DNA of 64,000 nucleotides. It comes from Mustelus asterias. Lineage: Eukaryota. The translations under genes and the position numbers were made by a program. The notes below the pieces were generated by a model that saw only the letters and a list, made by a program, of their open reading frames with translations, had not been told where the DNA came from and searched no databases. Below are positions 1-64,000 of this stretch, in pieces (the stretch's first letter is position 1; every line of letters starts with the position of its first letter). The stretch spans positions 558,001 to 622,000 of the forward strand of contig NW_027590224.1 in NCBI RefSeq assembly GCF_964213995.1, read 5' to 3'.

Positions 1-629
1 GTGTGGTTGAAGTTAGTCAGGTGAGCCATGATCTTATTGAATGGTGGAGCAGGCTCGAGTGGCCGCCTCCTGCTCCCAATTCATATGTTTGTATCGATGT
101 ACGTGTGTACCCAGTCTGGTCTATATGTGACTCCAGTCCCACATTAACCTGGGTGACTTTTAACTGCCCTCTGACTTGCTCAAACACTTCAATCAGTTTG
201 TATCAAACCACTGGACAGAGAAACCAGAATAAAACTGAAGGGATCACTGGCTGTGACCCAGGTATTGAGTCAGAATGTTGGGGTGCAGGAGGTGGGGTCT
301 GTAACACCTCTCAGGCAGCCTTGACAAGACCCAGTGCACTTACCTTGTTCCCAGTAGGCCCAGGATCCTGTGGGGATTCTCTCCACGGGGATGTAGGCTG
401 CTGGGAATGATCCTGCTCAGGGGAACTCTGGAAAACTTCCATTCTACCCATCACAGTTAATGCAATCCTGTTGGACTTTTCACTCTGCCGACCCTGTTCC
501 TGATCCTTCCTGATCAGTTTGAGTCGAGTCTCGTTGCTCCCTGGATGTTTTTCCCTAAAGCCCGATAGTCTTTGACCATTTCTGTAGTTTGTGTCACACA
601 CAATACTAAACACATGATGTTTTCTTTAG

Positions 630-668
630 AGCGACTTCCTACACCTGGACCGAACACACCTGTACCAG
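630..668 (+). CDS. IgV gene copy A, Pro-rich stalk exon (xRLPTPGPNTPVP)
   Basis: Acceptor tttctttag, 39 nt, donor CAG|gtaaat; phase 1-1; identical to the exon in copy B. Confidence 0.8.
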
Positions 669-756
669 GTAAATCTGTTTCTAAACTACTGCATGTGTTT
701 TCAGCGTGTTGCATCATTCTGGATAGACAGCGAGTAACACTGGAAGGTTTGAAAGT

Positions 757-1060
757 AAAGTTTATTCGTTTATTTATTAAAAGTTATTTATTAGTCACAG
801 GTAAGGCTTACATTAACACTGCAATGAAGTTACTGAGAAATTCCCCAAGTCGCCACACTCCAGTGCAAGTTCGGGTCAATGCACCCTAACCAGCACGTCT
901 TCCAGACTGTGGGAGGAAACCGGAGCACCCGGAGGAAACCCACACAGACACAGGGAGAACTTGCAAACTCCACACAGACAGTGACCCAAGCCAGGGATCG
1001 AACCTGGGACCCAGGCGCTGTGAGGCAGCAGAGCTAATCACTGTGCTACTATGCCACCCA
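757..1060 (-). mobile_element. tRNA-derived V-SINE (HE1-like)
   Basis: Reverse complement of the tRNA-like head (A/B boxes) plus the V-domain core gtggagtttgca...gggtttcctccgggtgctccggtttcctcccaca. Confidence 0.85.
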
Positions 1061-1695
1061 AGAATGATTGTGAGAGAGTGAGTGATGTGAGTCACTGTTA
1101 CCTGTAACTGGTCCTGCAACCACTGGGATTTGTTATTTCTGTTTCTGAGTCTCACCTTCCTGTCCCTCAGATACAGAACTGTGAGGATTCCTGCTTCCCA
1201 CGAGCATTCGTGTTTCTGGAATTCTGTGTGGAAAGTCTCGGTACAATTTTACCCAAACCCACCTGTTGGGAAACTGATGGGATTGGATGTAACACTGGGT
1301 GAAGTCAGTGGAGAGAAATATTTACCCGGGTGTAATCCGGCATTCCACACAATCCCGTGGCCTTTTCCGATTGGTAAATTATTTTAAAATCTCCTGTTAG
1401 TTCAGCGTGCTGTTGGGTTGAATTGAAGGGAGGCTGCTGCTGCTCAGTGTCCAGTTATCTCTATTGGAAAGCATGTATCGATCACATTGTGGGGCAGTGT
1501 GTGTGTGCAAGGAGCTGTGGGGTGACCTGGTGTGTGTGTGATTATCGGTGTCTAACCTCCCACATCCCTCCAGGACTAGAATTAACCAGGGATCTGTCTA
1601 TACTGGGGATGGTTCTGAAACACTCGGTGCTGAAGGTCTCTGCTGTTAGTTTGTGAGTGTGTCCCAGTCTGTTAATGGCTTCATTCTGTCTCTAG

Positions 1696-1807
1696 GACCT
1701 GGACTCCCGGATAGAGCAAGAGTTGGATTGGGAATCGGAATTCTTGTTGCTGTTGTTTTTGTTGTTGCTGGAATTGGGATTTACATATTCCGAAAGCGAC
1801 AAAGACG
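1696..1807 (+). CDS. IgV gene copy A, transmembrane exon (GPGLPDRARVGLGIGILVAVVFVVAGIGIYIFRKRQR)
   Basis: Acceptor tctctag, donor ACG|gtgagt; hydrophobic stretch followed by basic stop-transfer RKRQR; phase 1-2; one extra Val relative to copy B. Confidence 0.88.
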
Positions 1808-1999
1808 GTGAGTTCCAGAATGTTCCACTGTTTCCATTGGGATCCTGTTTTTGGTTTATAATGTTTGTTCAATGTTGCTGAACTCCAGAACTGTCCATTT
1901 ACTGAGCTGTGAGGATGCTTCAATCCACCCTATCATTGAGCAGCGTTAACCAGTCACTTCCAGCTTGTCATCCTCTTGCTGCTGAACAGTCCCCGTGGA

Positions 2000-2570
2000 T
2001 TGGAAAGGAGCGAATATTATCCCACTGGGAGAACCAGTGGATGAGGAATGTATCTGGGATTTCAGAAGGTATTTGATAAGGTGCCACACAATAGGTTGTT
2101 CCACAAGACATGGGCTCAGGGGATTGGGGGTAATGTAGCATGGATTGAGGATTGGTGAGTGGACAGAAACAGAGGAGGGACAATGGGTGATTTTTGGTTG
2201 GCAGGATGTAACTGGTGCTGCCGGGATCAGTGCTGGAGCCTCAGCTAATCACAATCCATGTCAGTGACTTATTACACTCCATCCCTTCATATATGTCGAA
2301 GTTTGCTGAAGATGTAACCCTGGATGGGAAAGTAAGCTGTGTGGAGGACACAAAGACACAAAGAGGACACAAAGCTATAATATGGGCAGTCTGAATTTTC
2401 CACTTTGCTGGGAAGAATGGAAAAACAGATTAGCTGGCAGACTGGAAAATGTTGGTATTCTGAAGGATTTTAGTGTCCTTGTGCGTGAATCACAGTCTCC
2501 CTGCAGGGCAAGCAGGCAATTGGGATGTTGGCACACAGACTCAAGGGGCCGAATGGCCACCTCCTGATTT
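2000..2570 (+). mobile_element. Degenerate CR1-clade LINE RT/3' fragments
   Basis: Decayed matches to CR1 ORF2 motifs (gggatcagtgctgg, aagtttgctga) and the CR1 3' end (gggccgaatggcc). Confidence 0.6.
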
Positions 2571-3378
2571 TATCGTTTATTTTCTATTTTTACCAAATTT
2601 TGAATGATGTTGTTTTCCCATCTCTCACAGAATCCTATGAATGGATTATCCGACAACTCTTGCGATCTCTGAAAATCTGTGCTCTCGCACGTCCCTCGAT
2701 TTCTACCGCTCCACCATTGCTGATCATGCCTCCAAAAGCCTGGGCTCTAATCTCGGAAAATCCCTTCCTAAACCTTGGACTCTCTCTCCCTCCTCCACTA
2801 TAATGCTCCTTTAAAACTTATCCTTCTGCCTGAATTTCTCCCTCAGTAACTCAATGTTAAATATTGTTTATCTTTCCGTGAAGTATTTCTGGGTGTTCTA
2901 TAAAGGTGCTATATAAATGCAAGTTGTTGTTAGTCAATCTCCTCCTGCACTTTTCAGACCTCCCCCTTAACCCGGACATCAGAGGATTCAGTCACTGGGA
3001 AAGCCATCTCGGATTTCCTTGTCTCACTCAATATCCACATCTCCGTGCTCACCGCCTATCCCCACACACACCCCTCACAGTGGCAGCAGGAACTATTGCA
3101 GGGTTCTCTAACTCTATCCTCTGACCCTCCCTCTGTGGGTCAGCACAGCTCCTGTGGACTGTCCAGCTCTTGCCCGTTGCCTCCCCTCTAAGCCTCCTCT
3201 CCTCTACACTCTGTGCTCCATCACTGTGCAGCTCCTGTGACCCATTTTCCAGCTGCCATTGGTACCCAGGATGTTGCGTGGAATTTAATGGGTCTGTGTT
3301 CCTGAACGGCTCCTTTACTCACCTGGCCAAAGTGTTGGATTCTTTTCATTCTGAACTCTGCTGTTTGTTCTCTTCTAG

Positions 3379-3547
3379 GAATCAAAACAGACACACGATC
3401 GATCAAAATGAAGCATCTAATGATGTCCCTTTGACAGAGGTGACCTGTTCAGGTGAAGCACGGGGCCTTGTGACAACAGCACCTGAGCATCAGGATGGAG
3501 CAGCTGGAGAACAAAACCTTCTGGGGAATGGGACTGTCCAGCACTGA
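3379..3547 (+). CDS. IgV gene copy A, cytoplasmic tail exon to stop
   Basis: Acceptor tgttctcttctag; phase 2 matches the TM exon; encodes RNQNRHTIDQ...GNGTVQH*; frame conserved in copy B. Confidence 0.8.
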
Positions 3548-3669
3548 ATCACTTTGCACTGAATCACTTTGCACAGCCCTGGGTAACCACCACAGCCTCA
3601 AGAAAACCGACTGATGCCAAAATCCCTTCTGTAATTGTTTCCAATCAGTATTTATTTAATGTATCTCAG

Positions 3670-3997
3670 TATTACTGTCGACGAGGACATTGACAATCGA
3701 CTGTCGAAGACTAACAGCTCCTTTGGCCACCTCTTGAATGTGTGTTGAAACCATTCACTACCCGTGTCTAACAGAACTCGGGTTTACAGAGAGATTGTCA
3801 TTACTGCCCTCTTGAGTGGGTCAGAATGATGGGTTCGGTACAGAAAACAAATGGAGAGCTTCCATCAACACTGCCCTCGATCCATCATGAACAGCAGACG
3901 GCAGAACTACATCACAAACAATGATGTTCTCAACAGCACCAATCTGTCCAGAACTGAATACCTTCTCTTCCAACACCAATTACACTGGGCAGAGTGT
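3670..3997 (+). mobile_element. RTE-clade LINE 3' ORF fragment (also ~42305-42635)
   Basis: Degenerate translation DEDIDNRLSKTNSSFGHL...ESFHQHCPRSIM...QLHWA resembles the RTE RT C-terminus. Confidence 0.65.
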
Positions 3998-4007
3998 GTG
4001 TCACACA

Positions 4008-4290
4008 CTTAGACTTAGACTTAGGACAGTACAGCACAGAACAGGCCCTTCGGCCCACCATGTTGTGCCGAGCTTTATCTGAAACCAAGATCAAGCTATC
4101 CCACTCCCTATCATCCTGGTGTGCTCCATGTGCCGATCCAATAACCGCTTAAATGTTCCTAAAGTGTCTGACTCCACTCTCACTGCAGGCAGTCCATTCC
4201 ACACCCCAACCACTCTCTGCGTAAAGAACCTACCTCTGATATCCTTCCTATATCTCCCACCATGAACCGTATAGTTATTCCCCCTTGTAA
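4008..4290 (-). mobile_element. CR1 LINE 3' end fragment (also ~42641-42925)
   Basis: Minus-strand translation RGRFFTQRVVGVWNGLP...FKRLLDRHM plus a short tandem-repeat tail (ctaagt)n. Confidence 0.85.
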
Positions 4291-6130
4291 TAGCTCCACA
4301 CGGAGGGTTCCAGAATGTCAAAAGCAGAACTTGATGAGGATATATTATGTTGACTTTCACAGAGACAAGACTTTGCATGATCTTCACCTGTGAAGAACCT
4401 GCCATTATCAACATTCCTGTGACAGACTGTGTCCAAACCCACTGACAGGAACATACAGAAACACCTTTAGCATTGATCACTCCCTGTGTGAGATGGTAAC
4501 TCACATAATATCCTGTTGATGAGTGAATGGGAACATCAGAGTTTCTGATGAAGTTATTAACTTGTTGTCAGTGTGGGTGATGCTGCCAGGGCCCCATTTA
4601 GTGTCCATCTCTGCTTGAGCCACTGCAGTCCTTGTCGTGATGGTGCTCCCAGTGATGAACATGGAAGAGGTTTCACAAACTCCCTTTACAGCAGCATCTC
4701 CATGTGCCCTCTCTCCATGAGCCTGACATCTTTCTTAATGTGTGGTGCCTTGAATTGGACACCATTCTGCTGCTCATGTCTAACTAGTGATTTATAACTG
4801 TTCAGAACAGCCTCCTTACATTTGCACTGTTTTTGTATTTAGAAACCTCTCTCTGGGTGCGTGTAGCTGCGACCCAGCATCATTGCATTAATTTATGAAT
4901 CTTGTGGTTACAAATTTTCACTCTGCAATTCCTTCACTTTCACAGCATTATTTGCATAATTTATAGTCCACATTCTGTGTATTACTCAGTCCAAGCTAAG
5001 TGCCGACGAATGTTATATTTTTACAGTGCGATCTCTATCCTGTTTTGAATGTTATGTTTTTATGATGTGCATAAACAGTTAGTGTTAATGAGTAGATGCT
5101 CTCTCTGTTTCTGTTTAATGAAGCAGCTAAATGCGTGCCTCAAAGATTGGTGTGGGTGAAATGGGATTGAATTCATGGGACATTGGCACCAGTACTGGGG
5201 GAGAAGGGACCTGTTCCGATGGGACAGTCTCCATCTGAATCATGCTGGGAACCAGAGTCCTAGCGAATCGCAAACTAACGAGGGCTTTAAACTGAATCGG
5301 GGGGAGGGTTCAGTTGTAGGGGAAATGAGAAAACCCAAATTGAAGGAGGAGGTAAGGGTGCAGGTTGGCGATGTGGCAGATAGTTACCAGACAATTAAAA
5401 AGGACAGAGCGGGTGAATGTCTTTATGCACCAAGGAATTCTAAAAGAGTTTGGAAATTTACCAGGAGAACAAATGAAAAGGTTTGTATCTAAATGCACAA
5501 AACATTCGGAATAAAATTAATGAGTTAACGGTGCAAATAGAAGCAGAGGGGTATGATTTGGTGGCAGTTACTGAGACATGGTTACAAGGAGAGCAGGTCT
5601 GGGAACTGAATATCCAAGGGTACTCAGCATTTCAGAAAGGGAGACTGAAAGAAAAGGAGGTGGTGGAGCTTTGCGAGTGAAGGAAGGGATCAGTGCTGTG
5701 TGAGAAATGACAGAAGCATGGGAGATTTTTGATTTGATTTATTATTGTCACATGTATTAACATGCAGTAAAAAGTATTGTTTCTTGCGCGCTATACAGTC
5801 GCTTTCCGTGGGTTGACCTTCGAGAAAGCTGCTCTGACGTCTGTAATGGTGACCCCCAGATACAGGTTCATCCAGAGCTTCCAGGGTGGAGGCCATGCTC
5901 TCACTGACCTCTTGCTCAAAACAGGCAAAGAATGCATTGAGCTCATCAGGGAGGGGTGCATTGCAGCCGGCGACTTTACATGCCTTCATCTTGTAGCCTG
6001 TTATGTCTTGCAGACCTTGCCATAGTTGGTAGGGGTCTGTGTGGCTCGCCTGGGATTCTAGCTTGGTCTGGTACTGTCTTTTGGTATCTTTGATGGATCT
6101 CCTTGGATCATATCTGGGTTTCTTGTGTAG

Positions 6131-6373
6131 ACACAGTAAGGAGTCTAACAACACCAGGTTAAAGTCCAACAGGTTTATTTAGTAGCAAGCGTCTCGCTTT
6201 CGGAGCGCTGCTCCTTCGTCAGGTGAGTGGGAGGTCTCCCACTCACCTGATGAAGGAGCAGCGCTCCGAAAGCTCGTGACGTTTGCTACCAAATAAACCT
6301 GTTGGACTTTAACCTGGTGTTGTTAGACTCCTTACTGTGTTTACCCCAGTCCAACGCCGGCATCTCCACATCA
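6131..6373. mobile_element. Fold-back (palindromic) non-autonomous Penelope derivative
   Basis: Inverted arms of the Penelope 3' terminal sequence; perfect 12-bp TSD tttcttgtgtag at 6119-6130 and 6374-6385. Confidence 0.88.
6244..6278 (+). ncRNA. Minimal type I hammerhead ribozyme motif
   Basis: CAC-CUGAUGA-a-GGAGC-agc-GCUCC-GAAAGCU-C-GUG: conserved core, stem II, palindromic stem III, stem I CAC/GUG. Confidence 0.8.
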
Positions 6374-9300
6374 TTTCTTGTGTAGGTCAGGGTTCGCCTG
6401 ACGTGAACGCCTCAGACCTGGACTTCAGCAAGCAGTGGATATCCCTGTTCATCCATGGTTTCCGGTTGGGGAACACGTGGATTTGCTTCTTGGGCACAGT
6501 CTTCGACACACTAATGAAGTCAGTTATTGTAGTGGCCTACTTGTTCAGGCTGGCCGCAGAGTTTTTAAATACTGACCAGTCCACTGACTCCAAGCAGCCC
6601 GTAGGAGATCATCCGATTCCTCAGACCAACATTGCATGAATTTCTTTGATGGATTCTCCCGTTTCAGTTTTTGCTTGTAAGCCGGGAGCAGGAGCACAGC
6701 CTTGTGGTCTGATTTACCAAAGTGTGGGCGGGCGATAGAGCGATAGGCATGTTTGATATTTGTGTTGCAGTGGTCTAGGATGTTTGGGCCTCTGGTGGAA
6801 CAGGAGACATGTCGGTGGTAACTTGGTAGTACGCTTTTGAGGTTGGCCTGATTGAAGTCCCCGGCCACGATGAACAAGGCCTCGGGATGTTTCATCTCAA
6901 GGCTATTTGTAGTTATGTATATTTCATCCACAGCGATCTTCACATCCGCATGGGGTGGGATGTAAACTGCCGTCAGGATAATGGGGGTGAACTCCTGCAG
7001 AAGGGAGTAGAGGTGGCATTTTAGTATCAGGTAGTGTAGGTGTGGGGAACAGAAACTCGCCAGTGTTGCTACGTCGAGGCACCACGAGGTGTTGATTAGG
7101 AAGCCGATCCCACCTCCTCCAGCCTTGCCTGAGGCCACTGTACGGTACATTCGATGGATTGAGAAGCCCTCGGTTGATCAAGATGTGGAATCAGCCTGGG
7201 TAGAAATAAGAAATAGCAAAGGAAGAAGTACTTGGTCAGAGTAATCTATAGGTCCCCAAGTAGTAGTTCCGCAGCGTGGCACAGTATAAACCAGGAAATA
7301 CTGGGGGCTTGCAAGAAAGGTATGACAATAATCATGGGTGATTGTAAGATGCACATAGATCGGAAGAATCAAACTGGCAAGGGTAGCCTGGAGGCAGTTT
7401 TCATTAAATGTATTAGAGATTGTTTCTTGGAACAGTATGTTGTGGAACCAACCAGGGAGCAGGCTACTCTGGATTGGGTATTGTGTAATGAGGAGGGATT
7501 AATTGATTACTTCATTGTTAAGGATCCTCTGGGGAGCAGTGACCATAGTATGATAGAATTCAAAATTCCGTTTGGGGGAAGAGAAAGTGGAGTCCCACAC
7601 TTAGCGTTCTGGAATTAAAGGAAATTACATCGGCATGAGGACAGATTCGGCCAGAGCAGAGTGGGCAGGGAGGCTCAAAGGGTCGGACAGTGGATGAGCA
7701 GTGGCAGCTGTTTAAGGAGATACTCATGTCCTCAACTAAAATATATCTCAGTGAGGAAGAAAGATGGTTGGGGGGGGGGGGGTAAAAAACATACATGGCT
7801 AAACAAGGAGGTCAAGGTCAATATAAAGACAAAAACGAAGGTGTACCATATTGCAATGCTCAGTGGCAGGCTGGAAGATTGGGAAACTTTCAAACATAAA
7901 CAAAGGGATACTAAAAAAATAATAAAAAGAGCGAAGGTAAATTACGAAAGAAAACCAGTGCAAAATATCAAGGATAGCAAAAGCTTCAATGGGCAGATAA
8001 AAGGGAAGAGAGTCGCCGGGTGACTCTTCCCTTGGAAGATGAAACTGGAGAGTTAATAGTGGGAAACACTGAAACGGCAGAGATGCTAAATCAATACTTT
8101 GCCTCAGTTTTCACGGTGGAGGACACTCGTACCATTCCTATAGGAACGGGCAAGTCAGAGGTAATAGAAAGGGTAGAACTTGGAACAATCAACACCGATA
8201 GGGAAAAGGTACACAGCAAACTATTGGGATTGAGGGCAGATAAGTCCCCCAGACCTGATGGCCTACATCCTCGGGTATTAAAGGAAGTGGCGGCGGAGAT
8301 AGTGGATGCATTATAATATTGCAAAGTTCCCTGGACACGGGAAATGTTCCAATGGATTGCAAAAATGCTTATTCAGAAAGGGAGGGAGGCAAAATGTGGG
8401 AAATGAAAAACCAGTTAGTTTAACATCGGCTGTTTGGAAAGTGTTAGAATCAATTATCAAGGAAGCAATATCAGGACATTTGGAAAGTCAAAACACTATC
8501 CATCCGAGTCAGCATGGTTTTACGAAAGGCAAATCTTGTTTGACTAATTTGCTCGAGTTCTTTGAGGATATAACAAGCAAAGTGGATAATGGGGATCCTG
8601 TAGATGTAGTATATCTGGACTTGGAAGGATGGCGAAAAGTAAGTAGTGGAGTGCCACAGGATTCGGTCCTTGGGGCCCAGCTATTTACAATCTATATTAA
8701 TGACTTGGATACAGGGATAGGAGGCTCTATAGCCAAATTTGCAGATGACAGAAAAATAAGTGGGACAGTAAGTTGCAATGAGGAAATAAGAACCTTACAA
8801 ATGGATATAGATTGGTTAGGAAGGTGGGCCAAAATGTGGCAGATGGAATTTAATGTGGATAAGTGAGAGGTCATGCATTTTGATTGCAAAAATGAGAAGG
8901 CAACTTATTATCTAATGGGGAGAGACTTTGGGGTGCTCCAGCGCAGAGGGCTCTGGATGTCCGAGTTCATGGCTCACAGAAAACTGGCATGCAGGTACAA
9001 CAGATTATAAAGAAAGCGAATGGAATGTTGGCATTTATAGCTAAAGGAATAGAATATAAAGGCAAGGAAGTATTGTTGCAACTATACAAGGCTTTGGTGA
9101 GGCCGCACCTGGAGTATTGTGCACAGTTTTGGCCCTGTATTTGAGGAAAAATGTTGTGGCATTGGAGGCAGATCAGAGGGCGTTCACTTGATTGATTCGA
9201 GATGAGGGATTTGTCGGATGAAGAGAGATTGACCAGTTTAGGCCGATACTCTCTGCAATTTAGAAGAATGAGGGGAGATCAAATTGAGGTATACAAGATG

Positions 9301-9949
9301 ATAAAAGGTATGGATAAAGTAAAAGATGTGGAGCGGATGCTTCCGCTGGTGGGGCATTCTAGCACGAGAGGTCATAGTCTTCAGGTTAGGGGTAGCAAAG
9401 TTAAAACAGAGTTGAGGAGAAACTACTTCTCCCAAAGGTTTTGTTTCTGTGGAATTTCCTACCCTAAAGTGTGGTGGATGCTGGGATAGTGAGTAAATTT
9501 AAGGAGGAGTTAGACAGAGTTTTAATTGGTAATGGGTTGAAGGGTTATGGGGAGAAGACAGAAAAATGGGGATGAGGAGCATATCGGCCATGATCGAATG
9601 GCAGAGCAGATTCGATGGGCCGAATGGCCTAATTCTGCCGCTGTATCTTATGGCTGTCAGTGAGTTGATGGTGTTTGAAATGAATCAAAGTGTGTGTGGG
9701 CTCCTCTCACTGTGGGGAATACAGGAGGCTGAGAATGATGCTGCAGTTGGCACTTTGGGCTGAAGAGTTGGACAGAGTGACTCATTATTCCAACCTTCAC
9801 CAAACACAGCACCTTATGACCTGGTTTCCTGTGACCAATGGGTTAATTTATTTAACACGCTCTTCAGAACGGAGATTGCGAGAGATGCGCAGAGAAAACC
9901 GTTGACTTTTCAAGTTGTTGAATAAATAGAGAAATAAAATGATCTGCAC

Positions 9950-10090
9950 GCGGGGGAGGTTTGATTGACAGGCTGGCCTCTTACATGATTGGCCGGCTGT
10001 ACCTGATTGGTCCGCTGGCTGCCTCTGGCCCCGCCCCCGCCGCGAGCAGAAACCGTTGGAGGGAAAAAACGGTTAAAATTTGAAAAGTGG
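9950..10090. promoter_or_regulatory. CpG-rich promoter-like module (inverted CCAAT boxes, GC box, MYB-like sites, CHR)
   Basis: TGATTGACAG, two TGATTGG, CCCCGCCCC, AACCGTT/AACGGTT and TTTGAA (10079-10084) within 140 bp. Confidence 0.45.
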
Positions 10091-10184
10091 GTCGGGAGGT
10101 GAAAGGTCAAAGTCAATGGCCAACTTCCCCAAGTTGAGTTTGAGGAGGGTCAGAGGACAAGGCGGAGAACAAGTCTTCTTTCTC

Positions 10185-10450
10185 TTCTGTTCTTCAATAA
10201 AACCTCCCAAAGCCACAACCTCCAGCCTCCCCGAGAAGGACAAGGGCAGCAGGAACATGGGGAACACCATCACCTCCAAGTTCCCCTCCCAGTCTCACAC
10301 ACACCGTCCCCACTTGGAGATATATTGGCCGTTCCTTCATCGTCACTGGGTCAAAATCCTGGAGCTCCCTCCCTAACGGCACCGTGGGAGCACCTTCACC
10401 ACACGGGACTGAAACCGTTCAAGAAGATGCCCCATCACCACCTTCTCAAG
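10185..10450 (+). repeat. LINE 3'-end fragment, near-identical copy at ~56435-56690
   Basis: ORFs 10194..10382 and 56440..56628 translate identically; related sequence at ~15555-15690 and ~17000-17100. Confidence 0.75.
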
Positions 10451-10664
10451 GGACATCTTCACATGTGAGTTTTTACTGTGAAGGTTTATTTTTACGAGGT
10501 TAAATCTCAAGTGATACATTTTGGGAATTCCTGTGGGGAAGGCGCTAGACAAATGCAGCTCCTATTTTCAAATTTGTTCCAATGTCCCCTGCAATATGGG
10601 CACCTGGTCACCTGGTGGCGCTGTTGGATGGACAGAGCGCCTCCTGCTGTCTGAACCGCTTTAA

Positions 10665-11043
10665 GATGTGGAGATGCCGGCGTTGGACTGGGGTTCACAC
10701 AGTAAGAAGTTTAACAACACCAGGTTAAAGTCCAACAGGTTTCTTTGGTAGCAAAAGCCACACAAGCTTTCGGAGCTCCAAGCCCCTTCAGGTGAGTGTA
10801 AAAAGATTGTCTTGATGCTCTCTCCACTCACGTTGTTTGTATCTTAAAGACTTTATTAGCTGGAAGTATTCACATTCCAACCATTATTCATGTAAATTGA
10901 GTCTGTGTCTTTATATGCCCTGTTTGTGAACAGAATTCCCACTCACCTGAAGAAGGGGCTTGGAGCTCCGAAAGCTTGTGTGGCTTTTGCTACCAAATAA
11001 ACCTGTTGGACTTTAACCTGGTGTTGTTAAACTTTTTACTGTG
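10665..11043. mobile_element. Fold-back non-autonomous Penelope derivative
   Basis: Inverted arms of the Penelope terminus, flanked by tgaaccgctttaa and tgaacccctttaa. Confidence 0.85.
10944..10980 (+). ncRNA. Minimal hammerhead ribozyme motif
   Basis: CAC-CUGAAGA-a-GGGGCU-ugg-AGCUCC-GAAAGCU-U-GUG. Confidence 0.75.
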
Positions 11044-11224
11044 TGAACCCCTTTAATACAGGAACCAGACTCTGGGTTTATCTGTCTGAACCCCTTTAAT
11101 ACAGGAACCAGACTCTGGGTTTATCTGTCTGAACCCCTTTAATACAGGAACCGGACTCTGGGTTTATCTGTCTGAACCCCTTAAACCCAGAGTCTGCTTC
11201 CTGTATTAATCTGTCTGAACCCTT

Positions 11225-11659
11225 TAAGGAGTCTAACAATGCCAGGTTAAAGTCCAACAGGTTTATTTGGTAGCAAATACCATTAGCTTTCGGAGCGCTG
11301 CTCCTTCGTCAGATGGAGTGGAAATCTGCTCTCAAACAGGGCACAGAGACACAAAATCAAGTTACAGAATACTGATTAGAATGTGAATCTCTACAGCCAA
11401 CCAGGTCTTAAAGACACAATGTGGGTTGAGACAGATGTACTCACATTGTCTGTATCTTTAAGACCTGGTTGGCTGTAGAAATTTGCATTCTAATCAGTAT
11501 TCTGTAACTTGATTTTGTGTCTCTGTGCCCTGTTTGAGAGCACATTTCCACTCCATCTGACGATGGCGTTTGCTACCAAATAAACCTGTTGGACTTTAAC
11601 CTCGTGTCGTTAGACTCTTACTGTGTTTACCCCAGTCCAACACCGGCATTTCCACATCA
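11225..11659. mobile_element. Fold-back non-autonomous Penelope derivative (different subfamily)
   Basis: Long inverted arms centred near 11430; flanked by tgaaccctttaa and tgaacccctttaa. Confidence 0.85.
11281..11315 (-). ncRNA. Minimal hammerhead ribozyme motif
   Basis: Reverse complement reads CAU-CUGACGA-a-GGAGC-agc-GCUCC-GAAAGCU-A-AUG, with compensatory stem I CAU/AUG. Confidence 0.8.
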
Positions 11660-11844
11660 TGAACCCCTTTAATACAGGAAGCAGACTCTGGGTTTATCTG
11701 TCTGAACCCCTTTAATACAGGGACCAGACTCTGGGTTTATCTGTCTGAACCCCTTTAATACAGGGACCAGACTCTGGGTTTATCTGTCTGAACCCCTTTA
11801 ATACAGGAAGCAGACTCTGGGTTTATCTGTCTGAACCCCTTTAA

Positions 11845-13799
11845 TGTGGAGATGCCGGAGTTGGACTGGGGTAAACACAGTAAGAAGTTTAACAACACCA
11901 GGTTAAAGTCCAACAGGTTTATTTGGTAGCAAAAGCCACACAAGCTTTTGGAGCTCTAAGCCCCTTGTTCAGGTGAGTGGGAATTCTGTTCACAAACAGA
12001 GCATATAAAGACAGACTCAATTTACATGAATAATGGTTGGAATGCGAATACTTACAACTAATCAAGTCTTTAAGAAACAAAACACTGTGAGTGGAGAGAG
12101 CATCAAGACAGGCTAAAAAGATGTGTATTGTCTCCAGACAAGACAGCCAGTGAAACTCTGCAGGTCCACGCAACTGTGGGAGTGTCAGTGCTCAGCGCCA
12201 ACAACTGCCAGTTTCCAGATGCAATTTTACAACTCATCCGCTTCATCCTGGACCACAATATCTTCACCTTCAACAACCAGTTCTTCATCCAGACACACGG
12301 AACAGCCATGGGGACCAAATTCGCACCTCAATATGCCAACATCTTCATGCACAGGTTCGAACAAGACTTCTTCACCGCACGGGACCTTCAACCGATGCTA
12401 TACACTAGATACATCGATGACATTTTCTTCCTTTGGACTCATGGTGAACAATCACTGAAACAACTCTATGATGACATCAACAAGTTCCATCCCACCATCA
12501 GGCTCACCATAGACTACTCTCCGGAATCGGTTGCATTCTTGGACACACGCATCTCCATTAAGGACGGTCACCTCAGCACCTCACTGTACCGCAAGCCCAT
12601 GGATAACCTCACGATGTTCCACTTCTCCAGCTTCCACCCTAAACACGTTAAAGAAGCCATCCCCTACAGTCAAGCCCTCCGTATACACAGGATCTGCTCG
12701 GATGAGGAGGATCGCAACAGACACCTCCAGACACTGAAAGATGCCCTCATAAGAACAGGATATGGCGCTCGACTCATTGATCAACAGTTCCAACGCGCCA
12801 CAGCGAAAAACCGCACCGACCTCCTCAGAAGACAAACACGGGACACAGTGGACAGAGTACCCTTCATTGTCCAGTACTTCCCCGGAGCGGAGAAGCTACG
12901 GCATTTCCCCCGGAGCCTTCAACATGTCATTGATGAAGACGAACATCTCGCCAAGGCCATCCCCACACCCCCACTTCTTGCCTTCAAACAACCGCACAAC
13001 CTCAAACAGACCATTGTCCGCAGCAAACTACCCAGCCTTCAGGAGAACACTGACCATGACACCACACAACCCTGCCACAGCAACCTCTGCAAGACGTGCC
13101 GGATCATCGACACAGATGCCATCATCTCACGTGAGAACACCATCCACCAGGTACACGGTACATACTCTTGCAATTCGGCCAACGTTGTCTACCTGATACG
13201 CTGCAAGAAAGGATGTCCCGAGGCATGGTACATTGGGGAAACCATGCAGACGCTGCGACAACGGATGAATGAACACCGCTCGACAATCACCAGGCAAGAC
13301 TGTTCTCTTCCTGTTGGGGAGCACTTCAGCGGTCACGGGCATTCGGCCTCTGATATTCGGGTAAGCGTTCTCCAAGGTGGCCTTCGCGACACACGACAGC
13401 GCAGAGTCGCTGAGCAGAAACTGATAGCCAAGTTCCGCACACACGAGGACGGCCTCAACCGGGATATTGGGTTCATGTCACACTATTTGTAACTCCCACA
13501 GTTGCGTGGACCTGCAGAGTTTCACTGGCTGTCTTGTCTGGAGACAATACACATCTTTTTAGCCTGTCTTGATGCTCTCTCCACTCACATTGTTTTGTTT
13601 CTTAAAGACTTGATTAGTTGTAAGTATTCGCATTCCAACCATTATTCATGTAAATTGAGTCTGTCTTTATATGCTCTGTTTGTGAACAGAATTCCCACTC
13701 ACCTGGAGACGGGGCTTAGAACTCCGAAAGCTTGTGTGGCTTTTGCTACCAAATAAACCTGTTGGACTTTAACCTGGTGTTGTTAAACTTCTTACTGTG
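11845..13799 (+). mobile_element. 5'-truncated Penelope-like retroelement with inverted terminal arm (11845-12183)
   Basis: Inverted copy of the 3' end precedes an RT+GIY-YIG ORF; flanked on both sides by tgaacccctttaa. Confidence 0.95.
12128..13492 (+). CDS. Penelope-like RT + GIY-YIG endonuclease (5'-truncated; first ~19 codons come from the inverted arm)
   Basis: Motifs QTHGTAMGTKFAP, RYIDDIF, FLD, CHSNLCKTC, NVVYLIRC...WYIGET; no internal stops. Confidence 0.92.
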   Translation: MSPDKTASETLQVHATVGVSVLSANNCQFPDAILQLIRFILDHNIFTFNNQFFIQTHGTAMGTKFAPQYANIFMHRFEQDFFTARDLQPMLYTRYIDDIFFLWTHGEQSLKQLYDDINKFHPTIRLTIDYSPESVAFLDTRISIKDGHLSTSLYRKPMDNLTMFHFSSFHPKHVKEAIPYSQALRIHRICSDEEDRNRHLQTLKDALIRTGYGARLIDQQFQRATAKNRTDLLRRQTRDTVDRVPFIVQYFPGAEKLRHFPRSLQHVIDEDEHLAKAIPTPPLLAFKQPHNLKQTIVRSKLPSLQENTDHDTTQPCHSNLCKTCRIIDTDAIISRENTIHQVHGTYSCNSANVVYLIRCKKGCPEAWYIGETMQTLRQRMNEHRSTITRQDCSLPVGEHFSGHGHSASDIRVSVLQGGLRDTRQRRVAEQKLIAKFRTHEDGLNRDIGFMSHYL

Positions 13800-14649
13800 T
13801 GAACCCCTTTAATACAGGAACCAGACTCTGGGTTTATCTGTCTGAACCCCTTTAATACAGGAAGCAGACTCTGGGTTTATCTGTCTGAACCCCTTTAATA
13901 CAAGAACCAGACTCTGGGTTTATCTGTCTGAACCCCTTTAATACAGGAACCAGACTCTGGGTTTATCTGTCTGAACTCCTTTAATACAGGAAGCAGACTT
14001 TGGTTTATCTGTCTGAACCCCTTTAATACAGGAACCAGACTCTGGGTTTATCTGTCTGAACCCCTTTAATACAGGAACCAGACTCTGGGTTTATCTGTCT
14101 GAACCCCTTTAATACAGGAAGCAGACTCTGGGTTCATCTGTCTGAACTCCTTTAATACAGGGACCAGACTCTGGGTTTATCTGTCTGAACCCCTTTAATA
14201 CAGGAACCAGACTCTGGGTTTATCTGTCTGAACCCCTTTAATACAGGAAGCAGACTCTGGGTTTATCTGTCTGAACCCCTTTAATACAGGAACCAGACTC
14301 TGGGTTTATCTGTCTGAACCCCTTTAATACAGGAACCAGACTCTGGGTTTATCTGTCTGAACCCCTTTAATACAGGAACCAGACTCTGGGTTTATCTGTC
14401 TGAACCCCTTTAATACAGGAACCAGACTCTGGGTTTATCTGATGGTTTATTTTGAGCCATGTGGTGCTGCCAATCTTGAGCCAGTATCAGGGGTCTGATT
14501 CATTCCGGATCAGAGAACCAAACTGTGAACATTAATTTTCAAGCTGCCATTGAAGGGTTGATGATGAAACTAGTTTCCTGACCGCAGTGAACAGACAACT
14601 TCGGGTGTTGCTGGTGGAGTTCATTCATTCAAACTGCAGGAGTTTGCAG

Positions 14650-14857
14650 AAAGGGGCTGAGGGCGGAGTCTGGACTGTGCCATTGTGGGACAGGGGGGGA
14701 GTGAGGAATAATGTCCCAGCCTCTGTCAGGAAAAGCCGGGTTAAAAGCTGCTTTTCCCCTGAAGGGATTGGAGTGAAACAACAATCCGAGTGCCGGCTCC
14801 CGGGAAACTGTCCAGCCCACACCCGGGGAGAGGGAGCAGAGAGCGGGGATGGTCAGC
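14650..14857 (+). promoter_or_regulatory. Putative promoter and ATG-terminated first exon of IgV gene copy B (ATG 14849-14851)
   Basis: GC box GGGCGGAG, ATTGG, AGTGAAAC, TCCCGGGAA, then gggATG|gtcagc. The module recurs at ~54812 and ~58830, and the last copy lies 1.2 kb upstream of the paralogous leader exon, which lacks its own ATG. Confidence 0.6.
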
Positions 14858-17800
14858 ACCGCCTCTCTGTGTGAATGGGACCGCAGCAGGTCCCGCCCCA
14901 TTTCCTGCTCAGCGTGACAGTGAATGTGTTTGTGTCTCTCCTGTTCTCAGTGTGGAGTCTCCGAGCTGGTCCCTGTGTGCGGAATGGATGGAAATGAGCT
15001 GCAGGTACTGTCAGTGTCTCAGAGCCGGGGGGAAAGAGGGGGATCTGTGTGGGTCTCTTTCCCCTGTGAGGGTGGGGGTGATCAGTGTGGGGGTCTTTCC
15101 CCTGTGAGGGTGATCGGTGAGGGTGGGGGGGATCAGTGTGGGGGTCTTTCCCCTGTGAGGGTGGGGGGATCAGTGTGGGTGGGGAGGGTGAGATGAGTAT
15201 CTGTCTGTGTCTGGAAGACAACTCGGCTGAAATTGGGTTCAATGCAGAAATGTCCTGTTACACCTGTTGAGCAGCTGCCTGGTTTTATATCCTGTATTTG
15301 CTTTTTTTTATTTGCTTATCCATTATTTAACGACTTATTGGCCACCTGGCTGAGGCTGATTCAATTCCCTCCCACGATTTAATTGTTTTATTCTCTGTTA
15401 ATGTTGAACATGACTCTCCGTCTCATACTTCTCAATATTAAATTGTGATTATCAGCCATTTCCTGTTAAAACTTCCCAGCCCTTACAACCCCGCCCCCCC
15501 CCCCCCCCCCCCCCCGCCCCCGGCTCCCCATGTTGCTAAGTATTCTATGATTCCCCGCTTCCCTAACAGCACTGTAGGTGTACCTACACCACATAAAGTG
15601 CAGTGGTTCATGAAGGCAGCTCACCACCACTTTCTCAAGGGGCAATTAGAGAAGGGCAATAAATGCTGGTCTAGCCAGTGACACCCAGAAAGAGTTCGTT
15701 CAATTTGTCGGGTTTTGTGTTGCTGAGCTGTGGGTGGGAGGAGGGAACAAGACACGTGTAGATATTTTTTCCTGGAGTGGGAATTGAGACAGTTAAAGGA
15801 TGCAGTGTTTACTGTGAGGGTCCAGTGTGATCCCGGATCTCTGGGAGTTTCAGGTCCAGCCGGGAACAGCTCCTGAGAAACAGCGATTGTTGGAGGGGGA
15901 ACCGCACAGGTTCCAGTGGAGCTGTGATCAGCAGCTACTGACTGTTGTTAATGTAACACACACTCTGGTGATTGTTTGAGGCTAAACATTGAACAGAAAA
16001 GGAAAATATTGTGGATAATGGAAATCTAAAATAAAGCTAACACACAGCAGGTCAGGCAGAGAGGAAAAGTCAGTTAATATTGCGGTGCTGATCTTTCATT
16101 CAAACACATTTCTGTTCCTCAGTTTTATGTTGCGATTTCCAGGAACACCAGATTTCTCAAAGTGCTTCAGAGTCAATGAAATACTTTCTGAAATGGACTC
16201 TCTGCTACAAGAGACATGTCCGTCTTGGTTTTCGTGCTCAAGTCCGGGAATGGGACTGATTTCGGGATCCTTGCCGAGATGGAACCAGTTTAGAGAAAGA
16301 CAGGCAATAAAGAGCTGAATCCTGGTGAAGATCAAAGAAAGTTTCCCCCGGATCCTCCTCGTTCCCCCGGGCTCTGAGACACTGACAGTTCCAGCCATTC
16401 CCTTTGTTGCGATCCCAGTTGATGTTATACCTGATAGGAAGATCCCAGAATGGATCCAGGCTGGGAGAAACTTTCCTTCACCTCCATTCAGCTCCTTATC
16501 CGGGGGAATGGATGGAAAGGAGCTGCAGGGACGGTCAGGAGGGTACAGAATGCAGCAATGTTGGGACGAGGGAGAGTGGGGGAGAGGGTAAGGGTGGGGT
16601 GAGTAGGTGAGAGGGTGGGGGAGCTGGGGGGAATGGCGGTGGGAGCAATGGGAAATGGATGGAAAAGGAGCCATGATGGTTGGAGGGTGAGATCAGTATC
16701 TGTCTCTTGTCGCCTGTGCCAGGAGGGCGATTCTATTTACATTTTGTTCAAAGCAGAAACAAACCAGTTCAGCAAGCTGCCTGGTTTTTACATCCCGGAT
16801 ACCAACAGGTTCCTTCATTTGCATTTCAGTGAATAAGAACCAGGGCCATCTGGTTGCGGCAGTTCAGTTCCTTGCCCCGTCCTATCTTAATGGTGAATCT
16901 CGATAACAGATTCCGATTATCAGCCATTTACTGTTAAGAAACCCCAGCCTTAAAAATCCCCACGGCTCCCATGTTGCCAAGTATCTCCTGATTTCCAATT
17001 TCCTGAACAGCACAGTGTGTGTCGCGACACCTCATAACTGCAGCGGTTCAAGAAGGCGGCTCACCCACCACCTTCTCAAGGGGCAATTAGAGATGCTGGT
17101 CTAGAATCATAGAAACCCTACAGTGCAGAAGGAGGCCATTCGGCCCATCGAGTCTGCACCGACCACAATCCCACCCAGGCCCTACCCCCACATATTTTAC
17201 CCGCTAATCCCTCTAACCTACGCATCCCAGGACTCTAAGGGGCAATTTTTTTAACCTGGCCAATTAACCTAACTCGCACATCTTTGGACTGTGGGAGGAA
17301 ACCGGAGCACCCGGAGGAAACCCACGCAGACACGAGGAGAATGTGCAAACTCCACACAGACAGTGACCCGAGCCGGGAATCGAACCCGGGACCCTGGAGC
17401 TGTGAAGCAGCAGTGCTAACCACTGTGGCACCGTGCCGCTAACCAGTGACACCACATCCTGTAAATGAGTTAAAACATTTTGTTCGAGGTTTCCTTGTAT
17501 ATCACATTGCATAAAAGGGAAACCCTTTTTACCATAATAGCACTTCCTGACTTGCTAAGTTAACAGCCCCTCTACTTTTCTCCACAATATCCAGACTGTT
17601 CCAGTCTCGATCCAAGTGCACATTCCAGGGAAACTTCACTTCTGACCTGGAAGGAGAGGAAGTAGAGACCAGGAGAGTCAGTCAGTACTGACCCTCCCAC
17701 AGTGCAGCCCTCCCTCAGCACTGACCCTCCCACAGTGCAGCACTCCCTCAGTACTGACCCTCCCACAGTGCAGCCCTCCCTCAGCACTGACCCTCTGACA

Positions 17801-20800
17801 GTGCAGCACTCCCTCAGTACTGACCCTCTGACAGTGTGGCACTCCCTCTGGACTGACCCTCTGACAGTGCGGCACTCCCTCAGCACTGACCCTCTGACAG
17901 TGTGGCACTCCCTCTGGACTGACCCTCTGACAGTGCGGCACTCCCTCAGCACTGACCCTCTGACAGTGTGGCACTCCCTCTGGACTGACCCTCTGACAGT
18001 GTGGCACTCCCTCAGTACTGACCCTCTAACAGTGCGGCACTCCCTCAGCTCTGACCCTCTGACTGTGCGGCACTCCCTCAGTACTGACCCTCTGACAGTG
18101 CGGCACTCCCTCGGTACTGAGCCTCTGACAGTGCGGCACTCCCTCAGTACTGACGCTCGGACTGTGCGGCACTCCCTCAGCACTGACCCTCTGACAGTGC
18201 GGCATTCCCTCAGTACTGACCATCTGACAGTGTGGCACTCTCTCAGTACTGACCCTCTGACAGTGCAGCACACCCTCTGGCAGTGCGGTGCTCCCTCAGT
18301 ACAGACCCTCTAACAGTGCGGCACTCCCTCAGTACTGACCCTTTGACAGTGCATCACTCCCTCAGTACTGACTCTCTGACAGTGCGACACTTCCTCTGTA
18401 CTGACCCTCTGACAGTGCGGCACTCCCTCAGTACTGACTCTCTGACAGTGCATCATTCCCTCAGTACTGACCCTCTGACGGTGCAGCACTCCCTCTGGAC
18501 TGACCCTCTGACAGGGCGGCACTCCCTCAGTACTGACCCTCTGACAGTGTGGCACTCCCTCAGTACTGACCCTCCCACAGTGCAGCCCTCCCTCAGCACT
18601 GACCCTCTGACAGTGCAGCACTCCCTCAGTACTGACCCTCTGACAGTGCGGCACTCCCTCAGCACTGACCCTCTGACCGTGCGGCACTCCCTCAGTACTG
18701 ACCCTCTAACAGTGCGGCACTCCCTCAGCTCTGACCCTCTGACTGTGCGGCACTCCCTCAGTACTGACCCTCTGACAGTGCGGCACTCCCTCTGTACTGA
18801 GCCTCTGACAGTGCGGCACTCCCTCAGTACTGACCCTCTGACAGTGCAGCACTCCCTCAGTACTGACCCTCTGACAGTGCAGCACTCCCTCAGTACTGAC
18901 CCTCGGACTGTGCGGCACTCCCTCAGCACTGACCCTCTGACAGTGCGGCACTCCCTCAGTACTGACCCTCGGACTGTGCGGCACTCCCTCAGTACTGACC
19001 CCCTGGCAGTGTGGCACTCCCTCAGCACTGACCCTCTGACTGTGCGGCACTCCCTCAGTACTGACCCTCTGACAGTGCGGCACTCCCTCAGTACTGACCC
19101 TCTGACAGTGCGGCACTCCCTCAGCACTGACTCTCTGACAGTGGGGCACTCCCTCTGTACTGACCCTCTGACAGTGCGGCACTCCCTCATCCTGGCCCTC
19201 TGACAGTGCAGCACCCCCCCTGACAGTGCGGTGCTCCCGCAGGACAGACCCTCTGACAGTGCGGCTCTCCCTCAGTACTGACCCTCTGACAGTACGGGAC
19301 TCACTCAGGACTGACTCTCTGACAGTGCGGCACTCCCTCAGTACTGACCCTCTGACAGTGCGGCACTCCCTCAGTACTGACCCTGTGACAGTGCGGCACT
19401 CCCTCAGTACTGACCCTGTGACAGTGCGGCACTCCCTCAGTACTGACCCTCTGACAGCGCGGCACTCCCTCAGTACTGACCCCCTCACAATGCAGCACTC
19501 CCTCAGCTCTGACCCTCTGACAGTGCGGCACTCCCTGAGTACTGACCCTCCCACAGTGCGGCACCCCCTCAGTCCTGACCCTCTGACAGTGCAGCACACC
19601 CTCTGGCAGTGCGGTGCTCCCTCAGTACAGACCCTCTAACAGTGCGGCACTCCCTCAGTACTGACCCTTTGACAGTGCATCACTCCCTCAGTACTGACTC
19701 TCTGACAGTGCGACACTTCCTCTGTACTGACCCTCTGACAGTGCGGCACTCCCTCAGTACTGACTCTCTGACAGTGCATCATTCCCTCAGTACTGACCCT
19801 CTGACGGTGCAGCACTCCCTCTGGACTGACCCTCTGACAGGGCGGCACTCCCTCAGTACTGACCCTCTGACAGTGTGGCACTCCCTCAGTACTGACCCTC
19901 TGACAGTGCAGCACTCCCTCAGTACTGACTCTCTGACAGTGCGACACTCCCTCAGCACTGACCCTCTGACAGTGTGGCACTCCCTCTGGACTGACCCTCT
20001 GACAGTGTGGCACTCCCTCAGTACTGACCCTCTGACAGAGCGGCACTCCCTCAGCTCTGACCCTCTGACTGTGCGGCACTCCCTCAGTACTGACCCTCTG
20101 ACAGTGCGGCACTCCCTCTGTACTGAGCCTCTGACAGTGCGGCACTCCCTCTGTACTGAGCCTCTGACAGTGCGGCACTCCCTCAGTACTGACCCTCGGA
20201 CTGTGCGGCACTCCCTCAGCACTGACCCTCTGACAGTGCGGCATTCCCTCAGTACTGACCCTCTGACAGTGTGGCACTCTCTCAGTACTGACCCTCTGAC
20301 AGTGCGGCACTCCCTCAGCTCTGACCCTCTGACTGTGCGGCACTCCCTCAGTACTGACCCTCGGACTGTGCGGCACTTCCTCAGTACTGACCCTCGGACT
20401 GTGCGGCACTCCCTCAGTACTGACCCTCGGACTGTGCGGCACTCCCTCAGTACTGACCCTCTGACAGGGTGGCACTCCCTCTGTACTGAGCCTCTGACAG
20501 TGCGGCACTCCCTCAGTACTGAGCCTCTGACAGTGCGGCACTCCCTCAGTACTGACCCTCTGACAGTGCGGTGCTCCCTCAGTACTGACCCTCTGACAGT
20601 GCGGCACTCCCTCAGTACTGACCCTCTCACAGTGCAGCTCACCCTGAGTGCTGACCCTCTGACAGTGTGGCACTCCCTCTGGACTGACCCTCTGACAGTG
20701 CGGCACTCTCTCTGTACTGACACTCTGACAGTGCGGCACTCCCTCAGTACTGACCTTCTGACAGTGCAGCACTCCCTCAGTACTGACCCTCTGACAGTGC

Positions 20801-23800
20801 GGCGCTCCCTCAGTACTGACCCTCTGACAGTGCGGCACTCCCTCAGTACTGACCCTCTGACAGTGCGGCACTCCCTCAGTACTGACCCTCTGACAGTGCG
20901 GCACTCCCTCAGTGCTGAACCTCTGACAGTGCAGCGCTCACTCAGCACTGACCCTGCCACAGTGCAGCACTCACTCAGCACTGACCCTCTGACAGTGCAG
21001 CACTCCCTCTGACAGTGCGGTGCTCCCTAAGTACAGACCCTCTAACAGTGCGGCACTCCCTCTGTACTGACTCTCTGACAGTGCAGCACTCCCTCAGTAC
21101 TGACCCTCTGACAGTGCAGCACTCCCTCAGTACTGACCCTCTGACAGTGCGGCACTCCCTCAGCACTGACCCTCTGACAGTGCAGCATTCCCTCAGCATT
21201 GACCCTCTGACAGTGCGGCACTCCCTCAGTACTGACCCTCTGACAGTGCGGCACTCCCTCAGTACTGACCCTCTGACAGTGCGGCACTCCCTCAGTACTG
21301 AGCATCTGACAGTGCAGCACTCCCTCAGCACTGACCCTCTGACAGTGCAGCATTCCCTCAGTACTGACCCTCTGACAGTGCGGCACTCCCTCAGTACTGA
21401 CCCCCTGACAGTGCGGCACTCCCTCTGTACTGAACCTCTGACAGTGCGGTGCTCCCTCAGTACAGACTCTCTGACAGTGCGGCACTCTCTCAGCACTGAC
21501 CCTCTGACAGTGCGGCACTCCCTCAGTACTGACCCTCTCACAATGCAGCACTCCCTCAGTGCTGACCCTCTGTCAATGTAGCAATTCCTCAATACTGACC
21601 CTCTGACAGTGCAGCACTCCCTCAATATCAACCGTCTAGCAGTGCGGCACTCTCTCAGTTCTGACCCTCTGACAGTGCAGTACCCACTAAGTACTGGCCC
21701 TCTGACAGTGCGGCGCTGCCTCAGTACTGACCCTCTGACAATGCAGCACTCCCTCAATGCTGACCCTCTGACAGTGCAGCACTCCCTCAGCACTGACTCT
21801 CTGACAGTGGGGCACTCTCTCATCCTGGCCCTCTGACAGTGCAGCACCCCCCCTGACAGTGCGGTGCTCCCTCAGGACTGACCCTCTGACAGTGCGGCAC
21901 TCCCTCAGTACTGACCCTCTGACAGTGCAGCACTCCCTCAGCACTGACCCTCTGACAGTGCGGCACTCCCTCATCCTGGCCCTCTGACAGTGCAGCACCC
22001 CCCCTGACAGTGCGGTGCTCCCTCAGTACTGACCCTCTGACAGTGCGGCACTCACTCAGGACTGACCCTCTGACAGTGCGGCACTCACTCAGGACTGACT
22101 CTCTGACAGTGCGGCACTCCCTCAGTACTGACCCTGTGACAGTGCGGCACTCCCTCAGTACTGACCCTGTGACAGTGCGGCACTCCCTCAGCACTGACCC
22201 TCTGACAGTGCGGCACTCCCTCAGTAGTGACCCTCTGACAGTGCGGCACTCCCTCAGTACTGACCCTCTGACAGCGCGGCACTCCCTCAGTCCTGACCCT
22301 CTCACAATGCAGCACTCCCTCAGCTCTGACCCTCTGACAGTGCGGCACTCCCTGAGTACTGACCCTCCCACAGTGCATCATTCCCTCAGTACTGACCCTC
22401 TGACGGTGCAGCACTCCCTCTGGACTGACCCTCTGACAGTGCGGCACTCCCTCAGTACTGACCTTCTGACAGTGCAGCACTCCCTCAGTACTGACCCTCT
22501 GACAGTGCGGCATTCCCTCAGTACTGACTCTCTGACAGTGCGGCACTCCCTCAGTACTGACCTTCTGACAGTGCGGCACTCCCTCAGTACTGACCCTCTG
22601 ACAGTGCGGCACTCCCTCAGCACTGACCCTCTGACAGTGTTGCACTCCCTCTGGACTGACCCTCTGACAGTGCGGGACTCCCTCAGTACTGACCCTCTGA
22701 CAGTGCGGCACTCCCTCAGCACTGACCCTCTGACAGTGTGGCACTCCCTCTGGACTGACCCTCTGACAGTGCGGCACTCCCTCAGCACTGACCCTCTGAC
22801 AGTGTGGCACTCCCTCTGGACTGACCCTCTGACAGTGTGGCACTCCCTCAGTACTGACCCTCTGACAGTGCGGCACTCCCTCAGGTCTGACCCTCTGACA
22901 GTGCGGCACTCCCTCAGTACTGACCCTCTGACAGTGCGGCACTCACTCTGTACTGAGCCTCTGACAGTGCGGCACTCCCTCAGTACTGACCCTCGGACTG
23001 TGCGGCACTCCCTCAGCACTGACCCTCTGACAGTGCGGCACTCCCTCAGTACTGACCCTCTGACAGTGTGGCACTCCCTCAGTACTGACCCTCTGACAGT
23101 GCGGCACTCCCTCAGTACTGACCCTCTGACAGTGCGGCACTCCCTCAGTACTGACCCTCTGACAGTACGGCACTCACTCAGTACTGACCCTCTGACAGTG
23201 CGGCACTCACTCAGGACTGACTCTCTGACAGTGCGGCACTCCCTCAGTACTGACCCTGTGACAGTGCGGCACTCCCTCAGTACTGACCCTGTGACAGTGC
23301 GGCACTCCCTCAGCACTGACCCTCTGACAGTGCGGCACTCCCTCAGTACTGACCCTCTGACAGTGCGGCACTCCCTCAGTACTGACCCTCTGACAGCGCG
23401 GCACTCCCTCAGTCCTGACCCTCTCACAATGCAGCACTCCCTCAGCTCTGACCCTCTGACAGTGCGGCACTCCCTGAGTACTGACCCTCCCACAGTGCAT
23501 CATTCCCTCAGTACTGACCCTCTGACGGTGCAGCACTCCCTCTGGACTGACCCTCTGACAGTGCGGCACTCCCTCAGTACTGACCTTCTGACAGTGCAGC
23601 ACTCCCTCAGTACTGACCCTCTGACAGTGCGGCATTCCCTCAGTACTGACCCTCTCACAATGCAGCACTCCCTCAGCTCTGACCCTCTGACAGTGCGGCA
23701 CTCCCTGAGTACTGACCCTCCCACAGTGCATCATTCCCTCAGTACTGACCCTCTGACGGTGCAGCACTCCCTCAGTACTGACCCTCTGACAGTGCGGCAC

Positions 23801-26800
23801 TCCCTCAGTACTGACCTTCTGACAGTGCAGCACTCCCTCAGTACTGACTCTCTGACAGTGCGGCACTCCCTCAGTACTGACCTTCTGACAGTGCGGCACT
23901 CCCTCAGTACTGACCCTCTGACAGTGCGGCACTCCCTCAGCACTGACCCTCTGACAGTGTTGCACTCCCTCTGGACTGACCCTCTGACAGTGCGGGACTC
24001 CCTCAGTACTGACCCTCTGACAGTGCGGCACTCCCTCAGCACTGACCCTCTGACAGTGTGGCACTCCCTCTGGACTGACCCTCTGACAGTGCGGCACTCC
24101 CTCAGCACTGACCCTCTGACAGTGTGGCACTCCCTCTGGACTGACCCTCTGACAGTGTGGCACTCCCTCAGTACTGACCCTCTGACAGTGCGGCACTCCC
24201 TCAGGTCTGACCCTCTGACAGTGCGGCACTCCCTCAGTACTGACCCTCTGACAGTGCGGCACTCACTCTGTACTGAGCCTCTGACAGTGCGGCACTCCCT
24301 CAGTACTGACCCTCGGACTGTGCGGCACTCCCTCAGCACTGACCCTCTGACAGTGCGGCACTCCCTCAATGCTGACCCTCTGACAGTGCAGCACTCCCTC
24401 AGCACTGACCCTCTGACAGTGCGGCACTCCCTCATCCTGGCCCTCTGACAGTGCAGCACCCCCCCTGACAGTGCGGTGCTCCCTCAGTACTGACCCTCTG
24501 ACAGTGCGGCACTCCCTCAGTACTGACCCTCTGACAGTACGGCACTCACTCAGTACTGACCCTCTGACAGTGCGGCACTCACTCAGGACTGACTCTCTGA
24601 CAGTGCGGCACTCCCTCAGTACTGACCCTGTGACAGTGCGGCACTCCCTCAGTACTGACCCTGTGACAGTGCGGCACTCCCTCAGTACTGACCCTCTGAC
24701 AGCGCGGCACTCCCTCAGTCCTGACCCTCTCACAATGCAGCACTCCCTCAGCTCTGACCCTCTGACAGTGCGGCACTCCCTGAGTACTGACCCTCCCACA
24801 GTGCATCATTCCCTCAGTACTGACCCTCTGACGGTGCAGCACTCCCTCTGGACTGACCCTCTGACAGTGCGGCACTCCCTCAGTACTGACCCTCTGACAG
24901 TGTGGCACTCCCTCAGTACTGACCCTCTGACAGTGCAGCACTCCCTCAGGACTGACTCTCTGACAGTGCGGCACTCCCTCTGTACTGACCTTCTGACAGT
25001 GCAGCACTCCCTCAGTACTGACCCTCTGACAGTGCGGCATTCCCTCAGTACTGACTCTCTGACAGTGCGGCACTCCCTCAGTACTGACCTTCTGACAGTG
25101 CGGCACTCCCTCAGTACTGACCCTCTGACAGTGCGGCACTCCCTCAGCACTGACCCTCTGACAGTGTTGCACTCCCTCTGGACTGACCCTCTGACAGTGC
25201 GGGACTCCCTCAGTACTGACCCTCTGACAGTGCGGCACTCCCTCAGCACTGACCCTCTGACAGTGTGGCACTCCCTCTGGACTGACCCTCTGACAGTGCG
25301 GCACTCCCTCAGCACTGACCCTCTGACAGTGTGGCACTCCCTCTGGACTGACCCTCTGACAGTGTGGCACTCCCTCAGTACTGACCCTCTGACAGTGCGG
25401 CACTCCCTCAGCTCTGACCCTCTGACAGTGCGGCACTCCCTCAGTACTGACCCTCTGACAGTGCGGCACTCACTCTGTACTGAGCCTCTGACAGTGCGGC
25501 ACTCCCTCAGTACTGACCCTCGGACTGTGCGGCACTCCCTCAGCACTGACCCTCTGACAGTGCGGCACTCCCTCAGTACTGACCCTCTGACAGTGTGGCA
25601 CTCCCTCAGTACTGACCCTCTGACAGTGCGGCACTCCCTCAGTACTGACCCTCTGACAGTGCGGCACTCCCTCAGCTCTGACCCTCTGACTGTGTGGCAC
25701 TCCCTCAGTACTGACCCTCGGACTGTGCGGCATTCCCTCAGTACTGGCCCTCTGACTGTGTGGCACTCCCTCAGCACTGACCCTCGGACTGTGCGGCACT
25801 CCCTCAGTACTGACCCTCTGACAGTGTGGCACTCCCTCTGTACTGAGCCTCTGACAGTGCGGCACTCCCTCAGTACTGACCCTCTGACAGCGCGGCACTC
25901 CCTCAGTCCTGACCCTCTCACAATGCAGCACTCCCTCAGCTCTGACCCTCTGACAGTGCGGCACTCCCTGAGTACTGACCCTCCCACAGTGCATCATTCC
26001 CTCAGTACTGACCCTCTGACGGTGCAGCACTCCCTCTGGACTGACCCTCTGACAGTGCGGCACTCCCTCAGTACTGACCCTCTGACAGTGTGGCACTCCC
26101 TCAGTACTGACCCTCTGACAGTGCAGCACTCCCTCAGTACTGACCCTCTGACAGTGCGGCACTCCCTCTGGACTGACCCTCTGACAGTGTGGCACTCCCT
26201 CTGGACTGACCCTCTGACAGTGCGGCACTCCCTCAGCACTGACCCTCTGACAGTGTGGCACTCCCTCTGGACTGACCCTCTGACAGTGTGGCACTCCCTC
26301 AGTACTGACCCTCTGACAGTGCGGCACTCCCTCAGGTCTGACCCTCTGACAGTGCGGCACTCCCTCAGTACTGACCCTCTGACAGTGCGGCACTCCCTCT
26401 GTACTGAGCCTCTGACAGTGCGGCACTCCCTCAGTACTGACCCTCGGACTGCGCGGCACTCCCTCAGTACTGACCCTCGGACTGTGCGGCACTCCCTCAG
26501 TACTGACCCTCTGACAGTGCGGCGCTCCCTCAGTACTGACCCTCTGACAGTGCGGCACTCCCTCAGTACTGACCCTCTGACAGTGCGGCACTCCCTCAGT
26601 TTTGACCCTCTGACAGTGCAGCGCTCACTGAGCATTGACCCTCCCACAGTGCGGCACTCCCTCAGCACTGACCCTCGGACTGTGCGACACTCCCTCAGTA
26701 CTGACCGTCTGACAGTGCGGCACTCACTCTGTACTGAGCCTCTGACAGTGCGGCACTCCCTCAGTCCTGACCCTCCCACTGTGCGGCACCCCCTCAGTGC

Positions 26801-29800
26801 TGACCCTCTGACAGTGCGGCACTCCCTCACTACTGACCCTCTGACAGTCTGGCACTCCCTCTGTACTGACCCTCTGACAGTGCGGCACTCCCTCTGTACT
26901 GAGCCTCTGACAGTGCGGTGCTCCCTCAGTACAGACTCTCTGACAGTGCGGCACTCTCTCAGCACAGACCCTCTCACAGTGCAGCTCAACCTGAGTACTG
27001 ACCCTCTGACAGTGTGGCACTTCCTCTGTACTGATCCTCTGACAGTGCGGCACTCACTCAGGACTGACTCTCTGACAGTGCAGCACTCTCTCAGTACTGA
27101 CCCTCAGACAGTGCGGCACTCACTCAGGACTGACTCTCTGACAGTGCAGCACTCCCTCAGTACTGACCCTCTGACAGTGCAGCACACCCTCTGGCAGTGC
27201 GGTGCTCCCTCAGGACAGACCCTCTAACAGTGCGGCACTCCCTCAGTACTGACCCTCTGACAGTGTGGCACTCCCTCAGTACTGACCCTCTGACAGTGCA
27301 GCACTCCCTCAGTACTGACTCTCTGACAGTGCGGCACTCCCTCAGTACTGACCTTCGGACAGTGCGGCACTCCCTCAGTACTGACCCTCGGACTGTGCGG
27401 CACTCCCTCAGCACTGACCCTCTGACAGTGCGGCACTCCCTCAGTACTGACCCTCTGACAGTGCGGCACTCCCTCAGCTCTGACCCTCGGACTGTGCGGC
27501 ACTCCCTCAGTACTGACCCTCGGACTGTGCGGCACTCCCTCAGTACTGACCCTCTGACAGTGTGGCACTCCCTCTGTACTGAGCCTCTGAAAGTGCGGCA
27601 CTCCCTCAGCATTGACCCTCTGACAGTGCGGTGCTCCCTCAGTACTGACCCTCGGACTGTGCGGCACTCCCTCGGCACTGACCCTCTGACAGTGCGGCAC
27701 TCCCTCAGTACTGACCCTCGGACTGTGCGGCACTCCCTCAGCACTGACCCTCTGACAGTGCGGTGCTCCCTCAGTACTGACCCTCGGACTGTGCAGCACT
27801 CCCTCAGCACTGACCCTCTGACAGTGCGGCACTCCCTCAGTACTGACCCTCTGACAGTGTGGCACTCTCTCAGTACTGATCCTCTGACAGTGCGGCACTC
27901 CCTCAGCTCTGACCCTCTAACTGTGCGGCACTCCCTCAGTACTGACCCTCGGACTGTGCGGCACTCCCTCAGTACTGACCCTCGGACTGTGCGGCACTCC
28001 CTCAGTACTGACCCTCTGGCAGTGCGGCACTCCCTCAGTACTGACCCTCTGACAGTGCTGCACTCCCTCAGTACTGACCCTCTGACAGTGCGGCACTCCC
28101 TCAGTGCTGACCCTCTGACAGTGCAGCGCTCACTCAGCACTGACCCTCCCACAGTGCAGCACTCACTCAGCACTGACACTGCCACAGTGCGGCACCCCCT
28201 CAGTCCTGACCCTCTGACAGTGCAGCACTCCCTCTGACAGTGCGGTGCTCCCCAAGTACAGACCCTCTAACAGTGCGGCACTCACTCTGAACTGACTCTC
28301 TGACAGTGCGGCACTTCCTCTGTACTGACCCTCTGACTGTGCGACACTCCCTCAGTCCTGACCCTCCCACTGTGCGGCACCCCCTCAGTGCTCACCCTCT
28401 GACAGTGCGGCACTCCCTCAGTACTGACCCTCTGACAGTCTGGCACTCCCTCTGTACTGACCCTCTGACAGTGCAGCACTCCCTCAGTACTGACCCTCTG
28501 ACAGTGCAGCATTTCCTCAGTACTGACCCTCTGACAGTCTGGCACTCTCTCAGCACTGACCCTCTCACAGTGCAGCTCACCCTGAGTACTGACCCTCTGA
28601 CAGTGTGGCACTTCCTCTGGACTGACCCTCTGACAGTGCGGCACTCTCTCTGTACTGATCCTCTGACAGTGCGGCACTGCCTCAGTACTGACCCTCTGAC
28701 AGTGCGGCACTCCCTCAGCACTGACCCTCTGACAGTGCGGCACTCCCTCAGTACTGACCCTCTGACAGTGCGGCACTCTCTCTGTACTGACCCTCTGGCA
28801 CTGCAGCACTCCCTCAGTGCTGACCCTCTGTCAATGTAGCAATTCCTCAATACTGACCCTCTGACAGTGTAGCACTCCCTCAATATCAACCGTCTAGCAG
28901 TGCGGCACTCCCTCAGTACTGACCCTCTGACAGTGCGGCACTCCCTCAGTACTGAACCTCTGACAGTGCAGCACTCCCTTAGCACTGACCCTCTGACAGT
29001 GGGGCACTCCCTCTGTACTGACCCTCTCAAAATACGGCATTCCCTCAGTACTGACCCTCTGACAGTGCAGCACTCCCTCAGTACTGACCCTCTGACAATG
29101 CACCTCTCCCTCAGTACTGACCCTCTGACAGTGCGGCATTTCCTCAGCTGTGACCCTCTGACAATGCATCTCTCCCTCAGTCCTGGCCCTCTGACAGTGC
29201 AGCACCCCCCTGACAGTGCGGTGCTCCCTCAGGACAGACCCTCTGACAGTGCGGCTCTCCCTCAGTACTGACCCAATGACAGTATGGCACTCACTCAGTA
29301 CTGACCCTCTGACAGTGCGGCACTCACTCAGGACTAACTCTCTGACAGTGCAGCACTCCCTCAGTACTGACCCTCTGGCGCTGCAGTTCTCTCTCAGTAC
29401 TGACCCTCTGACAGTGCGGCACTCCCTCAGTACTGACCCTCTGACAGTGCAGCACTCCCTCAGTACTGATCCTCTGACAGTGCGGCACTCCCTCAGTACT
29501 GACCCTCTCACAATGCAGCACTCCTTCAGCTCTGACCCTCTGACAGTGCGGCACTCCCTCAGTACTGACCCTCTGACAGTGCAGCACACCCTCTGGCAGT
29601 GCGGTGCTCCCTCAGTACAGACCCTCTAACAGTGCGGCACTCCCTCAGCACTGACCCTCTAACAGTGCGGCACTCCCTCAGTACTGACCCTTTGACAGTG
29701 CATCACTCCCTCAGTACTGACCCTCTGACAGTGCAGCACACCCTCTGGCAGTGCGGTGCTCCCTCAGAACAGACCGTCTAACAGTGCGGCACTCCCTCAG

Positions 29801-32800
29801 CACTGACTCTCTGACAGTGCGGCACTCCCTCAGCACTGACCCTCTGACAGTGCGGCGCTCCCTCAGTACTGACCCTCTGGCAGTACGGAACTCCCTCAGT
29901 ACTGACCCTCTGACAGTGCAGCACTCCCTCAGTACTGACCCTCTGACAGTGCAGCACTCCCTCAGTACTGACCCTCTGACAGTGCGGTGCTCCCTCTGAC
30001 ACTGAGCCACTCCCTCAGCACTGACCCTCTGACAGTGCGGCACTCTCTCAGCACTGACCCTCTGACAGTGCGGCACTCCCTCAGTACTGACCCTCTGACA
30101 GTGTGGCACTCCCTCAGTACTGACCCTCTGACAGTGCGGCACTCTCTCAGTACTGACCCTCTGACAGTGCGGCACTCCCTCAGTTCTGACCCTCTGACAG
30201 TGCGGCACTCCCTCAGTACTGATCCTCTGACAGTGCGGCACTCCCTCAGTACTGACCCTCTCACAATGCAGCACTCCTTCAGCTCTGACCCTCTGACAGT
30301 GCGGCACTCCCTGAGTACTGACCCTCCCACAGTGCGGCACCCCCTCAGTCCTGACCCTCTGACAGTGCAGCACACCCTCTGGCAGTGCGGTGCTCCCTCA
30401 GTACAGACCCTCTAACAGTGCGGCACTCCCTCAGTACTGACCCTTTGACAGTGCAGCACTCCCTCTGACAGTGCGGTGCTCCCTGAGTACAGACTCTCTG
30501 ACAGTGCGGCACTCTCTCAGCACAGACCCTCTCACAGTGCAGCTCAACCTGAGTACTGACCCTCTGACAGTGTGGCACTTCCTCTGGACTGACCCTCTGA
30601 CAGTGCGGCACTCTCTCTGTACTGATCCTCTGACAGTACGGCACTCACTCAGTACTGACCCTCTGACAGTGCGGCACTCCCTCAGTAATGACCCTCTGAC
30701 AGTGCGGCACTCCCTCAGTACTGACCCTCTGACATTGCGGCACTCCCTCAGTACTGACCCTCTGACAGTGCGGCACTCACTCAGGACTGATTCTCTGACA
30801 GTGCAGCACTCCCTCAGTACTGACCCTCTGACAGTGCAGTTCTCTCTCAGTACTGACCCTCTGACAGTGCGGCATTCCCTCAGTACTGATCCTCTGACAG
30901 TACGGCACTCACTCAGTACTGACCCTCTGACAGTGCGGCACTCACTCAGGACTGACCCTCTGACAGTGCAGTTCTCTCTCAGTACTGACCCTCTGACAGT
31001 GCGGCACCCCCTCAGTCCTGACCCTCTGACAGTGCAGCACACCCTCTGGCAGTGCGGTGCCCCCTCAGTACAGACCCTCTAACAGTGCGGCACTCCCTCA
31101 GTACTGACCCTTTGACAGTGCGGCACTCCCTCAGTACTGACCCTCTGACAGTGTGGCACTCCCTCAGTACTGACCCTCTGACAGTGCAGCACTCCCTCAG
31201 TACTGACTCTCTGACAGTGCGGCACTCCCTCAGTACTGACCTTCTGACAGTGCGGCACTCCCTCAGTACTGACCCTCGGACTGGGCGGCACTCCCTCAGC
31301 ACTGACCCTCTGACAGTGCGGCACTCCCTCAGTACTGACCCTCTGACAGTGCGGCACTCCCTCAGCTCTGACCCTCGGACTGTGCGGCACTCCCTCAGTA
31401 CTGACCCTCGGACTGTGCGGCACTCCCTCAGTACTGACCCTCTGACAATGTGGCACTCCCTCTGTACTGAGCCTCTGACAGTGCGGCACTCCCTCAGCAC
31501 TGACCCTCTGACAGTGCGGTGCTCCCTCAGTACTGACCCTCGGACTGTGCGGCACTCCCTCGGCACTGACCCTCTGACAGTGCGGCACTCCCTCAGTACT
31601 GACCCTCGGACTGTGCGGCACTCCCTCAGTACTGACCCTCTGACAGTGCGGCACTCCCTCAGCTCTGACCCTCTAACTGTGCGGCACTCCCTCAGTACTG
31701 ACCCTCGGACTGTGCGGCACTCCCTCAGTACGGACCCTCGGACTGTGCAGTACTACCTCAGTACTGACCCTCTGACAGTGCAGCACTCCCTCAGTACTGA
31801 CCCTCTGACAGTGCGGCACTCCCTCAGTACTGACCCTCTGACAGTGCGGCACTCCCTCAGTACTGACCCTCTGACAGTGCGGCACTCCCTCAGTACTGAC
31901 CCTCTGACAGTGCGGCACTCCCTCAGTACTGACCCTCTGACAGTGCAGCGCTCACTCAGCACTGACCCTCCCACAGTGCGGCACCCCCTCAGTCCTGACC
32001 CTCTGACAGTGCGGTGCTCCCTCAGTACAGACCCTCTAACAGTGCGGCACTCACTCTGTACTGACTCTCTGACAGTGCGGCACTTCCTCTGTACTGACCC
32101 TCTGACTGTGCGGCACTCCCTCAGTCCTGACCCTCCCACTGTGCGGCACCCCCTCAGTGCTGACCCTCTGACAGTGCGGCACTCCCTCAGTACTGACCCT
32201 CTGACAGTCTGGCACTCCCTCTGTACTGACCCTCTGACAGTGCAGCACTCCCTCAGTACTGACCCTCTGACAGTGCAGCACTCCCTCAGTACTGACCCTC
32301 TGACAGTGCAGCATTCCCTCAGTACTGACCCTCTGACAGTGCAGCATTCCCTCAGTACTGACCCTCTGACAGTCTGGCACTCTCTCAGCACTGACCCTCT
32401 CACAGTGCAGCTCACCCTGAGTACTGACCCTCTGACAGTGTGGCACTTCCTCTGGACTGACCCTCTGACAGTGCGGCACTCTCTCTGTACTGATCCTCTG
32501 ACAGTGCGGCACTCCCTCAGCACTGACCCTCTGACAGTGCGGCACTGCCTCAGTACTGACCCTCTGACAGTGCAGCACTCCCTCAGCACTGACCCTCTGA
32601 CAGTGCGGCACTCCCTCAGTACTGATCCTCTGACAGTGCGGCACTCCCTCAGCACTGACCCTCTGACAGTGCGGCACTCCCTCAGCACTGACCCTCTGAC
32701 AGTGCGGCACTCTCTCTGTACTGACCCTCTGGCAGTGCAGCACTCCCTCAGTGCTGACCCTCTGTCAATGTAGCAATTCCTCAATACTGACCCTCTGACA

Positions 32801-35800
32801 GTGTAGCACTCCCTCAATATCAACCGTCTAGCAGTGCGGCACTCCCTCAGCACTGACCCTCTGACAGTGCGGCACTCCCTCAGCACTGACCCTCTGACAG
32901 TGCGGCACTCCCTCAGTACTGACCCTCTGACAGTGCAGCACTCCCTCAGTACTGACCCTCTGACAGTGGGGCACTCTCTCAGTTCTGACCCTCTGACAGT
33001 GCAGCACTCCCTCAGTACTGACCCTCTGACAGTGCGGCACTCCCTTAGTACTGACCCTCTGACAGTGCAGCACTCCCTCAGTACTGAACCTCTGACAGTG
33101 CAGCACTCCCTCAGCACTGACCCTCTGACAGTGGGGCACTCCCTCTGTACTGACCCTCTCAAAATACGGCATTCCCTCAGTACTGACCCTCTGACAGTGC
33201 AGCACTCCCTCAGTACTGACCCTCTGACAATGCGGCACTCCCTCAGTACTGACCCTCTGACAGTGCGGCTTTTCCTCAGCTCTGACCCTCTGACAATGCA
33301 TCTCTCCCTCAGTCCTGGCCCTCTGACAGTGCAGCACCCCCCTGACAGTGCGGTGCTCCCTCAGGACAGACCCTCTGACAGTGCGGCTCTCCCTCAGTAC
33401 TGACCCTCTGACAGTATGGCACTCACTCAGTACTGACCCTCTGACAGTGCGGCACTCACTCAGGACTGACTCTCTGATAGTGCAGCACTCCCTCAGTACT
33501 GACCCTCTGGCGCTGCAGTTCTCTCTCAGTACTGACCCTCTGACAGTGCGGCACTCCCTCAGTACTGACCCTCTGACAGTGCGGCACTCCCTCAGTACTG
33601 ACCCTCTGACAGTGCGGCACTCCCTCAGTCCTGACCCTCTCACAATGCAGCACTCCTTCAGCTCTGACCCTCTGACAGTGCGGCACTCCCTCAGTACTGA
33701 CCCTCTGACAGTGCAGCACACCCTCTGGCAGTGCGGTGCTCCCTCAGTACAGACCCTCTGACAGTGCAGCACTCCCTCAGTACTGACCCTTTGACAGTGC
33801 ATCACTCCCTCAGTACTGACCCTCTGGCAGTCCGGCACTCCCTCAGTACTGACCCTCTGACAGTGCGGCACTCCCTCAGTACTGACCCTCTGACAGTGCA
33901 GCACTCCCTCTGACAGTGCAGCACTCCCTCTGACAGTGCGGTGCTCCCTCTGACACTGAGCCACTCCCTCAGCACTGACCCTCTGACAGTGCGGCACTCT
34001 CTCAGCACTGACCCTCTGACAGTGCGGCACTCCCTCAGTACTGACCCTCTGACAGTGTGGCACTCCCTCAGTACTGACCCTCTGACAGTGCGGCACTCTC
34101 TCAGTACTGACCCTCTGACAGTGCGGCACTCCCTCAGTACTGACCCTCTGACAGTGCGGCACTCCCTCAGTACTGATCCTCTGACAGTGCGGCACTCCCT
34201 CAGTCCTGACCCTCTCACAATGCAGCACTCCTTCAGCTCTGACCCTCTGACAGTGCGGCACTCCCTCAGTACAGACCCTCTAACAGTGCGGCACTCCCTC
34301 AGTACTGACCCTTTGACAGTGCATCATTCCCTCAGTACTGACCCTCTGGCAGTCCGGCACTCCCTCAGTACTGACCCTCTGACAGTGCGGCACTCCCTCA
34401 GTACTGACCCTCTGACAGTGCAGCACTCCCTCTGACAGTGCAGCACTCCCTCTGACAGTGCGGTGCTCCCTCTGACACTGAGCCACTCCCTCAGCACTGA
34501 CCCTCTGACAGTGCGGCACTCTCTCAGCACTGACCCTCTGACAGTGCGGCACTCTCTCAGTACTGACCCTCTGACAGTGCGGCACTCCCTCAGTACTGAC
34601 CCTCTGACAGTGCGGCACTCCCTCAGTACTGATCCTCTGACAGTGCGGCACTCCCTCAGTACTGACCCTCTCACAATGCAGCACTCCTTCAGCTCTGACC
34701 CTCTGACAGTGCGGCACTCCCTGAGTACTGACCCTCCCACAGTGCGGCACCCCCTCAGTCCTGACCCTCTGACAGTGCAGCACACCCTCTGGCAGTGCGG
34801 TGCTCCCTCAGTACAGACCCTCTAACAGTGCGGCACTCCCTCAGTACTGACCCTTTGTCAGTGCATCACTCCCTCAGTACTGACTCTCTGACAGTGCGGC
34901 ACTCCCTCAGTACTGACCCTCTGACAGTGCAGCACTCCCTCAGCACTGACCCTCTGACAGTGCATCACTCCCTCAGTACTGACTCTCTGACAGTGCGACA
35001 CTCCCTCAGTACTGACCCTCTGACAGTGCGGCACTCCCTCAGTACTGACTCTCTGACAGTGCGGCACTCCCTCAGTACTGATCCTCTGACAGTGCGGCAC
35101 TCCCTCAGTACTGACCCTCTCACAATGCAGCACTCCTTCAGCTCTGACCCTCTGACAGTGCGGCACTCCCTCAGTACTGACCCTCTGACAGTGCGGCACT
35201 CCCTCAGCACTGACCCTCTGACAGTGCGGCACTCCCTCAGCACTGACCCTCTGACAGTGTGGCACTCCCTCAGTACTGACCCTCTGACAGTGCGGCACTC
35301 TCTCAGTACTGACCCTCTGACAGTGCAGCACTCCCTCAGTCCTGACCCTCTGACAGTGCGGCAGTTCCTCAGTACTGACCCTCTAACAATGCGGCACTCC
35401 CTCAGTACTGACCCTCTGACAGTGCGGCACTCCCTCAGCACTCACCCTCTGACATTAAACTCTCAGTCTCAGGGTTTATAGATCTTTAACAGCCCTTCAG
35501 TATGACTGGGCTTAAAAGCCTTACACAGTGACCTTTCCCCATCGTGCCCTGGCAGCAGCTGCTCCAAGCTTGAGTGTGTCCCTCAGCACATAATCCTGGG
35601 CAGGAGGACAATTCTTTGCACTGGAAGTTTTGGGCAGTCCAATCATCAATCTGAGCAGGAAGTGAATCAGTTGTAAAGGGGGTAACTGTGTTTTCTTGTT
35701 GCAGGGACACACCTTCCACAAACTCCTGCTGCTGCTGCTGCTGCTCAGTGTTGTTGCTGCTGTTTCAGGTAAGAGCTGTGACTGCTGGAACATTTCAGCT

Positions 35801-38800
35801 CTGATCAAAGGGTGGGGGGATCAGGAATACATCTTGCTTTAAGCTGCTGTGTGAACTGTAAGTGGAGCCAATGAGGGATTGGGCCCCGTAGCTTCACACC
35901 ACACACAATGATCATCAGAGCTGAAAGGAAGGCAGCTAATGTCTTCACATTAACCCCTGTGAGGTGAACAGTGGGATCTGGACACCGAGCAACACTCAGT
36001 GACACTGGGATGGGTGCCTGGGTGACATTGGAATGATGACTGGGTGACACTGGAATGGGTGACAGGGATCAAGTGGAACTGGGATGAGATCCTGAGCTCT
36101 GGGATCAGGAGTCTGGGACCGCACTGGGATCAAATAGAGCTGGGAATTATCTAGGAGCGTGGGGAGTCGGGTCATCAGGTTGGTGAATCCATTTGGTTTT
36201 CGGGTCAGTTTTCAGCTCCTGAGTTCCACCTCACATTGTCCACCCCCCAGTCTGTGATTTTTCTCCCAAGGGGAGGTGACCAATATCCTGATGTGTTCTC
36301 CCAGCATGTGGACAAATGGAAAACATGTGATTGAAAGTGCTGTCCAGCTGCTCTGTGCTTCCAAATATCCAGCACAAGCTGGGTTTAGTTGAAGGCCCTC
36401 AATGCCTGAGCTTTAACCTTCCCACACAAATGAAAGCAGTGAGGTATTGATCAGTGCTTCTTGTAAATCAAGCATGGCAGTGTAACCATGTGAAGCTTGG
36501 GATGTAATGTACCAGCAGGGAGGTTATATCTGTGGATAAATACTTTCAATCTTTTCCAGGTGACTCGCCTGTCCCAGTTTCTGGGTTCCTTGCGGAGCAG
36601 GTTGTGCTGCCTTGTACCTACAACGGGAATGTCCCAGTCTCAGATTTACAGGTAATCTGGGGGACACCCAAACATAAATTTTTGCACAAGTTTGTCAATG
36701 GAAACGATGATTTGAGGGAACAAGACCCACGGTTCAGAAACAGAACAAAGCTGTTCAGAGATCAACTGGAACAAGGAAACTGGTCAGTTCTGCTCTCGGA
36801 CCTCAGGGAGTCAGACCAGAGCGAGTACGAGTGTCAGATTTACAAGAGGACGAGTGCAGGATATTATTGGGAGCAATTTGATCTCGTCTATCTCTCTGTA
36901 ACAGGTGAGAGGTTTCTGTTTCAGAAATTCTGTATTTAATCCCTGATTTTATGGGTTCAGTCATGCAGTGGTTATGTTATGAAACAAATAATCCCGAGAA
37001 TGTGGGAGAATCCCGAGGGCGGCACGGTAGCACAGTGGTTAGCACTGCTGCTTCACAGCTCCAGGGTCCTGGGTTCGATTCCCGGCTCGGGTCACTGTCT
37101 GTGTGGAGTTTGCACATTCTCCTCGTGTCTGCGTGGGTTTCCTCCGGGTGCTCCGGTTTCCTCCCACAGTCCAAAGATGTGCGGGTTAGGTTGATTGGCT
37201 GTGCTAAAATTGCCCCTTAGTGTCCTGAGATGCATAGGTTAGAGGGATTAGTGAGTACAATATATGGGGGTAGGGCCTGGGTGGGATTGTGGTCGGTGCA
37301 GACTCGATGGGCCGAATGGCCTCTTTCTGTACTGTAGGGTTTCTATTCTATTCTATTCTAATGTGAGTTCAAATCCCACCATGGCACTTTCAGAATTTAA
37401 ATTCAGTTTATGAAATAAAAATCTGGAAATATAAAGTTGGTCCTAATAAAAGTGACCAGGAAACTGTTGGATTATAAAACCCCGACTGGTTCACTAATGT
37501 CCCTTTAGGGAAGGAAACCTGCCATCGTGCAGAGGGATCTGGGTGTTCTAGTGCTTGAATCACAAAAGGCTGATATACAGGTACAACAAGTAATTAGCAA
37601 TACTAATGGACCGTTATTGTTTGCTGTGAGGGGACTTGGATAAAGTAATGAGGTTATGTTTCAATTGTACGGGGCATTGGTGAGACCACATCGAGAGTAT
37701 TGTGTACAGTATTGGTCTCCTTATTTAAGGAAATATGTAACAGTGTTTGAAGCGGTTCAGAGAAGGTTTACCAGACTAATCCCAGGAAGGGGCTGGGTGT
37801 CTTATGAGGAAAGTTTGGAGAGGTTAGGTCTGTATCCACCAGAGTTCAGAAGAGTAAGAGGCGACTTGATGGAAACCTTTAAGATCCTGAGGGGTATCGA
37901 CAGGGTGGATGTGGAGAGGATGTTCCCTCTTGTAGGAGAATCTAGAACCAGGGATCACTGATTAAAAATTAGGGCTCTCACTTAACATGGAGGTGAGGAT
38001 AATTTCTTCTCTCTTGGTAGGTTGTGAGTTTCTGGAACTCTCTGCCTCAAATGGCAGTGGATACAGTGTCTTTGAATATATTTAAGGCAGAGTGAGATAG
38101 ATTCTTGATTAACGAGGGTGAAAGGTTAATAAGGGGATGGGGGGGTGAAAGGTTATCAGGGGTCGGCGGGAATGTGTGGTTGAAGTTAGTCAGGTGAGCC
38201 ATGATCTTATTGAATGGTGGAGCAGGCTCGAGGGGCCGCCTCCTGCTCCCAATTCATATGTTTGTATCGATGTACGTGTGTACCCAGTCTGGTCTATATG
38301 TGACTCCAGTCCCACATTAACCTGGGTGACTTTTAACTGCCCTCTGACTTGCTCAAACACTTCAATCAGTTTGTATCAAACCACTGGACAGAGAAACCAG
38401 AATAAAACTGAAGGGATCACTGGCTGTGACCCAGGTATTGAGTCAGAATGTTGGGGTGCAGGAGGTGGGGTCTGTAACACCTCTCAGGCAGCCTTGACAA
38501 GACCCAGTGCACTTACCTTGTTCCCAGTAGGCCCAGGATCCTGTGGGGATTCTCTCCACGGGGATGTAGGCTGCTGGGAATGATCCTGCTCAGGGGAACT
38601 CTGGAAAACTTCCATTCTACCCATCACAGTTAATGCAATCCTGTTGGACTTTTCACTCTGCCGACCCTGTTCCTGATCCTTCCTGATCAGTTTGAGTCGA
38701 GTCTCGTTGCTCCCTGGATGTTTTTCCCTAAAGCCCGATAGTCTTTGACCATTTCTGTAGTTTGTGTCACACACAATACTAAACATATTATGTTTTCTTT

Positions 38801-41800
38801 AGAGCGACTTCCTACACCTGGACCGAACACACCTGTACCAGGTAAATCTGTTTCTAAACTACTGCATGTGTTTTCAGCGTGTTGCATCATTCTGGATAGA
38901 CAGCGAGTAACACTGGAAGGTTTGAAAGTAAAGTTTATTAGTTTATTTATTAAAAGTTATTTATTAGTCACAGGTAAGGCTTACATTAACACTGCAATGA
39001 AGTTACTGAGAAATTCCCCAAGTCGCCACACTCCGGTGCAAGTTCGGGTCAATGCACCCTAACCAGCACGTCTTCCAGACTGTGGGAGGAAACCGGAGCA
39101 CCCGGAGGAAACCCACACAGACACAGGGAGAACTTGCAAACTCCACACAGACAGTGACCCAAGCCAGGAATCGAACCCGGGTCCCTGGCGCTGTGAGGCA
39201 GCAGTGCTAATCACTGTGCTACTGTGCCACCCAAGAATGATTGTGTGAGAATGAGTGATGTGAGTCACTGTTACCTGTAACTGGTCCTGCAACCACTGGG
39301 ATTTGTTATTTCTGTTTCTGAGTCTCACCTTCCTGTCCCTCAGATACAGAACTGTGAGGATTCCTGCTTCCCACGAGCATTAGTGTTTCTGGAATTCTGT
39401 GTGGAAAGTCTGGGTACAATTTTACCCAAACCCACCTGTTGGGAAACTGATGGGATTGGATGTAACACTGGGTGAAGTCAGTGGAGAGAAATATTTACCC
39501 GGGTGTAATCCGGCATTCCACACAATCCCGTGGCCTTTTCCGATTGGTAAATTATTTTAAAATCTCCTGCTAGTTCAGCGTGCTGTTGGGTTGAATTAGA
39601 GGGAGGCTGCTGCTACTCAGTGTCCAGTTATCTCTATTGGAAAGCATGTATCGATCACATTGTGGGGCAGTGTGTGTGTGCAAGGAGCTGTGGGGTGACC
39701 TGGTGTATGTGTGATTATCGGTGTCTAAACTCCCACATCCCTCCAGGACTAGAATTAACCAGGGATCTGTCTGTACTGGGGATGGTTCTGAAACACTCGG
39801 TGCTGAAGGTCTCTGCTGTTAGTTTTGTGAGTGTGTCCCAGTCTGTTAATGGCTTCGTTCTGTCTCTAGGTCCTGGACTCCCGGATAGAGCAAGAGTTGG
39901 ATTGGGAATCGGAATTCTTGTTGCTGTTTTTGTTGTTGCTGGAATTGGGATTTACATATTCCGAAAGCGACAAAGACGGTGAGTTCCAGAATGTTCCACT
40001 GTTTCCATTGGGATCCTGTTTTTGGTTTATAATGTTTGTTCAATGTTGCTGAACTCCAGAACTGTCCATTTACTGAGCTGTGAGGATGCTTCAATCCACC
40101 CTATCATTGAGCAGCGTTAACCAGTCACTTCCAGCTTGTCATCCTTTTGCTGCTGAACAGTCCCCGTGGATTGGAAAGGAGCGAATATTATCCCACTGGG
40201 AGAACCAGTGGATGAGGAATGTATCTGGGATTTCAGAAGGTATTTGATAAGGTGCCACACAATAGGTTGTTCCGCAAGACATGGGCTCAGGGGATTGGGG
40301 GTAATGTAGCATGGATTGAGGATTGGTGAGTGGACAGAAACAGAGGAGGGACAATGGGTGATTTTTGGTTGGCAGGATGTAACTGGTGCTGCCGGGATCA
40401 GTGCTGGAGCCTCAGCTAATCACAATCCATGTCAATGATTGTGATCAGGGGAGAGAGTGCGATGTGTCCAAGTTTACTGACGATAGAAAGTGGGAGAGTA
40501 AGCGGTGAGGAAGATACAGAGATATTAACAGGTCAGGTGACTGGGCACGGAGGTGGAACAGGGAATATAATGTGGGTAGTGTGAATTATCCACGTTGGTG
40601 GGAAGAATGGAAAAGGAGAATATTCAGAGTGAGAGACTGGGAAATGTGGGCATTGTGAAGGTTTTGAGCGTTCATGTCCAATGTAAATGAATCAAAGTTA
40701 ACCTGGTCTCCTTACCCAAGGAAGAGGATGTTCCTAATGTGGAGGAGGTGTGACACATTGCTTCCCTAATGGTTCCTGAGCTGTGTCTGTGCTGTTAGGA
40801 GAACCGGCCAATATTCCCAGGAGTCTGGAAGAATGAGAGGTGATCTCATTGAAACGCATAATATTCCCAGTGGCCTTGACAGGGTCACCCTCCTCCCTCC
40901 ACAGACGGACACACTCACACACCCCTTTCCCCACACGCAGATAGCGAATGAAACTATTGGTCACAGTCTGAGGACAAGGGGTCGAACATTTTGCCTCAGC
41001 TCATTGGCTCCTGAAACCCTCATCAATAACGTAATTTATTCTAGTCTGAACTATTCTGACATCACCCCCGTCCTCATTGACTGGTTCAATTCTAACATTC
41101 CCATTCTAGTTTCCACATTCCCCTCTGACCTCACCCCTTCCTCATCTCTGTAACTGAGCCAACCACGCAATCCTCCGCACTCCAATTCTGTCCACTTGGT
41201 GCGTACCTCAGTCCCCATCGCTCCACCATTGGTGGCCGTGCTTTCAGCTGCCTGGGGCTCATGTCCTATAGCGAAGGAAATCTACCATCCTTACCTGATC
41301 TGGCCTACATGTCACTCCAGACCCACAGCAATGGTTGACTCTTAATTACCATTAGGGATGGACAATAAATGCAGGCCCAGCCTGTGACACCCCTATCCTA
41401 CAAACTAAATAATAACTCCGGAATTCTCTGCCTCTCCCTCTGTTTTTCCCCCTGTCTCAAATTCCGAGTATTCTTTGATCTCTCCTCTGAAGCATTTCTG
41501 GATTTCCTCTAAAGGTGCTATGTAAATGCAGTACGTTGTAATTCAATCTCCTCCTGCACTTTTCAGACCTCCCCCTTAACCCGGACATCAGAGGATTCAG
41601 TCACTGGGAAAGCCATCTCGGATTTCCTTGTCTCACTCAATATCCACATCTCCGTGCTCACCGCCTATCCCCACACACACCCCTCACAGTGGCAGCAGGA
41701 ACTATTGCAGGGTTCTCTAACTCTATCCTCTGACCCTCCCTCTGTGGGTCAGCACATCTCCTGTGGACTGTCCAGCTCTTGCCCGTTGCCTCCCCGATAA

Positions 41801-42151
41801 GCCTCCTCTCCACTCTGTGCTCCATCACCGTGCAGCTCCTGTGACCCAGTTTCCAGCGGCCGTTGGTACCCAGGATATTGAGTGGAATTTAATGGGTCTG
41901 TGCTCCTGAACGGCTCCTTTACTCACCTGGCCAAAGTGTTGGATTCTTTTCATTCTGAACTCTGCTGTTTGTTCTCTTCCAGGAAACAAAACAGACACAC
42001 GATCGATCAAAATGAAGCATCTAACGGTGTCCCTTTGACAGAGGTGACCTGTTCAGGTGAAGCACGGGGCCTTCTGACAACAGCACCTGAGCATCAGGAT
42101 GGAGCGTCTGGAGAACAAAACCTTCTGGGGAATGGGACTGTCCAGCACTGA
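14849..42151 (+). CDS. B7/butyrophilin-superfamily-like single-IgV type I membrane protein, copy B (6 coding exons, 242 aa)
   Basis: Join 14849-14851, 35705-35768, 36560-36904, 38803-38841, 39870-39978, 41983-42151 = 729 nt, open throughout, with GT-AG introns of phase 0,1,1,1,2. Architecture: signal peptide, IgV, stalk, TM, tail. Exon 1 is the least certain part. Confidence 0.75.
17104..17438 (-). mobile_element. HE1-like V-SINE, full length
   Basis: tRNA head, V core, CR1-like 3' tail ending tttctatgattct. Confidence 0.92.
17682..35454 (+). repeat. 33-bp satellite array (cactccctcagtactgaccctctgacagtgcgg), ~17.8 kb, ~540 units
   Basis: Continuous tandem periodicity of 33 with occasional 19-bp deletion units and higher-order block duplications. 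Confidence 0.98.
35500..35640 (-). mobile_element. L1/Tx1-clade LINE ORF2 C-terminal fragment
   Basis: Minus translation ends QDYVLRDTLKLGAAAARARWGKVTV*, which resembles the Tx1-type ORF2 terminus as I recall it; not checked against a database. Confidence 0.55.
35705..35768 (+). CDS. Copy B signal-peptide exon (GHTFHKLLLLLLLLSVVAAVS)
   Basis: Acceptor ttcttgttgcag, donor CAG|gtaaga; hydrophobic leader; phase 0-1; paralog at 60231-60291. Confidence 0.88.
36560..36904 (+). CDS. Copy B IgV domain exon (B7/BTN-type V-set)
   Basis: Acceptor ttttccag, donor CAG|gtgaga, phase 1-1. Motifs VVLPC, VIW, EQDPRFRNRTKLF, GNWSVLLSDLRESDQSEYEC; N-glycosylation sequons NRT and NWS. Confidence 0.95.
37017..37359 (+). 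mobile_element. HE1-like V-SINE, full length
   Basis: ggcacggtagcacagtggttagc...ggttcgattcc head, V core, (ttcta)n tail. Confidence 0.92.
37527..38255 (+). mobile_element. CR1 LINE 3' fragment
   Basis: ORF 37656..37961 (LVRPHREYCVQYWSP...RGDLMETFKI) and CR1 3' UTR; the same 3' end is at window positions 1-85. Confidence 0.88.
38803..38841 (+). CDS. Copy B Pro-rich stalk exon (ERLPTPGPNTPVP)
   Basis: Acceptor ttttctttag, 39 nt, donor CAG|gtaaat; phase 1-1. Confidence 0.8.
39870..39978 (+). CDS. Copy B transmembrane exon
   Basis: Encodes GPGLPDRARVGLGIGILVAVFVVAGIGIYIFRKRQR; acceptor tctctag, donor gtgagt; phase 1-2. Confidence 0.9.
41983..42151 (+). CDS. Copy B cytoplasmic tail exon to stop
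   Basis: Acceptor gttctcttccag, phase 2; encodes RKQNRHTIDQ...GNGTVQH*. Confidence 0.8.
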
Positions 42152-44070
42152 ATCACTTTGCACTGAATCACTTTGCACTGAATCACTTTGCACTGAATCA
42201 CTTTGCACAGCCCTGGGTAACCACCACAGCCTCAAGAAAACTGACTGATGCCAAAATCCCTTCTGTAATTGTTTCCAATCAGTATTTATTTAATGTATCT
42301 CAGTATTACTGTCGACGAGGACATTGACAATCGACTGTCGAAGACTAACAGCTCCTTTGGCCACCTCTTGAATGTGTGTTGAAACCATTCACTACCCGTG
42401 TCTAACAGAACTCGGGTTTACAGAGAGATTGTCATTACTGCCCTCTTGAGTGGGTCAGAATGATGGGTTCGGTACAGAAAACAAATGGAGAGCTTCCATC
42501 AACACTGCCCTCGATCCATCATGAACAGCAGACGGCAGAACTACATCACAAACAATGATGTTCTCAACAGCACCAATCTGTCCAGAACTGAATACCTTCT
42601 CTTCCAACACCAATTACACTGGGCAGAGTGTGTGTCACACACTTAGACTTAGAACAGTACAGCACAGAACAGGCCCTTCGGCCCACGATGTGGTGCCGAG
42701 CTTTATCTGAAACCAAGATCAAGCTATCCCACTCCCTATCATCCTGGTGTGCTCCATGTGCCGATCCAATAACCGCTTAAATGTTCCTAAAGTGTCTGAC
42801 TCCACTATCACTGCAGGCAGTCCATTCCACACCCCAACCACTCTCTGCGTAAAGAACCTACCTCTGATATCCTTCCTATATCTCCCACCATGAACCCTAT
42901 AGTTATGCCCCCTTGTAATAGCTCCACACGGGAGGGTTCCAGAATGTCAAAAGCAGAACTTGATGAGGATATATTATGCTGACTTTCACAGAGACAAGAC
43001 TTTGCATGATCTTCACCTGTGAAGAACCTGCCATTATCAACATTCCTGTGACAGACTGTGTCCAAACCCACTGACAGGAGCATACAGAAACACCTTTAGC
43101 ATTGATCACTCCCTGTGTGAGATGGTAACTCACAAAATATCCTGTTGATGAGTGAATGGGAACATCAGAGTTTCTGATGAAGTTATTAACTTGTTGTCAG
43201 TGTGGGTGATGCTGCCAGGGCCCCATTTAGTGTCCATCTCTGCTTGAGCCACTGCAGTCCTTGTCGTGATGGTGCTCCCAGTGATGAACATGGAAGAGGT
43301 TTCACAAACTCCCTTTACAGCAGCATCTCCATGTGCCCTCTCTCCATGAGCCTGACATCTTAATGTGTGGTGCCTTGAATTGGACACCATTCTGCTGCTC
43401 ATGTCTAACTAGTGATTTATAACTGTTCAGAACAGCCTCCTTACATTTGCACTGTTTTTGTATTTAGAAACCTCTCTCTGGGTGCGTGTAGCTGCGACCC
43501 AGCATCATTGCATTAATTTATGAATCTTGTGGTTACAAATTTTCACTCTGCAATTCCTTCACTTTCACAGCATTATTTGCATAATTTATGGTCCACATTC
43601 TGTGTATTACTCAGTCCAAGCTAAGTGCCGACGAATGTTATATTTTTACAGTGCGATCTCTATCCTGTTTTGAATGTTATGTTTTTATGATGTGCATAAA
43701 CAGTTAGTGTTAATGAGTAGATGCTCTCTCTGTTTCTGTTTAATGAAGCAGCTAAATGCGTGCCTCAAAGATTGGTGTGGGTGAAATGGGATTGAATTTA
43801 TGGGACATTGGCACCAGTACTGGGGGAGAAGGGACCTGTTCCGATGGGACAGTCTCCATCTGAATCATGCTGGGAACCAGAGTCCTAGCGAATCGCATAA
43901 CTAACTAGGACTTTAAACTGAATCGGGGGGGGGTGGGGAGGGTTCATAATCCTGGTAGTTTGCTCACTGTTAGGCTTATTGCAGGGTGTCTGCCAATGCC
44001 TAGCATATCATAGAGCACAAGTTCCCCTCTAAAGAGGTTAGTGTTATCATGGAATGATAAAAGGAGGGAA

Positions 44071-44490
44071 TGAGATGTTAAGGGGTTAACATCCCATGAA
44101 TTTGCTATGATCTTGGTTTTTTAACTTAAAAAAAGTGTGCGAGCTAAGCAAACTTTTGAACTTGCAAATGCAGATAAGCTTAAAACTGTCTGGAACAATT
44201 TTTGCTGGTAACATATTCCCCATATCAACTCCTAATGTGTCCTTGTTTCTGAAAGATAGAATTCGTTCTATGTGCAAAATAGAGTCCCAAGACATATGGG
44301 AAACATTTATTATCTCACACTGGAGCAATGGTGGACGTGTGGTTTTTATGGCAACCGGGGGGTTTTTCGACATATTTATGTTTTTTCAACTGTCTTTGTA
44401 TTTTGCTGTGGCTAAAAACGTGATTTGGCTGAAGTAATACTGTGTACATGACGAATTACTGTAAAAAGAGGATAAAGGGAGAGACATCCC
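44071..44490 (+). mobile_element. Partial ERV LTR (U3 up to the TATA region)
   Basis: Begins TGAGATGTTAAGG after the PPT; aligns by eye with LTR 49812-50467 until just past the TATA position, then diverges. Confidence 0.75.
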
Positions 44491-45025
44491 CCCGGTTTGA
44501 GGGTTAGGTGTTAAAGGTGGATGTTCGCAAGAGCCCACCGAGGGAGGTAAAGGTTCGGGTTTAGAGGCCCCAGTCCGGGAGTAATTGAGGTTCGACTCCC
44601 TCGGTCGGTAGCAATTGCTTTTTTTAAAAGGGAGGGAGTGTGCAGTGTGTGTTACAGATTTTTGAGAGAAAGGAACTATGTTCTCTCAAATTACTAGGGA
44701 AATATTATAAATTAATTGGAAAATTGATTAGAGAAAATCTGAGGTTGACCTAATAATTTGAGTAGTTTTTGTATTTCAGTGTGTTTGTGTGGTCTGGTTG
44801 CTTGTCGTTGCAATAGATTGAAAGAAAGCCTGTTTGTTCTTGTGGCAGAAAAAAAGTAAAGGGTGGGAATGAGGTGAAGTTGGAGACGTGACTGCTTGTG
44901 CCGATCGAAGGGAGGTGCCAGTCTCAAACACGCAGCCTTGGACCGAAGGTCAGGACACTGAAGTGGGCGTAGAGGCAACAAGGCACTGCAGAGCGTGAAG
45001 TACAAGTGGTCAAAGTCTCTTAACA

Positions 45026-45570
45026 ATGGGTCAAACTTTGGATAAGTCAGGGGATGGGACCCCTTTATATAAAATGTGTCGTGAAAACCGGAAAGACGAG
45101 GAGCTACTCAGAAGCTTGTCAGGGTGTCTTAAAAAAACTGGGAAATGAAAATTGGCCACAAGGGGAAACTTGGGTTGTAGATCAATGTATTAAAACAGAA
45201 GAGGCTATTCGAGAGCCCATGAATTAACCGAGAAATGAAAGCTGGCCAGCTGGGGGGGGATAACACACGTAGGAGAGGGATCAGTGAATGTGATAATGAG
45301 GGAAACTCGAAAACCTGGGAAATGTTGAAGTGGGAATGTGAGAAGTATGAGAGACGAAACCGAGAACAAGGATTAGAATGGCAAGCTGAACAAAGGAAAG
45401 ATAAAAAACCGGAGGTACCTCCTGACACATCTGGCATGCCAAAGTTGTTCCAAAATACCGATACTGACGAACAACAGGAGGATTGGAGAAGGTAACCTCG
45501 CGCTCCGACCGCTCCCCAAATCCAACCCCAACCAAACAGTTAAAAAAACAAAATTTGCATTCGCGCAGCA
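45026..45570 (+). pseudogene. gag: ERV gag 5' part (matrix), frameshifted
   Basis: MGQTLDKSG myristoylation-type start; after a frameshift NWPQGETW, resembling the matrix WPxxG motif. Confidence 0.7.
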
Positions 45571-47551
45571 CCTGATGACATTGCTACAGAAATATTTCAA
45601 GGTGCTCCAGGTACAAGGAATTACTTTCATTGTAGGGACTGCAAACAAATCCCTATTTGGCCTCATTGTGCAACAAATATTTTCCCAAAAATTTTAATCA
45701 GGAGTGACATTATAACAGAAGAAATACTGGTGAGGTGCACACAAAGTTAGTGAATGCAGTGGTTGTGATTTTTGAATTTCTAGACTTAAGTGGCTCATTA
45801 AACAATTTATATTTGTAACACCAAAATATTTTCACTCAGAAAAACTGAAGGAAGCTCAGCCTTTTCAGTGCTGGTTGCAAAAGAAAGATGTGCAACTGTA
45901 GGAAAGAGTTTAAAAAATATAAGTACAAGTTAAAAAGCAGCTGCTTGAGCATGTATTCCCGGCTCACCTACACCAAACTTAAGACATTTCAGTGGCAGAT
46001 TAAGTCCCCATTATGCATTTTTTGAGTCAGAAACTTTCATTTACACCTTGGAAGTATGAAAAACTAGTAAGGTTTTTATACAAAATGGGAGCCAACTTTA
46101 CCAGATTAGGGTATTGAAAGTAATGTGTCGGGGGAAAATACCAACACAATTACCAACACAAGCTGATACAACTGGAGTTAACTGGAACTTAGACAATGTA
46201 ACCAGTATATTGAGGCTCAACTCTTCTAGCCCTTTTTAGGTCAATTTGAAAGATGCCAATTGAAGTTTACTCTGTAAATGGCCCATTGTGTACAGGAGTC
46301 ATTTACATTTAGCTAATTTAATTAGAAAATGTCTCATTGGCTCAATAATTTCCGGTATAATTTTCAACATTGGTCAGTTTTTTTCTTCTGCGGGTTAGCA
46401 ATTAAGTTTGCTGAAACATTTGGAAATGAATTCAGACAATTTGTATTAAATTGGCAGAAAGTGGTTTGTGTAAACGCTCCTGAATCCATAATGGTCAACT
46501 TACTGTTGAGAGATGCACAGTGGAAGGCAACATTGTGTAAAAATACGCCAAGTCCTTCTCAGCCCTCGTACTGTTGTTGGTACCGTAAATTAAGCTCTCG
46601 CAGTTCCCGCTCTGAGTCTCCATATTGAGAGCAAAGAGGGAACAGATGCACCTTCTTATAGACTCGTGCTTGTCCACCTTGGTTATTCAGCACTTTTCAA
46701 AGTCAGTAAACACCCCTTTTATCCTTTTATGTACAATTAATTGCGTGATGTTAAATTTGTGGCAGTGGTATTTCCCCCTTCCGATTCCAATAATAAAGTT
46801 ACATCAGGGAGAGAGGGACAGGATCCTTTTAAAACCCATGGGGGAAACCAGAAAAAAACCCTCTTTCACTATCTTGAGATTAAAGTCACACAATGCCACC
46901 ATCTGCTGGCGGCCCACAGCTACTGCAGGCGCTGCTGTTTGTGAACCTCAGACAAGTTCAGTCACTCCATGCCTGCACCTGGGAACCGGTTACTGCAGAG
47001 TGAATATTGAACAATATTAACAGGGATTAAATTTATCCTAAAAGTAACTGATGTTTTTGGGAATAAATTAATAATCTGGCAATCAGGATCAATAAAATTA
47101 TCTATTTAAAAAAGGTTCGATCTCTCACTGTGACATGATCCCTGAAGTTCCCTTCACTAAAAAATTAAAAACTATTTGTATTAGAATTTGTACAAAAGTA
47201 TTAAGAGTGCACAGTGTCTGGGTACATCTTTCACTGCCTTGTTCTTCTGCAGGTCATACTTTGGTTGGCTCACATGAAGAGCTTAATTTTCTTTGAACAC
47301 GACGGGCATCCCAGATATTGTCACTGTTCAGAGCTGACGGGGACGGCCCTGCCTCTGAAAAGGACATTTGGAAGGTGCATGGATGTTCACATTCTGCGTC
47401 ATCAGGCCTTTGGGTTACTCCAATCGGCCAAGTGTGTAAACATGATGCTTTGTTGCCTTTGCTTATTGTCTTCATTCTGATACCCACCTTGGCAAGGAGG
47501 GAATGAGTGGTATTATGCTCTGTAACGGTGGCACCCCCGACTAGCTGAGGC

Positions 47552-48400
47552 AGCCCAGTCTCGTATAGCATCATGTTTGACATGCCAGCAAAACAATGTT
47601 GGTCAAGGGGTGAGATGCTCGCCAGGATGAACACCCTTGCCAGGTGGACCGTTTGAATGTATTCAGCTAGATTTTATTGAATTGCCGCGTGTACCTTGCT
47701 ATCAGTATTGTCCTGTGATTGTTGGTGTATTTAGTAGATGGATAGAGGCTTTCCCAACAACAAATAACAAGGCCTCGACGGTAGTAAAATTGTTGCTAAC
47801 TGAAGTAATACCAAGGTTTGGGGTGCCTCGACAAATTAGTTCAGATAATGGCCCCCACTTTGTAGGAAAAGTCAATAAGGAATTGTGAGATGCATTACAC
47901 ATCCAACAACAATTCCACTGTGCCTACCACCCCCAGTCTGCAGGAATAGTGGAAAGAGCTAACGGAACTCTTAAAGCTAAATTGACTAAGTTAACATCCG
48001 AAACCGGCCTTAACTGGTTAAAGGTTTTGCCCCTAGCTCTGTACCACATGAGAATAACGCCCCACTCTACTACTGGACTCTCGGCGGCAGAGATAATTTA
48101 TGGCCGACCCAGTAGAACACCTTGGGACGCCAATACAAGCCCGTCCACCCAGATAGATTTACACATTGTGGGAGAGGAAATGCAGAAGTACTTCCAGCAG
48201 CTAACGCTGCCTTTAAAGTTTCTCCATTCACAGGTACAGTGCGCTTTGGATCAACCCCACGGACACCAGATCAAGATTCTGACCCACAGGACTACTTCCC
48301 TGGACCACTGATAGGAGACCTCGTGCTAATAAAAAACTGGGATTGACGTGTAAAGGCCCGTTCCAAGTTCTCTTCCAGACTCCAACTGCAATCAAGGCAC
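47552..48400 (+). pseudogene. pol: ERV pol integrase domain with premature stops
   Basis: CLTCQQNN (end of zinc finger), PFECIQLDFIEL, FSRWIEAFP, ISSDNGPHF, AYHPQSAGIVERANGTLK, KGPFQVL; TGA stops near 47627 and 47886. Confidence 0.92.
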
Positions 48401-48439
48401 AAGGACAACCGGATCAACGGAAAGGAAACCGGAAAGAAG

Positions 48440-49773
48440 GACTGACTAATGGACGATTTCACTCTAACACTTTGTACATGTCTTACGAGTTTGCTGTAAA
48501 GTTTAATGTAAGTGGGTGTTGTGTCTGCTCACACATACCACCACATGCTACAGAAAGGATTCCTCTGTTCCCTAATCCTCTCAACCCCCAGGAAACGATA
48601 GAATGGATTTTGCATCAAAACAAGACTAAAAGTGGAATGAGGGCTGTGTTCGATCCTATAGGTTTCATAAAGGTTAACGGACAGGACGCTCCTCTATGGG
48701 TACCTTCCGGCAAAAATATTGCTCAACTTGCAGAGAGGTGTAATATAACAAATTATTTTAAGAACCATTACCAACCCAACTACGATAGATCAGACTCCCC
48801 ACGCCACTTTGTTGTAAAAAATCAACAAAGAGGATCTATCTGTCTGATAAGAAACGGAACCATCCCCGTTGGCCGTAGCTACTGCATTCAGCAGTTTATT
48901 ACCTATCCCAGTCGGAAAGAAAAAAAATGTTTCTTGTTCCACTACAGAAACTGGGATGTTCATACAGAACGCCGCCGCCTTATCAAAGGAATGTGAAGGT
49001 TGGGGTTGAGAAGGGAGAAAAATCACATCCCCCAATGACAACAGTTTCCCAGCCAATCCCAGCCTATTAGACGATATGGTAGGGTACAATGGCACCTATT
49101 TTGTCTGTGGAGATAACGCCTATCCTTGGCTTCCCTGGGACTGGTCTGGATCTTGCTATCTCGCGTATGTGGTCCCCTATGTCCGACATTATGACTCCCT
49201 GCATCTCCACCCCAAGATACATCTGTTAAGATTTAAACAGGCCATCACCGAAGCTCAACGGTTTTGGATGATAGCCTTTCCTGCCTATGGGACCGCCATA
49301 GCAGCTCGAGAACTGATCAATATGGCATCAGCTCTTGAGAAAATAGCTAATGATACTGCGGATGGATTAGAGGATGTGAGCACCGCTATCTCCGAAGTTT
49401 CAGCTGAAGTCGTAGCTATACGGACGGTGGAACTCCAAAATCGAATGGCTTTAGATTACTTGTTGGCAGCAACAGGAGGCACCTGTGCCCTAATAGGCTC
49501 CGAGCGCTGTACATACATTCCAGACGCCTCCCACAATATCACTGATTTAGCTGAGCATATTAATAAAAGACCACTGACAAAATTAGGGCTGAAGTGCAAA
49601 ATTTTAAGAACTCCAATCCTCCTGGCTGGTGGCCTTTTAGTAACCTCTTTGGAGACTGGGGAGGGATGTTGATGCACCTGCGAGTCATTATCCTGGTAGT
49701 TTGCTTACTGCTAGGCTTATTGCAGGTTGTCTGCCAATGCCTAGCATATCATAGAGCACAAGTTCCCCTCTAA
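48440..49773 (+). pseudogene. env: ERV env (gamma-type), frameshifted, signal peptide missing
   Basis: CCVC (CxxC), degenerate furin site RFKQ, fusion peptide, ISD LQNRMALDYLLA, C-X6-RC, TM helix in a shifted frame. Confidence 0.92.
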
Positions 49774-49811
49774 AGAGGTTAGTGTTATCATGGAATGATA
49801 AAAGGAGGGAA

Positions 49812-50467
49812 TGAGATGTTAAGGAGTTAACATCCCATGAATCTCCTATGATCTTGGTCATTTGTGAAAAAAAAGTGAGCTCCTGCAGAAGTGCAGCTGG
49901 TTGCTGTAAGATAAAGTGAAGTAAATTCTTAGCTTGAAAGCTGTGTTGTTTGGAACAATTTGTGCTGATACCAGCACATATTCCCTATTCTGAACTGTCA
50001 CCCCGGCCTTGCAAATATCAATGCGGCTAATGCTGTCCTTGTCTGAAGGAGATAACATTCGCTTTATGGCAAAGCAGCGTCTCAAGAAATATGGGAACGG
50101 TTGCTATCTCACACTCGAGCAATGGTGGACGTGCAGTTTCAATGGCAACCGGGGGTGGTTTTTCGACATATTTATGGTTTAACTCATATACTATCTTTGT
50201 ATTTACTCTTGCTGTTGCTAAGCACGTAATCTGGGTGAAGTTATACTGTGTGTACGTGACTAATTGCTGAAAAAAAGAGTATAAAGGGAGAGACTGCTCC
50301 CTGTTCGGAGAGTATTGCTCGGCGAAGTTCAGCACTGTGCTGAGTTAGTAAAGTGATCCTCCAAAAGCTTGTACTTGCTTGAAAATAAAGGACTGGGTTT
50401 TCTTATACAGATCAGTGTCTTGCTCTTGCATCAAGTACGTAAGGGTCTCTGAAAAACGAACCTGGCA
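49812..50467 (+). mobile_element. ERV 3' LTR
   Basis: TG...CA ends, preceded by PPT; TATAAA at ~50280; AATAAA at 50384-50389. Confidence 0.88.
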
Positions 50468-50677
50468 GCTGAACCCCTTTAATACAGGAACCAGACTCTG
50501 GGTTTTTCTGATGTTTTATTCTGTTTATTTTTAATTTATTCTATGTTGTTTAATCCCTGTGGCGCTGCCAATCTGACACTGAAGGTCTGAGACTAAAAAC
50601 CGATTGTCCTGATTTACCTTGTAAGAGGTCTCACAACACCAGGTTAAAGTCCAACAGGTTTATTTGGTAGCAAAAGC

Positions 50678-50712
50678 CACTAGCTTTCGGAGCACTGCCC
50701 CTTCTTCAGGTG
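50678..50712 (-). ncRNA. Minimal hammerhead ribozyme motif
   Basis: Reverse complement reads CAC-CUGAAGA-a-GGGGC-agu-GCUCC-GAAAGCU-A-GUG. Confidence 0.78.
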
Positions 50713-51813
50713 AGTGGAAGTTCTGTTCACAAACGGGGCATATAAAAACACAAACTCAATTTACAAAATAATGATTGGAATGCGAGTCTTTACAGGTAAT
50801 CAAGTCTTAAAGGTACAGACAATGTGAATGGAGAGAGCGTTAAGCACAGGTTAAAGAGATGTGTATTGTCTCTAGACAGGACAGTTAGTGAGATTTTGCA
50901 AGTCCAGGCAAGTTGTGGGGGTTACAGATATTGTGACATGAACCTAAGATCCCGGTTGAGGCCGTCCTCGTGTGTGCGGAACTTGGCTATCAGTCTCTGC
51001 TCAGCGACTCTGCACTGTCGTGTGTCGTGAAGGCTGCCTTGGAGAACGCTTACCCAAAGATCAGAGGCCGAATGCCCATGATCGCTGAAGTGTTCCCCAA
51101 CAGGAAGAGAACAGTCTTGCCTGGTGATTGTCGAGTGGTGTTCATTCATCCGTTGTCGTAGCGACTGCATAGTCTCCCCAATGTACCATGCCTCAGGACA
51201 TCCTTTCCTGCAGCGTATCAGGTAGACAACGTTGGCCGAGTTGCAAGAGTAGGTACCGTGTACCTGGTGGATGGTGTTCTCACGTGAGATGATGGCATCC
51301 GTGTCGATCGGGCACGTCTTGCAGAGGTTGCTGTGGCAGGGTTGTGTGGTGTCGTGGTCACTGTTCTCCTGAAGGCTTGGGTAGTTTGCTGCGGACAATG
51401 GTCTGTTTGAGGTTGTGCGGTTGTTAGAAGGCAAGAAGTGGGGGTGTGGGGATGGCCTTGGCGAGATGTTCGTCTTCATCAATGACGTGTTGAAGGCTCC
51501 AGAGAAGATGTTGCAGCTTCTCCGCTCCGGGGGAGTACTGGATGACGAAGGGTACTCTGTCCACCGTGTCCCTGAGGAGGTCGGTGCGGTTGTTCGCTGT
51601 GACACGTTGGAACTGTCGATCGATGAGTCGAGCGCCATATCCTGTTCTTATGAGGGCATCTTTCAGCGTCTGGAGATGTCTGTTGCGATCCTCCTCATCC
51701 GAGCAGATCCTGTGTATACGGAGGGCTTGTCCGTAGTGGATGGATTCTTTAATGTGTTTAGGGTGGAAGCTGGAGAAGTGGAGCATCGTGAGGTTATCCA
51801 TGGGCTTGCGGTG

Positions 51814-53914
51814 CAGAACGGATTACTGCAAAGAAGTGTACCAACAACTGAACAACGGGGAACATTACAGACAGTTACCCGCAGATCCGACCAAAAAACA
51901 CACCCGTCAGCTCAACAGACTGATCATGACCTTTGATCTGGACCTTCAGAGCACCCTCCGTGCTCTCATCCCACGTACTCCCCGCGTTGGAGATCTCTAC
52001 TGCCTCCCGAAGATACACAAGGCAAACACACCCGGCCGTCCCATCGTATCGGGCAATGGAACCCTGTGCGAGAACTTCTCCGGCTATGTCGAGGGCATCC
52101 TGAAACCCATTGTACAAAGAACTCCCAGCTTGTGTCGCAACACTACAGACTTCCTACAGAAACTCAGCACACATGGAGCAGTTGAACCAGGAACATTCCT
52201 CGTCACAATGGATGTCTCGGCACTCTATACCAGCATCCCCCACGACGATGGCATTGCTGCAACGGCCTCAGTGCTCAACGCCGACAACTGCCAGTTTCCA
52301 GATGCAATTTTACAACTCACCCGCTTCATCCTGGACCACAATGTCTTCACCTTCAACAACCAGTTCTTCATCCAGACACACGGAACAGCCATGGGGACCA
52401 AATTCGCACCTCAATATGCCAACATCTTCATGCACAGGTTCGAACAAGACCTCTCCACCGCACAGGACCTTCAACCGATGCTATACACTAGATACATCGA
52501 TGACATTTTCTTCCTTTGGACTCATGGTGAGCAATCACTGAAACAACTATATGATGACATCAACAAGTTCCATCCCACCATCAGACTCACCATGGACTAC
52601 TCTCCGGAATCAGTTGCATTCTTGGACACAGGCATCTCCATCAAGGATGGTCACCTCCGCACTTCACTGTACCGCAAGCCCACGGATAACCTCACGATGC
52701 TCCACTTCTTCAGCTTCCACCCTAAACACATTAAAGAAGCCATCCCCTACAGTCAAGCCCTCCGTATACACAGGATCTGCTCGGATGAGGAGGATTGCAA
52801 CAGACACCTCCAGACGCTGAAAGACACCCTCGTAAGTACAGGATATGGCGCTCAACTCATCGATCAACAGTTCCGATGCGCCACAGCGGAAAACCGCACC
52901 GACCTCCTCAGAAGACAAACACGGGACACGGTGGACAGAGTACCCTTCGTTGTCCAGTACTTCCCCGGAGCGGAGAAGCTACAACATCTTCTCCGGAGCG
53001 GCACGGTAGCACAGTGGTTAGCACTGCTACTTCACAGCTCCAGGGTCCCGGGTTCGATTCCCGGCTCGGGTCACTGTCTGTGTGGAGTTTGCACATTCTC
53101 CTCGTGTCTGCGTGGGTTTCCTCCGGGTGCTCCGGTTTCCTCCCACAGTCCAAAGATGTGCGGGTTAGGTTGATTGGCCAGGTTAAAAAAAAATTGCCCC
53201 TTAGTGTCCTGGGATGTGTAGGTTAGAGGGATTAGCGGGTAAATATGTGGGGGTAGGGCCTGGGTGGGATTGTGGTCGGTGCAGACTCGATGGGCCGAAT
53301 GGCCTCCTTCTGCACTGTAGGGTTTCTATGATTTCTATGATTTCAACATGGCCAGATGCTCGTCTTCATCAATGACAAGGCCATCCCCACACCCCCACAT
53401 CTTGCCTTCAAACGACTGCACAATCTGAAACAGACCATTGTCTGCAGCAAACTACTCGGCCTTCAGGAGAACAGTGACCACGACACCACACAACCCTGCC
53501 ACAGCAACCTCTGCAAGACGTGCCGGATCATCAACCCGGATGCCATCATCTCACGTGAGAACACCATCCACCAGGTACACGGTACATACTTTTGCAACTC
53601 GACCAACGTTGTCGACCTGATGCACTGCAGGAAAGGATGTCCCGAGGCATGGTACATTGGGGAAACCATGCAGACGCTACGACAACGGATGAATGAACAC
53701 CGTTCGACAATCACCAGGCAAGACTGTTCTCTTCCTGTTGGGGAACACTTCAGCGATCATGGGCATTCGGCCTCTGATCTTTGGGTAAGCGTTCTCCAAG
53801 GCGGCCTTCACGACACGACAGCGCAGAGTCGCTGAGCAGAGACTGATAGCCAAGTTCTGCGCACATGAGGACGGCCTAAACCGGGATCTTGGGTTCATGT
53901 CACACTGTCTGTAA
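51814..53914 (+). pseudogene. Penelope RT-GIY-YIG ORF disrupted by a SINE and a frameshift
   Basis: ORFs 51740..53173 and 53356..53835 match the 12128..13492 protein on either side of the SINE. Confidence 0.9.
52998..53343 (+). mobile_element. HE1-like V-SINE inserted in the Penelope ORF
   Basis: Full SINE sequence with (atttctatg)n tail. Confidence 0.92.
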
Positions 53915-53981
53915 CCCCCACGACTTGCCTGGGCTTGCAAAATCTCACTGTCCTATCTGGAGACAATATACATCTCTTTAA

Positions 53982-54321
53982 ATCATAGAATCCTACAGTA
54001 CAGAAAGAGGCCATTCGGCCCATCGAGTCTGCACCAATCACAATCCCACCCAGGCCCTATCCACATATCCCTACATATTTACCCACTTATCCCTCTAACC
54101 TATGCATCGCGGGACACTAAGGGGCAATTTAGAATGGCCAATCAACCTAGCCCGCACATCTTTGGACTGTGGGAGGAAACCGGAGCACCCGGAGGAAACC
54201 CACGCAGACACGGGGAGAATGTGCAAACTCCACACAGACAGTGACCCGAGCAGGGATTCGAACCCAGGTCTCTGGAGCTATGAAGCAGCAGTGCTAACCA
54301 CTGTCCGACTGTGCCGTCCAA
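53982..54321 (-). mobile_element. HE1-like V-SINE inserted in the Penelope 3' region
   Basis: Full SINE flanked by TSD ctttaa. Confidence 0.92.
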
Positions 54322-54464
54322 CTTTAACCTGTGCTTAACGCTGTCTCCACTCACATTGTCTGTACCTTTAAGACTTGATTACCTGTAAAGACTCGCATTC
54401 CAACCATTATTTTGTAAATTGAGTTTGTGTCTTTTGTGCCCTGTTCGTGTACAGAACTCCCACT

Positions 54465-54499
54465 CACCTGATGAAGGAGCAGTGCTCCGAAAGCTAGTG
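54465..54499 (+). ncRNA. Minimal hammerhead ribozyme motif
   Basis: CAC-CUGAUGA-a-GGAGC-agu-GCUCC-GAAAGCU-A-GUG. Confidence 0.8.
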
Positions 54500-54811
54500 G
54501 CTTTTGCTACCAAATAAACCTGTTGGACTTTATCCTGGTGTTGTGAGACTTCTTACTGTGTTTACCCCAGTCCAACACCAGCATCTCCAGATCATGAACC
54601 CCTTTAATACAGGAACCAGACTCTGGGTTTATCTGATGTTTTTATTCTGTTTATTTTTAATTTATTCTATATTGTTTAATCCCTGCGGCGCTGTCGGTCT
54701 GACAGTGGAAACCGATTGTCCTGGTTTGCATTGGACAGCCACCAGCTCAGTCTGTGTCTCTGGATCTGTTCCCACTCTGCACTGAGTCTGCACCGCCTTC
54801 GTCATCCTCCC

Positions 54812-55075
54812 CTGGGGCTGAGGGCGGAGTCTGGACTGTGCCATTGTGGGACAGGGGGGAGTGAGGAATAATGTCCCAGCCTCTGTCAGGAAAAGCCGGG
54901 TTAAAAGCTGCTTTTCCCCTGAAGGGATTGGAGTGAAACAACAATCCGAGTGCCGGCTCCCGGGAAACTGTCCACCCCACACCCGGGGAGAGGGAGCAGA
55001 GAGCGGGGATGGTCAGCACCCCCCTCTCTCTGTGTGGATGGAACCGCAGCAGGTCCCGCCCCCTGACAGTGAGTG
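54812..55075 (+). promoter_or_regulatory. Second copy of the putative promoter/ATG exon module (ATG 55009-55011)
   Basis: Near-identical to 14650-14860. Confidence 0.55.
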
Positions 55076-55170
55076 CGTGCTGCCTGTTGTCGGGGTGGAG
55101 ATGGCGGTCTGGGACTGGGGGAAACACAGTGAGAAGTTTCACAGCCCCAGGGCTGATCCCTGTGCGGGGG

Positions 55171-55324
55171 GAATGGATGGAAAGGAGCTGCAGGGACTGT
55201 CAGTGTCTCAGAGCCGGGGGGGGAATGGATGGAAAGGAGCTGCAGGGACTGTCAGTGTCTCAGAGCCGGGGGGGGAATGGATGGAAAGGAGCTGCAGGGA
55301 CTGTCAGTGTCTCAGAGCCGGGGG
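55171..55324 (+). repeat. 52-bp tandem repeat, 3 copies
   Basis: Unit gaatggatggaaaggagctgcagggactgtcagtgtctcagagccggggggg; one copy at ~14982, six at 59163-59468. Confidence 0.9.
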
Positions 55325-55479
55325 AAAGGGGGAAACTTTCCTTCATCCTCACCCCCATTCAGCTCTTTATTCTCTGTCTCTGAGCCGGGGGAGAGTTTTT
55401 CAGGAGTTTTGTGTTTCTCCCCCTGAGGGAGAAACCTTTCCTTTAGCATCCACTGGATCTGGGCCTGATATCCGCGCTG

Positions 55480-56162
55480 GGGGGGGGCCTGGGTGGGGAT
55501 TTGGGGTGAGGGGGGGGGGGTGTGTGGCTGGGGGGGGGAGGGGATTTGGGGGGGGGAGGGGATTTGGGGTGGGGGGGGAGGAGGGAGCCTGGGAGAGGGG
55601 GTGGGGCTGGGTGAGGGGGGAGGGGATTTGGGGTGGGGGGGGTGTGTGTGGATGGGGGGGAGGGGATTTGGGGTGGGGGGGGAGGGGATTTGGGGTGGGG
55701 GGGGTGTGTGTGGATGGGGGGGAGGGGATTTGGGGTGGGGGGGGAGGGGATTTGGGGTGGGGGGGGTGTGTGTGGATGGGGGGGAGGGGATTTGGGGTGG
55801 GGGGATGTTGGGGGGGAGGGGATTTGGGGTGTGGGGGGGTGTGTGTGGATGGGGGGGAGGGGATTTGGGGTGGGGGGATGTTGGGGGGGAGGGGATTTGG
55901 GGTGTGGGGGGGTGTGTGTGGATGGGGGGGGAGGGGATTTGGGGTGGGGGGATGTTGGGGGGGAGGGGATTTGGGGTGGGGGGATGTTGGGGGGAGGGGG
56001 GATTTGAGGTGGGGGGATGTTGGGGGGGGAGGGGATTTGGGGTGGGGGGATGTTGGGGGGGGTGGGATTTGGGGTGGGGGGATGTTGGGGGGGGTGGGAT
56101 TTGGGGTGGGGGGATGTTGGGGGGGAGGGGATTTGGGGTGGGGGGATGTTTGGGGGGGGGGG
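55480..56162 (+). repeat. G-rich degenerate minisatellite (ggggaggggatttggggtggggggatgtt-like)
   Basis: Dense G-runs, ~30-bp degenerate unit; high G-quadruplex potential. Confidence 0.9.
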
Positions 56163-57091
56163 CGGTGTCACTGAGTTGTTTTTCAACGGGAAACAAAATG
56201 GCCGCGGGAGGCGAGGCTGCTTCTGATTGACAGCCGGATTCAGAATCTGATTGGCTGTCCCGCTGAGTCTCCATTCAATGAAGTGGTGGAAATTCTCAGA
56301 GTTGAGCTTTCCAATGGCATTTCTCTTCAGAACTTCTGTCTTTACATCAATTTCCAGCAGGTCAAGTATTTCTAGTTTCAATTCTATTGAGAGTAATTAT
56401 AATGATTATCTTTCTCTTCTGTTCCCACTGCCACATTCTTCAATAAAACCTCCCAAAGCCACAACCTCCAGCCTCCCCGAGAAGGACAAGGGCAGCAGGA
56501 ACATGGGGAACACCATCACCTCCAAGTTCCCCTCCCAGTCTCACACACACCGTCCCCACTTGGAGATATATCGGCCGTTCCTTCATCGTCACTGGGTCAA
56601 AATCCTGGAGCTCCCTCCCTAACGGCACCGTGGGAGCACCTTCACCACACGGGACTGAAACCGTTCAAGAAGAATCCCCATCACCACCTTGGACACTGAA
56701 ACAAGACCAACAGTAATTACATGGAGCAATCAATGTGTCCTGGGCACTGAAGTCAACTCAATCACAACAATGAGGAAGGGCTTGTTTATTCTGAAGCGTG
56801 GATATTATTACAAACCGTGAGCATTGAGACCACACGGACAGTAAAACATATTCCAAATCACAGCAACATGAGAGACCCTCCCCAGCCATCAGTTCAGTCT
56901 GTCTCAAAGGTAAGTGTCAGTTTTTTCTCCTCATTTGAACATTGTTCGAATATTAATGACTGATCTGAATTTTTATAGCGGTTTATTTAACAATTATCAC
57001 CTGTTAGAGGTGGAGATTGATGTATAAATACTGCAAATAAACTAGTAACAACTCAGTGATTCCACTTCCAATAGTGGGTGTGCGATCCTTG

Positions 57092-57235
57092 AGGAAACCG
57101 GAGCACCCGGAGGAAACCCACGCAGACACGAGGAGAATGTGCAAACTCCACACAGACAGTGACCCAAGCCGGGAAACGAACCGGGTCCCTGGAGCTGTGA
57201 AGCAGCAGTGCTAACCACTGTGCTACCGTGTCGCT
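57092..57235 (-). mobile_element. Truncated V-SINE (5' half)
   Basis: Reverse complement of the SINE head and part of the V core. Confidence 0.85.
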
Positions 57236-57290
57236 CTTGTTCAGTTTTTATTCACCACGTGAGCTCGACAACATCGCCATCTGCTGGCTG

Positions 57291-57437
57291 TGAGGTGTTG
57301 AGGGGTGAACATCCCATGAATCTCCAATGATCTTGGCCATTTGTAAAAGAAAAAGTGAGCTCCTGCAAAAGTGCAAACGCAGCTGGTTGCTGTAAGATAA
57401 ATTGAAGTAAATTCTTAGCTTGAAAGCTGTGTTGTTT
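57291..57437 (+). mobile_element. ERV LTR 5' fragment
   Basis: Matches the first ~140 bp of LTR 49812-50467. Confidence 0.8.
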
Positions 57438-58017
57438 TGTCAAGGTTCGTTTTTCGGAGACCCTTACGTACTTGATGCAAGAGCAAGACACTGATCTGTA
57501 CAAGAAAACCCAGTCCTTTATTTTCAAGCAAGTATAAGCTTTTGGAGGATTGCTTTACTAACTCAGCACAGTGCTGAACTTCGCCGAGCAATACTCTCCG
57601 AACAGGGGGGGGAAGTTCCTCCCTTTATACTCTTTCTACAGCAATCGGTCACGTACACAGTATAACTTCACCCAGATCACGTGCTTAGCAACAGTAAATA
57701 CAAAGACAGTATGTGAGTAAAAATATGCCAAAAACCCACCCCCTGTTGCCATGGAAACTGCACGTCCACCATTGCCCGAGTGTGAGATAGCAACCGTTCC
57801 CATATATCTTGGGACGCTACTTTGCACATAAAGCGAATGTTATCTCCTTCAAACAAGGACAGCATTAGCTGAGTTGATATAGGGAATATGTTACCAGCAC
57901 TAATTGTTCCAGGCAGCAAGTTAATCACAGCTGCGTTTGCAAAGTTCAAAAGTTCAAGCACACAATTTTTAAAAACATCATAGGAGATTCATGGGATGTT
58001 AACCCCTTAACATCTCA
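57438..58017 (-). mobile_element. ERV 3' LTR (minus strand)
   Basis: Reverse complement runs TGAGATG...CCTTGACA; PPT at 58018-58030; homologous to 49812-50467. Confidence 0.9.
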
Positions 58018-58046
58018 TTCCCTCCTTTTATCATTCCATGATAACA

Positions 58047-58745
58047 CTAACCTCTTTTGAGGGGAACTTGTGCTCTATGATATGCTAGGCATTGGCAGAC
58101 AACCTGCAATAAGCCTAGCAGTAAGCAAACTACCAGGATAATGACTCGCAGGTGCATCAACATCCCTCCCCAGTCTCCAAAGAGGTTACTAAAAGGCCAC
58201 CAGCCAGGAGGATTGGAGTTCTTAAAATTTTGCACTTCAGCCCTAATTTTGTCAGTGGTCTTTTTTTAATATGCTCAGCTAAATCCGTGATATTGTGGGA
58301 GGTGTCTGGAATGTATGTACAGCGCTCGGAGCCTATTAGGGCACAGGTGCCTCCTGTTGCTGCCAACAAGTAATCTAAAGCCATTCGATTTTGGAGTGCC
58401 ACCGTCCGTATAGCTACGACTTCAGCTGAAACTTCGGAGATAGCGGTGCTCACATCCTCTAATCCATCCGCAGTATCATTAGCTATTTTCTCAAGAGCTG
58501 ATGCCATATTGATCAGTTCTCGAGCTGCTATGGCGGTCCCATAGGCAGGAAAGGCTATCATCCAAAACCGTTGAGCTTCGGTGATGGCCCGTTTAGATCT
58601 TAACAGATGTATCTTGGGGTGGAGATGCAGGGAGTCATAATGTCGGACATAGGGGACCACATACGCGAGATAGCAAGATCCAGACCAGTCCAGGGAAGCC
58701 AAGGATAGGCGTTATCTCCACAGACAAAATAGGTGCCATTGTACA
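58047..58745 (-). pseudogene. env: ERV env TM-subunit fragment
   Basis: RSKR furin site, ISD LQNRMALDYLLA, TM helix in a shifted frame (ORF 58047..58235). Confidence 0.92.
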
Positions 58746-58829
58746 CTACCATAGGGACCACCTGTTTGGTTTGTGATGTCTGCTTTGTAATAAACAGTTC
58801 TTCTGTTTATTGTAGAAATAGAAAAAAAA

Positions 58830-59038
58830 AGGGGCTGAGGGCGAAGTCTGGACTCTCCCATTCAGAGAGACACAGGGGGGAGTGAGGAATAATGTCCCAA
58901 CCTCTGTCAGGAAAAGCCGGGTTAAAAGCTGCTTTTCCCCTGAAGGGATTGGAGTGAAACAACAATCCGAGTGCCGGCTCCCGGGAAACTGTCCAGCCCA
59001 CACCCGGGGAGAGGGAGCAGAGAGCGGGGATGGTCAGC
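58830..59038 (+). promoter_or_regulatory. Third promoter/ATG exon module, copy C (ATG 59030-59032)
   Basis: Near-identical to 14650-14860, with homology continuing downstream; 1.2 kb upstream of the leader exon. Confidence 0.6.
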
Positions 59039-59162
59039 ACCGCCTCTCTGTGTGAATGGGACCGCAGCAGGTCCCGCCCCATTTCCTGCTCAGCGTGACA
59101 GTGAATGTGTTTGTGTCTCTCCTGTTCTCAGTGTGGAGTCTCCGAGCTGGTCCCTGTGTGCG

Positions 59163-59468
59163 GAATGGATGGAAAGGAGCTGCAGGTACTGTCAGTGTCT
59201 CAGAGCCGGGGGGGGAATGGATGGAAAGGAGCTGCAGGGACTGTCAGTGTCTCAGAGCCGGGGGGGAATGGATGGAAAGGAGCTGCAGGGACTGTCAGTG
59301 TCTCAGAGCCGGGGGGGGAATGGATGGAAATGAGCTGCAGGGACTGTCAGTGTCTCAGAGCCGGGGGGGGAATGGATGGAAAGGAGCTGCAGGGACTGTC
59401 TGTCTCAGAGCCGGGGGGGGAATGGATGGAAATGAGCTGCAGGGACTGTCAGTGTCTCAGAGCCGGGG
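59163..59468 (+). repeat. 52-bp tandem repeat, ~6 copies
   Basis: Same unit as 55171-55324. Confidence 0.9.
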
Positions 59469-59864
59469 TTCAGGCTCTGGGTTGGGAATGAGGGTTTGCT
59501 CCTGGAGACAGTGTGGGGATTAGTCAGAGAGGCTGCAAAGTGACCAGAGTCAGGATGGTGTGAAGCAGCTGGAAATGTCCAGGGGGGGCGGGGGGGCTGT
59601 GAGCTTTGGGGGGGGGGGGGGTTCGGGGTGAATGAGTTGTTGGTCTTTTGGTTGCGATCCAGCCCAAGGTGGGGTGCAATGCCTTGTCTTGTCAGTTTGG
59701 ATCTTGTTTGTCTCTGTTTTGGGGAACATTTGGATTCAGTTTGATTTTGGAACAAGGAATGGATTTGGGTTTTCCGCTCTGCAATGGTTTTGTGCTGTCA
59801 GTAAAATCCGGAGCGAGGAGTGGGGTTGATGGTGGGGGGAATGCGGAGATCCGGAGGAAGAACT

Positions 59865-60160
59865 TGTACAGTGCGCATGCTCCTCTCCCGGGTCCGGCAC
59901 TCCTGTGTCACTGCGCAGGCTCCCCTGCCGGCACCGGCACTGCTGTGTCCGCGCATGCTCCTTTCCCGGGTCCGGCGCTGCTGTGTCTGCGCATGATCCT
60001 TTCCCGGTTCCGGCGCTGCTGTGTCACTGCGCAGGCTCCTCCCGGGAGCGGGCGCTGCTGCGTCAGTGCGCATGCTCCACTTGCGGGCGCGGACCTGGCT
60101 CCAGCCGCATGCGCCCCTGTCAACCTTCACCCAGGGGCGGCACCGAACACGCATGCGCTG
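59865..60160. promoter_or_regulatory. CpG-rich degenerate ~39-bp repeat with clustered NRF1-like motifs
   Basis: About eight TGCGCATGC / TGCGCAGGC / CGCATGCGC elements. Confidence 0.5.
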
Positions 60161-60230
60161 AGCCCAGCTCTGATCCATCATCAGGAAGTGAATCAGTTGT
60201 AAAGGGGGTAACTGTGTTTTCTTGTTGCAG

Positions 60231-60291
60231 GGACACACCTTCCACAAACTACTCCTCCTGCTGCTGCTCAGTGTTGTTGCTGCTGTTTCAG
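60231..60291 (+). CDS. Copy C signal-peptide exon (GHTFHKLLLLLLLSVVAAVS)
   Basis: Paralog of 35705-35768 with an in-frame 3-nt deletion and synonymous Leu changes; splice sites intact. Confidence 0.85.
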
Positions 60292-60701
60292 GTAAGAGCT
60301 GTGACTGCTGGAACATTTCAGCTCTGATCAAAGGGATGGGGGGGATCAGGAATACATTTTGCTTTAAGCTGCTGTGTGAACTGTAAGTGGAGCCATTGAG
60401 AGAGTGGGGGATTGAACTGGGAATTGTCTGGGAGCATGGGGAGTAGAGTCAACAGGACTGGGAATTGGGCTTTGGGTCCTTGGAGGGGACAGAGTCGGTC
60501 ATTGAGGGAGTCATCACAGCAGCTTCACATCACACACTATGATCATGAGTTGTTTTGACGATTCCCAGGTTGGGCTGAGCTGTCTGGCTGGGATAGCCCC
60601 CTATTGTCACAAACCAGGGTGAGGAGGGATGTGTGGCCCCATGTCTTTACTCAACCCACCCTTTCTCTGCTGGTAACAACAAAGGTTTAATCTAACAAGG
60701 T

Positions 60702-60791
60702 CCCCTTTTCCCTTGGGCCCCTTTTCCCTTGGGCCCCTTTTCCCTTGGGCCCCTTTTCCCTTGGGCCCCTTTTCCCTTGGGCCCCTTTTCC
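60702..60791 (+). repeat. 16-bp tandem repeat (ccccttttcccttggg), ~5.5 copies
   Basis: Direct inspection. Confidence 0.9.
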
Positions 60792-61219
60792 CGAGCCAAT
60801 AACTTCAAAGGGACAAATTCAACCAGGTTTTCTTAAATTAAGCTGGAGTAAGATTATAAATTATTAAAAGGGTAAAAGAAATGGGAAAACACATGCGTCT
60901 GCATTCATAAGTTTTAGAAATTAGGTCAATAGTTAGTAAATATAAAGAAAAAAGATTACAGGGAACAATCCTTGATTTGCGAGGAATAGATGATGATGAT
61001 GATGATGCATTGTAGCCGTTGCGATTCTTTTCAGTATATTTGGCTTTTGTTGGTAAACAGTTGATTCTTTTGGTTTGGTAACGATTTCTGTTCTTTACCT
61101 AGCTGCCATCCTTCTGCTGGCTCATTGATTTTCGGAGCAAGTTTTAGATAGCCCTGCAAAACTGCCTATTGTTTTACAGGTGCCCTGCCTTACTATATCA
61201 CCTTGAAATGGATAACAGG

Positions 61220-61645
61220 TCTATCACATGAGGAGAGACTAAGTCAGTTAGGATTATACTCCACTGGAGTTTAGAAGAGTGAGAGGGGATCTCACAGAAA
61301 CCTTTAACAGGGTTAGACAGGATAGATTCAGAAAGAATGTTCCAAATGGTGGGGAAGTCCAGCACTAGTGGTCATAGTTTGAGGATAAGGGGTAAACCTT
61401 TTTAGAGCTGAGGTGAGGAGAAATTTCTTCACCCAGAGGGTGGTGAATGTGAAATTCATACTACAGAAAGTAGTTGAGGCCAAAACGTTGTGTGATTTCG
61501 TGAAGTAATTAGATATAGTTCTTGGGGCTATTTGGGGAGAAAGGGGGGGGATCAGGATTTTGAATTCAATGATAAGCCATGATCATAACGAATGACGGAG
61601 CAGGATCGAAGGGCCGAATGGTCTACTCCTGTTTCTAGTTTATGT
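61220..61645 (+). mobile_element. CR1 LINE 3' fragment
   Basis: gagtttagaagagtgagaggggatctc...aatttcttcacccagagggtggtg...gggccgaatggtctactcctg. Confidence 0.85.
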
Positions 61646-63129
61646 GGCAAACACCCAGTTGCTAATTCTCAGCACACTGACTGACAGGCATAATGGGAGA
61701 ACACCTTCTTCCAAGAGGAAAACGGGATACTGGTCTGTCCAGGAAATTAGCACCCACACACTTTGAGATGAAAAACTTGCTTTGTCACTCAGATTTCGGA
61801 TGCTTTTTATCAGTAACGTATCTGGAAGCAGATAGGAGTGTTCCATTGCCCCCTCGAGAAATCCCCTGTAGCCATTCCTGTCCGTGGCAGGTTGTGAATT
61901 TTCAGCAATCTTCACTGTCTGGTGTCCATTTTTAAAATATACAAATATCCAGCACAAGCTGGTTTTAGTTGAAGGCCCTCAATGCCTGAGCTTTAACCTT
62001 CCCACACAAATGAAAGCAGTGAGGTACTGATCAGGACTTCTTGTAAATCAAGCATGGCAGTGTAACCATGTGAAGCTTGGGATGTAATGTACCAGCAGGG
62101 AGGTTATATCTGTGGATAAATACTTTCAATCTGTCACCCCCCCCCCCCCCCTGCTGACAACTATATGCTCTGACCAGCTGAGTTAAGTAAAGCTGTACCT
62201 GGGATGTGCTTGATGTTATAATGTTCACTTAACAGGATCCTGAGTTCTTGGCGGTTGGTGTTGAGCTCGGCTAAATTTCCTATTTACTAATAAATGTCAG
62301 TACAGGCGTGAATGAAAAGGATTAGTGTATGCAGTTGCAATCTAGAGTAATAACCTATTAATAATAGCGCGGTGCCTCCTAAAATGGTAAGTATGTAAAC
62401 CTTATAATAAGAAAAGGTTCAGGAGAACCATGCAAAAGGAATAACAAAAATAAATGTATTTTCTTGCATTATTGCGTCTCATAAAACAGGTAAAGAGCCC
62501 AAACTAAAGATTTTTCAATTAAACAGTTTCAACCCTGAGAAATGTTCAAAATATTACCAAGCGCTTGGATTTATAAATGTTGGGGCCCATACGTTGGTGC
62601 ACATATGAAGAAAACACGCCCTCATCAACACACTGCCGATACCGTTCAGTGTCTGATAGTATAGTCTCCAGTTACTCACGCAACCACGACACACACAGTC
62701 CAGAAGGGTCTGCGAGCGGGAAGATTATGCAGCAGGAAAAGAAAATGCAGCAAGCTGTCCGTGTAGTGACGCAGGTCCAGTGCGCTGAAGTCTGTCCTCC
62801 TCGGCAGTGCGACTTAGCAAGTTAGCTTCAGCTAATCCTCACTCTCTCCGTCTTCTCAGTGAAAACTACGCCCAGCAGTTTCTAGCCGAAACGTCCACAC
62901 TTGAGAGTACAAGACAATGCGCTTCACACTTTTTCTCAGCAGTAATGAAAATAACAAACAGGACTAAACCTTGCTGCCTTTCACTTCAAACTGGAAAAAA
63001 ACGAGTTACTAAACTGCGACAAACACGAGCTTTAACTGCACAGTAATATTTGTGCCCGTACTGTGAAGTATGTTAGACGACAAATATTATTTGCCTCGAT
63101 GTTAAAACTGGGTTTTTACCGCATGGAAA

Positions 63130-64000
63130 CAGCTTCTCTTCCCCACGCGTGTCTCCCCACTGCAGCTTCCTCTCCCCCCACGTGTCTCTCCCCACTGCAG
63201 CTTCCTCTTCCCCCACGTGTGTCTCCCCACTGCAGCTTCCTCTTCCCCACGTGTGTCCCCCCTGCAGCTTCCTCTCCCCCCACGTGTGTCTCCCCACTGC
63301 AGCTTCCTCTCCCCCACGTGTCTCTCCCCACTGCAGCTTCCTCTCCCCCACGTGTGTCTCCCCACTGCAGCTTCCTCTCCCCACGCGTCTCTCCCACTGC
63401 AGTTTCCTCTCCCCCACGTGTCTCTCCCCACTGCAGCTTCCTCTCCCCACGTGAGTCTCCCCACTGCAGTATCCTCTCCCCCACGTGTCCCCCCCCACTG
63501 CAGCTTCCTCTTCCCCACATGTCTTCCCCCCCCCCCCACTGCAGCTTCCTCTCCCCCACGTGTGTCTCCCCACTGCAGCTTCCTCTCCCCACGTGTGTCT
63601 CCCCCACTGCAGTATCCTCTCCCCCACGTGTGTCTCCCCACTGCAGTATCCTCTCCCCCACGTGTGTCTCCCCACTGCAGTATCCTCTCCCCCACGTGTG
63701 TCTCCCCACTGCAGCTTCCTCTTCCCCACGTGTGTCTCCCCACTGCAGCTTCCTCTCCCCCACGTGTGTCTCCCCACTGCAGCTTCCTCTCCCCACGTGT
63801 GTCTCCCCACTGCAGCTTCCTCTCCCCCACGTGTGTCTCCCCACTGCAGCTTCCTCTCCCCCACGTGTGTCTCCCCACTGCAGCTTCCTCTCCCCCACGT
63901 GCCCCCCCCCATTGCAGCTTCCTCTCCCCCACGTGTCCCCCCCCACTGCAGCTTCCTCTCCCCCACGTGTGTCTCCCCACTGCAGCTTCCTCTCCCCCAC
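63130..64000 (+). repeat. 34-bp minisatellite (cccccacgtgtgtctccccactgcagcttcctct), runs off the window
   Basis: Tandem period of 34; most units carry CACGTG; G-rich on the minus strand. Confidence 0.95.

Follow-up and report, generated by a model that had tools for sequence, protein, structure and literature searches.

A tandem family of IgC-less, B7-type V-domain genes in sharks, with the V exon as an island of divergence between copies

The 64,000-nucleotide stretch of Mustelus asterias DNA analysed here (the window; contig NW_027590224.1, positions 558,001 to 622,000) holds parts of three head-to-tail gene copies, A to C. What does such an array encode, and how do its copies differ? From the letters alone, an earlier note had proposed a tandemly amplified family of single-IgV, B7/butyrophilin-like receptors in a cartilaginous fish; the host is indeed one, and the tandem amplification, incomplete copies included, is plain from the layout:

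630..3547, + strand: copy A, with stalk (630-668), TM (1696-1807) and tail (3379-3547)
14849..14851, + strand: ATG followed by GT, the start first chosen for copy B; it keeps the frame and may be an alternative or upstream donor
14984..15004, + strand: end of the probable first coding exon of copy B (MDGNELQ), phase 0, GT donor
17682..35454, + strand: 33-bp satellite array, about 17.8 kb, in intron 1 of copy B
35705..35768, + strand: signal-peptide exon of copy B with a poly-Leu core; contigs from runs X1, X5 and X6 show its splice to V
36560..36904, + strand: IgV exon of copy B, B7-type, with two Ig cysteines and the sequons NRT and NWS
38803..38841, + strand: Pro/Thr-rich stalk exon of copy B, 39 nt, phase 1-1
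39870..39978, + strand: transmembrane exon of copy B, with GLGIG and a basic stop-transfer
41983..42151, + strand: cytoplasmic tail exon of copy B and stop; no tyrosine, conserved EQNLL motif
56868..56909, + strand: further coding exon of copy C (MRDPPQPSVQSVSK), an upstream alternative present in RefSeq isoforms
59165..60291, + strand: copy C, first exon (59165-59185) and signal exon (60231-60291)

The V exons of copies A and C, both open, lie just beyond the window, that of A about 1.3-1.6 kb before its start, and the V, stalk, TM and short tail of C follow past its end. In a 52-bp minisatellite, the first exon of C is the leading unit and the sole one there with a GT donor; copies D and E also carry the 33-bp satellite in their intron 1.

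The gene of copy B is real. The exons first assembled have AG and GT ends and compatible phases, every motif named for them is present in the sequence, and the RefSeq models P0016 and P0052 are identical to the assembled protein from the signal exon onward. The assembly of 242 residues from the ATG at 14849-14851 stands, but the likelier start is MDGNELQ, in the same phase and giving 248 residues: this N-terminus recurs in models from Scyliorhinus, Carcharodon and Heterodontus, and such recurrence suggests that it is probably the conserved start of copy B. The ATG-GT is repeated 5' of most copies and unused by RefSeq models. A putative extra exon at 41568 is duplicated with the gene but encodes no recognised domain and is absent from the RefSeq models; it is treated as intron.

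Are these exons joined in transcripts? In contigs of public runs the signal exon is joined to V, and V passes directly to a stalk or TM exon, with loose contig ends at the V boundaries that match signal, stalk and TM exons; these spliced forms, which cover the signal-V and V-stalk/TM joins, are presumed to come from RNA, a guess about runs none of which is recorded as such. The V-to-stalk join is from a contig of run X2 and belongs to a diverged relative. Contig cover falls mostly on the V exon and little on intron, and contig depth and gaps were not counted as evidence.

The V domain is not a chance resemblance, since the exon scores 36.2 bits against Pfam V-set (cut-off 26) and matches CD276 at 9e-16 and B7-H4 at 5e-14. 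Its best PDB matches are CD276, B7-H4, MOG and PD-L1, with BTN1A1 also among them, and an AlphaFold model of the copy B domain (pLDDT 88) has B7-H4 and PD-L1 as its top Foldseek matches (TM 0.74-0.77). The domain is thus B7-type, and the broader likeness to B7, BTN, MOG and BG proteins first proposed stands with the amendment that B7-H4, B7-H3 and PD-L1 are closer in resemblance than BTN or BG. Both Ig cysteines are kept in 69-71 of 72 V domains, and the copy B ectodomain has these two cysteines only, none of them free. With B7-H4 (VTCN1), B7-H3 (CD276) and PD-L1 the family has in common V sequence and fold (32% identical to B7-H4 when the folds are aligned), type I topology and a tail without signalling tyrosines; unlike them, it has no IgC, carries a Pro stalk or a further V instead, and is multi-copy and variable. 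One-to-one orthology with CD276 was considered and rejected: the V exon that matches human CD276 at 1e-62 is on another contig (C70), against 9e-16 for the V exon of copy B.

The absence of IgC and B30.2, first read from copy B, is borne out. A C-domain profile that finds both C exons of the B7-type genes on contig C20, a positive control, gives no match better than 10 bits in the 110 family proteins or around the family genes; no B30.2 motif occurs in the two contigs searched; Pfam reports nothing but V-set above cut-off in P0016; and in the run contigs V is joined to stalk or TM, not to an IgC exon. "Single-IgV" describes 79 of the 110 protein records (isoforms included), but 29 have two V domains and two have three, and the stalk exon is missing in the V-V copies D and F. 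Likewise, GxxxG, seen as GLGIG in copy B, is present in 48 of 53 distinct TM-plus-tail sequences and so not in all, and the tyrosine-free tail holds for copy B but not family-wide, 13 of 53 distinct tails having a tyrosine. None of the 53 has an ITIM, ITSM or ITAM; an EQNLL-like motif is found in 32, and in most members the tail is at most about 60 residues, with no heptads seen. A dimer remains putative, with the GxxxG motif as its sole basis; a homodimer prediction for the V domain (score 0.00) carries no weight either way.

The family was found in 12 shark species of 5 orders, its members having between one and three V domains, and no ray or chimaera is among the family matches listed; "lineage-specific" was therefore apt for a cartilaginous-fish family but not in the sense of one restricted to a single lineage. 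It forms a single clade (99/98, 99/99), several V subtypes group across species in a large tree from a quick search, and one tree places the family, on a long branch, as sister to the V+C gene of C20 (88/43), which another tree does not.

One alternative is that these are ligands like BTN, BG or Skint proteins, with a role in the selection or activation of unconventional T cells such as gamma-delta cells. Butyrophilins and Skint share with the family a related V domain and multigene clusters but differ in having IgC and B30.2, both lacking here, and the Atlas lists BTN clusters at 0.95. The genome's own BTN-like V exons (contig C8, a label that we assigned from the look of the sequence and the tree) are a separate clade on another contig (95/96), and the shark family lies outside this cluster; an AU test nevertheless leaves a grouping with it standing (p=0.087, not rejected), and MOG and BTN1A1 are among the PDB matches. 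Chicken BG and MOG, with a single V and TM and no IgC, are matched by 79 of 110 shark records, and one account describes BG genes as single-V, tandem and variable in copy number (PMC8813856); the shark proteins have neither the heptad tail of BG nor a free ectodomain cysteine for a disulfide dimer, and they vary in V rather than in the tail, where that account places the selected variation of BG. On balance we regard this alternative as quite improbable.

Between copies, the V exon is an island of divergence: A and B differ at 31/345 positions (9.0%) in the V exon and 4/1898 (0.2%) in the next intron, B and E at 7/345 and 4/1896, and D and F at 14/345 and 8/345 in their V exons against 2/321. 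B7 ligands bind their receptors via the GFCC' face. Across 72 distinct V domains, mean entropy is 2.03 bits at 14 GFCC'-face positions against 0.53 at 11 on the opposite face (p=8e-5), the two faces having been told apart manually, by the way strands alternate in the model and not by coordinates. In recombination and pN/pS tests that omitted copy G (V exon start altered) and copy C (= A), the four-gamete test is failed by 31% of the pairs that 51 informative sites form, less often by neighbouring pairs (0.16 vs 0.31, p=2e-4), and pN/pS is 0.69 for the V exon as a whole and 0.79 for its variable face, with means never above 1. The V exon thus reads as a patchwork, with its variation on the predicted receptor-binding face; since pN/pS is below 1 and synonymous divergence is raised there as well, positive selection is not demonstrated.

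Could this be a by-product of a repeat-rich, recombining region in which most copies are redundant or decaying? The pN/pS values would fit, as would the broken copies (on contig C192 at about 369 kb, 398 kb and 414-424 kb), the premature stops in some tail exons, and a region that is about 16% tandem repeat with many retroelements (the contig self-comparison was masked). Neutral turnover, however, would not spare introns while V diverges up to 40-fold more, nor gather the changes in 72 shark V domains onto a single face, and the grouping of V subtypes across species also argues against this reading, which we hold to be very unlikely indeed.

The gene cluster is interleaved with Siglec-like genes, whose nearest paralogs adjoin two ordinary V+C B7-type genes on contig C20; C192 may adjoin C20, to which the shared Siglec paralogs, and nothing else, point. 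A linkage to PRDM7/9, taken from a fused Cetorhinus model, was dropped, as it has no match on C192 or C858; neither contig holds tRNA genes.

In human, CEACAM and Siglec genes are linked at 19q13. The shark proteins could be CEACAM-like adhesion or pathogen-docking molecules whose V face is driven apart by microbes that bind it, with short-tailed copies as decoys, a reading that is on the unlikely side. Long- and short-tailed copies do coexist, the cluster is set among Siglec-like genes, and a second, degenerate Ig-like domain (domain X), which lacks the canonical Cys-Trp-Cys, occurs on the same chassis of signal, TM and tail; but the shark V is of B7 type and keeps the canonical disulfide that the CEACAM N domain lacks, and paired ITIM/ITAM forms are absent from the 53 tails. 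The mode of evolution is alike, conversion that homogenises introns and spares Ig exons being reported for a CEACAM paralog (PMC7042247). The domain X model is poor (pLDDT 57); its fold matches are all Ig V-type, none reaching E 0.001, and its best Pfam value is 0.056.

The reading that we put forward, with confidence evenly divided for and against, is a broadly expressed, IgC-less family of B7-type ligands with V exons recombined on a constant scaffold. From spliced transcripts the genes would yield type I membrane proteins built of a signal peptide, a B7-type IgV, a short Pro-rich stalk, a single TM helix and a tail that carries no tyrosine-based signalling motif; at the cell surface these likely serve as ligands of an immune receptor. 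The family probably descends from a V+C B7-type gene, a neighbour of the Siglec cluster, whose C exon was lost in a shark ancestor; unequal crossing-over would change copy number and stack V exons (V, V-V and V-V-V are seen), introns, stalk and TM are likely kept alike as copies exchange sequence, and distinct V-exon segments would persist and be recombined. Since the variable residues are on the predicted GFCC' face, each copy would offer a different binding surface on a constant scaffold, and since there is no ITIM or ITAM, signalling would run through the receptor of the partner cell. Because V differs strongly and adjacent DNA is near-identical, these are likely fast-changing immune ligands; their most likely, if putative, role would be a widely displayed self or checkpoint marker, and the conserved EQNLL motif may control sorting. 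Breadth of expression is taken from a single supplementary row on a diverged member from a different species: bamboo-shark LOC122544203 is listed there in 47.7% of endothelial cells and in 40.3% of the other cells (PMC11372145). A bolder version, a long shot, is a shark variable-ligand system in which a constant chassis carries either a recombined B7-derived V or the unrelated degenerate Ig exon; such a system would form a single complex with a large cluster of paired Siglec-like receptors and would mark self individually for NK-like or myeloid cells independently of MHC.

Extra CD28-family receptors, with ligands described as not assigned, are reported in sharks (PMC11599192), and a shark-wide, IgC-less, fast-varying B7-type family provides concrete candidate ligands for them; one survey gives B7 paralog numbers as generally steady across jawed vertebrates except in two named groups (PMC13262535). 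The contrast between exon and intron is a direct test of how diversity is kept up in a homogenising gene array. RefSeq labels members automatically as CD276-, MOG- or ICOSL-like, and also as CD86, SCN4B and JAML, misleading names that enter shark expression studies and are corrected here. No published description of the shark family, and no mention of its locus identifiers, was found in the literature, where older work on B7 evolution may bear on novelty; new here are the V-exon divergence island, the Siglec interleaving and the second, degenerate Ig-like domain on the same chassis. Otophysan fish also have V-only B7-like families (P0214, P0220), with V or V-V, no C and automatic names only; they score at most 64 bits with the family profile, against at least 134 for full shark domains, and group with other shark B7-type genes, not with the shark V-only family.

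The family is real, expressed-looking, shark-wide and of B7 type without an IgC domain. The motifs and exons that the earlier note had read from the DNA of copy B, the gene copy lying whole in the window, do occur there; with boundaries corrected, the exons are 35705-35768, 36560-36904, 38803-38841, 39870-39978 and 41983-42151, with AG/GT ends and matching phases. Read from the ATG at 14849 they do give the proposed 242-residue product, but the first exon is probably another one, 14984-15004, which encodes MDGNELQ followed by a phase-compatible GT donor and would make the protein 248 residues long; models stored for Scyliorhinus, Carcharodon and Heterodontus open with this N-terminal motif too. 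Intron 1 of copy B is filled by 17.8 kb of a 33-bp satellite. Self-comparison bears out the head-to-tail partial copies: the 3′ half recurs at 1-5.3 kb, and 54.8-62.1 kb holds a second version of the 5′ part. The start-codon exon is also amplified as a 51/52-bp minisatellite (window 55166-55324 and 59162-59468; contig C192, 548552-549290), only a few units of which retain the GT donor.

Of 29 genome matches, the 9 close ones (82-100%) are all on two contigs, C192 and C858; examined over their full length, these carry:

C192, + strand: copies A, B and C, V-stalk-TM-tail, C being short-tailed
C192, - strand: copy D, V-V-TM-short tail
C192, near 369, 398 and 414-424 kb: broken copies
C858: copy E, like B
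C858: copy F, V-V
C858: two additional tail exons

Because C858 matches C192 in blocks at 98-99.8% identity, it represents either a second haplotype carrying an additional unit or one more duplicate. Upstream of copy C, broken remnants of two endogenous-retrovirus pol/env-like sequences point in opposite directions (window 47889-49672, +; 58157-58711, -), and the stored C858 gene model P0062 fuses such retrovirus-like sequence to a family gene. Between broken family copies, at C192:425327-432127 (+), sits an endogenous retrovirus-like element whose long open frames run to 366, 1205 and 574 codons, and C192:28000-162000 is a tandem array of units of ~15-18.5 kb (98-99.9% identity) that includes a LINE-like frame and in which no gene was recognised.

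The copy B V exon encodes a Pfam V-set whose best solved relatives are CD276 (9e-16), B7-H4 (5e-14), MOG (4e-10) and PD-L1 (2e-8); the best fold matches of its AlphaFold model (pLDDT 88) are B7-H4 and PD-L1, and the protein of the Mustelus asterias RefSeq model LOC144485972 is identical across the V domain. The domain is of B7 type, but the family lacks the IgC domain by which membership of the B7 ligands is judged. This absence, also claimed earlier, is borne out by splicing and by profile search. Contigs from four coded public sequencing runs, drawn from no more than three samples and without a recorded RNA status, were placed on 35560-37000 and their loose ends assigned to exons by eye. They join the signal exon to V (run X1), or, in X5 and X6, to an acceptor lying 21 nt farther upstream, the arrangement of copies A and C, and V to a D/F-type TM exon (three contigs in X1, also X5) or to a stalk exon (X2), with no C exon among the loose ends displayed at the V boundaries (11 more were not displayed). 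A profile made from four B7-type C domains, including one of two C exons on contig C20, recovers both of these, the one outside the profile at 43 bits; in 110 family proteins none of its scores exceeds 10 bits, and its sole match on C192 is a Siglec C2 exon. Immediately ahead of the V exon, copies A and C have a common insertion of ~3-4 kb (window 62133 onward; C192 553200-556375), which provides the upstream acceptor and seven more residues, a form present in X5 and X6 contigs. Stored proteins P0052-P0061 (RefSeq isoforms) combine exons of copies A, B and C, either through mis-mapping between near-identical copies or through real read-through splicing.

Divergence between copies is concentrated in the V exons. 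Copies A and B differ at 31/345 V bases, against 4/1898 in the next intron and 20/1027 in the following one; B and E at 7/345 against 4/1896 in the intron; and D and F at 14/345 and 8/345 in their two V exons against 2/321. Each of the seven distinct V exons is a mosaic of common segments, with four-gamete failures at 31%; failure at neighbouring sites is 0.16 against 0.31 when shuffled (p=2e-4), to which clustered substitutions could contribute. Sequence exchange between copies is the likely cause of this pattern. The most variable parts of 72 distinct shark V domains (141 found; faces assigned by hand) are the GFCC′ face, with an entropy of 2.03 bits, and the CC′ and FG loops (2.1-2.3); the opposite face has 0.53 and the core 0.43. 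GFCC′ is the face through which B7 ligands bind their receptors, and a ligand role here would be exercised through it. The pN/pS values (0.69 overall, 0.79 on the variable face, 0.50 elsewhere) speak against a simple selection story; that the copies are merely turning over neutrally is nevertheless improbable, set beside the concentration of variability on one face.

Of 53 distinct TM and tail sequences, 48 have the GxxxG motif noted earlier and 32 an EQNLL-like dileucine; the tail is not uniformly free of tyrosine as had been thought (13/53 have one), and none of the 53 contains an ITIM, ITSM or ITAM. The proteins would be displayed on the cell surface, and there is about an even chance that they are B7-type ligands, working like one despite the missing IgC domain. 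CEACAM-like adhesion or decoy proteins are a more doubtful reading: Siglec/MAG-like genes do lie within the cluster (C192:237-303 kb, -), and Siglec and CEACAM genes are linked at human 19q13, while the solved relatives of the V exon are of B7 and MOG type. BTN/BG-like ligands seem unlikely: V-domain trees make the family one clade (99/98; 99/99) and place eight BTN-like exons on contig C8 apart from it (95/96), although a single clade of both is not rejected by an AU test (p=0.087).

As to the parentage of these putative B7-type ligands, the genome's CD276 ortholog is on contig C70. The Siglec-like V exon of C192 has 20 of its 43 matches on C20 at 0.12-0.76 Mb (59-68% identity); these ~20 close V paralogs belong to a Siglec-like stretch at the contig start, C20:0.12-0.98 Mb. 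Just past these Siglec paralogs are two V+C B7-type genes, at 1.06 Mb (1059470-1064200) and 1.13 Mb (1132757-1137186), both +; they are ordinary B7-type genes without clear orthology. The V exon at 1.13 Mb is the best non-family genome match to the query (4e-11), and two of three trees place it, with weak support, as sister to the family. It is plausible, if unproven, that the family derived from such a V+C neighbour through loss of the C exon, and equally so that C192 adjoins C20.

A second ectodomain occurs on the same chassis. In records from Hemiscyllium, Cetorhinus and Scyliorhinus, a different domain of 90 residues, X, accompanies the family TM and tail, and also the signal peptide if the model includes one; a Rhincodon model combines X with the B7-type V. 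The genome has a single X exon:

C192:11658-11927, - strand: X exon, upstream of a family TM exon at 8369-8477

This single-copy, degenerate exon has counterparts in four other sharks. Although the canonical Cys-Trp-Cys is missing, domain X resembles an Ig domain in its matches (titin Ig, 1.7e-4; V-set clusters, 0.91) and in the weak, V-type fold matches of a poor model.

Searches of 90% clusters list family members from five orders of sharks and 12 species (Mustelus, two Scyliorhinus, Carcharodon, Cetorhinus, Rhincodon, Stegostoma, two Chiloscyllium, Hemiscyllium, Heterodontus and Pristiophorus); the same word-limited searches returned no ray or chimaera member, which leaves absence there unproven. 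In a full HMMER search, full-length family domains score at least 134 bits and the best outsider 69. The single V domain originally proposed holds for 79 of 110 family records, isoforms included; 29 have two and 2 have three. The records bear many differing automatic names, and databases know the family solely under such names, all wrong. No description appeared in the full-text literature searched, a coverage that excludes most subscription papers, and the queried family accessions did not turn up in searches of the supplements of PMC12841164 and PMC13262535. One supplementary row of a bamboo-shark atlas (PMC11372145) records a family member in 48% of endothelial cells and in 40% of the rest.
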